Assembly (NCBI GenBank): GCA_963662865.1
Contig: OY759969.1
Location: 1,707,638-1,771,637 of the forward strand
Origin: Gammaproteobacteria bacterium
GTDB lineage: Bacteria > Pseudomonadota > Gammaproteobacteria > JAJDYQ01
Direction of reading: 5' to 3'
Length of the DNA: 64,000 nt
The translations under genes and the position numbers were made by a program. A model generated the notes under the pieces. It did no database searches, was not told where the DNA came from, and saw nothing but the letters and a program-made list of their open reading frames with translations. This document shows, one piece after another, positions 1 to 64,000 of the stretch. The number at the start of each line of letters is the position of its first letter. Positions within the stretch are counted from its first letter, which is position 1.

Positions 1-73
1 ATCATGACCGAACGACGATTGGCGACCGCGCCCATATGGTTGTATTTCTGGTCCATGTGTGAGTATCTGGCCA

Positions 74-826
74 TCAGTGGACATCTCGCCAGTATTCGCG
101 CTTCAGGGCATAGGAGATCATCAGTAGCACCAGTAGAAACGCCAGTACCCAGAATCCCAGACGATGGCGCTCCAGTTCCGCCGGTTCGGCCATGTAAACC
201 ATGAAGGTCACCAGGTCACGTATCGTCTGCTTGAATTCTTTTTCGGTCTGCTTGCCTGGTTCAACCAACTTCATATCGACAATAATTCGCTCCTGCTCGC
301 CTTTGGCGTTTGTGCGGGTTTCATAAACCGGTTCCTGCCAACCCTGCAATTCCCATAATATGTTGGGCATGGCCACGCCGGGGAATGTCACATTGTTGAC
401 GCCGACCGGGCTTTTGTCGTCCCTGTAGAATGTTGTGAAGTAGTTGTACAGCCATTCGCGGGTACGGGCGCGGGCGGTTACGGACAGGTCGGGGGGGGGC
501 ACGCCAAACCAGCGCCTGGCATCATCCGATTCAATCGCAACAGCCATGCCTTCGTGTATTTTGTCCGATGCAAACATTAGATTTTTCTTCATAATATCTT
601 CGCTTATGCCCAGGTCATCCGCAATGCGCTTGTAGCGCATGTATTCAGCCGAATGACAGGTCAAACAGTAGTTGATAAAAATACGTGCACCTCGCTGAAT
701 GGCTGCCTTGTCGGTCTCGTTGATATGCGGTGCGGTATACAGCAGTCTGGCGCCGCCAGCAAACAGCACTCCCGGAGCGAGCAGCAATATGGTCAGAGCA
801 ACTTTTCTGGTCACTTTGGTATCCAT
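74..826 (-). CDS. petC: ubiquinol-cytochrome c reductase, cytochrome c1 subunit
   Basis: 250-aa ORF with one CxxCH haem motif (CLTCHS), an N-terminal signal-like segment and a C-terminal TM anchor. Its ATG shares one base with the cytochrome b stop (TAATG). Classic petA-petB-petC order. Confidence 0.85.
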   Translation of the reverse strand: MDTKVTRKVALTILLLAPGVLFAGGARLLYTAPHINETDKAAIQRGARIFINYCLTCHSAEYMRYKRIADDLGISEDIMKKNLMFASDKIHEGMAVAIESDDARRWFGVPPPDLSVTARARTREWLYNYFTTFYRDDKSPVGVNNVTFPGVAMPNILWELQGWQEPVYETRTNAKGEQERIIVDMKLVEPGKQTEKEFKQTIRDLVTFMVYMAEPAELERHRLGFWVLAFLLVLLMISYALKREYWRDVH

Positions 827-2121
827 TATCCGGTCACCCTTTCAGGCACGGGGCGGTCTTCATCCTTGTCCATTTTTGTGTACCACGGCATCAGCAGGAA
901 GAATGCAAAATATATGACGGTAAAAATCTGCGCCCAGACTGTGTTGCTGAACAGGAACAGGTCCGTTTCCGTCGGAGATTTCACTCCCAGATAGCCCAGC
1001 ACCACAAATGCCAGCGCAAATGAGTACAGCGCATAGCGGAAGTATGGCCCACGGTAGCGTATTGACCTTACAGGGCTGCGGTCCAGCCAGGGGAGGAAGA
1101 AGAATAATATCTGCGAAGTCCCCATTGCCAGCACGCCCCAGAGCTTGGCGTCAACGCCCAGAAACGGGTAGGTGAACGCACGTAAAATGGAGTAGAACGG
1201 CGTGAAGTACCACAGTGGCGCAATGTGCTCAGGGGTCCTCAGCGGGTCGGCCGGCACAAAGTTGTTGTGCTCCAGAAACCAGCCTCCCATCTCTGGCGCA
1301 TAAAACACTACCGAGAAAAACAGGATAAGGAAGACGAGCACGCCCACGATGTCCTTGACGGTGTAGTAGGGGTGGAAGGGTATGCCATCCAGCGGAATAC
1401 CTTTCTCGTCCTTGTACTTTTTAATATCAATGCCGTCAGGGTTGTTGGAACCGACTTCGTGCAGGGCGATAATGTGTGCGGCAACCAGAGCCAGCAGCAC
1501 CAAAGGTACGGCTATCACGTGATAGGCAAAGAAGCGGTTCAACGTTGCATCGGAAATCGTAAAGTCGCCGCGTATCCATTCCGCCAGCGGTGCGCCGATG
1601 CCGAATGGCATGGCCTCAAACAGCGATACAATGACCTGGGCACCCCAGAAGGACATTTGCCCCCAAGGCAGCAGATAGCCCAGGAAGGCTTCGGCCATCA
1701 GGGTCATATAGATGAGCATGCCCAGAATCCATAGCAGTTCACGCGGCTGTTTGTAGGAGCCGTACATCAGGCCACGGAACATGTGCAGGTAAACCACGAT
1801 GAAGAAGGCGGAGGCGCCGGTGGAGTGCATGTAGCGAATCAGCCAGCCATAGTTTACGTCGCGCATAATGAATTCAACGGAGGCAAACGCTTCGGCCGCC
1901 GATGGTTTGTAGTTCATCGTCAGGAAAATACCAGTCACGATCTGAATGACCAGCACCACCAGTGCGAGGGAACCAAAAAAGTACCAGAAGTTGAAGTTCT
2001 TCGGCGCATAGTATTGCGCCAGATGCTCGTTCCACATTCTGGTCACCGGGTAACGCTTGTCTATCCAGGCCAGCAACGACGCGGGAATGGCGGTCATTTT
2101 ATTCAGTACGGTTTCAAGCAC
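826..2121 (-). CDS. petB: ubiquinol-cytochrome c reductase, cytochrome b subunit
   Basis: 431-aa polytopic ORF with cytochrome b blocks (RYMHSTGASAFF, WGAQVIVSLF, PLWYFTPFYSILR). Lies between the Rieske and c1 genes with 1-nt overlaps. Confidence 0.9.
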   Translation of the reverse strand: MLETVLNKMTAIPASLLAWIDKRYPVTRMWNEHLAQYYAPKNFNFWYFFGSLALVVLVIQIVTGIFLTMNYKPSAAEAFASVEFIMRDVNYGWLIRYMHSTGASAFFIVVYLHMFRGLMYGSYKQPRELLWILGMLIYMTLMAEAFLGYLLPWGQMSFWGAQVIVSLFEAMPFGIGAPLAEWIRGDFTISDATLNRFFAYHVIAVPLVLLALVAAHIIALHEVGSNNPDGIDIKKYKDEKGIPLDGIPFHPYYTVKDIVGVLVFLILFFSVVFYAPEMGGWFLEHNNFVPADPLRTPEHIAPLWYFTPFYSILRAFTYPFLGVDAKLWGVLAMGTSQILFFFLPWLDRSPVRSIRYRGPYFRYALYSFALAFVVLGYLGVKSPTETDLFLFSNTVWAQIFTVIYFAFFLLMPWYTKMDKDEDRPVPERVTG

Positions 2122-2714
2122 TATGATTTCTCCGGATCGACACCCACCTCAATCAGGGTATCGCTGAGATAACGGTAGGGTGGGATTTCCATGTTCGCAG
2201 GGGCCGGTACGCTTTTGTACACGCGGCCGGCAAGGTCAAAGCGGGAGCCATGGCAGGGGCAGTAAAAGCCTCCTTTCCATTCCGACCCCAGGTCTTCCGG
2301 GGACACTTCAGGGCGGTAGGTTGGCGCACAGCCAAGATGTGTGCAAAGACCGATCATTACCAGATATTCGTCCTTGATGGAGCGATAGGCATTTTTGGCA
2401 TATGCCGGTTGTTGCCGGCGCTCGGAATCGGGGTCGAGCAGATTGTCTTCAAGGGCCGTAAGGTCTGCAAGGTTCTGTCTGGTACGACGCACTATCATAA
2501 CCAGTTTGCCGCGCCATTCATCACGATGCAGCGCTCCGGGTTCGATTTTACTGATGTCAATCTGCACAGGTGCCCCTAATGCCTTGGCTTTCTGGCTGGG
2601 GAGCAGTGAACCAACAAATGGAACAGCAGCAAACGCGGTCCCAATCCCACCGACGACTGCGGTTGTTGCTGTCAAAAAACGCCGCCTGCGTAAACTTACG
2701 TCGTCATCGCTCAT
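2121..2714 (-). CDS. petA: ubiquinol-cytochrome c reductase, Rieske 2Fe-2S subunit
   Basis: Rieske boxes CTHLGC and CPCHGS, and a Tat-type RRRRFL signal. I moved the start to the ATG at 2714 (MSDDDVSLRRRRFL) rather than the ORF-track start at 2756. Confidence 0.9.
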   Translation of the reverse strand: MSDDDVSLRRRRFLTATTAVVGGIGTAFAAVPFVGSLLPSQKAKALGAPVQIDISKIEPGALHRDEWRGKLVMIVRRTRQNLADLTALEDNLLDPDSERRQQPAYAKNAYRSIKDEYLVMIGLCTHLGCAPTYRPEVSPEDLGSEWKGGFYCPCHGSRFDLAGRVYKSVPAPANMEIPPYRYLSDTLIEVGVDPEKS

Positions 2715-2897
2715 GCCTATCTCCGAAATCCGAACATCCTGTTTGAGTCTCCGCAACCGGCCTCCATGGCCGAACCGTGTCGAGGTCTGCGACTATAGCA
2801 AACCATCCTGTGTTTGTATATCCGAAACTTCGGATCATCGGTCATCATTCCGAAAGCGCACGGCTTGTCTTTTTTTCAGTACAATAGGTAAAAAACC

Positions 2898-4085
2898 ATG
2901 CGGGGTCTTATGAAGAAGATCGCACAATTTGCTTTACAGTGGGTGGTCGTTGGACTGGCTGTCGCTTTCATCGTCCTTTATTTTATTCCGGAGTTTGGCA
3001 CACAAACCAGGGTTGTGGAGTTTCGTGAGGCGCCCGGGAGACCGGGTGAGGCCACAAATGTCCATCTATCTGTTGACCGGCTGAAAAGCGGATTCAGTGA
3101 TACTGTCCGGAGCGCCGCCCCGGCGGTGGTCTATATCCATACCGCCCGCGTTGTCACGCAGCAAGCCCACTCTTTTGTACAGGACCAGGTATTTCAGGGG
3201 TTCTTTGGCAATGATACCGGTCAGCCCCGGCAGCAGCTTGAAACGGGGCTGGGTTCCGGGGTCATCGTCAGCCCGCAGGGTTATGTTCTGACAAATTATC
3301 ACGTCATCGCCGAAGCCGATGAAATCCGGGTGCAACTGAATGACGGTCGGAATGTTATTGCACGTGTTATCGGTACCGATCCTGAAACCGATCTGGCCGT
3401 CCTGCAGATTGATCTGGATCGGTTACCTGTTATTGAGTTAGGTCAATCGGATGAACTTGAGGTCGGCGATCTGGTTCTGGCCATTGGCAACCCGTTTGGC
3501 GTTGGTCAGACGGTAACCATGGGCATTGTCAGCGCCACCGGTCGTGATGAGCTGGGTGTCACCACGTTTGAAAACTTCATCCAGACGGATGCCGCCATTA
3601 ATCCCGGCAATTCAGGTGGCGCCCTGGTAAATCCTGATGGGCAGTTGGTCGGGATCAACACCGCTGTATTCAGTAATATGAGTCTGGATTATCCCAGCGC
3701 ACAGGGCATTGGCTTTGCCATTCCTGCCTCACTGGCCCGGGACATCATGCGGCAGATTATTACCCGGGGCTATGTCACGCGTGGATGGCTTGGCATCGAG
3801 GTGCAGGATGTACGCCCGCACCTTGCTTACGCGCTTGAACTCGGCAAAGGGGCCGGGGCACTGATCCGCCGCGTCCAGGAGGGAGGGCCCGCAGAGAAGG
3901 CCGGTATCAAAAGCGGTGATGTCATACTGGCGATTGACGGCGTGGAGATCCGGGGCGCCAGACACGCTCTGGACAGGATCGTGAATACGCAACCCAATCA
4001 GAGCACCCAGATCAAGATATTGCGGAGGGGGATGACATTCAGCCTGGCGGTCTTACCTGCTCTGCGAAAAGTGCTTGCTCCATAG
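2898..4085 (+). CDS. HtrA/DegS-family periplasmic serine endoprotease (one PDZ domain)
   Basis: N-terminal TM anchor, S1C catalytic blocks (TNYHV, D..AVL, GNSGGAL) and a single C-terminal PDZ-like region (GIKSGDVILAIDG). An alternative ATG lies at 2910. Confidence 0.8.
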   Translation: MRGLMKKIAQFALQWVVVGLAVAFIVLYFIPEFGTQTRVVEFREAPGRPGEATNVHLSVDRLKSGFSDTVRSAAPAVVYIHTARVVTQQAHSFVQDQVFQGFFGNDTGQPRQQLETGLGSGVIVSPQGYVLTNYHVIAEADEIRVQLNDGRNVIARVIGTDPETDLAVLQIDLDRLPVIELGQSDELEVGDLVLAIGNPFGVGQTVTMGIVSATGRDELGVTTFENFIQTDAAINPGNSGGALVNPDGQLVGINTAVFSNMSLDYPSAQGIGFAIPASLARDIMRQIITRGYVTRGWLGIEVQDVRPHLAYALELGKGAGALIRRVQEGGPAEKAGIKSGDVILAIDGVEIRGARHALDRIVNTQPNQSTQIKILRRGMTFSLAVLPALRKVLAP

Positions 4086-4243
4086 GCCATTTTTCGGCCC
4101 GGTTTAGTCAGGGCTTCCTTAATCGGCAGTGGCGGCTTTCAGGGGGCACCGGAAAGTAAACCGGGCGGTTCCCACAGGCGGGACGAATCCATTTTTTGAG
4201 CAGGTTCAGACAATACCAGCCTGGTGTGTTATGTAAGGAGAGG

Positions 4244-5536
4244 TCATTCCTTCAGGCGCATTTCGGCAGCTCGCGCATGTGCCGTAAGCCCTTCACTATG
4301 GGCCAGCGTACTGGCAATACCGGCCAGTTGCCTTGCCCCATCGGGCGAACAGTGGATAATGCTGGAGCGCTTCTGGAAATCATAAACGCCCAGAGGCGAT
4401 GAAAAACGCGCCGTACCGGAAGTCGGCAGGACATGATTTGGTCCGGCGCAGTAATCGCCCAGTACTTCGGTACTGAATGCGCCCATGAAAATGGCGCCGG
4501 CGTTCCTGATCTTCGGTAGTAATGCCTGGGGATCGGTAACCGATAGCTCCAGATGTTCGGCAGCGATTTTATTGGTCACGGCAATGGCATCTTCCATATC
4601 TACGGCCAGAATCAGTACCCCGCGATTCTCAAGAGACTGACGGATGATGTCCCTGCGCGGCATGTCCGGCAGCAGCCTTTCAATGCTGGTTTCAACCTGT
4701 TGCAGATAATCCGGGTCCGTGCACACCAGGATTGATTGCGCCAGGACGTCGTGCTCGGCCTGTGAAAACAGATCCATTGCCACCCAGTCCGGATTGGTTG
4801 TTCCGTCACAAACCACCAGGATTTCCGAAGGCCCTGCGATCATGTCGATCCCGACCTGTCCAAAGACCTGGCGCTTGGCAAGCGCCACGAAGATGTTGCC
4901 CGGCCCCACAATCTTATCAACCGGGGCGATAGTCTCTGTCCCATAGGCCAGCGCGGCAATTGCCTGCGCCCCGCCGATGCGGTAAATCTCATTCACACCC
5001 GCAATTCCGGCCGCCGCAAGTACCGTGTCGTTAATGATCCCATCAGGGGTCGGCACCATCATGACGATACGTTCAACGCCCGCTACGTGTGCCGGTATCA
5101 CGTTCATCAGGACCGATGACGGGTAGGCTGCGGTACCTCCGGGCACATATACACCCACGCTGTCGAGTGGCGTTACCTGTTGCCCCAGGATCGTGCCATC
5201 TTCTTCTTCGTACCGCCATGAATCTGCCTTTTGGTGTTCCGCATAGGTGCGAATCCGCCCGGCGGCCCGTCCAAGTGCGCCGAGTATCTGCGGAGAGGTA
5301 TTTTGCATGGCCCGGGCACGTTGTTTCGGCGTAACGGCCAGTTCCGTAACTGTTGAGACGTTCAGGCGATCAAGTCTGTTAGTCAGGTCAATAACCGCCT
5401 GGTCTCCGGAGGTTCTGACCTGCCGGATGATGTCATCAACAATACGCCTGTGCTTCCGGTCATCTTTGCCGTCTCGCAGGAGCCGGTCCAGATCAGCGGT
5501 AAAATCTGTATCGGATGTACTGAGTCTTTTCATCAT
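4244..5536 (-). CDS. hisD: histidinol dehydrogenase
   Basis: 430-aa ORF with typical HisD blocks ([26 protein letters not shown]). Directly downstream of hisG. Confidence 0.9.
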
Positions 5537-5546
5537 GGGGATGATA

Positions 5547-6197
5547 TCAGGCGATTTTATCCGGCACAGCGACAGAAATTTTCTCCATGACCGACTTGAT
5601 CAGCCCAGCTTTCATTTTCATGGCGGCCCGATTGACAATCAGTCGGGAACTGATGTCCATGATATGGTCGCGCACCACCAGGCCATTCGCTTTCAGGGTA
5701 TTGCCGCTTTCCATAACATCGACAATGGCATCGGCCAGTCCGACAAGCGGTGCCAGTTCCATTGAGCCATAGAGCTTGACTACTTCTATCTGTCGCCCGC
5801 GTGCGGCACACCAGTCGCGTGTCGTTTTTACGTATTTTGTGGCTATCTTCAGGCGAGACTTCTCAAGTTCGGCTTCCGGCCTGCTCGCCAGTATCAATCG
5901 GCATCGGGCAATTTGCAGATCCACCACTTCATATAGATTGGAAACATCGTTTTCGATCAGGACATCTTTACCGGCGAAGCCCATGTCCGCAGCACCATAA
6001 GAAACAAACGTCGGCACGTCAGCCGCCCGGATGACGAGGATTTGTATCTCCGGATGGCAGGTTGCCAGTATCAGCCTGCGACTGTCTCCAGGTGCCTCAA
6101 GAAGTTCTATACCCGCCGCCGCCAGTAACGACAGGCTGTCCTTCAAAATGCGTCCCTTGGATAACGCGATGGTTAATTTTCTGGATTCGACAGACAT
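5547..6197 (-). CDS. hisG: ATP phosphoribosyltransferase (short form)
   Basis: 216-aa ORF with [25 protein letters not shown] and [11 protein letters not shown] blocks. murA-hisG-hisD synteny. Confidence 0.85.
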
Positions 6198-6239
6198 AGA
6201 GGCGCAAGTTTACATGAGCATTCCGGGATATAAATGACA

Positions 6240-7508
<1,269 letters not shown>

Positions 7509-7605
7509 TCATTACCTGTATGTGAAAGCGGCTTTGAATACGGCGGCCCAAAACAGCACCCGCCGGGATGAAGGTATGGCTTAAAATCCTGACCCGGAAT
7601 TATAG

Positions 7606-8220
7606 TCACTTGCTATGAGACGATAAGCTGGAAAGCAGGCCTTCGATACCGCCCTCGCGTATCTGGCTGGCAAAACTCGCTCGATAGTTCATCACCAGAC
7701 TGATACCGCCTATGGCAACGTCATAAATGTGCCATGTTTCATCCTGCCTGAACATGCGATAGGCGACTGATATTGGCTGCCCGCCCTGCTGACGTATTTC
7801 TGTTGGTACGATAACCACGTCAGGATTCGAGGAGGTAATAGTCGGGAGATAAACGATTTCTTTGTCATTAGAGGCATATTCGGACAAGGCTGACGCATAG
7901 GTGTTAATCAGCAATCGCTTGAATCCGAACTGAAACCGGGTTTTCTGATCGCCCGTAGCGTCCTTCCAGGAATTACCCAGTATAAGGTGCGACATTCGGT
8001 CAAAATCAAAATAGGGGAGCACTCGGGCTTCCACTAATGAATAGGTTTCTTCCGAGATATCGGTACCGACCGAGGCTTCCTCGTCCAATACGACCATAAC
8101 GTCACTGATGGCCTTTTCAATAACCTGTTGCGCATCCATGGCCATAGCCGGGACAGATTGAACGATCAGCAGCAACAATAATAAAAACCCCCTGATGAGG
8201 CGTACTCCGGCTAGAAACAT
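7606..8220 (-). CDS. MlaC/Ttg2D-family periplasmic lipid-binding protein (orphan)
   Basis: Signal peptide followed by the MlaC-family block LPYFDFDRMSHLILGNSW...FKRLLINTYASAL. I chose the ATG at 8220, which follows GGAG-N7. The position upstream of murA matches the mla-murA synteny of gammaproteobacteria, but mlaFED, mlaB and ibaG are not adjacent here. Confidence 0.65.
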   Translation of the reverse strand: MFLAGVRLIRGFLLLLLLIVQSVPAMAMDAQQVIEKAISDVMVVLDEEASVGTDISEETYSLVEARVLPYFDFDRMSHLILGNSWKDATGDQKTRFQFGFKRLLINTYASALSEYASNDKEIVYLPTITSSNPDVVIVPTEIRQQGGQPISVAYRMFRQDETWHIYDVAIGGISLVMNYRASFASQIREGGIEGLLSSLSSHSK

Positions 8221-8354
8221 AAAATACTCCAAATAAATAAAGTTCAGGCTACCCGCGCCTGCACGAAGCAGGTTCAGCATAGGGCATGACTTGTTAATTT
8301 ATCATAAATGGAGATTTGTACTAAACGGTTTGTCCAGGTCCAGTACCTGTGAGA

Positions 8355-8381
8355 CAACATCAAGCCACCTGCTTGATGTTG
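8355..8381 (-). other. conserved 11-bp-stem hairpin in the 3' flank of autotransporter paralog 1
   Basis: The stem is CAACATCAAGC / GCTTGATGTTG with a 5-nt loop, about 80 nt downstream of the stop. The same stem occurs at 40525-40551 downstream of paralog 2. There is no clear U-tract. Confidence 0.4.
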
Positions 8382-8462
8382 CAGGGTGTTAGCCGGAAAC
8401 ACCTTCAGCCGACCTCTCGGATAGAAACACAAGGGTGGCTGGTATTGCGGCCATGCCGAGCG

Positions 8463-11400
8463 CTACCAGCGCAGCTTCCACTGTGCGCCGATGCCGTGGT
8501 TGGTTTTGCCTTCGTCGTCCCGGCGGCGCAGTGCCTTGATGTCCAGCTCCGTGTCCGGGCCGCCCGGTGCCGACAGCAGGCGCCAGCCCAGGGTCAGGTC
8601 GTGCCCGGCATCGGACGACGACAGGCCCGCATACGGGATGCCGGTGGCGCCGTCATCCAGGGCCAGGCCCCACTCGCCCTGCAGGCTCCAGCGACCGGAG
8701 GCCGGGCCGGGCTGCGATGAATCTTCCTCCAACGCGTCCGACAACAGCCGCTCCAGGCCACCCGAGGCCGGGGCGGTGCCGTATTCCTGACGTAGACTCA
8801 GCGATGGGCCATGGGCGGAACCCGGTCGCAGGTCGTAGCGCAGCGAACCGGACACGCCCCACTCACGCCGCTTGGCGGCCTCATGATCCAGCAGACGCCG
8901 GCCACGCAGGTCAATCGTTAATCCTTTGGAAGGCAACTGCCAACTGATACCGCCGCCCAGTTCCACGCCCAGGCCGTCGCTGGTATCGCCGCCGTCATAG
9001 CGCATCCCCAACTCCAGTTCCGGAATCAACCGGCCACCGTCCGCCTGCGGCAACTGCCAGGACCACTCCAGACCCATTCGGAAACGCTCCGTGTCCGCCG
9101 ACATACCCGATACACCGTCGGCATCGTCCGACTCAATACGCGCCAATGCCGCATCCGAGATCAGCGTCAGCGTCAGGCCGCCCTCTTCTAGCGGGCGCTC
9201 CAGCAGCGTGCCGCGTACACCGACCGAGGCCGAGGTCTGCTCGATGTCATGCTTCGTACTCATCGTGGCCGAAGTCTGCTCCAGGGTCTGCTCCAGTTCG
9301 CCACGGCCATAACTCGCCGCTGCCCATAACTGCAATCTCTCGGTGACGTTATGCCGGATATACGGCAGCAGCGAGGTCAGTCGGCTCGACAACTCGCCCT
9401 GTTCCGCAGCACCGCTCCAGTCGCCATCGCCGTCGCTGTACGACAGCGCCAGTCCGAGCAGCGTGCGGCCATTGTCGCGATCCACGCCCAGCATGCCGGT
9501 GGTCACATCGCCATCCACCGCGATGCCGTCCTGGCCATCCTCGTAGCGCGAGTACGACGCCTGACCCCACACCGAAACACCGTTCTCCCCGCCGCGGTGC
9601 ACAAAGCGGCTGCCGCGCAGCATATCGCGCAGCGACAGCGAACGTGACAGATTCAACATGCGGTCAATCGAACCGGCGCCCAGGTCATCACCGCCGCCAC
9701 CCTGAACGAAGCCGTCCGTTCCCAAATCCGTGCCGGTTTCATGCCGTGCACGACCAAGGGACAGGCCGCTCACATTGCCCGATAGCCCCGCTTGATCGGC
9801 CACCGAAAAGCGGTAATCCAGGCCGTCCAGCAGATGTTCTACCGCCGTCAGGCCGAAGTGCGGCAGCCAGGCCTCCTGCGCCGCCTGCATCTCCTGCATC
9901 GCCTCCGTACCGACCGGTGCCGCGTCGTCGTCGGTCACCGTGACCGTGACCGCCGCCGGGCTCAGGCCGCCTACCGGATAGTCGCCGCTGTCGCCGTTGC
10001 TGATGCGATGGCTGAGCGTCGCTGTGCGTCCACCGCCGGGGTTGTCTACGTTGTCGTCAATGCCGGTGACCGTCACCGTCTGTGCCGTGCCCCAGTTGGC
10101 TGTCGTGAACGTCAGGGTGGTCGGGCTTGCCGTGGCCGCAGCGGGCAGATCGGAGGTCACCATCAGCTCGACATCGCCGCCCGGTTGTGCGTTCAGCACC
10201 ATCGTGTAGGTGTCCATGCCTCTGGCCTCGGCGACCGTGATCCGGGTCTCGCTCAGGGTCACGCCTGCCGTCATGACGGGGGTATCGTCGTCGGTCACCG
10301 TGACCGTGACAGCCGCCGGGCTCAGGCCGCCTACCGGATAGTCGCCGCTGTCGCCGTTGCTGATGCGATGGCTGAGCATCGCTGTGCGTCCACCGCTGGA
10401 ATTGACAACGTTGTCGTTGACGCCGGTCACCGTCACCATCTGCGCCGTATTCCAGTTGACCGTCGTGAACGTCAGAGTCATCGGGGTCACGGTGGCGGCA
10501 CTTGTCGTATCGGAGGTCACCATGATCTCGACGTTGTCGGACGGTTGGGTGGCCAGCACCACCGTGTAGGTGTCCGTGCCGTTAGCCTCGGCGACCGTGA
10601 TTCGAGGCTCGCTGATGGGGATGCCCGCCATATCGTTGTCGGTGACGGTCACCGTCACAGCGCCTGTTATCGAACCATCATACTCTGTTGTGCCTGAGGC
10701 TGTATGTGTCAGGCTCACGGTGTCGTCCGTCGCATCGGCGTCGGCGTCCGCCGTCACCGTGAAGGTCTGTATCATATTCCAGTTGGTCGCCGTGAACTCC
10801 AGGCTGTCCGGATTCAGCGTCAGGTCGGTGCCGGAGTGACCGGTGACCGCCACGGTGACATTGCCCGTCGGGGTGGTGGCCAGGGACACCGGGTAGCCGA
10901 CACTGGCGCCTTCGGTGACCGCCAGGGTCGGTGGCAGTACGATGGCCGGTTGTTCCATGATCGTGAAGGCCAGGCTGCCCGTGCTACGGGTGCCGCCGTC
11001 CAGGCCGGTAGCGACCAGGGTGCCCAGGCCGATGGTGATGGTCTCGCCGGAGTCGGCGGTGTTGTCGGTCTGTACGGCCAGGGTCAGGGTGGCGGTGGCC
11101 GGGGCCGGGCCGGTAAATGTCACCGTGCCGGCGGTGCCGCTGTCCGGGATGGTGTAGGCGATGCCGTCCGCCGGGGTGCCGGTCACGGTGTAGTCCGTGC
11201 CTCGCGTTGCGGTGCCGCCCAGGGTCAGTGGCACGGCCAGGCTTTCGCCGGCGACCAGCGGGCGGTTCAGGGTGACGGTGAGGTTGCGGGTGGTGGCTTC
11301 GCTGAGATTGCCCATCGTGCCCGCCAGGGTCACTGTGGTGGCGTCGTCGTCGCTGACCTGCACCATGGCTGAGGACGGTATCCCGACGGTGTAACCGGTG

Positions 11401-12866
11401 CCGTCCGCTATGGTCACTGTGAGGGTGCCGTTAGGTTCGTCGGTGTTGTCGGCCTGTGTGTCGATGTCAACGGTGGTCGTGGTGGTGCCGCCGGTCAGGG
11501 TGGCCATGCGTGTGCCTTCGTTGCCGGCGGTCAGATAATCACTGGGGGCGGCGGCGTCCGTGACGGTCAGCCTGATCGGCAGGTTGGCCGCCGGGGCGCG
11601 GTTGGTGGTCACGGTGAAGGTCGCGGCGCTGCCTTCGGTGGTTGTGGGGCCGCTGGTGATGCGGATGGTCAGTGGGTCTTCGATGTTGAAGTTCGCCAGT
11701 GAGTCGGTACCCGTGGCACCGCCGCCCAGGCCGGTGCCGGAGTTGCTGTCCAGGGTGCCCAGGCCGATGATGACGGTCTCGCCGGCGGTCTCGTCGTTGT
11801 TGTCGGTGGTCGCGCTCAGGGTCAGGGTGGCACTGGCGGCCGATGGGCCGGTGAAGGTCACGGTGCCTGTGGCGCTGTTCAGGCCGGTGTAGGTGACGCC
11901 GTTTGCCGCGGCGCCGGTGACGGTGTAGTCCGTGCCCGGTAGCGCTGCGCCCATGAAGGTCAGTGGCACCGGCAGCGCCTCGCCTGCGGCCAGGGTGCGG
12001 CCCAGGGTGACGGTGATGGCTTTGGTGGTGCCTTCTATGATGTTGCCCGTGGCGCCCGCCAGGGTCACTGTGGTGGCGTCGTCGTCGATCACGGTCGCGG
12101 TGATGGGGTCCAGGGTGAGGTTGTAGTTGGCGTCCGTGGAGGTGGCGGCGTGGGTAATGGTGACTTCCTGGTTGGCGTCGTCGTCGTCGTTATCTTCCCC
12201 GGTGACGGTGAAGGTCTGGGCCATGTCCCAGTTGGCGCTGGTGAATACCAGGTTGTTGGGGTTGACCGTGGCGGTGGTTGGTGTGCTTGAGGTGGGTGTG
12301 ATGGTCACGTTTGCGGTGGGTTGTGTGTCCAGCACCATGCCGTATTCGTCTGTGCCGCCTTCGGTGGGTGTGGTGGCGTCCGCCGTTTCGGTGAAAGTCA
12401 CGCCTGCGGGGGCGTCGTCGTTGGTAATGGTGAAGGTGACGCTGCCGGCGGTTGTGGAGATGACGACGTCGTTGGGGGTAGGTACACCAACGATAATACG
12501 CATCGGGGTCACGGTCACTGTTTCGTCGGGTTCAATCGCCGTGTCGCCGTTTATCCTAATCTTGTACTGAACGCTGGCGAGATTGGAGGGTACACTAAGG
12601 GTAGAGATATTCGCTCTTAAATTAGAAGGCACAGCATTGTTGGTGAAGGTGTACTGGTAGTCGTTGCTGTCACCACGGGTGGCGGTGCCACCCAAGTGTA
12701 AATCAATCCCAAAAGCCTGCGCACGAGGTGGATCGATGGTCACTGTTACGGTCGCGCCGTCGATAATGCCGGAATCGCCCTCGGCGGCCATGGTGCGGTC
12801 CAGGCTGATTGATACGGTGTGGGTGTTCTGGGCGAAGGCCGGTGCCGCAAGGCCGACGAGCAGCAC
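8463..12866 (-). CDS. autotransporter-type giant surface protein, paralog 1 (Calx-beta/cadherin-like modules plus C-terminal autotransporter beta-domain); body ORF
   Basis: 1467-aa ORF. The passenger is built from beta-sandwich modules with Calx-beta-like signatures (IRINGDTAIEPDETVTV, TITNDDA) and cadherin-like ones (LTFTTxNWxTAQTVTVTG.DD). About 470 C-terminal residues (roughly 8463-9880) look like an autotransporter beta-domain: alternating amphipathic strands, VSVWGQASYSRYE, and a terminal ...QWKLRW. The N-terminus of the ORF is only the h/c part of a signal peptide (LLVGLAAPAFA|Q). The true start seems to lie upstream of the poly-C tract in another frame (see 12932-13069). Confidence 0.75.
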   Translation of the reverse strand: MLLVGLAAPAFAQNTHTVSISLDRTMAAEGDSGIIDGATVTVTIDPPRAQAFGIDLHLGGTATRGDSNDYQYTFTNNAVPSNLRANISTLSVPSNLASVQYKIRINGDTAIEPDETVTVTPMRIIVGVPTPNDVVISTTAGSVTFTITNDDAPAGVTFTETADATTPTEGGTDEYGMVLDTQPTANVTITPTSSTPTTATVNPNNLVFTSANWDMAQTFTVTGEDNDDDDANQEVTITHAATSTDANYNLTLDPITATVIDDDATTVTLAGATGNIIEGTTKAITVTLGRTLAAGEALPVPLTFMGAALPGTDYTVTGAAANGVTYTGLNSATGTVTFTGPSAASATLTLSATTDNNDETAGETVIIGLGTLDSNSGTGLGGGATGTDSLANFNIEDPLTIRITSGPTTTEGSAATFTVTTNRAPAANLPIRLTVTDAAAPSDYLTAGNEGTRMATLTGGTTTTTVDIDTQADNTDEPNGTLTVTIADGTGYTVGIPSSAMVQVSDDDATTVTLAGTMGNLSEATTRNLTVTLNRPLVAGESLAVPLTLGGTATRGTDYTVTGTPADGIAYTIPDSGTAGTVTFTGPAPATATLTLAVQTDNTADSGETITIGLGTLVATGLDGGTRSTGSLAFTIMEQPAIVLPPTLAVTEGASVGYPVSLATTPTGNVTVAVTGHSGTDLTLNPDSLEFTATNWNMIQTFTVTADADADATDDTVSLTHTASGTTEYDGSITGAVTVTVTDNDMAGIPISEPRITVAEANGTDTYTVVLATQPSDNVEIMVTSDTTSAATVTPMTLTFTTVNWNTAQMVTVTGVNDNVVNSSGGRTAMLSHRISNGDSGDYPVGGLSPAAVTVTVTDDDTPVMTAGVTLSETRITVAEARGMDTYTMVLNAQPGGDVELMVTSDLPAAATASPTTLTFTTANWGTAQTVTVTGIDDNVDNPGGGRTATLSHRISNGDSGDYPVGGLSPAAVTVTVTDDDAAPVGTEAMQEMQAAQEAWLPHFGLTAVEHLLDGLDYRFSVADQAGLSGNVSGLSLGRARHETGTDLGTDGFVQGGGGDDLGAGSIDRMLNLSRSLSLRDMLRGSRFVHRGGENGVSVWGQASYSRYEDGQDGIAVDGDVTTGMLGVDRDNGRTLLGLALSYSDGDGDWSGAAEQGELSSRLTSLLPYIRHNVTERLQLWAAASYGRGELEQTLEQTSATMSTKHDIEQTSASVGVRGTLLERPLEEGGLTLTLISDAALARIESDDADGVSGMSADTERFRMGLEWSWQLPQADGGRLIPELELGMRYDGGDTSDGLGVELGGGISWQLPSKGLTIDLRGRRLLDHEAAKRREWGVSGSLRYDLRPGSAHGPSLSLRQEYGTAPASGGLERLLSDALEEDSSQPGPASGRWSLQGEWGLALDDGATGIPYAGLSSSDAGHDLTLGWRLLSAPGGPDTELDIKALRRRDDEGKTNHGIGAQWKLRW

Positions 12867-12931
12867 GGCGGCAAGGCCGCGGCGCAGACAGAGGAGGGTA
12901 GAGGCGAACCGGCGGAATGCCGGGTGCTGCG

Positions 12932-13069
<138 letters not shown>

Positions 13070-13226
13070 GATTGTTGCTCCTGCTTTTACGGTATGTAAC
13101 TGGCTTTGCGGGCCGGGTAAATTTCTGTTCATTGTTTCGTGTCCTCTATCCGGGGTTCTCTGTTCAGGCCCGGCCTTTGGGCCGGTTCCGGGCCCATGCG
13201 CCGGATTCATGTCTGCAATTTAAGCT

Positions 13227-13255
13227 ACTTTAGTCCAATTCGGGAGACATTGCAA
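13227..13255 (-). promoter_or_regulatory. putative sigma70-type promoter of autotransporter paralog 1
   Basis: On the minus strand, TTGCAA (13255-13250), a 17-nt spacer, then TAAAGT (13232-13227). Identical hexamers and spacing recur upstream of paralog 2 (51710-51682). Confidence 0.45.
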
Positions 13256-13375
13256 GCCCTTGTCCTGATTTCAGTTCCTATGAGACAAAATAGCGGCTTG
13301 CATGGGGTTTGCTGATCGTCATGCACGGGTGCCTCCAAGCCGGTTATGGAACCGATACGCCCTATCGTGCTGCTG

Positions 13376-13927
13376 TCAAACGAGCTCGTCTGATTCGATG
13401 CGCGACCAGTCAAAAACCGGCCCGGGGTCGGTTTTCCGTCCCGACGCTATATCGCTGTGACCGATCACGTCTTCCGCATGAATATCGGTGTATGTTTCCC
13501 GCAACAGGCGAAGACTCTTCGTTAATACTTTATATTGCTGCTCTGCATAAGGAATGTCGTCGGCTCCTTCCAGTTCAATGCCGATGGAGAAGTCATTGCA
13601 GCGTTTTCGCCCTTTGTATGCTGATACGCCGGCGTGCCAGGCCCGCTTGTGGAAAGGTACGTATTGAATCATCCTGCCGTCTCGACGAATCAGTAGATGC
13701 GATGACACCCGTAATTCGCAGAGCTCGCGATAACCGGGATATTCCTGCGGGTCGAGCGTGTTGGTAAAGAGCTGTGTAATGCCTTCTCCACCGAACTCGT
13801 TCGGCGGCAGGCTGATGTTGTGAATCACGATCAGCGAGATGTCACCGACATCCGGCCGGTCGTCGCAGTTGGGTGATTCAATGTATTCGGCAATGTCGAG
13901 CAAGCCGCTGCCGGCATCAATTTTCAT
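13376..13927 (-). CDS. ampD: 1,6-anhydro-N-acetylmuramyl-L-alanine amidase
   Basis: Amidase_2 blocks (IVIHNISLPP, SSHLLIRRDG, AWHAGVS, NDFSIGIELEG, HSDIA..RKTDPG). Start set to ATG 13927 (MKIDAG...), giving about 183 aa, which is typical for AmpD. Confidence 0.85.
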   Translation of the reverse strand: MKIDAGSGLLDIAEYIESPNCDDRPDVGDISLIVIHNISLPPNEFGGEGITQLFTNTLDPQEYPGYRELCELRVSSHLLIRRDGRMIQYVPFHKRAWHAGVSAYKGRKRCNDFSIGIELEGADDIPYAEQQYKVLTKSLRLLRETYTDIHAEDVIGHSDIASGRKTDPGPVFDWSRIESDELV

Positions 13928-14387
13928 CTTGCGGCTATGTGTCGAAGGGCACGGTGCGCCCTGCATAGGATTCATTCTTGCGCAGCTCATCATCGGTATG
14001 CCCAAGAGCAGCCATACGATCTATACGCGGCTTTTCTCCATCGGGTGTGTATATCATGATGGCATTGTGGTGCGTCGCCGTGTAAGTCTCGCTATCCAAC
14101 GCCGGCAGCGGCGCTCAACAGCAGTAAATCCCGACGGTTTCCTGCAAGGGTATCGTGATGACAGGGGTATGCCGGCTTTTGTCTGTTTTCCATCCTACAC
14201 TCCTTATGCTGTCTGCTGTATTACGCTGTAGAGTTTGCTGCCTCTGGCAGCATGACTTGTATTTTGTTCGCTGTCCGGCCAAGGAGTATGCCCTGGTTGA
14301 GCAATTTTAGCACGGGCTACAGGCCGGCAACTTCTGTTGCAGGCCATATCAGTCCAACCTGAGCAGTCGAGGACTCAGCCGCGAATT

Positions 14388-15584
14388 TTACAGACGATAG
14401 CGTATGTCCTGTGTAAAACCCGGGCCCGGTTCGCTGTTTTTCGTCAGGGAAATAACCTTTACGGTTTCTCCCATTTCTCCCGGCTCAAGCAGCCGTTTAA
14501 CGGCTTCCGCCGATGACAGGTGGCCAGGATTGACCTGCCTGTCATCACCGTTAATACCTGACTGCATCAGATTCAACAGGCCGTTCTCAAGCAGAAAATT
14601 TGCCTGGGTGGCATAACCTGATACCAGTAATCCAGCTGCAAGCGCTGATTCGGCTACGGCTGTGAAATCTACCCACGCGGTCAAGTCCGCTAAACCCGGA
14701 TACAGTAACACGTCATCCACATCATAGTGCCGGTAATAGGCTCTCAAGCTGCCATGTAATCGGTCGGGGCGATAGTACATTGCACGCTCGTAACCATAAT
14801 CAAGCAGCAACACTCCTCCTGTTCTCAAGCCGGAGGACAGGGCTTTTATCCAGCCAGGCAGCAGCAGATTAATTTCAGACCGGTATCCATCCGGATAGTC
14901 TGTAACCGCCAATGGCAGGCAGGCTTCAATCTGTGTCGCCAGTTTCGCAGGGGCGGTACGGGATTTCCAGCATGGCCGCGATGCTTCCATGCCAATACCC
15001 AACTGGTGAATTTCGCCTTCCTGAAGTGCGAAATGTTCCACGGGGATCGCATCCATGACTTCATTGGCGATCATTATCCCGGTAAAGCTGTCTTTGTCCG
15101 GAAGGCTATCCAGCCAGTCAATTCTGTCGAAGGTGCTGGTCAGACGTTGTTCAAGATATTGCCTTTGACGGGCCTGCAAGTCGGCCGATGGTTCAAGGAT
15201 CAAATAGGATTCAGGTAGTGCCTGATGTTTTTCGAGATGTAACAGGATATCCGCCGCCATTGTTCCCGAACCCGCGCCCAGTTCCAGAATGGCTCCCTTG
15301 TCCGGTAACACGGAAAGGAGGTGCTGGCCCAGCGTCTGGCTGAACAGCGGGCTAATCATCGGCGCCGTAATAAAGTCACCGGCTGAACCCAGTTTTTCCC
15401 TGCCGGCGCTGTAATAGCCCAGCCCCGGCGCATGTAAAACATGCTGCATATACTCGGAAAAGCTGATGAAGCCGCCGGCACTGTCGATCTTTTGCCGAAG
15501 CGAAGTCAGTACCCGGTCACCATGCCGTCTGGCTTCGGCATCCGGTTCGGGAAGTTCATTTAAATAAGTGCTGAAAAAAGCCAT
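14388..15584 (-). CDS. class I SAM-dependent methyltransferase, DUF185 / NDUFAF7(MidA)-like
   Basis: 398-aa ORF with the family layout: FISFSEYMQHVLHAPGLGYY, DFITAP, and the SAM-binding ILELGAGSGTMA. Confidence 0.7.
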   Translation of the reverse strand: MAFFSTYLNELPEPDAEARRHGDRVLTSLRQKIDSAGGFISFSEYMQHVLHAPGLGYYSAGREKLGSAGDFITAPMISPLFSQTLGQHLLSVLPDKGAILELGAGSGTMAADILLHLEKHQALPESYLILEPSADLQARQRQYLEQRLTSTFDRIDWLDSLPDKDSFTGIMIANEVMDAIPVEHFALQEGEIHQLGIGMEASRPCWKSRTAPAKLATQIEACLPLAVTDYPDGYRSEINLLLPGWIKALSSGLRTGGVLLLDYGYERAMYYRPDRLHGSLRAYYRHYDVDDVLLYPGLADLTAWVDFTAVAESALAAGLLVSGYATQANFLLENGLLNLMQSGINGDDRQVNPGHLSSAEAVKRLLEPGEMGETVKVISLTKNSEPGPGFTQDIRYRL

Positions 15585-15628
15585 GAAATATCAGTATAGT
15601 TCCACTTTCGCCCGGCCATTTTACGCAG

Positions 15629-16375
15629 ATGGATTTAACCCAGCAGGACATAGAAGGCAAAGTCGCTCTCGTCACAGGCGCCTCAAGGCGAATCGGTGCC
15701 GAGATTGTGCGCACCCTTCACCGGGCCGGCATGAGGCTCTGTCTGCATTACCGTTCTTCCAGGGAGGATGCGGAATTTCTTGCCGATGAGCTCAACGCCG
15801 CCCGGGCAAATTCGGCAAAACTCATACGGGCCGATCTGTCCGAAACCAGTGCACTTGTCGGTCTGGTCGGCACATGTGTCGAACACTTCGGGCGACTGGA
15901 TTTGCTGGTCAATAATGCATCTACATTTTACCCGACACCCATTGGCAGTATAACGGAAAAAGACTGGGATATTTTGCTGGCCAGTAACTTGAAGGCGCCT
16001 TTGTTCCTATCTCAGGCAGCGGCAGAACCACTGGCCGTTAATCAGGGCAGTATCATCAACATTGTCGATATCCATGCTGAGCGACCAATGAAAAATCACA
16101 CCGTTTACAGTATCGCCAAATCCGGTTTGCTGGCTTTAACCAAAAGTCTGGCTCGTGAGCTTGGTCCTGATATCAGGGTCAACGGAGTTGCTCCCGGCGC
16201 AATACTCTGGCCGGAAAACGGGGAAGCCCGGGCCGATATACTGAACCGAATCCCGCTGAAACGGTCCGGGAAACCGGAAGATATTGCCGCTGCCGTACTG
16301 TTTCTGTTTCGTGACGCCACCTATGTCAGCGGACATATGCTGCCGGTTGATGGTGGACGATTACTGAATATATGA
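15629..16375 (+). CDS. short-chain dehydrogenase, pteridine/dihydromonapterin reductase (FolM-like)
   Basis: SDR motifs TGASRRIG, NNAS and YSIAK, and a C-terminal VDGGRLL. Close overall resemblance to FolM/PTR1-type reductases, and it sits in a folB-folK neighbourhood. Confidence 0.7.
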   Translation: MDLTQQDIEGKVALVTGASRRIGAEIVRTLHRAGMRLCLHYRSSREDAEFLADELNAARANSAKLIRADLSETSALVGLVGTCVEHFGRLDLLVNNASTFYPTPIGSITEKDWDILLASNLKAPLFLSQAAAEPLAVNQGSIINIVDIHAERPMKNHTVYSIAKSGLLALTKSLARELGPDIRVNGVAPGAILWPENGEARADILNRIPLKRSGKPEDIAAAVLFLFRDATYVSGHMLPVDGGRLLNI

Positions 16376-16430
16376 GGCGAACCCGGACGGAATGGCGGCG
16401 ATGACGCCGCTTTCCCGCCCACATCCGGCC

Positions 16431-17756
16431 TTACCAGCGCCAGCCCGTTTGTGACTGCCTTTGGCGTCGTTGTGACGCGGGAGGTGGCGGCTGAAAGCCC
16501 GACCGCGGCGGCTGATACGCTGGCCGGTATGATTGCCACCGGTTGTATGCCGGTGCCTGCGGGGACCACACCGAAGGAGGGTATTGTCTCGCCGCTCCAG
16601 GTGGGGGCGGGGCAGTTGCCGCGCCTGAGGGGGATGGTGGTGGTGGGAATGGGATAGGCAGATCCGACACATTCGGCGTGGCGGCCTGTGTTGATTCGAT
16701 TGCTATTGCGGTGGCCTCTGGTTCGGCAGATACCGACTGCTGGCCGGAAATGTCTGCGACATTGGCGGAATCTGTTGAGTCCGTCGCCTGCCTGCTCCCG
16801 GAGTCCGTCGTTTCTTCGCTCTCCCGTGTTGCGGAAAGGTCTTCTGTCGGCGTGGCCATACCGACAACAGGCGAATGCCCTTCAGTGGAAGGCGATTGCT
16901 CCGAGGCAGGTGCCTCAATCATGAACCTGCCTTCAAGCGCCGCGCCCTTGAACGGATATTCAACGGGCCCGAGCGACTGCTCCGAAGCAGCCTTTTCTTC
17001 TGCCTCCGGCGGTGGGGTAATCTGTGGTAATGACGAACCGGAAACTCCGTCGCCTGCCTGCCCACCGCTATCGGTGGCTTTTGTCAAATCGGCTGTGGCG
17101 GCATCATCCAGCGGCTGACGCACGTCATCGCGGCTAAAAAACGCCAGAAATATCACCAAAAACATGACGGCCAGAGCGACAAAAATAAACTCGACCCTCA
17201 TGTTGAGCAGGCTTTTCTTTGGTGGAGTAGCAGGTGCAGGGGCGTCGGTATCCGGCATAACTCCCATGTTTTGCGGTCTTTCGGATATTTTTTCCCGTTT
17301 ATCCGCTTTCTTTGCGCCGGTGGCTGACGCTGTGGCCGTAACGGCAGCAGCGTCCTGTCCCTTTGTTACGGCGGATGAGCCGCCTGGGAGCACACTGTCA
17401 GCCTTGCTTTTACGGGCCTGGCGAAGATTGGTCACACCAGAGATGAGCTCGTCAAGTTTCGCCAGAGAGTAGGCTGCATCTTTCAGGGTAACTTCATTGC
17501 TGTTTTTCGTGAAGTTCTTCTTAATCTCGTCACGAGCCTTATCGATATCGCCTGCAGAAAAAGTAGCATTTTCAGTAATATACTTGAAGTTTTTGTTCCG
17601 CCTGATATCACGGATCTTACCGGAAGTGGTGAAGTACCTCTTTGCGATCTCAGAATCCGAACCTTCTTCACGAAAACGAATATACCAAACCAGAGGATGC
17701 GGCATTTGGCCGCGGGAAATACCACCAGAGATACGAGTTGTTTTTTTCTCAGCCAT
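16431..17756 (-). CDS. hypothetical bitopic membrane protein (basic N-terminal domain, one TM helix, acidic S/T-rich then Pro-rich C-terminal tail)
   Basis: 441-aa ORF. The N-terminal roughly 110 aa are conserved-looking and globular (PLVWYIRFREEGSDSEIAKRYFTTSGKIRDIRRNKNF). TM helix FIFVALAVMFLVIFLAFF. Low-complexity tail ending PPPPASQRRQRQSQTGWRW. I recognise no family. Confidence 0.5.
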   Translation of the reverse strand: MAEKKTTRISGGISRGQMPHPLVWYIRFREEGSDSEIAKRYFTTSGKIRDIRRNKNFKYITENATFSAGDIDKARDEIKKNFTKNSNEVTLKDAAYSLAKLDELISGVTNLRQARKSKADSVLPGGSSAVTKGQDAAAVTATASATGAKKADKREKISERPQNMGVMPDTDAPAPATPPKKSLLNMRVEFIFVALAVMFLVIFLAFFSRDDVRQPLDDAATADLTKATDSGGQAGDGVSGSSLPQITPPPEAEEKAASEQSLGPVEYPFKGAALEGRFMIEAPASEQSPSTEGHSPVVGMATPTEDLSATRESEETTDSGSRQATDSTDSANVADISGQQSVSAEPEATAIAIESTQAATPNVSDLPIPFPPPPSPSGAATAPPPPGAARQYPPSVWSPQAPAYNRWQSYRPAYQPPRSGFQPPPPASQRRQRQSQTGWRW

Positions 17757-17936
17757 TTGTCAATCACCTCTGTGCCAATGAATCAAGACCCGCTCTGCAT
17801 CTTTGTGACGCCAGGGCCTTGTCGTTACCGTTGATCAGGCCCGGGATTAAATCGGGCGAAAAACGAAATCTATTTCGACTCTTCTCCATAAGCCTCAAGT
17901 TTACAACAATTTTGGTAAATACCAAATGATATTGAA

Positions 17937-18434
17937 CTAATCCAGATCAGGCAAAATCAAGTTTACAGGGCGCAATTCATGGTTCCCCTGATATTCCCGC
18001 CACATTTGTTGGTAGCTCCGCTGCTCGGAGGGATGCAATAATCCCGGAGCTATTTCGGCTAGGGGCCGTAATACGAATGCATATTCGAGGATATCCGCAT
18101 GAGGCAGTTTCAACGGCCCTGTGTCAGTCACCAGATCTCCATAAAGAATCAAATCGATATCCAGAGTTCTGGAATGAAACTTTTTCTTTTGCCGTTTTCG
18201 GCCATGATCGGCTTCGATCTGACGAAAAATTTCCTGCACTTTCAGTGGGCCGATTTCAGTTTGAAAGGACAGCACCATATTCAGAAAATCATTGCTTTCA
18301 AGTCCGACCGCCTTGTTCTGATATACCGTTGAGCAGGTCAACGAGCCAAAACGGCGGCCAATCGCAGTGACTGCGGAAACGATGTTGCGCTCCCGGTCCC
18401 GGTTGCTTCCCAGGCTGGCAAAAACCTCAGGCAT
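17937..18434 (-). CDS. folK: 2-amino-4-hydroxy-6-hydroxymethyldihydropteridine diphosphokinase
   Basis: HPPK blocks (FASLGSN, RTLDIDLILYGD, LPHADILEYAFVLRPL). Start set to ATG 18434 (MPEVFASLGSN), overlapping the folB stop by 8 nt. The ORF track extends to 18464. Confidence 0.85.
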   Translation of the reverse strand: MPEVFASLGSNRDRERNIVSAVTAIGRRFGSLTCSTVYQNKAVGLESNDFLNMVLSFQTEIGPLKVQEIFRQIEADHGRKRQKKKFHSRTLDIDLILYGDLVTDTGPLKLPHADILEYAFVLRPLAEIAPGLLHPSEQRSYQQMWREYQGNHELRPVNLILPDLD

Positions 18435-18780
18435 GACCCCGCTCAATAATAATGCCGACATCATGCGCCCCGCGAAGGGCGCCGGTTTTATTGAGCCTGA
18501 TACGTACCCAGGGCACGGAGAACTCTTCCATAATCAGTCCGGCGCATTCTTCAAGCAAGGTTTCAACGAGCTGATATTCGCTCGCCCGCACAAACTCCAC
18601 CAGGCGTTTACAGACTGCCTTGTAATTCAGTGTATCTTTAATATTGTCACTGGCGGCTGCCTTACGAATATCGGTACCCATTTCAACATCCAGAATTATG
18701 GTCTGGCGGATACGGCGTTCCCAGTCATAAACTCCAATCAGGGTATCAATTCTCAGATCGTTAATAAAAATCCTGTCCAT
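18427..18780 (-). CDS. folB: dihydroneopterin aldolase
   Basis: MDRIFINDLRIDTLIGVYDWER... is a typical FolB N-terminus. About 117 aa from the ATG at 18780, with folK immediately downstream. Confidence 0.85.
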   Translation of the reverse strand: MDRIFINDLRIDTLIGVYDWERRIRQTIILDVEMGTDIRKAAASDNIKDTLNYKAVCKRLVEFVRASEYQLVETLLEECAGLIMEEFSVPWVRIRLNKTGALRGAHDVGIIIERGHA

Positions 18781-18878
18781 AATTTCCCGCTCCAGTCGCG
18801 TATCGCCATAATCTTCGGTTGACGTGTGCATTGTAATGTACAATTCCGCAACCGGAAATCTCCTGTTCATTAACGCCA

Positions 18879-19535
18879 GTGGCGAACGATCCCATACTTT
18901 TACAAAGCATGTTTATCCTCGGCGCTTACCTGTCGGGGTCAGTATGCAGTGCCATCATTGTTTGCAGGCTGATGGGATTGCCTGATCCGCGTAAGCAGGG
19001 GTCATACAATCCCGGTGCCACCAATGTGCTGCGTATCGGAAGCAGGAAAGCGGCCGCCATCACGCTGGTCGGCGATGTGCTGAAGGGGTTGATCCCTGCT
19101 CTGCTGACTCGAGTATTCGAAATGCCGCTATTAACCACGGTTCTCGCTGCATCGGCTGCATTTCTAGGTCACCTGTATCCTGTATTTTTCAGCTTCCATG
19201 GCGGTAAGGGTGTCGCAACATTACTCGGTGCCCTGCTGGGGATTAACTGGACCCTGGGATTGGTTGCAGCCGGCACATGGTTGTTTGTCGCCAGGGTACT
19301 GAAGATTTCTTCTCTCTCTGCGCTGGTAATGGCAGCTCTGGTACCTGTCTATAGCTGGTTTTTTTACCACGACTGGACATTGACCCTGATCCTTGCCGGT
19401 ATGTCGGCTCTGCTTTTCTGGCGTCATCGCAACAATATACGGAATCTGCTCGGCGGTAGAGAAGGCAGGGTTACCAGCCCTGATGAGGCAGCGGACATGG
19501 ACACCGAGGCGCTAAAAGACATGGATAACGGGTAG
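18879..19535 (+). CDS. plsY: glycerol-3-phosphate acyltransferase (acyl-phosphate dependent)
   Basis: GSVCSAIIVCRLMGLPDPRKQGSYNPGATNVLR matches the PlsY N-terminal signature. Multi-TM, and divergent from folB as in many gammaproteobacteria. GTG start. Confidence 0.85.
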   Translation: MANDPILLQSMFILGAYLSGSVCSAIIVCRLMGLPDPRKQGSYNPGATNVLRIGSRKAAAITLVGDVLKGLIPALLTRVFEMPLLTTVLAASAAFLGHLYPVFFSFHGGKGVATLLGALLGINWTLGLVAAGTWLFVARVLKISSLSALVMAALVPVYSWFFYHDWTLTLILAGMSALLFWRHRNNIRNLLGGREGRVTSPDEAADMDTEALKDMDNG

Positions 19536-19554
19536 ATGCACTTTCCGGAAAAAT

Positions 19555-20568
19555 CTATAAAGTCGGTAGTTCTTCCATTGGCCAGCGCGGCCTGCCCGCA
19601 AGGTTTGTATCATCCCGTTGCCCGGCAGCCAACCGCAGTGCGCCCGCATAAGCAATCATGGCACCATTGTCGGTGCAGAATTCCATGGACGGGAAAAACA
19701 CCTGTATGCCCGGCTTCTTCATTTCCATTTTAAGGCGTTCCCGCAGACATTTATTCGCCCCCACTCCCCCCGCGACGATCAGGTTCTGAAATCCGGTTTG
19801 CCTGAGCGCACGCCGACATTTGATCACAAGTGTCTCCACCACGGCCTGTTGGAAAGCGGCAGCAATGTTTTCCTTTATGCCCGGCTCATGCTCGTTGTCT
19901 CTCAGGGTATTCATGGCAAAGGTTTTCAGGCCACTGAAACTGAAATCCAGGCCGGGGCGGTCGGTCATGGGCCGCGGGAAGGCAAATCGGTTCAGGTCGC
20001 CCTGCTCGGCCAGATTCGCTAATGCAGGGCCACCCGGATAGCCAAGACCGAGCAAATTGGCGGTCTTGTCGAAAGATTCACCAACGGCATCATCAACAGA
20101 CTGACCCAGAAGTTCATACCTGCCAACGGCTTGCACTGACATCAGTTGTGTATGTCCACCGGAGACCAGCAAGGCAACAAACGGAAATGACGGCGGATTT
20201 CCCTCCAGCATCGGCGCCAGCAAATGCCCTTCCATGTGGTGAACGCCTATTGCGGGAATACCGAGTGATAACGCCAGGGAACATCCAAGCGAAGTACCTA
20301 CCAGCAAGGCTCCCATAAGCCCCGGCCCGCGGGTAAATGCAATGCCATCCAGATCGGCCAGCCGCAGACTGGACTGGTCCAGTACTTCCTGGATCAGCGG
20401 GGTTAATTTTCGAATATGATCACGCGAGGCCAGCTCTGGAACCACGCCGCCATATTCCGCATGCAGGGTGGCCTGACTGTATAAGCTGTGTCCCAGCAAA
20501 CCGGTTTCAGTGTCGTAGGCTGCAACCCCGGTTTCGTCGCAGGAGGTTTCAATTCCCAGTACCTTCAT
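19555..20568 (-). CDS. tsaD: tRNA N6-adenosine threonylcarbamoyltransferase
   Basis: [16 protein letters not shown]..., HHMEGH and SGGHT blocks. 337 aa, divergent from rpsU. Confidence 0.9.
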
Positions 20569-20606
20569 TAAATTCTCTCATGCTCCATCCGGGTTCGGCT
20601 TTTTCT

Positions 20607-20635
20607 TTGCATTTGCCATTACACTTCTGTAGAAT
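20607..20635 (+). promoter_or_regulatory. putative sigma70 promoter of rpsU
   Basis: TTGCAT (20607-20612), a 17-nt spacer, then TAGAAT (20630-20635), about 40 nt upstream of the rpsU ATG. Confidence 0.5.
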
Positions 20636-20675
20636 CTCACGCCCCTAAATTCAGGTTACTGCAGGTGAAGTATTA

Positions 20676-20891
20676 ATGCCAACTGTAAAAATCAAGGAGA
20701 ACGAACCTTTTGACATCGCAATGCGTCGTTTCAAGCGTTTCTGTGAAAAAGCCGGTATTCTGGCCGAAGTTCGCCGCCGCGAATACTACGAAAAGCCAAC
20801 CCAGGTTCGCAAACGCAAGAAGGCTGCTGCTGTAAAGCGTTATGCAAAGAAGATCTGGCGTGAGCGTATGGCCCGCCGCCGCCTGTACTAG
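20676..20891 (+). CDS. rpsU: 30S ribosomal protein S21
   Basis: [21 protein letters not shown]...[16 protein letters not shown], 71 aa. Unmistakable S21. Confidence 0.95.
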
Positions 20892-21092
20892 CCAGACATT
20901 ATTTCCATCCCGGCGTTAAATATTTCTCCAGTTTGCAGTTTCTATGATGGCCGGTTCTCGTCTGGCTTCAATCGTGACCCGGCCCTGGGCTGACGTCTGT
21001 TGCCGGCACCGGGCGGGCTAAGTCCTGCGGTCTCCTTGTGATGTTATCATCGGCATCTGCACTCTGTTTCCCTTTAATTTACAAAGTAATTT

Positions 21093-22316
21093 ATGGTATC
21101 CCCAATCAATAATCAGGTCCTGGCGGCGGATAAGTACGCAATTAGCGGAATTGAAATAGGCGTTGCTGACACCGGTGTTCATTATAGTAACCGGAATGAT
21201 TTCGTTATCTTCTCGCTGACCGAGAATACCGCGACTGCCGCGACGTTTACCCGCAATCTGTTTGCGGCGGCGCCGGTTGTTGTTGCCGGAAAACATCTTC
21301 AGGCAACGTCACCCGCATACCTGATTATAAATGCCGGTAACGCAAACGCCGGTACGGGCAGGCGGGGACTGGAGGACGCACTCCATAGCTGCCGCTATCT
21401 GGCCGAGCTTCGACACATGTCGGCTGAATCGGTATTGCCATTCTCTACCGGTGTCATTGGCGAATACCTGCCAATGGATAAAGTCAGGATGGGAATTGAC
21501 AAGGCGCTGCAAAACCTGACTTGTGAAAACTGGCAGGCCGCCGCGCAGGCAATTATGACCACCGATACGGTCCCAAAGATCGTCGTGGAAAATTTTTCCA
21601 TTAACGGACTGGCCTGCAGAATTACCGGGATCAGCAAAGGCGCCGGCATGATTCATCCAAATATGGCAACCATGCTGGCGTTTATGGCCACCGATGCAGC
21701 CATCCCCCGGGCACTGTTGCAGCAGGCGCTACAGGCCGCTGTTGATGACAGTTTTAACTGTATTACGATTGACGGTGATACATCGACCAATGATGCCTGT
21801 GTCGTCTGTGCAACGGGGGAAGGCAGATTGTCGGTGGCTGAGAATGACTCGATTTATGACGCTTTTACGGCCAAACTTACATCGGTATGCCGGCGGCTTG
21901 CCGAGCTCATTGTACGTGACGGCGAAGGCGCGTCCAAACTGGCCCGCATCAGGGTAACCGGCGGTCGTAGTCGTAACGAGTGTAAGGCCATAGGCTATGC
22001 GGTCGCGCTTTCACCATTGGTAAAAACGGCGCTATTCGGCCAGGACCCAAACTGGGGTCGTATTCTGGCCGCTGTGGGACGTGCCCCGATTGATCCGTTT
22101 GATTTAACAAAAGTTGATATTTTTCTTGATGATGTCTGTGTTATCCATGAGGGGGAGAAGGATAGGTGGTACACAGAGGAAGATGGCGCCCAGGTTATGC
22201 AGCGCGACGAAATAACCATCACAATTGATATGCATCAGGGAAATAGTGAGGTCGAGATACTGACAAGCGATCTTTCGCCGGGTTACATCAGTATCAACGC
22301 CGACTACCGCTCTTGA
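21093..22316 (+). CDS. argJ: bifunctional ornithine acetyltransferase / N-acetylglutamate synthase
   Basis: 407 aa with the self-cleavage region ATMLAFMATDA, KGAGMIHPNM and ITIDGDTSTND blocks. Confidence 0.9.
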   Translation: MVSPINNQVLAADKYAISGIEIGVADTGVHYSNRNDFVIFSLTENTATAATFTRNLFAAAPVVVAGKHLQATSPAYLIINAGNANAGTGRRGLEDALHSCRYLAELRHMSAESVLPFSTGVIGEYLPMDKVRMGIDKALQNLTCENWQAAAQAIMTTDTVPKIVVENFSINGLACRITGISKGAGMIHPNMATMLAFMATDAAIPRALLQQALQAAVDDSFNCITIDGDTSTNDACVVCATGEGRLSVAENDSIYDAFTAKLTSVCRRLAELIVRDGEGASKLARIRVTGGRSRNECKAIGYAVALSPLVKTALFGQDPNWGRILAAVGRAPIDPFDLTKVDIFLDDVCVIHEGEKDRWYTEEDGAQVMQRDEITITIDMHQGNSEVEILTSDLSPGYISINADYRS

Positions 22317-22413
22317 GCGGAATCGGCAATGACGGCTTTAAGGAATCATCCGCCATGTCTCCCGGAGACGGATTCCTTGATAGGGCTTGCCTGTGGCAAT
22401 ACAAGACGGAAAT

Positions 22414-23526
22414 ATGAGTAACAAAACCGCATTATTATATGATCAGTGCCAGCAGTATTTTTATATGCATGGCAGAATCAACATTCCCGTACTGTACCGG
22501 GATATGGCGGAGTATGCTCAACATTTCAGCGTCGATATCGACCGGTACGGCGAAGGCGAGTTCCTGAATGGCTTCGAGGGCGAAATAGCTCGGCTACTGG
22601 GGAAAGAGGCAGCAGTGTTTATGCCCAGCGGCGTGATGGCTCAGCAGATTGCTCTACGCATACGGGCCGACCAGACTGGTCTGACCCGGATAGCCTATCA
22701 CCCAACCAGCCACCTTGAGATCAATGAATATCAAGGGTATCGTTTTTTACATGGCTTGCAGGCCAGTCTCCTGGGTGAGCGTCGGCGCTTGGTAGAACCT
22801 GATGACTTTTCCGCTCTTGACGGACCCGCTTCATCATTATTGCTGGAACTGCCTCAACGCTGGGCCGGCGGACTTCTGCCGGAGTGGCGACAACTCGGTG
22901 ACGTCATTGAGACCGCCCGTCAATACATGACTTATATCCATCTGGACGGCGCACGGTTATGGGAATGCTTGGATTATTACAGCCGGGAAAATGACTTCCA
23001 GCTATCTCATATTACCCAACCTTTCGATTCAGCTTATGTGTCTTTTTACAAGACTTTAGGCGGTATCGGTGGCGCAATGCTTGTAGGTGACCGGACATTT
23101 ATCAATGATGCTCGAATATGGCTCCGGCGCCAGGGAGGAAATTTATATCAACTACACCCCATGGTGATCGCCGCACACATGGGCATGGATCGGCATCTGC
23201 CTCATATTCCAGCTTACGTTAAGCGTGCGCAAATGATCGCCGAACTTATTAAAGACATACCCAAACTAATCTGTTATCCCGAACAACCCAGAGTCAATAT
23301 GTTGCATATTCACTTTGCGCAGGAGGCGTCAATACTCGAGAAAGTCAGAGACAATATTGCTAAAGAGTCCGGTATATGGGTGGCAGGAAAGTTCCATCCC
23401 TCCTACCTGGGCAGAACTGATGACCTTAACAGCTTTATGGAAATACATGTCGGCGAAAGCCTGTTGAATACTGATGATCAGACAATCTATCACTGCCTTC
23501 AACGGCTGGCGTCATCCGATAAATGA
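22414..23526 (+). CDS. PLP-dependent threonine aldolase-like enzyme (beta-eliminating lyase family)
   Basis: Colinear with LtaE-type blocks: YGEGEFLNGFEGEIARLLGKEAAVFMPSGVMAQQIAL, IHLDGARLWE, and SFYKTLGG (putative PLP lysine) ...MLVGDRTFINDARIWLRRQGG. Start ATG 22414; the ORF track offers TTG 22387. Confidence 0.65.
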   Translation: MSNKTALLYDQCQQYFYMHGRINIPVLYRDMAEYAQHFSVDIDRYGEGEFLNGFEGEIARLLGKEAAVFMPSGVMAQQIALRIRADQTGLTRIAYHPTSHLEINEYQGYRFLHGLQASLLGERRRLVEPDDFSALDGPASSLLLELPQRWAGGLLPEWRQLGDVIETARQYMTYIHLDGARLWECLDYYSRENDFQLSHITQPFDSAYVSFYKTLGGIGGAMLVGDRTFINDARIWLRRQGGNLYQLHPMVIAAHMGMDRHLPHIPAYVKRAQMIAELIKDIPKLICYPEQPRVNMLHIHFAQEASILEKVRDNIAKESGIWVAGKFHPSYLGRTDDLNSFMEIHVGESLLNTDDQTIYHCLQRLASSDK

Positions 23527-24293
23527 AGGGCCATTATCTGGAAAACCTGAGTTGGCAGGAAGCCGAATCTCTCATAAAACAGAATCGTGTCCTTGTCCTG
23601 CCACTTGGTGCCGCCAGTAAACAACACGGGCCCCATCTGCCCCTCAATACGGATGCTTTAACGGCGGAATATCTGGCAAGCAGGATCGCCGAACGGCATG
23701 ATGTTACTATCCTGCCATTACTCGCCTATGGCTATTACCCCGCGTTTACCGAATATCCCGGTTCAGTCTCGCTGTGCAAAAAGACCTTTGAGGAAACCGT
23801 AATACAGATTTTTCGATCCCTGCACTCACATGGCGCAAAGAAGTTCTATGTTCTGAATACCGGCATCAGCACCAACTGGTGCCTGGAACCGGTGAGACAA
23901 TACCTTCTCACTGAGAATGTGGTCATGGACTATAGCGACTTCACATCCATGCTCAAAGATCTGGAACAAAGTATCTCTGAGCAACCTTTTGGCAGTCATG
24001 CAGATGAAATCGAAACCAGCAAGATGCTGTTGATGCACCCGGACAAGGTGCAGCAGGATAAGGCTGTCCCGGAACTGAAACCCAGGCTCGGTCCTGGGCC
24101 TTTTACCCGCGACTCCCGGGCAAGCCGGGGGATAATCAGTTCGAGCGGCAGTTGGGGTGATCCGACCCTCGCCACTCGGGCAAAAGGTGAAATAATCGTC
24201 ACTGCGCTGATTGAGCGTATCGGTCATGCCATTGAGGCGCTGGCCGATGATGACTATGACCCACCCCCACCGCGGACAAAATATCTGGACTGA
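23523..24293 (+). CDS. creatininase-family amidohydrolase
   Basis: LPLGAASKQHGPHLPLNTD and HADEIETS metal-binding blocks typical of the creatininase fold. ATGA overlap with the upstream aldolase-like gene. Confidence 0.7.
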   Translation: MKGHYLENLSWQEAESLIKQNRVLVLPLGAASKQHGPHLPLNTDALTAEYLASRIAERHDVTILPLLAYGYYPAFTEYPGSVSLCKKTFEETVIQIFRSLHSHGAKKFYVLNTGISTNWCLEPVRQYLLTENVVMDYSDFTSMLKDLEQSISEQPFGSHADEIETSKMLLMHPDKVQQDKAVPELKPRLGPGPFTRDSRASRGIISSSGSWGDPTLATRAKGEIIVTALIERIGHAIEALADDDYDPPPPRTKYLD

Positions 24294-24492
24294 AAAAAGA
24301 TATGACGCAGATTGAGATAGTTTTGGGGATTATCGGAGGATAAGCAATCGGATAGCCTGTGTATGTCATCAAGATACAGGAGACTGCCCGATGCAGATCA
24401 AGGGCCTGCGAGTCAAATCATATAGTTGGAGCTGGCAACAACTCATGCAGGCCGCTTGAGCTTATCTCATAGAGACTAAACCTGGACATACA

Positions 24493-26385
24493 TTACACTA
24501 ACAGAGCCAACTGCAAAAAATTATCGTCACTTCTCATAATCTCTTCATGATTTTCATGCAGGTAACTAACTGATTTAAGGAAATTACGTGGCTCTCCTTT
24601 GAACAGTATCTCATCCGGGTCCTGCTTCTTCAGTTGTTCGCTGAGTTGAACCCTCAATCCGTGATCTTCCACGAGCCTCACGCTTGCCTCAATATACTCC
24701 TCTACCGTGTGTGTCACCAGCCAGTCAGGCAGACCCAGGCGCATAAACAACCCTTCGTCAATGTGTGACAACACTTCGGCACCGCTTAAGCAGATACCAG
24801 GCAATGCTTGACGCACGGTATCGACCAATCCATTTGTATTTCCAAATGGAAACGGGTTAATAAACATGTCGCACCGGTTCATGTTTTGCAGATAAACATC
24901 TCGGTTACTGTGCGGGTAAATGTATTGTCCCGGTAATATACCATTCACAAAATTTTCAATATAGACTTTACCCAAACCAATCGCATGCCCGGTCAGGAAA
25001 TGAAATTCTACCGGTTGTTTACTGCTTTCCTTTATGGCACGACAGGTTTTCAGAAAATCAGGATTCAGCTTCATCGCGGTAGCGGCAACGGCTATTTTTA
25101 TAACATCCGGCTTGCTGCGAATCTCCGGTTCAATTTTTGTAAAGTCATCATGTGGTGGCACATATGGCAAGCTATCTTTGGGCAGAGCCGCGACTTTCTC
25201 ACTAAAACATTTCGGGTCTCCGACATAATCCTCTTCCACAAGAATATAGTCGATAAATTCCGAATGTGTCGTTGCCGGGTGTCCTAATGCCGCCATCTGA
25301 ATGGGCGCCAGTCTGAAGTTAATCAGCACAACCGTCTGCAGAAACATCCCCACGCTCGGATAATAAATAATTTCCGGATTAAATCGAGCCACAAGTTCCA
25401 TAACCCGCTGCACATTTTTATACAGTCCCTGTTCATGCGGTATATCGTAAACTTCATCAAATACTTTTTTAGAGTTTTCATCCGACATTCCACTTAAAGA
25501 AACACCAATCAGATGGTATTTTTCCCGCAAGGCCCTGGCAGCGGTTGAGTGAGTCCGGTAAATGGAGTGTCCCGAGAGAAACCACTCCAGTATCACCATA
25601 ACAACCGGCTTCCCTTTAATCATATTTTTTTCTGTTCCGAATTCCCTGTCGGTCATTCCTTTGTTCATCATTTCCCTGCGAATCAGGCGATTGATACTTC
25701 GCTTGATGTCATGTTTGTTGGCAAGCATGGCGTAACTACAGTGCATCCAGACGTCATGAATATACCCCAAAGGAATATCAGACAGATCATCCAGTTCTCC
25801 CAGGCATTCAGGCAGCCAGTTCAGCAGCACTTCCTTTTTCTTGTGTGCCGCCTCGCTAATGACCGTGCGGGACGATAACAGACCAAGAAATAATGCTGCC
25901 GCAAGCTTTTTGTTAGCGTTCCATAGCATATCCGCCTGCATTGATATAAATGAATCACCGGAATACAGCATGGTGAATTTCAGCAGGTTCTTCTGGCTTA
26001 TCTCGAAATTACCCGGCTGATCAAAGCCATTTAAGTTTAATAGATGCAGAATATGGTCGGCATTAGTAAACGAACTTGCTCCGAACAGCATCGCTATCCA
26101 GCGATGCAGCAGTATGAACTGATGAAATCCGGGCACACTGACGTGAAAATCAGGATCAGAAAACAGCGCGGACATTGCAGAGGTCAATCGCGTAATGATA
26201 TGGCTATCTCGCTGCTCCTCCTGCCAGGAAGTACCTGATCGGCTGGTTCCAACCAGACCAAGCTGGCCGTAGCTTTTGTCGAGAATTCTCAGTAGTTTTA
26301 TCAGCTCTCGCGCTGCTTCTTCATGCTGGCGCTGATAACAAAGCTGCTCGAAGCGTTCCAGTGCAAATTGTTGTTCTTCCGCCAC
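24493..26385 (-). CDS. HMW1C-like cytoplasmic N-glycosyltransferase (NGT, GT41 family)
   Basis: About 630 aa with no TPRs. From my memory of Actinobacillus pleuropneumoniae NGT and Haemophilus HMW1C, long colinear blocks match: FTNADHIL, HDVWMHCSY..NKHDIKR, KPVVMVILEWF..HSIYRTHS, RLAPIQMAALGHPATTHSEFIDYILVEEDYVG, LPKDSLPYVPP, MKLNPDFL, NPFPFGNTNGLVD, HIDEGLFMRLGLPDWLV. The likely start is GTG 26385 (GGTGGA-N6). The ORF track start TTG 26421 would overlap the leuS stop. GC is visibly lower than in neighbouring genes. Confidence 0.8.
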   Translation of the reverse strand: MAEEQQFALERFEQLCYQRQHEEAARELIKLLRILDKSYGQLGLVGTSRSGTSWQEEQRDSHIITRLTSAMSALFSDPDFHVSVPGFHQFILLHRWIAMLFGASSFTNADHILHLLNLNGFDQPGNFEISQKNLLKFTMLYSGDSFISMQADMLWNANKKLAAALFLGLLSSRTVISEAAHKKKEVLLNWLPECLGELDDLSDIPLGYIHDVWMHCSYAMLANKHDIKRSINRLIRREMMNKGMTDREFGTEKNMIKGKPVVMVILEWFLSGHSIYRTHSTAARALREKYHLIGVSLSGMSDENSKKVFDEVYDIPHEQGLYKNVQRVMELVARFNPEIIYYPSVGMFLQTVVLINFRLAPIQMAALGHPATTHSEFIDYILVEEDYVGDPKCFSEKVAALPKDSLPYVPPHDDFTKIEPEIRSKPDVIKIAVAATAMKLNPDFLKTCRAIKESSKQPVEFHFLTGHAIGLGKVYIENFVNGILPGQYIYPHSNRDVYLQNMNRCDMFINPFPFGNTNGLVDTVRQALPGICLSGAEVLSHIDEGLFMRLGLPDWLVTHTVEEYIEASVRLVEDHGLRVQLSEQLKKQDPDEILFKGEPRNFLKSVSYLHENHEEIMRSDDNFLQLALLV

Positions 26386-26410
26386 TTTATATCCACCTGC
26401 CTTTTTATTG

Positions 26411-29065
26411 TTAAACCACAACGTTAACCAGCTTACCGGGCACCACTATTATTTTTCGTATCTCTACATCGTCAATAAATCGCTGTACATTTTTATTGGC
26501 CAGTGTGGCCGCCTCGATAGCTGCATTATCCGCATCGACGGCTACCGTTATCCTACCGCGAACCCGGCCCCCGACCTGCACTACCATTTCAATCGAATCT
26601 CTCACCAGCGCCGATTCATCAACTTCAGGCCATGGCGCATTCAAAATATCATCACCATAGTCCAGCTCGCGCCATAAGGTATGGGTGATGTGCGGCGCAA
26701 TCGGTCCTAATAATCTGAGAACAATACCCAGGCCCTCAGCCAGCAGCCGTTTTCCATCATCAGAACCACCGAACCGGTATAATACGTTCACGATTGACAT
26801 GCAGGCGGAGACAACCGTGTTGAACTGCTGACGTTCATAATCGAACAAAGCCTTCTTCAGATGCTCATGCACTTCCCTTCTGGCATTTTTTTGATTGTCC
26901 ACTATCCCGTTACTCACGACCAATCCTCCGATTCCAGGGTGAGCACTGGCCAGATTCCACAGGCGCTTCATAAAACGCGAAGCACCTTCCACTCCCTCAT
27001 CCGACCATTCCAGTAATTGCTCCGGTGGCGAGGTAAACATGATATAAAGGCGCACGGTATCAGCGCCATAACGATCTATCAACGTTTGAGGATTGACCCC
27101 GTTGTTCTTCGATTTGGACATTTTCTCAATGCCACCGGGGAAAACCGGCCGCCCATCAGACTTCAGCCTTGCGCTGATAACCTTTCCTTTGTTATCTCTC
27201 TCGGTTTCAATGTCAGCCGGATTAAACCACTCTTTGGAGCCATCTTCGTTTTGCCGATACCAGGTCTCGGCGACCACCATGCCCTGGGTGAGCAACCGCG
27301 TAAACGGTTCATCATTATCCACCAAACCCTCGTCTCGCATAAGCCTGTTAAAGAAGCGCGCATATAGCAGATGCAAAATGGCGTGTTCGATACCGCCTAC
27401 GTACTGGTCAACCGGCAACCAGTATTTGGCACGCTCGTCCAGCATTGACTGGTCGGCATCCGGACAGCAATAACGTGCGTAATACCAACTGGACTCAAAA
27501 AAGGTGTCAAACGTATCGGTCTCACGTTCGCGGCCATCACCAAGATCATAAAACTCTGGCATACGTTTTAATGGTGAACCGGTTCCATCGACAATAATAT
27601 CCTGCGGCAGCTTTACCGGGAGCCCGGTTGCAGGCTCAATACCTTCCGGGGTTTTAACTATCGGGATCGGACAGCCCCAGTAACGCTGACGGGAAACGCT
27701 CCAGTCGCGCAGGCGGAAGTTAATCTGCCTGCCGCCTTTGCCTCCGGCATTCAAGTGTTCGGCTACGGCGTCAAAGGCTTGGTCCGAAGTCAGCCCGCTA
27801 AACCGGGCAGATCGTCTCAAAATACCTTTTTCACTGAATCTCGTATCCCATTCGTCCCATATTAACGGGAGATCATCTTTAATTGATAATGCAGGAACCC
27901 GGCGATCTTCACTCAATTCTGCCTCTCCCGCCGCTGAGTTTATTTCTGATTCACTAATGTCTTTGCCTTCCCAGTGTGAGGGGACTATCACCGGTTTAAT
28001 AGAGAGGTTGTATTTTCTTGCAAAGTAAAAATCCCTTTCATCGTGCGCGGGAACGGCCATCACCGCACCGGTACCATAGCCCATCAGGACAAAGTTGGCG
28101 GCATAAATCGGTACAATGCCGCCCGTAATCGGATGCACGGCGTTAATATCCAGGGCGATACCCGCCTTCTCCACGGTTTCAATCTCGGCTTCCGAAACAC
28201 CGCCCTGCCGGCACCTCTCAATAAAGGCGGCAATATCCGCATTGCCTTCACCCGCCCGCAGCGCCAGAGGGTGCTCTGCGGCGACGGCCATGTAGGTCAC
28301 ACCCATCAGAGTGTCCGGACGTGTGGTAAAAACGGTAAGCTTTTCGTCAGTCTCTTCGATATTGAAATCAACCGTTACGCCTTCCGAGCGACCGATCCAG
28401 TTGCGTTGCATGGCAACAACCTGCTCCGGCCAGCCCGGTAATTTATCCAGACCATCCAGCAGCTCCTGTGCGTAATCCGTGATCTTCAAAAACCATTGCT
28501 CAATTTCACGTTTCTCAACTACCGCACCGGAACGCCAGCCACGACCGTCAATCACTTGCTCGTTCGCCAGCACCGTCCGGTCAACCGGGTCCCAGTTCAC
28601 CGCCGCCTTCTTGCGATAGGCCAGATCTTTTTTCACCAGATGGGTAAACAACCACTGCTCCCAGCGATAATAATCGGCATCACAGGTCGCCAGCTCCCTA
28701 TCCCAATCATAACTAAATCCCAGCAATTTGAGTTGGCCTTTCATGTATTCGATATTGGCGTAAGTCCACTCGGCAGGTGGTCTGGCATTTTTAAGAGCGG
28801 CATTTTCAGCCGGCAGACCAAAGGCATCCCAGCCCATGGGCTGCAGGACGTTTTTCCCCAGCATCCGCTGGTAACGGGAGATTACATCGCCGATCGTGTA
28901 GTTACGCACGTGTCCCATGTGTAACTCACCGCTGGGGTAGGGGAACATGGACAGGCAATAAAATTTTTCCTTATCCGGTTCTTCAATGACCTTGAATGAC
29001 CGATTTTTCTCCCAGTACTGCCGGGCTGCCGCCTCCAATTGCTGTGGATTGTATTTTTCTTCCAT
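26411..29065 (-). CDS. leuS: leucine--tRNA ligase
   Basis: Class I HIGH ([11 protein letters not shown]) and KMSKS motifs, about 884 aa. Start set to the ATG at 29065 ([11 protein letters not shown]). Confidence 0.95.
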
Positions 29066-29647
29066 GAAAGGGTTTGATCTGATCAAATAAGCCGCAAGAA
29101 TACAGCAGTCAGACGATTATTCGTAGCGCCGCCAGAATAAAATGCAGCCTGCATGCAGAGAATATTCAGATGTCTGTGTCAGGCAGATTTACAAAGCAAT
29201 GTAATCATCCGGGCGCCTCTCAAAGTAAATGGCTAATTGGGATAGCGTGAGATTACCTTTATATCAGGTGCAGCCAGTGCACAGATACCTTGGTTATGCC
29301 GATATAGAACAACCTGAGCAAGGCTGTCTCCATCAATCGAACCCGCTTTTGATCCTGGCCAACTTGCAGAATCAATTGCATTATTATTCAAAATAAGCTT
29401 ATGGAAATTCTGATTAAATCAGAGTTTCCTGCGCCACAAACGATGTATCGCCAAAATCAATCACGATCAGTTATTGATTTTGAAAGGAAAGCAAAAATCA
29501 CATTCTTGTTTGTCGCGCTCTGACAAGTTCAGGATAGAATTGTTCAGAGCTTCTGTATAATTGTTGTTTAGATTGATAGCTCGAAAAAGTTATATATTAT
29601 AATTATGGTAAAGATTAATTATTATCTGCAATCAAAAGGAGAGTAAG

Positions 29648-29962
29648 ATGTCAGGAAGTTATCCAGACAAAATAAAAGAACTGCCACTATATGATGGGCG
29701 CTTTGATGCCTACAGATTAGAAGCAAAAGATAGTGATGTTCTTTTTGCTTCATATCCGGCTGGAACCTCAATTCCATCACATGTTCATGATACTGATAAT
29801 CACGGCGTCATCACCAAAGGCGAGCTGATTCTCACCATGAATGGCAACACTCAAAGGATTGGTATCGGTCAGTGGTATCATGTTCCTGCGAATGTTGAGC
29901 ATTCTGCATTATTTGAAATTGAAACGGATGAAATTGAATTCTGGTTCAGAAAAAACACATAA
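29648..29962 (+). CDS. small cupin-domain protein
   Basis: 104 aa with a strong SD (AAAGGAGAG-N5-ATG) and cupin His/Glu motifs (SHVHDTDNHGVITKGEL, YHVPANVEHSA). AT-rich gene in an AT-rich islet. Confidence 0.6.
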   Translation: MSGSYPDKIKELPLYDGRFDAYRLEAKDSDVLFASYPAGTSIPSHVHDTDNHGVITKGELILTMNGNTQRIGIGQWYHVPANVEHSALFEIETDEIEFWFRKNT

Positions 29963-30043
29963 ACAAGCCAGGCAAGCAGGTGGCGTTCCGCCGCCGCTGA
30001 GTTCAAGCGTTAGCTTTCACAAAAAATAGTTAGTTTGTGGAGA

Positions 30044-30434
30044 ATGAAGAAGTTAATTTTAATCTGCTTGATCGGCTTTGGAATTTATGGACATTTCCAG
30101 AAGAATCCGAAAACAACCCAGATTGCCCAGTCAACGTTCAGTATCGAATATTCAGCCAGTGACGAAACACTTGAGCGAGCGTATCAAAACAGACAGAGTA
30201 ATCTGCAAATTGGCGATTCAGGTAAGATTATAAAAATTCCACCTGATGACTTAAAAGGTAGTCGCCTTAAGCATCGAAGATCAGGTACAGTTCTATGGCG
30301 AGTACAAATGGAACCCAAAAGATGGGAGCATGCACTGGACACATCATGATCCAAAAGGTCGCCGCGAAGATGGTTGATTAGTTCATGATGGCAGTATCTA
30401 TAAATACCGGCGTGAACGGATAGAGCTTCCTTAA
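30044..30434 (+). pseudogene. decayed DUF3465-family gene (internal deletion/frameshift plus TGG->TGA)
   Basis: Frame 1 reads signal peptide ...AYQNRQSNLQIGDSGKIIKIPPDDLKGSR. A second frame from about 30291 reads FYGEYKWNPKDGSMHWTHHDPKGRREDG-TGA-LVHDGSIYKY. From memory, intact DUF3465 proteins read ...LLPDD.KGSRHQ.F...(about 35 aa)...EFYGEYEWN.KGG.IHWTHHDP.G...GWL.H.G. So the middle is missing, the frame changes, and the conserved W is a stop. Confidence 0.5.
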
Positions 30435-30682
30435 TAAGGCAACCGGGTATTCGGCTGAAACCAGCCAAGGTAATAGCCCGCCATCAGGAACAAAAAGAGG
30501 CTGACGGAAAGAACAACGCGCCAGGTAAGTGCCTTCACAAGACGATCCGAGCTATCATCGTCTTTTATCATGAAATACAAACCGGAACCCAGGACAACCA
30601 AGATAATGATGAGGACGGCGATGACAATGATCTTTCCCAAGTTTGCGGCCTTTTTTGCTGAATTACGGACTGGGCGATACAT
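30431..30682 (-). CDS. twin-transmembrane-helix small protein (DUF2909-like, cytochrome oxidase cluster associated)
   Basis: About 83 aa from ATG 30682 with two hydrophobic helices. This family commonly lies next to SURF1 in aa3 oxidase clusters. Confidence 0.5.
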   Translation of the reverse strand: MYRPVRNSAKKAANLGKIIVIAVLIIILVVLGSGLYFMIKDDDSSDRLVKALTWRVVLSVSLFLFLMAGYYLGWFQPNTRLPY

Positions 30683-30721
30683 TATACTACAGCCTTCCTG
30701 TCCGAGAGGCGATGTCACCTA

Positions 30722-31483
30722 GTGGCGGTAAGGCGACGACACTTCAGGCCATCGCTGTTGCCCAGCGTAGTCGTGCTGATAATGCTGGCAGCGCTGTGTT
30801 CACTCGGAAGCTGGCAGCTCAATCGTGCCGATGAAAAGCAGCGATTGATGGATCGCTATAGCAGGGCCTCGGAGTTGCCGACAGTGGATATTGGTAGTCT
30901 TGACCGGGATTGGCAGGGTTATCAATATCGCCGTATTGAGTTATCAGGCGAATACGATGAACTTCATCATATCCTGCTGGAAAATCGGATTCACAAAGGC
31001 CTGCCCGGTTATCTGGTTCTGACCCCGTTTGTTTTGGCGGGCGGAGATAAAGCGGTGTTGGTGAATCGCGGTTGGATAGCGAAAGCAAAGGACTCTAAAG
31101 AATTGATCAGGATTGACAAAAATGTATCACGGATAAACGGTTTGGTTAGCCATCCACCATCTGTTGGTATGAAAATGGGCTCACTGGACGACTCGCCTGC
31201 GGGTTGGCCGAAGGCAATTCCCTATGTGGAAACCGAATGGATGGCGTTGCAGCTCGCCAAACCGATCTTGCCCTGGGTGGTATTGCTTGACCCGGATGAA
31301 CCCCATGGATTCATTCGTGAATGGCAACCGTCGGTGCGTATGGGGCCGGAGAAACATAAGGGCTATGCTTTCCAGTGGTTTGCACTGGCCATAGCACTGA
31401 TTTTTTTATTTGTGGCCGGTAGTCTGAAACCGAAGGGTGCGGTGGCGAACACTCAGGTTGCCGGCAGTGAGGATCGGCAATGA
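30722..31483 (+). CDS. SURF1-family cytochrome oxidase assembly protein
   Basis: N-terminal TM followed by LGSWQLNRADEKQRL (SURF1 hallmark), VLVNRGWI, and a C-terminal TM after YAFQWFALA. GTG start. Confidence 0.8.
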   Translation: MAVRRRHFRPSLLPSVVVLIMLAALCSLGSWQLNRADEKQRLMDRYSRASELPTVDIGSLDRDWQGYQYRRIELSGEYDELHHILLENRIHKGLPGYLVLTPFVLAGGDKAVLVNRGWIAKAKDSKELIRIDKNVSRINGLVSHPPSVGMKMGSLDDSPAGWPKAIPYVETEWMALQLAKPILPWVVLLDPDEPHGFIREWQPSVRMGPEKHKGYAFQWFALAIALIFLFVAGSLKPKGAVANTQVAGSEDRQ

Positions 31484-32088
31484 GCCCTCGTGCGGCACTT
31501 GTATTGACAGCGGCGGTATTTATCGTCTCACCGATTCTAGCATGGCTGATTCACGCCGGCGTTATTGACATCGGGCTGGAAACGGCTGGCGGCAAGAATC
31601 GAGGAGAACTGATACATCCTGCGCGGCTGCTTGCAGGATTTGAACTGGTTGATGACGAAGGGCAACCAATTGATCGGGAAAACTTTCTTGGTAAATGGTC
31701 GCTACTCGAGATTGTAGATAATGCCTGCCTTGAAGACTGCATGAAAAATATTTATAAAATGCGCCAACTCCGCCTGGCGATTGGTAAGGACGCTTATCGT
31801 ATGCAGCGTGTCGTGATTGCTGAAAAAGACACCGATATGCGGAAAATAATGTCGGACAACCCCGGTACCCTGTTCTACCGTATTGTAGAGAAGTCTCAAC
31901 CGATGCTGGCACAGTTTCCAGGATATGTGGAAGGAGACATATCCCTGATAGCGGGCAGGATCTATATTGTTGACCCGCTTGGAAACCTGATGATGCGGTA
32001 TCCTGGTAATGTTGACCCATCGGATATTCTTGAGGATATGCGTCATTTGCTTAAAGCGACCTGGATTCGCCCCACCGGTAAGTCATGA
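31480..32088 (+). CDS. hypothetical membrane-anchored protein in the haem-A/oxidase assembly cluster (possibly SCO-like thioredoxin fold; CLEDC motif)
   Basis: 202 aa with an N-terminal TM and a CxxxC (NACLEDCMKN) at the position where SCO1/SenC proteins carry the copper-binding CxxxC. Translationally coupled (ATGA overlaps) between the SURF1 and ctaA genes. Confidence 0.4.
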   Translation: MSPRAALVLTAAVFIVSPILAWLIHAGVIDIGLETAGGKNRGELIHPARLLAGFELVDDEGQPIDRENFLGKWSLLEIVDNACLEDCMKNIYKMRQLRLAIGKDAYRMQRVVIAEKDTDMRKIMSDNPGTLFYRIVEKSQPMLAQFPGYVEGDISLIAGRIYIVDPLGNLMMRYPGNVDPSDILEDMRHLLKATWIRPTGKS

Positions 32089-33122
32089 ATAAGCGTTTAT
32101 ATGGAAATCTCCTGCTTTTTGCAGTTGCACTGACCGCGCTTGTTGTTGTGCTGGGGGCCTTTGTCCGACTGGCTGATGCTGGTCTGGGCTGCCCTGACTG
32201 GCCTGGCTGTTACGGCCATATGGTTGCACCCTTAACCGATGCTGAAATGGCCAGGGCTGAGCGGGAACACTCATGGCGTCCAGTAGATTTTTCCAGTGCC
32301 ATCAAGGAAATGGTACATCGCTATTTTGCCGGCGGTCTGGTTTTAACCGTATTTGTTCTCATGGTATTGGCCTGGAAAAATCACCAGGATGCGGACGCGC
32401 CGGTCAGACTGGCGACTTTTGTGATGGCATTGATTCTGTTTCAGGCCGCGCTCGGCATGTGGACAGTGACCTGGAAGCTGAAGCCGATTATTGTAACGGG
32501 CCATCTCCTGGGAGGCTTTGCAACATTGGCCTTGCTGTGGCTGATGGTGCTGCGCATGAGGCGTGTTGACATTGCTTCTGCCACCGGCGCAACCGCCGGA
32601 TTTAAACTTGCAGGTTTTGCCGGACTGGTCATTGTAATTGTCCAGATTACACTGGGCGGTTGGACCAGTTCCAACTATGCAGCACTTGCCTGCCCTGACT
32701 TTCCCACCTGTCAGACACAGTGGTGGCCAGCTATGGACTGGTCGGAAGGATTTGTGCTCTGGCGCGGAATCGGTCAGAACTATGAGTTTGGCGTACTTGA
32801 ACCAGATGCCCGAACCGCAATTCACATGGCACACCGCATCGGTGCCATGCTGACTTTTTTGTATATTGCGGCGCTGTCAATCGCAGTGATGAAAGCAGAC
32901 GTTAGTCGAATAATAAAACGTATTGCCGGAATTGTGATGATAATATTGCTAATCCAGATTTCCCTGGGAATCAGCAATATCATCTTCTTCTTACCGCTGG
33001 TAGTTGCAACGGCACATAGCGCAGTTGGCGCCATGCTGTTATTGAGTATGGTCACGCTGGTATATTCCATGTACTGCTGGTCCGGGCGGGATACAAAAAT
33101 CGAGGCTGAAAATAATGTGTGA
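32085..33122 (+). CDS. ctaA: haem A synthase (COX15/CtaA)
   Basis: 345 aa with about 8 TM helices, CPDWPGCYG and CPDFPTC motifs, and conserved His residues (HR, HLLGG, HMAHR, HSAVG). Confidence 0.8.
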   Translation: MNKRLYGNLLLFAVALTALVVVLGAFVRLADAGLGCPDWPGCYGHMVAPLTDAEMARAEREHSWRPVDFSSAIKEMVHRYFAGGLVLTVFVLMVLAWKNHQDADAPVRLATFVMALILFQAALGMWTVTWKLKPIIVTGHLLGGFATLALLWLMVLRMRRVDIASATGATAGFKLAGFAGLVIVIVQITLGGWTSSNYAALACPDFPTCQTQWWPAMDWSEGFVLWRGIGQNYEFGVLEPDARTAIHMAHRIGAMLTFLYIAALSIAVMKADVSRIIKRIAGIVMIILLIQISLGISNIIFFLPLVVATAHSAVGAMLLLSMVTLVYSMYCWSGRDTKIEAENNV

Positions 33123-34041
33123 TCAAGCCATAACAACGCGGTCAACCTGGGAAAGTTATTACGAGATGACAAAACCCAATGTAGTTTTTCTGATCGTATT
33201 TACCGCCATTGTCGGCATGATGCTGGCAACGCCTGGTATGGTGCCGTTGCCGCCCCTCATATTTGGCTCGATTGGTATCGGCCTTGGTGCGGCCTGCGCC
33301 GCCGTCATCAACCACATGGTTGATCAGAAAATTGACATGCGCATGAACCGCACCGCGAACCGCCCGTTACCGACTGGCCAGGTGGATAATATTCAGGCCG
33401 GTGCATTTGCGCTGGCTTTAGGCAGCTTATCAATGCTGATTCTGGTTGGGCTGGTTAATCTGATAACGGCCGCACTGACATTTGTGTCCCTGATCGGCTA
33501 TGCGTTTGTTTATACCATGTACTTGAAGTGGGCCACCCCGCAGAATATCGTGATTGGCGGTGCCACGGGCGCTGCGCCCCCCATTTTGGGATGGGCGGCT
33601 GTTACTGGTGATATACATCCTCATGCGTTACTGCTTTTCTTGATTATTTTTGTCTGGACTCCACCCCATTTCTGGGCATTGGCAATTGCCAAAAGACATG
33701 AATATGAAAAGGCCCGTTTGCCAATGTTACCCGTGACCCACGGCGTCGCATTCACGCGGCTTCACATACTGCTATACACAATATTGTTATTTCCGATCTC
33801 GCTTCTGCCATTTGCCGTTTCCATGAGCGGTTGGCTGTACTTTGCCGGTGCAATTGGACTGGGTGGCGGGTTTCTTTACCACGCCATTCAGTTGTACCGC
33901 CACCCGGAGGATGATCAGTATCTGCCGATGAAGACATTTGGTTTTTCGATCCTGTATTTGATGGCGCTGTTTGCGTTTTTGTTAGTGGACCACTACACGC
34001 CGATGGCTATTTCGCTATTTTCACAAGGATACTTCGGATAA
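33115..34041 (+). CDS. cyoE: protohaem IX farnesyltransferase (haem O synthase)
   Basis: UbiA-family blocks (YYEMTKPNVVFL, NHMVDQKIDMRMNRTANRPLPTG, WTPPHFWALA). Confidence 0.9.
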   Translation: MCDQAITTRSTWESYYEMTKPNVVFLIVFTAIVGMMLATPGMVPLPPLIFGSIGIGLGAACAAVINHMVDQKIDMRMNRTANRPLPTGQVDNIQAGAFALALGSLSMLILVGLVNLITAALTFVSLIGYAFVYTMYLKWATPQNIVIGGATGAAPPILGWAAVTGDIHPHALLLFLIIFVWTPPHFWALAIAKRHEYEKARLPMLPVTHGVAFTRLHILLYTILLFPISLLPFAVSMSGWLYFAGAIGLGGGFLYHAIQLYRHPEDDQYLPMKTFGFSILYLMALFAFLLVDHYTPMAISLFSQGYFG

Positions 34042-34185
34042 AACTATTGAGCGCAGACTTAGGGAAACTCTGATCAATTCGTCATAACCCCCTTATTTAA
34101 TATAAATAAGGATCGCGATATACTGCTTTAACGGCTGGGAGGTCCGGCCCGAATTTCCAGTGAAACATGCTTTGGGGAAGTATTC

Positions 34186-34494
34186 ATGAAAATAACTGTA
34201 ATGATCCTGGCAACCAGCCTGTTTACTTTTCAGGTGTTCGCAGATGATAACGTGGCGGCTGGTGAAGACAAGATCCACACCTGTATCGGATGTCACGGTG
34301 CGCCCAATATAGATAACGCCTATCCGACTTATAAAGCGCCGAAAATCGGCGGCCAATCAGCCGCTTATATTGTAAATGCACTGAAGGCATACGCCGACGG
34401 CAATCGTCAGCACTCAACCATGAGGGCGCAGGCTCAATCAATGACAGACGAAGACATGGCTGATATTGCCGCGTACCTTGAGTCACTTAAATGA
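34186..34494 (+). CDS. monohaem class I c-type cytochrome
   Basis: Signal peptide, one CIGCHG motif and a distal Met region (HSTMRAQAQ). 102 aa. Confidence 0.75.
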   Translation: MKITVMILATSLFTFQVFADDNVAAGEDKIHTCIGCHGAPNIDNAYPTYKAPKIGGQSAAYIVNALKAYADGNRQHSTMRAQAQSMTDEDMADIAAYLESLK

Positions 34495-34856
34495 AGGGTA
34501 TGATAATGAAGCTACCAGACATACTGATTATCGGTTTATTGGCAATCTCTGCTTCTTCAGCCTTTGCCTATAAAGGCGACGCTGCTGCCGGTGAAGCCAG
34601 GGCGACCGCCTGTGCGGCCTGTCACGGGCAGGGTGGTAACAGCACGATTCCCATAAACCCTTCCCTGGCCGGGCAAAACTACACATACCTTGAGCGTGCT
34701 CTTCTCGATTACCGCAGCGGTGCCCGCAAAAATGCCATCATGGGCGGTCAGGCAGCCGGCTTGAGTGATGAAGATATAGCCAATCTTGCAAAGTACTACT
34801 CTTCACAAGCGGGGGCACTGGTCGATCTGAAGTTCAGACGACCACATGGCCGGTAG
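34491..34856 (+). CDS. monohaem class I c-type cytochrome (c4/c553-like half)
   Basis: Signal peptide, CAACHG, and LSDEDIANLAKYY typical of c4/c5-type domains. ATGA overlap with the preceding cytochrome gene. Confidence 0.75.
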   Translation: MKGMIMKLPDILIIGLLAISASSAFAYKGDAAAGEARATACAACHGQGGNSTIPINPSLAGQNYTYLERALLDYRSGARKNAIMGGQAAGLSDEDIANLAKYYSSQAGALVDLKFRRPHGR

Positions 34857-34927
34857 TCTGATATTGGATTTTATTCTGTCAATTCCGCAATTGGTATGTT
34901 ATAACTCTCTGAACTGAATGATGGAAA

Positions 34928-36265
34928 ATGATGGAAAAACGTCCTTATTTTCGTAGTTTACGAGGCAGGCTTACGAATCGTGCCCTGCTGTTGGGGTTAT
35001 TGCCGATTTTAATTATTGGCGGAATTTCCTTTTATGGTTTTCAACAGTTGGCCAGGAATGCAACTGTGCAGTTGCAGAGCAGCGAATCAGAATTACTGGA
35101 GAGTCTGGTTGGAGCCAATCTGACTGTTGCCGCCAGGCGCACCGTCGAACAGTTGGATAACTTTTTGCTGGAACGCATTTCAGACGTGATAGCCTGGGCT
35201 TCCGCTCCGACCGTGACTGACGCGGCTAAAAAAGCGGCAACCGAGCATCAGACGCAAGGACTTACTGAACTCTCAGTGAGTCATGTCGAATCCAGATTCA
35301 AGGACAGGAAAAGCCTCAATGTATCACCTGTTGCGACATCATATCTCTTGCAGCAGGTGCAGAATTCCCAGCATTTTGGCGAGGTATTTTTTACCGACAA
35401 ACATGGATTTAATGCCGCATTGACCAACCCAACATCTGACTTCGTTCAACGGGATGAAAACTGGTGGAGAGCGGCTTGGTTGAACGGTATTTCAATAGGG
35501 CAGATTAAGTATGATGACTCTGCCCGTATCTGGTCGGTGGATATTTCTGTGCGTATCGACGACCCGGAAGCCGGAATCAGTCTGGGTGTAATGAAAGCGG
35601 TGCTCGGTGTTTCCCTGATCCAGGAAGTTGCTGATTCGCAGGCAAACACCATAGAGGGCGGGTCCATAACCATTATCAACGATGCCGGATTGCTGGTTGC
35701 GGAGACTGAGAGCGACCATCAGCGCGAGCGCATCATGAATGAATCCGTCAATCTGCGAACGGCCAATGTCGATGAACTCGATACCGTATTCGGAAATTCA
35801 CGCAGCGGATTCATATTGGCCGACTCCGATGTGATCGGGTTCGCCCGGTCTGCCGGTCCCGAATTGTACGGAAGCGTGGTGGCACGCTTTCGAGGTTTTA
35901 GCTATACGGCAATAGTCAGGCAGCCCAATGAGATTGCATTGCGGCCCATTCAAGGCCTGAAATCCATTCAGAGTGAAATTATCACTTCGCAGAAATGGAT
36001 GGTTTACATACTGGCCGGGGCTGTAATCCTCGTTGTGCTATTCGCAGTCGGCCTGTCCAACTCCTTATCACGCTCAATTACCCAACCCCTGAATGAGCTG
36101 CGTGATCTGGCCGATGAAGTCAGTAAGGGCAATACTGAGCGCAGTATCAAGGTTAGCTCCGACGATGAGATCATGGATGTGGGTGTAGCCTTCGAAAGAA
36201 TGAGAACATCGATCGCTATCTTGATTGAGCGCATGAAGAATTACAAAAATAGAAGCGCTTCTTAA
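34928..36265 (+). CDS. membrane sensor-like protein: periplasmic Cache-like domain, TM helix and HAMP domain, with no output domain
   Basis: TM1 (LLLGLLPILIIGGISFYGF). About 300-aa periplasmic region with Cache-like blocks (FFTDKHGFNAALTNPTSDFVQRDENWWRAAW, IWSVDISVRI). TM2, then a HAMP domain (SRSITQPLNELRDLADEVSKGN...DDEIMDVGVAFERM). The ORF ends about 25 aa after HAMP. Confidence 0.65.
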   Translation: MMEKRPYFRSLRGRLTNRALLLGLLPILIIGGISFYGFQQLARNATVQLQSSESELLESLVGANLTVAARRTVEQLDNFLLERISDVIAWASAPTVTDAAKKAATEHQTQGLTELSVSHVESRFKDRKSLNVSPVATSYLLQQVQNSQHFGEVFFTDKHGFNAALTNPTSDFVQRDENWWRAAWLNGISIGQIKYDDSARIWSVDISVRIDDPEAGISLGVMKAVLGVSLIQEVADSQANTIEGGSITIINDAGLLVAETESDHQRERIMNESVNLRTANVDELDTVFGNSRSGFILADSDVIGFARSAGPELYGSVVARFRGFSYTAIVRQPNEIALRPIQGLKSIQSEIITSQKWMVYILAGAVILVVLFAVGLSNSLSRSITQPLNELRDLADEVSKGNTERSIKVSSDDEIMDVGVAFERMRTSIAILIERMKNYKNRSAS

Positions 36266-36285
36266 CAGGGAACCTGGGGGCTGCT

Positions 36286-36828
36286 TTGGCTGCGAGTCAG
36301 TTTGTTCCGAAATCAGAACTGGTTAATCAGCTTCGCCATATTATGAACGCTGGCAAAACCGGCTATCTCTCTATTGTGACCGATACGAGCCGGGCGGCGT
36401 TGTTGCGGTTCCAGCAAGGGAAACTGGTGCAATCCAATGTACGCTCGAAGAATGTCTCAGATGCGATTCAGGTGATCAATCAATGCCGGCAGGTGAAATT
36501 TACTTATGCGGATGCTCCTGTGGATGGCCACTCCGACATCATGCCGATGGACACGTTTCTTCAGTTGATACTCCTGGAGGACGACAGTCAGGTTCCATCT
36601 TCCAAGGAGGAGACTGCTGAAACTGAAATAGCGTACTCCGAGGCCCGCGTGTTGAAAGACATGGCCGCTAATTATTTAGGCCCGATAGCAGACTTCATCG
36701 TGGAAGAAGCACTGGCAAACAACGAAAACATGCTACAAGCTGTGCAAAGTATCACCAAATCCATTCCCGACCCGAATCAGGCCGGTCAGTTCAAATCGGA
36801 GGTGCTGGCAATTTTGCGCGACATTTAA
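36286..36828 (+). CDS. hypothetical protein, DUF4388(PATAN)-like N-terminus
   Basis: 180 aa. GKTGYLSIVTDTSRAALLRFQQGKLVQ resembles the DUF4388 core, and the C-terminal YLGPIADFIVEEAL block is also seen in such proteins. TTG start as given; the real start is uncertain. Confidence 0.4.
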   Translation: MAASQFVPKSELVNQLRHIMNAGKTGYLSIVTDTSRAALLRFQQGKLVQSNVRSKNVSDAIQVINQCRQVKFTYADAPVDGHSDIMPMDTFLQLILLEDDSQVPSSKEETAETEIAYSEARVLKDMAANYLGPIADFIVEEALANNENMLQAVQSITKSIPDPNQAGQFKSEVLAILRDI

Positions 36829-36865
36829 CGCTTGATTCCTCAAGTTGTTGAGAATTGCATAGATA

Positions 36866-36906
36866 CCTCCCCAGATAGAGTCGGGGGGTATAATTTTCTT
36901 TTTATT
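36866..36906 (+). terminator. possible intrinsic terminator
   Basis: CCTCCCC...GGGGGG stem (6 bp including one G-U, 10-nt loop) followed by TATAATTTTCTTTTTATT. Confidence 0.4.
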
Positions 36907-37072
36907 CACCTGCAGGATTTATTGATCTGGATTAAGTCACTTGAAAATCAGCCTCATGCCACGTGGAAAACCGCTTTGCTTGTTGTATGATGAAGATCGC
37001 AGGAAGGCACAGGCTTCAAGATCAATGCTTCCTGTCCCCTGTAATAACACAATGCATTTTCGGAGAATTAAA

Positions 37073-37678
37073 ATGACTTTGAAGAAAACTTTGGCCCTGT
37101 TGGCTGTCACGGGTGCGACTGTAATGATGGGATCATCTATTCAGGCCCAGCCCTGGAGCGGTTCTGGCTATGGTGGTGATAATTTTGGTACTTCCGGTTG
37201 GGGCGATGGGCGCAGTTCCGGCCGTGGTAACGCTTCCGGTGAAGGAGATTTCAATATGAATTTCTCTGGTCGTGGTCAGGGTAATATGGACGGCGACAGT
37301 AACTGGCAGGGTTCCGGTTATGGTTCCGGCAACAACCAGGGCGGCTACTATGGTGGTGGCCCATACGGTTATGGCCCCCGTGGTTACGGTACGCCCCCCG
37401 GTTACGGTACGCCCCCCGGTTACGGTGCGCCCCCCGGTTACGGTACGCCTCCCGGTTACGGTACGCCTCCCGGTTACGGTGCGCCCCCCGGTTACGGTAC
37501 GCCTCCCGGTTACGGTGCGCCCCCCGGTTACGGTACACCCCCCGGCTATGGTGCGCCTTACGGTGGTTACGGTGCCCCCTATGGTTACGGTGCTCCAGGG
37601 ATGATGCCGCAGATGCCTATGCCGCCGCGTCCCGCGCCTCTGGCACCACAACAACAGGTTCCGGCACAGAATAATTAG
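37073..37678 (+). CDS. secreted Gly/Tyr/Pro-rich tandem-repeat protein (sulfur-globule-protein-like composition)
   Basis: GGAG-N7-ATG at 37073 and a Sec signal peptide ([25 protein letters not shown]|QP). The mature part is G/Y/S/N/W-rich, with about 10 PPGYG(T/A) hexapeptides followed by a [12 protein letters not shown] and Pro/Gln tail. Confidence 0.7.
37382..37561. repeat. 18-bp tandem repeat (about 10 copies), in-frame coding for GYG(T/A)PP
   Basis: GGTTACGGT(A/G)CGCC(C/T)CCC is repeated head to tail, with only the A/G and C/T positions varying. Confidence 0.9.
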
Positions 37679-37760
37679 AGCCTGCTCTGCAGTAAATTGC
37701 CCGTTAAGATCCATGGTTTCATCAGGAGCCATGGGGCTTACGGAGCCACTTGCTTACCAG

Positions 37761-38408
37761 CTAATCTGAGTCAACCCGCCGGTCGCGTATTCCATGCGTG
37801 AAAAGCGCCTGAATGCCTGATCGCTGAACCAGGGAGTGGATGTAGTTTCGATAATGCGCGACCGCACTGACGCCATTTGCGGCAACATCGTATATTTTCC
37901 AGTTACCCTGGATGCGTGCGATGCGCAGCTCAACAACAGTCGGGTACTGATTTTGACGATAGACGTGAAGAACGACGTTGACTCTCCCCCGATAGAGATT
38001 GCCGTTAATATTCATTAGCTGTGCCTGCCCTCCCTTGTAGGCGGAAAGATTATTGACCAGAGCGGCAAGAAATCTCCGCTTTATCATAGCACTGACTGCA
38101 CTATGCTGCTGCCGATCAAGAGAGTATTCCAGGCGGCCTAATACCATACTCGACATCACGGAAAAGTCGAAGAAAGGTGCCACCTCGGTTTCGACAAACT
38201 GTTGCAGGCTGGCCGGGTCATCGAGTTGTTTTGACTCAACGAATGCCCGGATCCTGTCGATACCGGCCTGCACCACTTCGCGGGGATTCTGCACAGAATA
38301 CGAAGTCGGACCGGGAGGGTATCCGCCGGGCGACTGACTGGGGCGCTGCGCGTGAACCTGGGTGAAGAGGGTCAAACCGACAATAATGGTAACCAGCAGT
38401 GTTCTCAT
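37761..38408 (-). CDS. MlaC/Ttg2D-family periplasmic lipid-binding protein, second orphan paralog
   Basis: Signal peptide (LFTQVHA|Q) followed by VAPFFDFSVMSSMVLG...IKRRFLAALVNNLSAY, the MlaC-family core. Confidence 0.6.
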   Translation of the reverse strand: MRTLLVTIIVGLTLFTQVHAQRPSQSPGGYPPGPTSYSVQNPREVVQAGIDRIRAFVESKQLDDPASLQQFVETEVAPFFDFSVMSSMVLGRLEYSLDRQQHSAVSAMIKRRFLAALVNNLSAYKGGQAQLMNINGNLYRGRVNVVLHVYRQNQYPTVVELRIARIQGNWKIYDVAANGVSAVAHYRNYIHSLVQRSGIQALFTHGIRDRRVDSD

Positions 38409-38553
38409 ATTCCTGTTCCTTTGGTAGTGAATTGGATTTCATCGTTACCGGATTACCCGGTCAGTATAGCGGTTGTTAAATAAGGATATAAGGCGGGCAT
38501 GAAAAAAACCGGCGGCTGACCGGAGAATAGACGAAAATAGCAGATCGTTCTTA

Positions 38554-39075
38554 TTATTGGCGGATTGTCAGCGTATCACCGCGTTGTATCAATTCCAGCC
38601 GCTTCAGAAAAGACATACCAAGCAGGATTTCATCCGTGTTCATATGGGGATTTATCTGGGCGGCTATATCATACAATTCGATATTGCCAATACCGATGGA
38701 GGCAAGCCGGGTGTTATAGGTTTCAATAACTCCATTTGCGGTATTGGCGTATGAGCGCGTCCCCGCTTTTAATGACAGACGCCGGGCAATATTCTCCGGG
38801 ATGGAAACCAGAGTGGCACCGGTATCAAGGAGGAATGTCACAGATTGGTCATTAATCCTGCCCCGGGCCAGATAATGTCCCTGCTTATTGCGCTTAAGCC
38901 TGATTTCACGCAACCCCTGATCAGATATACTGGATTGAATGTTTTGATTGGGATTCCACTGCTTATCCAGAATATCGCTGAAAAGAAGACTGAGCAGACC
39001 GACTGCAATTATCCAGGCGACAATGATCATATGTCGTCCCATACTCTTTTGAGATTGATCCTCTGATTTCGGCAT
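38554..39075 (-). CDS. membrane-anchored retropepsin-like aspartic protease (TIGR02281-type)
   Basis: Start set to ATG 39075 (MPKSEDQ...), one TM helix, and the FLLDTGATLVSIP active-site DTG. 173 aa. The 64-codon N-extension in the ORF track overlaps the divergent gene. Confidence 0.65.
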   Translation of the reverse strand: MPKSEDQSQKSMGRHMIIVAWIIAVGLLSLLFSDILDKQWNPNQNIQSSISDQGLREIRLKRNKQGHYLARGRINDQSVTFLLDTGATLVSIPENIARRLSLKAGTRSYANTANGVIETYNTRLASIGIGNIELYDIAAQINPHMNTDEILLGMSFLKRLELIQRGDTLTIRQ

Positions 39076-39090
39076 TACCTTCTCCCGACA

Positions 39091-39723
39091 ATGAAAAAAC
39101 CCGTAGAAGAAAAAATACTTATCCCCGGTTCCGCTGGAGAACTGGAGGCCCTGTTGAGCGTAGTCGATGACTATGGTGACAGTATCGGTATCATCTGTCA
39201 CCCACATCCGCTGTACGGTGGCAGCATGAACAACAAGGTGGTTCACTATACCGCCCGCGCACTGCACAAAGTCGGGATGCCTGTGCTGCGTTTCAACTTC
39301 AGGGGAGTTGGGCGCAGCGGAGGCGAGTTCAGCAATGCCATTGGAGAAGCTGACGATCTCAAGGCGGTTGCCGAGTGGTTACGACAAAAATACCCTGCCC
39401 GAAGCCTTATAGTAGCGGGCTTTTCATTCGGTTCCTATGTGGCGGTAAGTCAGGTACGGGCATTGGCCGCAACAAAGCTCATATCCATTGCCCCGCCGGT
39501 GAATCTATATAATTTTCATGAACTGGCACCGCAAATTCCCTGGTTGGTAATCATGGGCGATGAAGATGAAGTTGTACCGGTGTCTGAAGTCCGGCAATGG
39601 CTGGAAAATAAAGCCTCAAACCGCCAGGTGGTGTGGATGAAGGGAGCAAGCCACTTTTTTCACGGCCGCCTGCCGGAATTATCCGGCCACATCGAGAATT
39701 GGCTGACCACTAACACAGATTAA
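39091..39723 (+). CDS. alpha/beta-fold hydrolase
   Basis: 210 aa with the nucleophile elbow GFSFGS, and a late D (GDEDEVV) and H (ASHFFHG) consistent with a Ser-Asp-His triad. Confidence 0.65.
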   Translation: MKKPVEEKILIPGSAGELEALLSVVDDYGDSIGIICHPHPLYGGSMNNKVVHYTARALHKVGMPVLRFNFRGVGRSGGEFSNAIGEADDLKAVAEWLRQKYPARSLIVAGFSFGSYVAVSQVRALAATKLISIAPPVNLYNFHELAPQIPWLVIMGDEDEVVPVSEVRQWLENKASNRQVVWMKGASHFFHGRLPELSGHIENWLTTNTD

Positions 39724-39834
39724 TAACGAGGGAGCGAGCGGAAGAACTCGGTCTTTTTTACGCACTGACCATGGTGTTCTTTGACGCAGGTATGGCAATT
39801 TAACCGGCACAAAGTAGCCGCCGGGGAGTAGGGC

Positions 39835-40428
39835 CTATCTTGTCTTTCGGTTTGCCAGCCAAGCGCTACGGGAATCCGATAAAACCAGTGGACGAATAAT
39901 GTCACCGCAATGGAATCGAAGCTGCCCGTGCTCCAAATCCTCAATATAAAGCTTCAACGTCTCTCTGATGGAAGGAAAGGCCAACTCCTCCCAGGGGATA
40001 TCCCGAGGATCAACCAGATTGACCTCCGATGATTCCGGCCCCGGCCCGAACTCATGACCAACAAGCCTGCCGTAGTAGATCATATAAACCTGATTAATAT
40101 GTGGCAGGTTGAGCAGGGAAAAAAGCCCGTGAATTTTTATTTCCGCCCTCGCTTCCTCCCATGTCTCTCTGGCGGCAGCCTGTTCGACAGTCTCATGATT
40201 TTCCATAAAACCGGCGGGCAGAGTCCACATCCCCCTGCGAGGCTCTATGGCCCTTTTGCAGATAAGAATCTTGTCTTCATGGGTAACAAGGCAACCTGCC
40301 ACAATATTTGGATTCTGATAATGGACAAAATTACAATCTCCGCAAATGAAGCGCGGGCAACTATCCCCGTCAGGTACACGCAACTTGACATCGCCTGAAC
40401 CACATTGCGAACAGTAATTAATTTTCAC
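39835..40428 (-). CDS. NUDIX hydrolase with N-terminal zinc ribbon
   Basis: CSQCGS...CGDCNF zinc ribbon, and the Nudix box GFMENHETVEQAAARETWEEA. Confidence 0.8.
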   Translation of the reverse strand: MKINYCSQCGSGDVKLRVPDGDSCPRFICGDCNFVHYQNPNIVAGCLVTHEDKILICKRAIEPRRGMWTLPAGFMENHETVEQAAARETWEEARAEIKIHGLFSLLNLPHINQVYMIYYGRLVGHEFGPGPESSEVNLVDPRDIPWEELAFPSIRETLKLYIEDLEHGQLRFHCGDIIRPLVLSDSRSAWLANRKTR

Positions 40429-40524
40429 GTCGGCGCTGGTAAATATCGGATATATGTATGGTGCCTACATTGCGCGACTCATAGGCAGAAAGCAAGCACT
40501 TGTCCGGGTTCAGTACCTGTGAAA

Positions 40525-40551
40525 CAACATCAAGCTAGCCGCTTGATGTTG
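40525..40551 (-). other. conserved 11-bp-stem hairpin in the 3' flank of autotransporter paralog 2
   Basis: Same stem, CAACATCAAGC / GCTTGATGTTG, as at 8355-8381. The surrounding roughly 100 nt are also homologous between the two loci. Confidence 0.4.
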
Positions 40552-40649
40552 CAGGGCGTTAGCCTGAAACATCTTTAACCGGCCCGACCCTCGAATAGAA
40601 ATCCGGATAAAAACCCCGCTGAAAACACAACAGAGCAACTGGTATCACC

Positions 40650-40683
40650 GCAAATAGCCGCCGGGGGATCTGCCCCCGGCGGC
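40650..40683 (-). terminator. probable intrinsic terminator of autotransporter paralog 2
   Basis: Perfect 11-bp GC stem GCCGCCGGGGG / CCCCCGGCGGC (40657-40667 and 40673-40683) starting 11 nt after the stop, followed on the transcript by UAUUUG. This element is absent from paralog 1. Confidence 0.55.
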
Positions 40684-40694
40684 CATGCCAATCG

Positions 40695-51488
<10,794 letters not shown>

Positions 51489-51681
51489 TCCTCTGTTACG
51501 ACAATGTGTAAGCGGCCTTGCGGGCCGCTTTGTTTTCCGTTGACTGCTGTCTATTTTCTGGCCTGGGCGCGGTTTTTCTGTGCGGACCGGGCCGGGGGCC
51601 TGATTCAGGCCCGGCTGCCGAGTCGGTTTTGAACATCGGTGCCGGGCCTGTGTGCCTCGGAATCCAGCTGCAATCCGGTTT

Positions 51682-51710
51682 ACTTTAGTCTATCCGGGAC
51701 GGGATTGCAA
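51682..51710 (-). promoter_or_regulatory. putative sigma70-type promoter of autotransporter paralog 2
   Basis: On the minus strand, TTGCAA (51710-51705), a 17-nt spacer, then TAAAGT (51687-51682). Identical to the element at 13227-13255. It would give a 5' UTR of roughly 190 nt. Confidence 0.45.
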
Positions 51711-51825
51711 GCCCGGTCCTGAAATTTGGTGCTTATGGGGCTGAATCGCGGTCTGTGTGGGCGTTTGCAGGCCGGTTTTTCATGGCTGTGTTGATGTTGT
51801 TCCTGTTGGGCCGGCTATTGTCGGG

Positions 51826-52698
51826 TCAGGCTCCGGTCTGTGCGGATGGGGGTCTGTTTTGCTGTCGAATGTCCAGTACCATCCGGTAAATCTGCTTTCT
51901 GGGGATGTTCATGGCTTTGCTGACCGCTGAGGCCAACTGTGCCGCCGACAGGCTATTGTTCAGTTCTTCCAGCAATTTTTGCACCTGTTGCAGGTCTGCA
52001 TCGGTGTTTTCTTTGCGCGCACCGGCAACCAGCAGTACAAACTCTCCTCGCTGCTCCGGTCGGCCAGTCAAATAATTATTCAGCATTACGGTCACTGTGT
52101 CGCGCTGTATTGTTTCGTATGCCTTGGTCAGCTCTCTGGCGATGACTATTTCACGGTCGCCTCCCAGAATGTCGTTGATGTCGTGCAGGCAGGGGATGAT
52201 ACGCCTTGCCGATTCGTAAAAGGCCAGTGTCTCTGGAATCCCGGCCAAACGCCGCAGTGCTGTTTTTCTGGCGGCGGTTTTGGCGGGCAGGAAGCCGTGA
52301 CAGTAAAATCGGTTGGCCGGCAGGCCGGAGGCGCTCAGGGCGGCCACTATCGCGCTGGCTCCGGGGATGGGGGTGACGGGTATTCCTGCATTCTGTGCGG
52401 CACGTATCAGGTGGTAACCCGGATCGCTGATGAGCGGTGTGCCGGCGTCACTGATGAGGGCTATGTGTAATCCCTGTCGCAGGTGTTCGATTAATGTTGC
52501 CGAGCGGTTACGCTCGTTGTGGTCATGCAGTGCGATCGGTTGGGTGTTTATCGCCAGGGAGGCGAGTAATTTGCGGCTATGTCGTGTATCTTCTGCGGCA
52601 ATCAGGTCGGCTTTTCTGAGTGTTGCTATGGCTCGCCGGGTTATATCGGCCAGATTGCCGATCGGTGTTGCTACGATGTATAAACAACCTGTTTCCAT
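51826..52698 (-). CDS. rsmI: 16S rRNA (cytidine1402-2'-O)-methyltransferase
   Basis: LYIVATPIGNLADIT, AEDTRHS and SDAGTPLISDPG blocks. Divergent from lpoA as in E. coli. Confidence 0.9.
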   Translation of the reverse strand: METGCLYIVATPIGNLADITRRAIATLRKADLIAAEDTRHSRKLLASLAINTQPIALHDHNERNRSATLIEHLRQGLHIALISDAGTPLISDPGYHLIRAAQNAGIPVTPIPGASAIVAALSASGLPANRFYCHGFLPAKTAARKTALRRLAGIPETLAFYESARRIIPCLHDINDILGGDREIVIARELTKAYETIQRDTVTVMLNNYLTGRPEQRGEFVLLVAGARKENTDADLQQVQKLLEELNNSLSAAQLASAVSKAMNIPRKQIYRMVLDIRQQNRPPSAQTGA

Positions 52699-52712
52699 GA
52701 GGTGGATAGTAT

Positions 52713-54723
52713 ATGTTTTCCCGGCTGTCAGGCGGTCATGTTTCCCGGCCCGTTGTGCTTTTTTTTATGTTGTCTATGGGCCTGTTGTCCGGGTGTCAGC
52801 AGGCGGTTCCCACGGCCGTAGTGGTGGACAGGACTGAACCGGCTATCGAGGTTGCCGATGCGGGTGTTGCGGATGTTGCGACTGAAGGGCTGTCTCCGCT
52901 TGCTTCTATAGAGCTATTGCTCGAAGCGGCAAATAATCGACCGGCGAGCGAGGGCTTTGAATTACGGCGGCAAGCCATGGATTTGTCCATTGATTATGAA
53001 GCAGCCGCGACAACTCGAAGACGTATTGCGGTACTTGAACGGCAATATCCTGATAATGCTTATCGGGTGCGGATTGAGATTGTCAGGCAAAAGCTGCTGC
53101 TTGCTCAGGGCAGGTCACGGGATATCCTGGCGAATATCGACAGTATCGATCTGCTGGCGACGGCAGAGGAAAAAGTAAGGCTTGTGGAGCTGAAGGCCGA
53201 TGCGCTGGAGCGGGCCGGCTTTGCTGTTGAAAGTGTGCGGCTGCGTATCGCGCTGGACGGGCTTTATGCCGATAGCGAGCAAACCCGGAAGCAGGAGAAT
53301 GACCGGCTATTGTGGCTCGGTCTTATGCGGCTTGCGTCGGCAACTATCAGCGGCTATATATCCGAGACTGCGGATACTCTCAGTGGCTGGCTGGAACTGG
53401 CTTATCTGAGCCGGCAGCATCGGTACGACTCCGCCCTGCTGTATCAGGCGATTAATGACTGGTCGCTGAGATACGCCATTCATCCCGCTCATCGCTACAT
53501 TATCGGGTATATCAGGCAACGACAGATCGCCATTAGTCACCATCCGCGACATATCGCGCTGCTGTTGCCGCTATCGGGTAAATTACAGGCCGCCGGCCAG
53601 GCCATTCGAGATGGTTTTGTGGCGAGTTATCTGGAGATCAAGCGACGGTTTGGAATGGGCACAGTCATTGATGTCTATGATACCGAAAGTAATCCTGAGC
53701 TTGCCAGGCTATCGCTGCAACAAGCCAGCGATAGTGGTGCCGACTTTATCGTCGGGCCATTGGATAAGGCCGCCGTAGCGGCGGCTGTCGCTGCCGATGA
53801 GGCAGTGCCCGCACCACCGCCGGTCACGCCCAAGCCGTTGTCCGGGAGTCTGCAAGACGCTGCCAATAGCGGCGCCGCGCCAGATCCGGTGCCGTTGCTT
53901 GTCTTGAACACGGTGCCCCGGCGCCTGTCGGAGTTGAACTCAAATCATAAAATCTATCAGTTTACGCTTGCTCCGGAGTCTGAGGCCATGCAGGTGGCAA
54001 ATCGGGCTCATCTTGATGACCGGCGACAGGCGATGATTATCGTGCCCGAAAATGCCTGGGGAAACCGCCTTTACGAAGCTTTTGCCTCGACCTATCGGAA
54101 ACCGGGAGGGGTCATCACGGCGCAGTACCGTTATCAACGTGGGACTTCCGATCATTCCCGGGGAATACAACTGGGTCTCAATCTGGATAAAAGCAAACTC
54201 AGGTATCAGCGAGTTAAGCAACTGCTGAATCAGAATATTAAATTTACGCCGAGTCTGCGACGGGATATTGATGTGATTTTCCTGGCCGCATCACCACAGG
54301 AGGCCAGACAGATAAAATCTCAGTTGAAGTTTTTCTATGCCGATCACATTCCCGTCTATGCGACTTCTCATATTTTTACCACGAAACTCGATGCTGCACG
54401 CGATAAGGATCTGGACGGCATATACTTCACTGATATGCCCTGGACGCTTAATGATAAACCCGCTCCCGGTTCGCTCAGAAAGATTTTGCGGGATAACTGG
54501 CCTGCGGATGTCACTAATCAATTCTCTCGCTTCCATGCTCTGGGCGTCGACGCATTCCGGCTTGTGCCTCAACTTAAGTGGCTGGCTGAACATCCGGATG
54601 AATGGTTCAATGGCGCGACGGGGAGGTTGTCTGTCAGCAGCAATGGTGTGGTCGAACGTGAATCAAGCTGGGCGGTATTTCGCAATGGCATTCCATCCAC
54701 TCAATCGACAATGGAAAATCAGT

Positions 54724-54743
<20 letters not shown>
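52713..54743 (+). CDS. lpoA: penicillin-binding protein activator LpoA
   Basis: Lipobox (LLSGC), an N-terminal TPR-like region and a C-terminal periplasmic-binding-protein-like domain. rsmI/lpoA-yraN-diaA-dolP synteny. Confidence 0.8.
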
Positions 54744-56314
<1,571 letters not shown>

Positions 56315-56377
56315 AGACCTGATCGATGGCATCGATGTGCCGATGAGTCACTTCGCCAATGCGGGTATCCATCATGC

Positions 56378-56821
56378 CTATTTGACGATTTTCAGATCGG
56401 GCCTATTCGGCCTCGGTTGAGGCGGAAGATCATTGTCGGTGGTGCCGACGCTGCTTTGTGCGGTATTGGCCTGCACGGCGCCATCCGGTTTGCCGCCACT
56501 ATGATGGTGCTTAGGGGTAAATACCTGACCTGCGCCGCTTTCCTTTGCGTAAATCGCATAAACCGCCTCGACCGGAATCAGAATATGCCGCTCTCTGCCG
56601 GAAAATCCGGCATCGAATGTAATGTATTCCAGTCCCAGTTCAAGGTTGCGAACCGCCGAAGGGACAAGGTTCAGGATAATTTCTCCATCAACCACGTGCT
56701 CGGACGGTACTTCAACGCTATCAACCCCGGCGTCAACTGCAATATAGGGGGTCATCCCATTATCCAGAATCCAGTCATAAAAGGCCCGGATAAGATACGG
56801 TCGTGTCGTCGTTTGCTTCAT
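56378..56821 (-). CDS. sspB: ClpXP specificity-enhancing factor SspB
   Basis: RPYLIRAFYDWILDNGMTPYI...ILNL...AVRNL is the SspB N-domain, followed by a disordered tail ending LKIVK. Confidence 0.85.
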   Translation of the reverse strand: MKQTTTRPYLIRAFYDWILDNGMTPYIAVDAGVDSVEVPSEHVVDGEIILNLVPSAVRNLELGLEYITFDAGFSGRERHILIPVEAVYAIYAKESGAGQVFTPKHHHSGGKPDGAVQANTAQSSVGTTDNDLPPQPRPNRPDLKIVK

Positions 56822-56915
56822 GTTTGCCGTACAACCCCGTTAAAAATAAGGCGAATGCTAACAAACCGGCCTGCAAATGACCAGATAGGCGTATTGACCC
56901 GTACCCGTGCAGCTT

Positions 56916-57671
56916 CTACTGTGCGCCGGATGGTTTGTTTTTTCTCAACGCTCTCAGCGAAAAAACCGGTCCTGATATTGCGTAGATAATGAAACCGGCC
57001 AGAATCACTTTTGGCGGGTCAAGGGATGCGAACATAAATGCCAAAACTATGGCCAGTATTGCAATAAACGGTACTCTGTGTCCGGCGCCGATGTCCTTGA
57101 AGCTATAGTAGCGAATGTTGCTTACCATCAGGGCACCTGCGGTCAAGGTGATGACAAATGCGGGTAGTATCAGGCCAGCGCCTTGCAGGCCGATGTCGTC
57201 GGCCACCCAGACGATGCCAACAAGCAGCGCCGCTGCTGCCGGGCTGGCCAGTCCTTTGAAAAAGCGTTTGTCTTCGTTATCGCACTGTGCGCTAAACCGT
57301 GCGAGGCGCAGCGCCGCTGTCGCGGTATAAAAAAAGGCGGCTATCCAACCGAGCTTGGCCCATCCCAGTTGAACCATATGAATCAGGGACCATTCGTAAA
57401 TGACCAGGGCCGGTGCCAGACCAAAGCAAACCATATCGGACAGGCTGTCGTACTCGGCACCAAAGTCGCTGGCTGTGTTTGTCATTCGTGCGACGCGGCC
57501 ATCAAGCCCGTCAATCACTATGGCAATAAAAATCGCTATGGCCGCCGCCTGGTAGCGTCCGTGCATGGATGCGACAATACTGTAAAAGCCGGCAAGTAAC
57601 CCCGCCGTGGTCAATAGATTGGGGAGCAGGTATATGCCCTTGCGTTGCTTTTTTTCGTCTTCTGAAGACAT
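56916..57671 (-). CDS. pssA: CDP-diacylglycerol--serine O-phosphatidyltransferase
   Basis: CDP-alcohol phosphatidyltransferase motif (DGLDGRVAR....GAEYDSLSDM) and multiple TM helices. Start set to ATG 57671. Confidence 0.85.
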   Translation of the reverse strand: MSSEDEKKQRKGIYLLPNLLTTAGLLAGFYSIVASMHGRYQAAAIAIFIAIVIDGLDGRVARMTNTASDFGAEYDSLSDMVCFGLAPALVIYEWSLIHMVQLGWAKLGWIAAFFYTATAALRLARFSAQCDNEDKRFFKGLASPAAAALLVGIVWVADDIGLQGAGLILPAFVITLTAGALMVSNIRYYSFKDIGAGHRVPFIAILAIVLAFMFASLDPPKVILAGFIIYAISGPVFSLRALRKNKPSGAQ

Positions 57672-57684
57672 GCTTTCCCGTATC

Positions 57685-58335
57685 TCAGGTTTTACCGACC
57701 GCCTCATCGTGATTGAAGGTTGCAAGCGTGTCAATCCCCGCTGTTACGGCCTGACCCTGTTGCACGTTGAGGTATGATTTTTGGTCTACCAGAATATCTA
57801 TCTGACTGAAAATCGGAAATCGTCCGCATCTTGCGCCCTGACCGATTCGTTCACCCGCCTGAGTGGAGCATTCCGGATTGCCCCAGACGGATTCGCCGAA
57901 TACTATCATGGTAACGTCGTCCAGTTCGTCTGTCTGAATCCACCAGGCGGCCCTGATGGTTTTATTGGCATCCCCCTGGTTTTGTCCGTCCGCCTGCGGC
58001 CAGTATTCCATGAGTTTGCCTTCCGTGGGGCTACGGCTATGATAGACGCGGAACAGGTTGGGGCGAATTCTTATTCGCCGAGCCGCTCTGGCCAGAAATG
58101 GGTCGTGGAAAAAATCAATCATGATAACGGTTCCATCAACCGGGCTCATTACGCCGAGCGGGTGTGACGGCAACTCTCGGTCGGGGTCGTAGTAATATAG
58201 AATCAGCAGCAGTGTGGCCGGAAGCAGCAGCGCCATGGCCCATGCTCCTTTCCATGCCAGCATGATCAGCGCCAGCAGTACGGCCAGCAGTATCCATCGG
58301 ATACCTTTCCGGGCAATAAGACTGAATCGCTGCAC
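57685..58335 (-). CDS. phosphatidylserine decarboxylase-related protein (short membrane-anchored form)
   Basis: Two N-terminal TM helices, then YYDPDRELP...VMSPVDGTVI and VYHSRSPTEGKL, resembling Psd/Asd proenzymes. Lies 13 nt upstream of pssA. I could not locate the self-cleavage motif with certainty. Confidence 0.55.
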   Translation of the reverse strand: MQRFSLIARKGIRWILLAVLLALIMLAWKGAWAMALLLPATLLLILYYYDPDRELPSHPLGVMSPVDGTVIMIDFFHDPFLARAARRIRIRPNLFRVYHSRSPTEGKLMEYWPQADGQNQGDANKTIRAAWWIQTDELDDVTMIVFGESVWGNPECSTQAGERIGQGARCGRFPIFSQIDILVDQKSYLNVQQGQAVTAGIDTLATFNHDEAVGKT

Positions 58336-58489
58336 GTTATTTCACCCGTATGGCCGGCAAGGTGCCGGGACAGAGCTGGCCGTGTATCCGACCAAGGGGA
58401 ATGCAATGCTCATTTACTCTGGAGAAACTGCGCTTTTTCGGCCATTTTTGCCCTGTCTCGCACTCGCCTGCGCGAACTTCAATCGCCTG

Positions 58490-59515
<1,026 letters not shown>

Positions 59516-59594
59516 CTAAAAGGTCTTTCGATAACCGTATGCCCGGCTAAGGGCGAATATTGTTAAGGCAAACTCTGATTGAATCAGGGTCTCC

Positions 59595-60089
59595 TCAGGC
59601 CGTCAGCGCCTTCTCTCCACGGGCAATGCCTGTCACGCCTGACCGTACAACTTCGATAATCTGTTTTCTGTCCAGCGCTTCAATAAATGCGTCCAGTTTC
59701 CGCACGGAACCTGTTATTTCAATGGTGTATGTTCTCTCGGAAACATCAAGTACTCGACCTCGGAATATGTCAACCAGCCGCTTAACGTCGTCGCAGGTGT
59801 CGCGTGTGTCGGCACTCACTTTGATCAGCATCATTTCACGTTCAATGTGACCGCCCTCGGTAAGATCCACCAGTTTGACAACTTCAATCAGTTTGTTCAA
59901 CTGCTTGGTAATCTGTTCAATGATCTCGTCCGTACCGCGGGTTACCAGGGTCATGCGGGACAGGGTTGGGTCGTCGGTCGGTGCCACGGACAGGGATTCA
60001 ATGTTGTACCCTCGCGCTGAAAACAGGCCCGCTACACGCGACAGCGCCCCTGATTCATTTTCCAGCAGTATGGAAATAATGTGTCTCAT
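59595..60089 (-). CDS. ilvH: acetolactate synthase small (regulatory) subunit
   Basis: MRHIISILLENESGALSRV.GLFS.RGYNIESL ACT domain. 164 aa. Confidence 0.9.
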   Translation of the reverse strand: MRHIISILLENESGALSRVAGLFSARGYNIESLSVAPTDDPTLSRMTLVTRGTDEIIEQITKQLNKLIEVVKLVDLTEGGHIEREMMLIKVSADTRDTCDDVKRLVDIFRGRVLDVSERTYTIEITGSVRKLDAFIEALDRKQIIEVVRSGVTGIARGEKALTA

Positions 60090-60122
60090 CTGTTTATCGC
60101 CCCGGAGGTATCCACGCCCGCC

Positions 60123-61820
60123 CTAAACCAGAATCATTTCGTTCTGACCGCCACCGGCCGGGATCATGGGATAGACGTTTTCTTCAGGGTCCGTAATAAA
60201 GTCCATGAAAACCAGTCTGTCTTTGTGCTGCATGGCTTCCTGCATTGCAGGTATAACGTCGGCCTTGTTGTCGATGCGCATGCCGATGTGGCCATATGAT
60301 TCGGACAGTTTTACAAAATCAGGCAGGGATTCCATGTAGGACATGGCATAACGTCCCTGGTAAAAAAATTCCTGCCACTGACGCACCATGCCGAGATAAC
60401 CGTTGTTCAGGGAAACGATCTTGACCGGCAGGCTATATTGCAGGCAGGTGGACAGCTCTTGTATGCACATCTGTATGCTGCCCTCACCGGTAATGCACGC
60501 CACGGTCTGTTGCGGATGTGCGAATTGCGCCCCCATCGCCGCCGGCAGACCAAATCCCATTGTGCCCAGACCACCGGAGTTGATCCACTGGTAGGGCCGG
60601 TCAAATTTGTAGTACTGGGCCGCCCACATCTGGTGCTGCCCTACATCAGAGGTAATTATGGCGTCTCCTTCGGTGACTTTGTAGAGTTCTTCGACTACGT
60701 ACTGCGGCTTGATGACCTGCGTTGTTTCCCGGTCATATTTGAGGCAGTCCATGGCCCGCCATTCATCAATCTGCTTCCACCAGGCTTTGAGCGCAGTGGC
60801 CTTTGGTTTGCGCTTGATCTCTTTCAATGCCGTAATCATCTGCTTAAGTACGTCGCTGATGTCGCCAACAATCGGTATGTCAACCTTGACATTTTTGGAG
60901 ATTGAGGACGGGTCGATATCGATGTGGATAATCCGTGCATCCGGACAGAATTTTTCAATATTGCCGGTCACACGATCATCAAACCGTGCGCCAACCGCGA
61001 GCAGTACGTCGCTTTTATGCATTCCCATATTCGCTTCGTAGGTGCCGTGCATGCCGAGCATGCCGACAAATTGCCTGTCGGTCGCCGGATAACCGCCCAG
61101 TCCCATCAGGGTATTGGTCACCGGATAACCCAGTAAACCGGCCAGCTCTGCGAGCGGTTTCGCGGCGTTTGACCAGATGACGCCTCCCCCTGTGTAGATC
61201 ATGGGGCGCTCGGCGGATAGCAGTAGTTTGACGGCCCGTTTTATCTGTCCCGGATGGCCCTGGGTGACGGGTTTGTAAGAGCGGATGTCAATCTTCTCCG
61301 GGTATTTGAATTCGGCCTTCTGCGCGGTAATGTCCTTGGGGATGTCCACCACTACCGGACCCGGACGCCCGGATGAAGCCAGATAGAAGGCTTTCTTGAT
61401 GGTCTGCGCAAGTTCATCAACGGTTTTGACCAGAAAGTTATGCTTGACGCACGGGCGGGTAATGCCCACGGAGTCCACTTCCTGAAAGGCATCATTGCCA
61501 ATAAGCGGGGTGGGCACCTGCCCGGTAATGACCACCATGGGCACTGAGTCCATGTGCGCCGTTGCAATGCCGGTCACGGCGTTCGTGGCACCGGGACCTG
61601 ATGTGACGAGCACGCATCCCGGTTTGCCGGTGGCGCGCGCATAACCGTCCGCGGCGTGTGTGGCACCCTGTTCGTGACGTACCAGGATGTGCTTGATGTC
61701 TTCCTGTTGATACAGGCAGTCGTAGATATGCAGGACTGCGCCGCCCGGATATCCGAACAGGTATTCAACCCCTTCTTTCTTCAGGCTGCGAATCAGTATT
61801 TCTGCACCAGTCAGTACCAC
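60123..61820 (-). CDS. ilvI: acetolactate synthase large subunit
   Basis: ThDP-enzyme blocks (GYPGGAVL, GGLGTMGFGLPAAMG, and GDG-like GEGSIQM..N). GTG start preceded by GGAG-N7. Confidence 0.9.
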   Translation of the reverse strand: MVLTGAEILIRSLKKEGVEYLFGYPGGAVLHIYDCLYQQEDIKHILVRHEQGATHAADGYARATGKPGCVLVTSGPGATNAVTGIATAHMDSVPMVVITGQVPTPLIGNDAFQEVDSVGITRPCVKHNFLVKTVDELAQTIKKAFYLASSGRPGPVVVDIPKDITAQKAEFKYPEKIDIRSYKPVTQGHPGQIKRAVKLLLSAERPMIYTGGGVIWSNAAKPLAELAGLLGYPVTNTLMGLGGYPATDRQFVGMLGMHGTYEANMGMHKSDVLLAVGARFDDRVTGNIEKFCPDARIIHIDIDPSSISKNVKVDIPIVGDISDVLKQMITALKEIKRKPKATALKAWWKQIDEWRAMDCLKYDRETTQVIKPQYVVEELYKVTEGDAIITSDVGQHQMWAAQYYKFDRPYQWINSGGLGTMGFGLPAAMGAQFAHPQQTVACITGEGSIQMCIQELSTCLQYSLPVKIVSLNNGYLGMVRQWQEFFYQGRYAMSYMESLPDFVKLSESYGHIGMRIDNKADVIPAMQEAMQHKDRLVFMDFITDPEENVYPMIPAGGGQNEMILV

Positions 61821-61871
61821 CAGTATTCTCCGCGTGACGCCCTCTCTCAGGACGGACAGGTTAAAACGTTC

Positions 61872-61898
61872 CCAACAAAAAAGCCCGCGACGCGGACT
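61872..61898 (-). terminator. intrinsic terminator between the ankyrin-repeat gene and ilvI
   Basis: The minus-strand RNA folds as AGUCCGC-GUC-GCGGGCU (7-bp stem with one G-U) followed by UUUUUUGUU. Confidence 0.5.
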
Positions 61899-62095
61899 TT
61901 TCAGCTACTTTTACCAGAATCTGCTGAAATTACTTATATTGTAATATAAGGTCAAGCCTAAAGTTTGTGGAAGTTATGAGCAAGCGGTGTATGAGAGACG
62001 ATTGTTCAGATGGATGTGCAGGGTAAAGGTCTGTATTCGACGGATGCGCCCACTATCGTGCCGGGTCCGACCCGATTTTTTGACGAGATTGTGGC

Positions 62096-64000
62096 TTATC
62101 GAGACAGGGCTTCGAGTTCTCTGTATGCGTCTGTATTTTTCAGGTTTGTATTTTTTTGTATGTAGTCCCAGGGAGCCTTGCCGCTTCTATCTGCAAGTTT
62201 CGGATTGGCTCCGGCTGCCAACAGGGCCGCCATGATGCTCGGTTCTGCTGAGTATCTGGCCGCAAAATACAGGGGCGTCCGGTCGTATCGATTACGGATG
62301 TTAACATCGGCTCCGGCTTCTACCAGGGCGGCTATGATGCCCGGGGCTGAAGAAAATCTGGCAGCCATATGCAGCGGCGCCAGCGCGTCGTCTTCATCAC
62401 GGCTGCGGATGTTGGCATCTGCTCCGGCTTCTACCAGGGCGGTTATGACGCCCGGCACCGAAGAACGCCAGGCCACATAGTGCAACGGTGTCTGACCGTA
62501 TCTATTACGGCTGTTGACGTCTGCTCCGGCTTCCAGCAGGGCGGCTATGATACCCCGGTCTGAAGGTTTGGCGATGGCCGCCAAATGTAGCGGCGTCATG
62601 TCGTCTTCATCGCGGCTGTTGATGTCTCCCCGCCCATAGCGTATGCAATCCGCGATCTCCTGCGCCGTTGTGCGTCGAAAAAACTCATGTGAGTTGAGCG
62701 CACAACCGTCGGCCTGCACCTGTTTGGCGACTTCAAGACGCTGCTGCCCTTCCTCCAGCAGCGGCGAGTCCGGGTGCAGCTCACTGATACGGCTGAGATA
62801 ACCGGAGGCCTTGTCAAATTCCTTTTGTCCCAGCGCTTCATCAAACAGTTCCATATAGCTTGTTATCACCCGCTCCATCCCGGCCACGGCCTCCGAGTTT
62901 CCCGGTTGTAGATTCAAGACCCTCCGGTACATGTCCCAGGCATTGTTGTCGGCCGGACTTGTTAAACGCCTCGCTCGCAAGTTGGCGTCCGCCGCCGCCA
63001 GCAGCCGCGCTACATCTTCTTCCGTCTGACGTCGTCGTTCCCGTTCGGCCGCCTGCACCTGTTTGGCGACTTTAAGACGCTGCTGCCCTTCCTCCAGCAG
63101 CGGCGAGTCCGGGTGCAGCTCACTGATACGGCTGAGATAACCGGAGGCCTTGTCAAATTCCTTTTGTCCCAGCGCTTCATCAAACAGTTCCATATAGCTT
63201 GTTATCACCCGCTCCATCCCGGCCACGGCCTCCGAGTTTCCCGGTTGTAGATTCAAGACCCTCCGGTACATGTCCCAGGCATTGTTGTCGGCCGGACTTG
63301 TTAAACGCCTCGCTCGCAAGTTGGCGTCCGCCGCCGCCAGCAGCCGCGCTACATCTTCTTCCGTCTGACGTCGTCGTTCCCGTTCGGCCGCCTGCACCTG
63401 TTTGGCGACTTTAAGACGCTGCTGCCCTTTCTTCAGCATCGGCGAGTCCGGGTGCCGCTCCTTGATACGGCTGAGATAACCGGAGGCCTTGTCAAATTCC
63501 TTTTGTCCCATCGCTTCATTAAACAGTTCCATATAGCTTTTTATCACCCGCTCCATCCCGGCCACGGCCTCCGAGTTTCCCGGTTGTAGATTCAAGACCC
63601 TCCGGTACATGTCCCAGGCATTGTTGTCGGCCGGACTTGTTAAACGCCTCGCTCGCAAGTTGGCGTCCGCCGCCGCCAGCAGCCGCGCTACATCTTCTTC
63701 CGTCTGACGTCGTCGTTCCCGTTCGGCCGCCTGCACCTGTTTGGCGACTTTAAGACGCTGCTGCCCTTTCTTCAGCATCGGCGAGTCCGGGTGCCGCTCC
63801 TTGATACGGCTGAGATAACCGGAGGCCTTGTCAAATTCCTTTTGTCCCATCGCTTCATTAAACAGTTCCATATAGCTTTTTATCACCCGCTCCATCCCGG
63901 CCATGGCCTCCGAGTTTCCCGGTTGTAGATTCAAGACCCTCCGGTACATGTCCCAGGCATTGTTGTCGGCCGGACTTGTTAAACGCCTCGCTCGCAAGTT
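62096..64000 (-). CDS. ankyrin-repeat protein with N-terminal TPR/Sel1-like 113-aa tandem repeats (5' end outside the window)
   Basis: The C-terminal part holds about four ANK repeats (TPLH.AA......I..ALLEAGADVN). Upstream are at least 3.8 copies of a 113-aa unit (RRLTSPADNNAWDMYRRVLNLQPGNSEA...). The ORF is open to the window edge. Confidence 0.75.
   Translation of the reverse strand, partial: NLRARRLTSPADNNAWDMYRRVLNLQPGNSEAMAGMERVIKSYMELFNEAMGQKEFDKASGYLSRIKERHPDSPMLKKGQQRLKVAKQVQAAERERRRQTEEDVARLLAAADANLRARRLTSPADNNAWDMYRRVLNLQPGNSEAVAGMERVIKSYMELFNEAMGQKEFDKASGYLSRIKERHPDSPMLKKGQQRLKVAKQVQAAERERRRQTEEDVARLLAAADANLRARRLTSPADNNAWDMYRRVLNLQPGNSEAVAGMERVITSYMELFDEALGQKEFDKASGYLSRISELHPDSPLLEEGQQRLKVAKQVQAAERERRRQTEEDVARLLAAADANLRARRLTSPADNNAWDMYRRVLNLQPGNSEAVAGMERVITSYMELFDEALGQKEFDKASGYLSRISELHPDSPLLEEGQQRLEVAKQVQADGCALNSHEFFRRTTAQEIADCIRYGRGDINSRDEDDMTPLHLAAIAKPSDRGIIAALLEAGADVNSRNRYGQTPLHYVAWRSSVPGVITALVEAGADANIRSRDEDDALAPLHMAARFSSAPGIIAALVEAGADVNIRNRYDRTPLYFAARYSAEPSIMAALLAAGANPKLADRSGKAPWDYIQKNTNLKNTDAYRELEALSR
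62712..64000. repeat. 339-bp near-identical tandem repeats (at least 3.8 copies, truncated by the window end)
   Basis: The landmark GCCTGCACCTGTTTGGCGACTT recurs at about 62712, 63051, 63390 and 63729. Shadow ORFs 62860-63075 and 63199-63414 translate identically. Confidence 0.9.

Follow-up and report, generated by a model that had tools for sequence, protein, structure and literature searches.

The nearest described analogue of the system that an earlier note proposed for this DNA, a three-part surface-variation unit of two phase-variable giant autotransporters and an N-glycosyltransferase (NGT), is the H. influenzae HMW1A/HMW2A pair with HMW1C/HMW2C. There, as here, two paralogous high-molecular-weight type V adhesins each carry a 5' simple-sequence repeat (SSR), which in HMW sets expression (bioRxiv 10.1101/744037). 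Both systems also have a cytoplasmic HMW1C-family NGT and a repeat followed by a G-rich segment (PMC12721329; bioRxiv 10.1101/744037). In the 5' UTR of hmw1A, this repeat pairs with a G-rich arm, and a longer repeat leads to lower expression (PMC12721329). The HMW adhesins differ in using type Vb two-partner secretion, in having a 7-bp repeat in the 5' UTR and in having the enzyme in the substrate's cluster, whereas the family described here is of type Va, with C14-C50 homopolymers, dozens of paralogs, an unlinked enzyme and sequon-poor passengers.

The second set of relevant systems comprises the orphan NGTs: HMW1C-Knh of Kingella kingae, HMW1C-EmaA of Aggregatibacter aphrophilus, and rimO-ngt-agt with AtaC of Actinobacillus pleuropneumoniae. 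As here, the NGT gene does not adjoin that of a substrate, and a housekeeping gene with a role in translation precedes it, rimO in the one case and leuS in the other. These enzymes act on the products of distant type V adhesin genes (PMC4550697), and autotransporters from distant loci have been proven as their substrates (PMC4550697; PMC5303269). The orphan systems differ in that their substrates are trimeric or sequon-dense, while the candidates here have monomeric-type barrels, Ig-like passengers and few sequons; the DNA analysed here also has no agt-like partner gene.

Chlamydial Pmp proteins resemble the present family as expanded autotransporter paralogs in a small genome, some with poly-G tract variation. 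They differ in having beta-helical repeat passengers, short tracts and few members with a tract, whereas in the present family the tracts measure 14-50 nt and stand, in the related genome OZ243932.1, at 17 of the 19 visible 5' ends. Slipped-strand changes in G/C runs at or before the 5' end also set surface-protein expression in Bordetella fim (poly-C), Neisseria opc/porA and Treponema pallidum tpr (poly-G). Those tracts are ~8-17 nt long and lie in promoters, in contrast to the tracts considered here, which reach 50 nt and abut or lie inside the ORF start.

The window, by which we mean the whole 64-kb stretch of DNA analysed, carries two giant paralogs, P1 and P2, whose coding features are:

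8463-12866, minus strand: P1 ORF, intact, 1467 aa from a GTG, with a truncated signal peptide, Ig-like/Calx-beta-like modules and a beta-domain
8466-9923, minus strand: P1 C-terminal translocator, a long alpha-helix and then a beta-barrel by AF2 model and Foldseek, final residue W
9924-10631, minus strand: P1 tandem module pair, two ~118-aa modules (TYTVVL...NW..Q.VTVTG...DDD), predicted Ig-like beta-sandwich
40695-51488, minus strand: P2 ORF, 3597 aa, in frame from the upstream ATGs through the poly-C tract
40698-42164, minus strand: P2 beta-domain, 90% identical to the P1 beta-domain
45309-48752, minus strand: P2 super-repeats, four in tandem, ~287 aa each, 86-90% nt identity, with Calx-beta-like domains

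The C-terminal 480 aa of the two proteins are 90% identical and both end in LRW. Identity is 64% over P1 residues 16-985 and P2 residues 1922-2876, and P1 as a whole corresponds to the last ~1680 residues of P2 (1922-3597). Between the two, dN/dS is 0.59 in the passenger and 0.27 in the beta-domain. The cassette-like repeat architecture described in the earlier note is evident in the four super-repeats of P2 and in the 360-nt tandem module pair of P1. The N-terminal head domain of P2 (residues ~90-300) gave no hit in a Pfam search.

Sequence comparison with Pfam and the PDB failed to classify either the beta-domain or the ~115-aa passenger module, so structure prediction was needed. In an AF2 model of the beta-domain (pLDDT 74), a helix at residues 2-32 is followed by a barrel, for which the top PDB matches in Foldseek were the translocators BrkA, NalP, Hbp, EspP, EstA and AIDA-I (TM up to 0.74 on the target). 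The Pfam autotransporter domain PF03797 was not matched by P1 or P2 themselves, even at E<=5; it is precomputed in many homologues of the C-terminal domain (30-65% identity). The modelled passenger module is an Ig-like sandwich that matches PapD/MSP/Calx-beta folds, accompanied by weak Calx-beta Pfam matches in the passengers, and not the beta-helix that is typical of type Va but not obligatory. Signal peptides were recognised by eye in the sequence (RRGLAAVLLVGLAAPAFA/Q and RRGLIAVLLGLPLLAGLATEAAA/Q). Based on the PF03797 matches of the homologues, the helix-barrel model and the translocator matches, P1 and P2 are, as modelled, classical (type Va) autotransporters with a beads-on-a-string Ig-like passenger. 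The earlier description of two paralogous giant autotransporters, made from the letters and their translations, is thus upheld by the C-terminal identity and by the barrel fold.

At and upstream of their 5' ends, the paralogs have the following elements:

12867-13069, minus strand: P1 5' leader, ATG at 13069-13067 with AGGAG at 13082-13078 upstream, spacing 8 nt
12969-13018, minus strand: P1 poly-C tract, C50 (G50 on the plus strand)
13227-13255, minus strand: P1 promoter-like block, TTGCAA-17 nt-TAAAGT, conserved upstream of both paralogs
51391-51428, minus strand: P2 poly-C tract, C38 (G38 on the plus strand)
51682-51710, minus strand: P2 promoter-like block, TTGCAA-17 nt-TAAAGT

G50 and G38 are the sole homopolymer runs of 10 or more in the whole window. 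The upstream regions of P1 and P2 are 75% identical, have a stem-loop in common, and both contain GGGCTTGCAAT-N13-GACTAAAGTA, which is the TTGCAA-17 nt-TAAAGT block. Since this block scored 8/12 in a sigma-70 scan, under the scanner threshold, the shared promoter proposed in the earlier note is better described as a conserved motif than as a mapped promoter. The shared leader and beta-domain stand as proposed: a leader of 51-54 nt, ending TACACAATTTAAT right before the tract, is present in both paralogs. An Rfam scan of the entire window gave zero hits. Other products encoded in the window include a sulfur-globule protein and an ankyrin/TPR protein.

P1 and P2 belong to a large family of giant type Va autotransporters whose members are dispersed and diverge fast. 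On the 2.57-Mb contig that includes the window, a beta-domain search detected P0001/P0166, P0012 and P0013, so that no fewer than three gene calls add to the pair, these other paralogs being known as proteins only. In a scan of species-representative genomes, OZ243932.1, a 2.51-Mb gammaproteobacterial MAG, had 28 beta-domain copies, and additional copies were present in two other MAGs. An order-level clade of GTDB takes its name from JAJDYQ01, one of the other MAGs (PMC11427306). Of the 28 copies in OZ243932.1, 20 are intact, with ORFs of 2400 to >3800 aa, and 8 are broken; the beta-domains are 61-66% identical between genomes. P1 has a positional orthologue in OZ243932.1, a 3089-aa copy with a C14 tract, and the genes flanking it are 72-91% identical.

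In the DNA fetched from OZ243932.1 there were 18 tracts of C14-C35, every one on the coding strand and 17 of them directly 5' of a giant ORF; only two copies with a visible 5' end were without a tract. Four copies with ~95-100% identical flanks had tracts of 18, 21, 25 and 29. The same sample also yielded a contig of low coverage that comes from a second strain and has C26 where the main strain has C21. Exact tract lengths in any long-read consensus may err by one or two bases. Two marks of an SSR contingency locus were found, namely a tract within or just upstream of the gene's 5' end and length polymorphism, the latter measured in the OZ243932.1 relative and not at the window's own loci. These data support the view that each paralog has its own hypermutable tract. 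A metagenome scan with the window's leader pattern gave zero matches. Relaxing the pattern to C12 + AAATGGKR brought up 120 loci; as none of these encoded a relative, it was set aside as too unspecific. Nothing scored in a protein search for other in-frame copies with the 75-aa leader and signal peptide of P0166, probably because the cluster representatives are C-terminal fragments.

The explanation that we consider probable, though far from certain, is that of a dispersed type Va family in which nearly every copy has its own tract, with the NGT as a separate orphan enzyme. Strand slippage that lengthens or shortens a tract would then control one copy without affecting the others, and a population would show shifting combinations of surface proteins.

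It is improbable, in our estimation, that the switch states reflect artefact or decay, the tract lengths being consensus errors and P1 a truncated dead copy. Long homopolymers do sequence with frequent errors, and 8 of the 28 copies in OZ243932.1 are broken. P1 also lacks ~1900 aa that are present in its positional orthologue in OZ243932.1, and the downstream Shine-Dalgarno and ATG have been lost from its 5' end. However, the tract position is shared by two independent assemblies and the second-strain contig, and the near-identical 5' end of P0166 is in frame. P1 itself has stayed open for 1467 codons; an open ORF of 4.4 kb with a beta-domain dN/dS of 0.27 indicates that it is not long dead.

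How the tract might act can be considered from the sequences around it. The P1 leader encodes MVTMPVKRATSAIHNLI up to the tract and NRDIRPEP...RRGLAAVLLVGLAAPAFA after it, in the +1 frame, and no ATG, GTG or TTG was found in the main frame from the tract to 12866. The one ATG upstream of P1 is not in frame with it at C50, and the leader ORF meets a stop 36 nt past the tract; a tract of 48 or 51 would be in frame. P0166 starts MVTMPVKHATSAIHNLI-PPPPPP-NRDIRPEP...AFAQ, that is, with a P1-type leader in frame, six prolines and a tract of ~18. In P2 the upstream start is GAGGA-6 nt-ATG, and at C38 one open frame runs from the upstream ATG through 14 prolines to the signal peptide. Directly 3' of the P2 tract is AAATGGGG-TATTT-ATG, where the ATG at 51377-51375 is in the main frame and offers an alternative start.

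One reading of these arrangements is a coding-frame switch. Translation would begin at the Shine-Dalgarno-preceded ATG 5' of the tract, the tract would be read as poly-proline, and tract length modulo 3 would decide whether the ribosome reaches the signal peptide. P2 (C38) would then be ON, P1 (C50) OFF and a third copy outside the window (~C18) ON. For the window genome we infer that such a switch has close to an even chance of being correct, and we favour it there over an untranslated tract. It would account for P1, which has no start codon except the upstream ATG and yet retains an intact ORF, and for P0166, which has the same leader as P1 and is in frame. Several observations count against it. 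An in-frame ATG lies 4-23 nt past the tract in 14 of 17 OZ243932.1 copies, with a GGAGG-type Shine-Dalgarno at 7 of those 14; the sequences 5' of the tract in that genome are of several unrelated types; the downstream ATG is kept in P2; and the P1 and P2 leaders differ at ten sites, which are not biased towards any codon position. Moreover, the signal peptide would sit 60-90 residues from the N-terminus, 14-17 consecutive prolines are expected to stall ribosomes, and RNA polymerase slippage on such long runs might blur the frame.

Alternatively, the tract may lie in an untranslated 5' leader, just upstream of a G-rich ribosome-binding site (RBS), and tune expression gradedly by its length, as the hmw1A repeat does from its 5' UTR (PMC12721329). 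Possible routes are RBS sequestration, RNase processing or a C-rich Rho loading site. We regard this as a tentative reading for the window genome. The layout (C)n-AAATGG(G/T)(A/G)GGG-8/9 nt-ATG, found in 14 of the 17 OZ243932.1 copies and in P2, is what it would lead one to expect, and hairpins are predicted in which the C run pairs with the G run of the G-rich ribosome-binding site. Several of the 5' types have an inverted repeat around the tract, Shine-Dalgarno and ATG (z = -3.4 at L014), and tract lengths modulo 3 fall in all three classes. Around the P2 tract, however, no strong structure is predicted (z = +0.6), and both window copies retain a Shine-Dalgarno and ATG 5' of the tract. The P1-type 5' end, as seen in P1 and P0166, is without the G run and the downstream ATG although the ORF is still intact, and P0166 is in frame from its upstream ATG. 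With regard to the independent homopolymer switches of the earlier note, the C50 and C38 tracts are real and of a kind that is hypermutable in the relative, while their role as frame switches is best left at the near-even chance given above.

The gene between the two paralogs and its upstream neighbour are:

24493-26385, minus strand: NGT, HMW1C-like cytoplasmic N-glycosyltransferase, 630 aa from a GTG at 26385
26411-29086, minus strand: leuS, directly upstream of the NGT gene on the same strand

By sequence comparison, 24493-26385 is a real HMW1C-type NGT, as the earlier note had recognised. It has the Pfam domains HMW1C_N and HMW1_D2 and a C-terminal GT-B/GT41 domain (E-values 5e-24, 2e-22 and 3e-06, all above the gathering score), and residues 21-616 align to the solved NGTs 8p0o, 3q3e and 8j30 with E=1e-152. 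The alignment to a solved NGT keeps MKLNP and FPFGNTNG, which we take to be the UDP-binding motifs. Against the NCBIfam model NGTferase (NF049992), it scored 639 bits and did not reach the equivalog cut-off of 1000; it is a divergent orthologue, and the exact NGT activity is therefore not guaranteed.

The NGT gene starts 25 nt past the leuS stop and is probably co-transcribed with leuS. The P1 start is 11.4 kb away and the P2 stop 14.3 kb, which corrects the 12-14 kb given earlier, and housekeeping genes on both strands occupy the space between. The arrangement is thus not a linked cluster of the HMW1ABC type, with the NGT beside its substrate. The leuS-NGT order recurs in one related metagenome contig, while the NGT adjoins glnD-map-rpsB in OZ243932.1 and another MAG, and an IS605-type gene in JAJDYQ01; more distant NGTs are beside a GT2 gene or near a ShlB-type transporter. 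In none of eight related loci was a family paralog found within 10 kb of the NGT. The enzyme is 86-87% identical between genomes, compared with 72-92% for the flanking housekeeping genes. As the earlier note had suggested should be checked, NGT and family occur together in related genomes, namely in all three that could be checked (the window genome, OZ243932.1 and the MAG JAJDYQ01), the OZ243932.1 NGT being P0180, inside a 90% cluster and confirmed at locus L038. These are close relatives from a single clade, and for that reason the co-occurrence is not independent evidence. Within the explanation that we consider probable, the NGT is an orphan enzyme, separate and constitutively placed, and its position between P1 and P2 is incidental. 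By likeness to the orphan NGTs that act on distant type V adhesins, it may nonetheless glycosylate P1 and P2, although the sequences themselves give no argument for this.

Whether the passengers look like substrates was judged from their N-X-S/T sequons, as follows:

P1 passenger: 9 N-X-S/T observed, shuffle expectation 13.6, z = -1.5
P2 passenger: 21 observed, shuffle expectation 30.8, z = -2.1
21 paralogs from relatives: 313 observed, 525 expected, ratio 0.60
19 other window proteins (controls): 28 observed, 31.3 expected, ratio 0.90

The earlier hand count of nine sequons in the P1 passenger was exact, and the conclusion that there is no enrichment stands. The further statement that nine is about what composition predicts does not, since shuffles give 13.6 and nine is below this. 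Among the five motifs listed earlier as recurring in both paralogs, TANVTIT, RNLTVTL and GN[LI]SE do so, while GNVTV and ANGTD are in P1 only. Five sequons are at aligned positions in P1 and P2. In an alignment of 11 paralogs, sequon columns are common to 2.29 sequences, compared with 2.48-3.15 for mirror or D/Q control motifs, and 33 of the 59 sequon columns are singletons. Given the depletion and a conservation weaker than that of the control motifs, the conserved sequons carry no signal. If anything, these counts suggest that the sequon is avoided in the passengers.

The proposed functional system of surface variation, in which the NGT would hexosylate N-X-S/T of both phase-variable autotransporters' passengers in the cytoplasm and the modification would be needed for, or diversify, their surface function, appears doubtful to us. 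It has precedents. The known targets of HMW1C-type NGTs are all type V adhesins, some of them encoded far off (PMC4550697; PMC5303269), and H. influenzae combines two SSR-controlled paralogous adhesins with NGTs (bioRxiv 10.1101/744037). The NGT here looks intact, with MKLNP and FPFGNTNG kept; it co-occurs with the family in three genomes, and the five aligned sequons would fit as well. However, the co-occurrence is limited to one clade, the neighbours of the NGT vary among relatives with no paralog within 10 kb, and sequons stand at 0.6 of expectation in the 21 paralogs versus 0.9 in the controls. Their density is 0.7-0.9 per 100 aa, whereas the proven substrate AtaC has 72 sequons (PMC5303269), and their columns are less conserved than those of the control motifs. 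The discrete three-part unit is thus not supported: P1 and P2 belong to a dispersed family, the NGT lies behind leuS, and neither position nor sequons link them.

A different interpretation of the deficit, to which we give a similarly low likelihood, is that the NGT acts mainly on other proteins and that the passengers are selected to avoid its sequon. S/T follows at +2 in 14% of cases after Asn, compared with 21-25% after D, G, Q, E, A or P; the mirror motif S/T-X-N occurs 655 times against 343 for N-X-S/T; z is negative in all 21 paralogs; and the many singleton columns agree with such selection. On the other hand, S/T is scarce at +1 and -1 of Asn as well, and loop context thus explains part of the sequon deficit. 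The repeats are related, and their counts are therefore not independent; 7-29 sequons are retained per protein; and no other substrate of the NGT has been identified.

More notable than a three-part unit is a large family with long poly-C tracts. Most known cases of repeat-driven adhesin switching come from a small number of human pathogens, in which the tracts are short and few genes are involved. In this uncultured, sulfur-oxidising gammaproteobacterium, where the logic is the same, the tracts reach 50 nt, the family has ~28 copies, and the type Va barrel bears Ig-like passengers that are not helical. Should the tracts control expression, this would be among the largest known sets of individually switchable surface proteins and would help to show, in nature, how homopolymers of such length are tolerated and read. 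A more far-reaching joint reading, which we think unlikely as a whole, is that in this lineage, possibly a host-associated one, giant Ig-repeat autotransporters, dozens in number, take up about a tenth of a 2.5-Mb genome and are each governed by an exceptionally long poly-C tract. The tract would be more than a three-phase frame switch, serving as a length-graded throttle by poly-proline stalling, by a hairpin with the G-rich RBS or by Rho loading, and the clade-conserved NGT would select against its own sequon. Were it true, it would represent combinatorial surface variation without a described precedent in scale or in type of tract. The depletion of sequons alongside a conserved cytoplasmic NGT suggests a further question, namely whether such enzymes exert proteome-level selection on their recognition motif.

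In comparisons of window 36941-61820 with two loci of the related genome (L034 and L036), family members were the exact points at which synteny breaks and inversions occur. The window blocks 51826-56989 and 56916-61820 are contiguous, and in that genome, OZ243932.1, they lie ~130 kb apart, each adjoining a degenerate paralog. This coincidence of breakpoints with family members suggests that the paralogs mediate rearrangements. The upstream sequence was compared over the 75 nt 5' of each poly-C tract (L008-L035). At least five unrelated upstream types were found, variously combined with two downstream types, and in each combination the tract forms the junction. Such mixed combinations of unrelated upstream and shared downstream sequence suggest recombination at or through the tract. 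Between P1 and P2, the two giant autotransporter genes of the window, dS is 0.22 in the beta-domain (window 8466-9923) and thus lower than the 0.40 of the passenger (9924-12866), which hints at gene conversion among paralogs at the 3' end.

The tract may not be the only candidate for altering the reading frame. Directly 3' of the downstream ATG, ~20-45 nt past the tract, is a 13-nt unit (GATGCCGGCCGTC-like) in one or two copies, as judged by comparing L014, L033, L008, L017 and L025 with L007, L011 and L012. Where the unit is single, the downstream ATG and the long ORF are in different reading frames; the unit may be a second frame-shifting length polymorphism. At some 5' ends RNA hairpins are predicted, with the Shine-Dalgarno and ATG region paired to sequence that precedes the tract and the poly-C left in the loop:

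L014:2660-2780, predicted hairpin, z = -3.4
L017:2590-2710, predicted hairpin, z = -1.2
L013:2400-2520, predicted hairpin, z = -2.0

RNA structure prediction gave no comparable hairpin at the P2 tract in the window. Both P1 and P2 carry a GC-rich stem-loop ~25 nt upstream of the leader Shine-Dalgarno:

51510-51530, minus strand, P2 copy (AAGCGGCCCGCAAGGCCGCTT)
13095-13115, minus strand, P1 copy, less perfect than that of P2

Across 23 paralog passengers (window and L004-L033), Ser or Thr at +2 of Asn is specifically scarce, at 0.14 compared with 0.21-0.25 after similar residues. This shortage is sequon depletion in proteins made together with a cytoplasmic N-glycosyltransferase (NGT). In OZ243932.1, duplicated fragments of DotD/TraI-like type IV secretion genes (L038:4748-8469) precede the NGT gene.

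Other genes noted in the window:

7606-8280, minus strand, MlaC-family gene 1, directly downstream of P1
37761-38408, minus strand, MlaC-family gene 2, a few genes downstream of P2
62096-63997, minus strand, 633-aa ORF with ankyrin and TPR repeats, running to the window end
36941-37678, sulfur-globule-protein-like gene (Pfam SGP)

Ankyrin/TPR-repeat proteins are of a eukaryote-like type that is frequent in host-associated bacteria. The SGP-like gene contains a tandem repeat (37382-37557) whose 18-nt unit, present 9.8 times, is translated as GYG(T/A)PP, and the presence of this gene marks the organism as a sulfur-storing thiotroph.

Follow-up and report, generated by a model that had tools for sequence, protein, structure and literature searches.

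Genes of the HMW1C/EtpC type, such as those for HMW1C and HMW2C in Haemophilus influenzae and EtpC in ETEC, are co-transcribed with a TpsA substrate and a TpsB transporter (PMC8151025). Stand-alone N-glycosyltransferases (NGTs) that modify autotransporters encoded elsewhere, both classical and trimeric, have also been described, and targets with no relation to type V secretion are on record as well (PMC8151025). For instance, the natural substrates known for the Actinobacillus pleuropneumoniae enzyme (ApNGT; 3q3e, 3q3h, 3q3i, 8j30), which is unlinked to a two-partner-secretion (TPS) adhesin, are autotransporter adhesins (PMC8151025). The Aggregatibacter aphrophilus enzyme (AaNGT; 8p0o, 8p0p, 8p0q) also stands alone and, according to a study cited in PMC8151025, modifies an autotransporter adhesin; trimeric autotransporters are the reported substrates of Kingella and Aggregatibacter enzymes (PMC8151025). 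In ApNGT and AaNGT, the H214/DVYM region serves to recognise Ser/Thr at the +2 position of the sequon (PMC10507012, PMC10466321), and the mutation of Gln469 changes the activity of ApNGT (PMC10507012). [quoted passage not shown] However, these proteins carry an N-terminal TPR superhelix and form O-linked products, whereas the protein described here has an all-alpha AAD.

The gene that we describe lies behind leuS in the window (the whole 64-kb stretch of DNA that was analysed) of an uncultured sulfur-oxidising bacterium, within a clade of Chromatiales-like sulfur oxidisers. Taken as a whole, the sequence comparisons and the predicted structure are best explained if its product is a functional HMW1C/NGT-type N-glycosyltransferase (CAZy GT41), soluble and cytoplasmic, a reading to which we assign a probability of roughly 0.8. 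The relevant features are as follows.

24493..26385, minus strand: NGT coding sequence (630 aa), running from a GTG start at 26385 to the TAA stop codon at 24493-24495 (from the open reading frame, Pfam, PDB and the public gene call)
24496..25611, minus strand: GT-B (GT41) catalytic domain of NGT (from residue mapping, the model and Foldseek)
25672..26367, minus strand: N-terminal all-helical region of NGT (Pfam matches; helical in the model; coordinates from residue mapping)
26386..26410, minus strand: leuS-NGT spacer, 25 nt, without terminator, with a Shine-Dalgarno-like motif, AGGTGGA, at 26392-26398
26411..29065, minus strand: leuS, leucyl-tRNA synthetase, 884 aa, immediately upstream of NGT (Pfam tRNA-synt_1, tRNA-synt_1_2 and Anticodon_1; identical 884-aa public gene call; stop codon 26411-26413)

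The uninterrupted minus-strand reading frame 24493-26421, which the initial annotation had proposed, is intact and gives 642 aa if read from TTG. That annotation left two starts open, one 25 nt after the leuS stop and the TTG at 26421, which would overlap leuS. The GTG at 26385, 25 nt after the leuS stop, is the better choice of the two: L001, a sister locus, keeps it at the equivalent place, the protein has 630 aa in the public gene call, and in the 642-aa version homology to solved NGTs begins only with residue 21. No terminator-like site was found in the leuS-NGT spacer, and promoter-like matches are no more frequent than expected by chance, so it is from the spacing only that the gene would be judged to be co-transcribed with leuS, as is probably the case. 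Given this context, transcription may proceed together with leuS or from within its end, and expression would therefore be constitutive. On the 3′ side, the NGT stop is followed by 199 intergenic nt and then by a convergent creatininase-family gene. The N-terminus of the protein reads MAEEQQFALERFEQL, without a hydrophobic stretch, and in the model the entire chain adopts a globular NGT fold.

Membership in the family is clearly indicated by profile, sequence and model comparisons, in which the protein appears as a genuine and well-conserved HMW1C/NGT member. All three Pfam matches exceed their cut-offs: HMW1C_N (5e-24, 85.3 bits, cut-off 27), HMw1_D2 (2e-22, 79.9 bits, cut-off 26.2) and GT41 (3e-6, 26.2 bits, cut-off 25). 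Among PDB sequences, 3q3e, 8p0o, 8p0q and 8j30 are matched over residues 21-616 at E about 1e-152, the best being AaNGT (2.9e-152; 38-40% identity). The AlphaFold model (pLDDT 90.8, pTM 0.89), whose N-terminal ~245 residues are entirely helical, superposes on 8j30, 8p0o, 8p0q, 3q3e, 3q3h and 3q3i over 611-631 columns, and the ten best Foldseek matches are all NGT structures (TM 0.88-0.93, 38-40% identity). The protein has the three-part fold of ApNGT and AaNGT. ApNGT, at 39-40% identity and in another clade, is matched in length, in its AAD plus GT-B architecture and in fold, as well as in its sequon-reading and UDP-binding residues. The assignment to the HMW1C-like NGTs made in the initial annotation is upheld by these results, which include the profile search and the superposition on the ApNGT structure that it had suggested. 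The motifs it quoted (RLAPIQ...ALGHPATTHSEFIDYILVEEDYVG, LPKDSLPYVP, NPFPFGNTNG and HIDEGLFMRLGLPDWL) and the all-alpha domain it described in place of TPRs are present.

It had also named a result that would speak against it, a best match to TPR-type O-GlcNAc transferases or SPINDLY-like O-glycosyltransferases. The weak Pfam GT41 match (E 3e-6) and the faint PDB sequence matches (E 1e-5 to 0.6) to OGT and SPY might be taken in that sense, but they are attributable to the common catalytic fold. In Pfam, the families matched by the N-terminal domain are HMW1C_N and HMw1_D2, with no TPR family among the matches, and the model resembles OGT, SPY and XcOGT only at TM about 0.5 and 11-15% identity (Foldseek), compared with 0.88-0.93 for NGTs. 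A conventional TPR-type GT41 enzyme is contradicted by the Pfam, PDB and Foldseek results alike, and we consider it extremely unlikely.

Whether the chemistry is that of the characterised enzymes is a separate matter. The protein matches the NCBIfam model NGTferase (NF049992, UDP-glucose:protein N-beta-glucosyltransferase) across positions 3-602 of the model's 614 (E 6.6e-192), but it scores 639.3 bits against a curated equivalog cut-off of 1000; it therefore lies outside the equivalog set, and the same donor and acceptor specificity is not guaranteed. In addition, it is at most ~40% identical to any characterised NGT and falls in a separate clade. The positions that bear most directly on specificity are the following.

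25744..25758, minus strand: H210-D211-V212-W213-M214, equivalent to H214 and the DVYM motif of ApNGT/AaNGT (residue mapping)
25867-25869, minus strand: Arg173, partner in the predicted sequon reading (residue mapping)
24985..24987, minus strand: His467, in the acceptor-site wall, where ApNGT has Gln469 and AaNGT has Gln468 (residue mapping and alignment)

Of the 21 functional residues published for AaNGT, this protein has 19 unchanged, and most of the mapped functional residues are invariant in an alignment of 20 sequences. The identical ones include R173, H210, D211, M214 and Y218 and, among the UDP/donor residues of the GT-B domain, H273, S274, R277, G368, H369, T436, K439, H492, Y498, T517, N518, G519 and D522. 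All 12 UDP-sugar residues of AaNGT (His276, Ser277, Arg280, His370, Thr437, Lys440, His494, Tyr500, Thr519, Asn520, Gly521 and Asp524) are kept, the His and Tyr proposed to lie beside the acceptor Asn are conserved, and the Arg/Asp dyad (AaNGT Arg177/Asp215) is present. The two differing positions are Tyr217, replaced by Trp213 in a conservative change that turns DVYM into DVWM, and Gln468, replaced by His467 in the sole non-conservative one. As His occupies the Gln469 position, donor or acceptor preferences may differ, and the acceptor pocket might be altered in a way that is useful for glycoengineering.

A family member that uses another nucleotide-sugar donor or an acceptor motif other than N-X-S/T would be consistent with the low equivalog score, the separate clade and these two replacements. 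Nevertheless, the sequon-reading residues established by mutagenesis (Arg177 and Asp215; PMC10507012, PMC10466321) and the UDP/glucose contacts His276, Ser277, His370, Lys440, Asn520 and Asp524 are all identical. Furthermore, His467 is common to the four closest homologues and P0006, and the position is variable in the remaining family, TPS-linked members included. We thus regard a changed chemistry as improbable. If the enzyme behaves as the characterised NGTs do, its donor would be a UDP-hexose, most likely UDP-glucose, from which single hexoses would be transferred, with inversion, onto the Asn of N-X-S/T sequons. It would act on proteins still in the cytoplasm, with no metal or lipid carrier and with the UDP alpha-phosphate as the base.

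All four genomes of the clade carry NGT, and in three of them it follows leuS. The window, L001 and L086 share this junction despite different outer flanks, with a spacer of 18-20 nt in the latter two and 25 nt in the window. The initial annotation had recognised the place of lptE-holA here, in agreement with the nearest outgroup, where the order is lnt-leuS-lptE-holA and no NGT is found at that position. It had also pointed to a low GC content as a sign of acquisition. The dip is real, but its size was overestimated, since the gene has 45.6% GC (GC3 49%) and not 37-43%, against 51.5% in leuS; among 49 window ORFs (52.3 +/- 4.4%) it is the third-lowest, at about -1.5 SD. In two sister genomes, NGT adjoins an integrase fragment or a TnpB transposase gene.

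A recently acquired and possibly decaying foreign gene without a role could account for such neighbours, for a GC content 6-7 points under that of the genes around it and for its absence from the outgroup position. However, the reading frame is intact and the gene is under strong purifying selection (dN/dS of 0.06-0.08 against the four sister genes, below the 0.10-0.14 of leuS), it occurs throughout the clade and the GC dip is shared with L001. Among the four genomes, dS is 0.87-1.11 for NGT and 0.65-1.09 for leuS; this resemblance indicates that NGT diverged along with the genomes by vertical inheritance and not through recent acquisition. Both "recent" and "decaying" are thus contradicted by dS and dN/dS, and a gene of this kind is very unlikely. 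The acquisition suggested initially can only be an old event, and such an ancient entry remains part of the best explanation: NGT would have entered the ancestor of this small Chromatiales-like clade, occupied the lptE-holA place after leuS and been inherited vertically since.

The arrangement of the locus differs from those of the characterised systems. The ApNGT gene, which also stands apart from any two-partner-secretion adhesin, has the alpha-1,6-glucosyltransferase gene agt as its neighbour, and their operon starts with rimO, whereas the window gene has leuS upstream and no partner glycosyltransferase; its host is an uncultured sulfur oxidiser and not a Pasteurellaceae pathogen. An elongating glycosyltransferase directly 3′ of NGT, as in the ngt-agt type, is absent, and the GT2 genes that trail NGT in L002 and L005 have no tblastn match in the window; the lack of such a partner in the window leads us to expect mono-hexose decoration. 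HMW1C/HMW2C and EtpC belong to the same protein family and have the same expected chemistry, but their genes are co-located with TpsA and TpsB, an arrangement that the window lacks: no TPS or ShlB/POTRA protein was found in its 64 kb, nor any TPS in close-clade loci. By contrast, a TPS-domain gene lies within 10 kb of NGT in at least 32 of 82 related loci, and in the majority of distant relatives NGT is linked to TpsA/TpsB, not to classical autotransporters. Members from such TpsB-TpsA-NGT loci in Yersinia, Pseudomonas and Polaromonas are 44-49% identical to the window protein, which belongs to a distinct stand-alone subfamily of the known NGT kind. The view of the family as largely confined to a few host-associated genera does not hold, as relatives occur in at least 548 species-representative genomes, often as TpsB-TpsA-NGT loci. 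Since the family is so widespread and stand-alone copies were already known, the identification is correct yet fairly ordinary.

The absence of agt and of an adjacent substrate gene, noted initially, stands, but two candidate substrate genes are found within the window, 12 and 14 kb from NGT.

40695..51488, minus strand: candidate substrate 1, an autotransporter-like surface protein of 3597 aa that carries 25 N-X-S/T sequons (sequons and paralogy)
8463..13069, minus strand: candidate substrate 2, 1467-aa autotransporter, ORF 8463-12866 with 12 sequons and an out-of-frame leader from ATG 13069
51391..51428, minus strand: 38-nt poly-C tract in the 5′ part of the 3597-aa coding sequence, encoding poly-Pro, with the gene in frame
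12969..13018, minus strand: 50-nt poly-C tract that separates the leader ATG (13069) of the 1467-aa gene from its signal peptide, with the leader out of frame with the body

An Autotransporter beta-domain is recognised by Pfam in the 1467-aa protein at 51.8 bits (cut-off 26; E 1.2e-13). The 3597-aa protein has no direct match to this family, but its C-terminal ~820 aa share 75% identity with those of its 1467-aa paralogue, a stretch that includes the confirmed beta-domain there. Both are of the classical type, with repeats weakly resembling Calx-beta, in contrast to the trimeric substrates reported for Kingella and Aggregatibacter enzymes, and more members of this giant family are encoded elsewhere in the same genome. 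Judging from this context, the natural acceptors would be large type V secreted surface proteins encoded away from NGT, the best candidates being this giant family. The link to the window autotransporters is circumstantial: together they carry 37 sequons, without enrichment (12 against 13.1 expected in the 1467-aa protein and 25 against 32.1 in the 3597-aa one).

This lack of enrichment would also suit an active enzyme whose acceptors lie outside the 64 kb, be they a two-partner-secretion adhesin, a trimeric autotransporter or a broad cytoplasmic or periplasmic set. The first would follow the TpsA/TpsB pairing of most distant relatives, and the last the known targets unrelated to type V secretion (PMC8151025) and a leuS-coupled, presumably constitutive expression. 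Against outside acceptors, no TPS gene occurs in the window or in any close-clade locus, and the substrates documented for stand-alone NGTs are autotransporters (PMC8151025). Nor are sequons depleted in the 47 other window proteins (49 against 55.6 expected, z -0.96, in a test of low power), so that selection against off-target glycosylation is not apparent. We regard acceptors outside the window as possible, if rather unlikely. Equally tentative is the fullest version of the NGT reading, in which a distinct environmental stand-alone subfamily, fixed in the leuS operon of uncultured, possibly host-associated sulfur-oxidising Gammaproteobacteria, would N-glucosylate giant autotransporters that are phase-variable through poly-C. 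If true, cytoplasmic adhesin N-glycosylation would be a general tool of environmental or symbiotic bacteria and not a speciality of pathogens.

The poly-C leader architecture of the 1467-aa gene recurs in an independent locus, L088. Such long poly-C tracts within autotransporter genes are a more unusual observation than the identification of the NGT.

The protein encoded behind leuS (24493-26385, minus strand; leuS, 26411-29065) is, to judge from its sequence, a clear member of the HMW1C-like N-glycosyltransferase (NGT) family. In a Pfam search, matches above the gathering scores were obtained with HMW1C_N (E 5e-24), HMw1_D2 (E 2e-22) and GT41 (E 3e-6), and no TPR family was matched. In phmmer searches against PDB, full-length matches at E ~1e-152 were obtained with the NGTs of Aggregatibacter aphrophilus (AaNGT; 8p0o, 8p0q) and Actinobacillus pleuropneumoniae (ApNGT; 3q3e, 8j30), while OGT and SPY reached no better than E 1e-5. 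An AlphaFold2 model computed from an alignment of 20 sequences (mean pLDDT 90.8, pTM 0.89) consists of ~245 all-helical N-terminal residues followed by two Rossmann-like halves, and its ten best Foldseek matches in PDB were NGT structures (TM 0.88-0.93, 38-40% identity), with OGT, SPY and XcOGT at only ~0.5 TM. TPR-type GT41 enzymes are, consequently, not the best match by either HMM or structure, and the initial annotation, which had recognised an HMW1C-like NGT from a set of sequence blocks that are all present in the ORF, was correct and is well supported. The NCBIfam equivalog model for UDP-glucose:protein N-beta-glucosyltransferase gave 639 bits against a cut-off of 1000, which places the protein within the family but not in the set credited with identical specificity.

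The residues described in the literature for AaNGT and ApNGT were transferred through a HMMER alignment. These include the sequon readers (Arg177, His214, Asp215 and the DVYM motif), the proposed neighbours of the acceptor Asn (Tyr222, His370/371) and those of the donor site (His276, Ser277, Arg280, Thr437, Lys440, His494, Tyr500, Thr519, Asn520, Gly521 and Asp524). Of the mapped positions, 19/21 are identical in the window protein. The two exceptions are Tyr217, which is replaced by Trp213, and Gln468/469, where His467 is found; this His is common to the four closest homologues and to the homologous protein P0006, the position being variable elsewhere in the family. The window protein differs from the characterised NGTs, to which it is ~40% identical, at one acceptor-site position.

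The ORF extends without interruption from 24493 to 26421 on the minus strand, and both TTG 26421 and GTG 26385 were considered as its start codon. The latter is located 25 nt past the leuS stop (TAA, 26411-26413) and is preceded by AGGTGGA at 26392-26398. GTG 26385 was taken as the start, and TTG 26421 dropped, because a GTG occupies the homologous place in the sister locus L001 (after a 20-nt spacer), the publicly recorded gene call has 630 aa, and the similarity of the 642-aa TTG version to solved NGTs starts only at residue 21. The gene has a GC content of 45.6% (GC3 49%), compared with 51.5% in leuS and a mean of 52.3 +/- 4.4% in the 49 ORFs of the window; the dip reported initially is therefore real, but shallower than the 37-43% then estimated. 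The protein itself contains no sequons, against 2.9 expected, but the reverse motif is just as rare across 20 homologues, and the observation was not retained as a meaningful signal.

The family had been described initially as known mostly from Pasteurellaceae, Kingella, Aggregatibacter and a few other host-associated bacteria, a view that our searches do not sustain. More than 1600 database clusters match the NGT at E <= 1e-10, and 548 stretches of species-representative genomes encode a relative, including those of Herbaspirillum, Polaromonas, Pseudomonas, Yersinia, Dyella and Burkholderia. In distant relatives (44-49% identity), the NGT is typically found behind a pair of genes for a two-partner-secretion (TPS) transporter and adhesin, TpsB-TpsA, as in the classical HMW1 locus, and at least 32 of 82 loci have a TPS-domain gene within 10 kb of the NGT. 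The window protein clusters, in a neighbour-joining tree, with five metagenomic sequences, outside the branch that holds the enzymes of Yersinia, Pasteurellaceae, Pseudomonas and Herbaspirillum, and no member of this clade is TPS-linked. Among the five, identity to the window NGT is 86-87% for L001, L005 and L006, 63% for L002 and 57% for L004; P0002, a further sister from contig L086 that was not included in the tree, is 88% identical. The window NGT belongs to a known and widespread enzyme family, within which it falls in a distinct subfamily of stand-alone members. Precedents for this arrangement exist: stand-alone NGTs acting on classical or trimeric autotransporters have been described (PMC8151025). 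Additionally, one contig of an uncultured gammaproteobacterium (L030) carries two NGT paralogues in divergent orientation, at 6427-8295 (minus) and 10001-11869 (plus), which are ~1.7 kb apart and share 39% and 46% identity with the window protein.

Regarding the host, the housekeeping genes of the window are accompanied by genes for cytochrome bc1, cytochrome oxidase assembly proteins and a sulfur globule protein. Its LeuS is 81-83% identical to those of three uncultured 'Gammaproteobacteria bacterium' genomes, 75% identical to the next group, and 68-69% identical to those of Thioflavicoccus, Thiorhodococcus, Thiococcus and the scaly-snail endosymbiont. From this gene content and these identities, we infer that the organism is an undescribed Chromatiales-like sulfur oxidiser; a literature search found nothing relevant on NGTs in sulfur-oxidising symbionts. 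The surroundings of leuS vary between related loci as follows.

Gene order around leuS
L087, nearest outgroup: corC-lnt-leuS-lptE-holA
L001: lnt-leuS-NGT
L086: lysS-leuS-NGT-acs
Window: low-GC cupin/DUF3465 region, leuS-NGT, convergent creatininase-family gene
L085/L005 (OZ243932.1): lnt-leuS-metH, with the NGT ~26 kb off, between an integrase fragment and a GT2 gene

The order in the outgroup supports the proposal that the NGT stands in the place of lptE-holA. The leuS-NGT pair has been kept together despite rearrangements on both flanks, and this conservation, together with a spacer of 18-25 nt and the lack of a terminator, suggests that both genes are co-transcribed. Promoter and terminator scans gave counts no higher than in shuffled sequence and, consequently, contribute only the missing terminator in the 25-nt spacer. 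Directly upstream of leuS there is a low-GC islet (29100-30400, 36-42% GC), whose cupin (29648-29962) and DUF3465 (30035-30349) genes are the two lowest-GC ORFs of the window. Since the relatives have an lnt-leuS arrangement on this side, the islet may mark a rearrangement breakpoint or have come in by insertion.

The low GC had been read as a sign of acquisition, and the comparison with sister genomes allows two forms of this idea to be separated. For the NGT, dN/dS is 0.06-0.08 and dS 0.87-1.11; for leuS, the corresponding values are 0.10-0.14 and 0.65-1.09. Judged from these rates, divergence of the NGT has kept pace with that of the genomes, purifying selection on it being no weaker than on leuS, and both a recent horizontal transfer and a decaying gene are excluded. 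An acquisition by the ancestor of the clade is plausible, because the gene is absent here in the outgroup, has a modest GC deficit (also in L001) and is close to mobile elements in two sister genomes, such as the TnpB transposase gene downstream of the NGT in L006. In the wider family, NGT GC tracks that of the flanks (mean difference -0.002 over 79 loci), so that the NGT is, in general, a resident gene.

ApNGT has as its partner an elongating glucosyltransferase, the product of agt in A. pleuropneumoniae. In two members of the clade, L002 and L005, a GT2 gene is located directly downstream of the NGT (11903-12649, after 4 nt, and 11932-12609, after ~40 nt, respectively), and by analogy it could be a functional counterpart of that enzyme. 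The two GT2 copies share only 24% identity; a family-2 glycosyltransferase gene also adjoins the NGT in L019 and L043. No remnant of such a gene was found downstream of the window NGT, and a mono-hexose modification is expected as its product because the window lacks a GT2 gene. The initial statement that no partner glycosyltransferase is present thus holds for the window, which contains neither a second glycosyltransferase nor a TPS gene, but it does encode two large surface proteins.

Surface-protein genes
8463-12866: autotransporter, 1467 aa, Pfam Autotransporter beta-domain E 1.2e-13
40695-51488: giant surface protein, 3597 aa, 75% identical to the 1467-aa ORF over the last ~820 residues

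Pfam gives no Autotransporter match to the C-terminus of the 3597-aa ORF itself, whose assignment to that domain is based on identity to the paralogue that does match. Further members of the family are encoded elsewhere in this genome; in a homologue search for the family alongside the NGT in the sister genomes, the best 120 matches included this genome and an unrelated contig, the sister chromosome not being among them. The number of N-X-S/T sequons is no higher than composition predicts (12 vs 13.1 expected in the 1467-aa protein and 25 vs 32.1 in the 3597-aa protein; z -0.3 and -1.5), and the reverse motif is, if anything, commoner, so that sequon enrichment gives no evidence of a substrate. 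Those of the 1467-aa protein include NVT, NLT, NGT and NAT sequons at residues 186-762. The link is consequently drawn from precedent and proximity, and we consider it somewhat less than an even bet that the autotransporters would be substrates of the NGT. A depletion of sequons in the other 47 window proteins, as the footprint of a promiscuous NGT, was also considered and dropped (49 vs 55.6 expected, p 0.18, not significant).

Both genes have a long homopolymeric C tract, encoding poly-proline, in the 5′ coding region, with a conserved leader peptide (..KRAT..HNL[IM]) on one side and the signal peptide on the other.

Poly-C tracts
51391-51428, minus: 38 nt, 3597-aa gene in frame
12969-13018, minus: 50 nt, leader ATG (13069) out of frame with the 1467-aa gene body

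In an independently assembled relative (L088, 6735-6805), the same leader is followed by 39 + 31 C, in frame. The window has no other homopolymer of at least 12 nt, and no other G or C run of that length occurs in any of 88 loci. The arrangement suggests phase variation of the candidate substrates by strand slippage, where the exact frame may reflect long-read homopolymer length errors. Tracts of 50, 38 and 39+31 nt are of unusual length. The two autotransporter ORFs of the window are also strong compositional outliers (64-65% GC and GC3 ~0.8, other ORFs being ~52% GC), with an exceptionally high content of Thr, Gly, Ala and Asp and almost no Lys, and their passenger repeats have hardly any Pfam matches (sub-threshold Calx-beta, fn3_6 and DUF5395 only).

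To our knowledge, no soluble enzymes other than NGTs form N-glycosidic bonds on proteins. NGTs are in demand for glycoengineering, and every characterised one originates from a small set of pathogens and commensals. The family, the stand-alone layout and the association with autotransporters were established before, and no new mechanism or system is proposed here. What the window adds is a well-conserved stand-alone subfamily in uncultured sulfur oxidisers, tied to a housekeeping gene, leuS, and found in the same genome as surface proteins that are very large and apparently switchable. An active enzyme would widen the ecological range of cytoplasmic N-glycosylation and provide a new variant to test; it is a candidate for specificity studies and a pointer to this modification in environmental sulfur oxidisers.

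Other genes of the window deserve mention. For the ORFs at 16431-17756 (minus, 441 aa) and 36286-36828 (plus, 180 aa), Pfam gave nothing at E <= 1e-4. A sulfur globule protein homologue (36941-37678; 3 sequons vs 1.2 expected) and a retropepsin-like aspartyl protease (38554-39267; gag-asp_proteas, E 7e-25) are situated between the assembly genes for cytochrome oxidase and the giant autotransporter. At 62096-63997 (minus), an ORF starting 3 nt from the window end encodes 633 aa with ankyrin repeats, a eukaryote-like repeat type, and weak TPR matches. Some distant autotransporter homologues are labelled 'Gammaproteobacteria bacterium AqS3', presumably a sponge symbiont, and these homologues, together with the ankyrin-repeat protein, hint at a host-associated organism.
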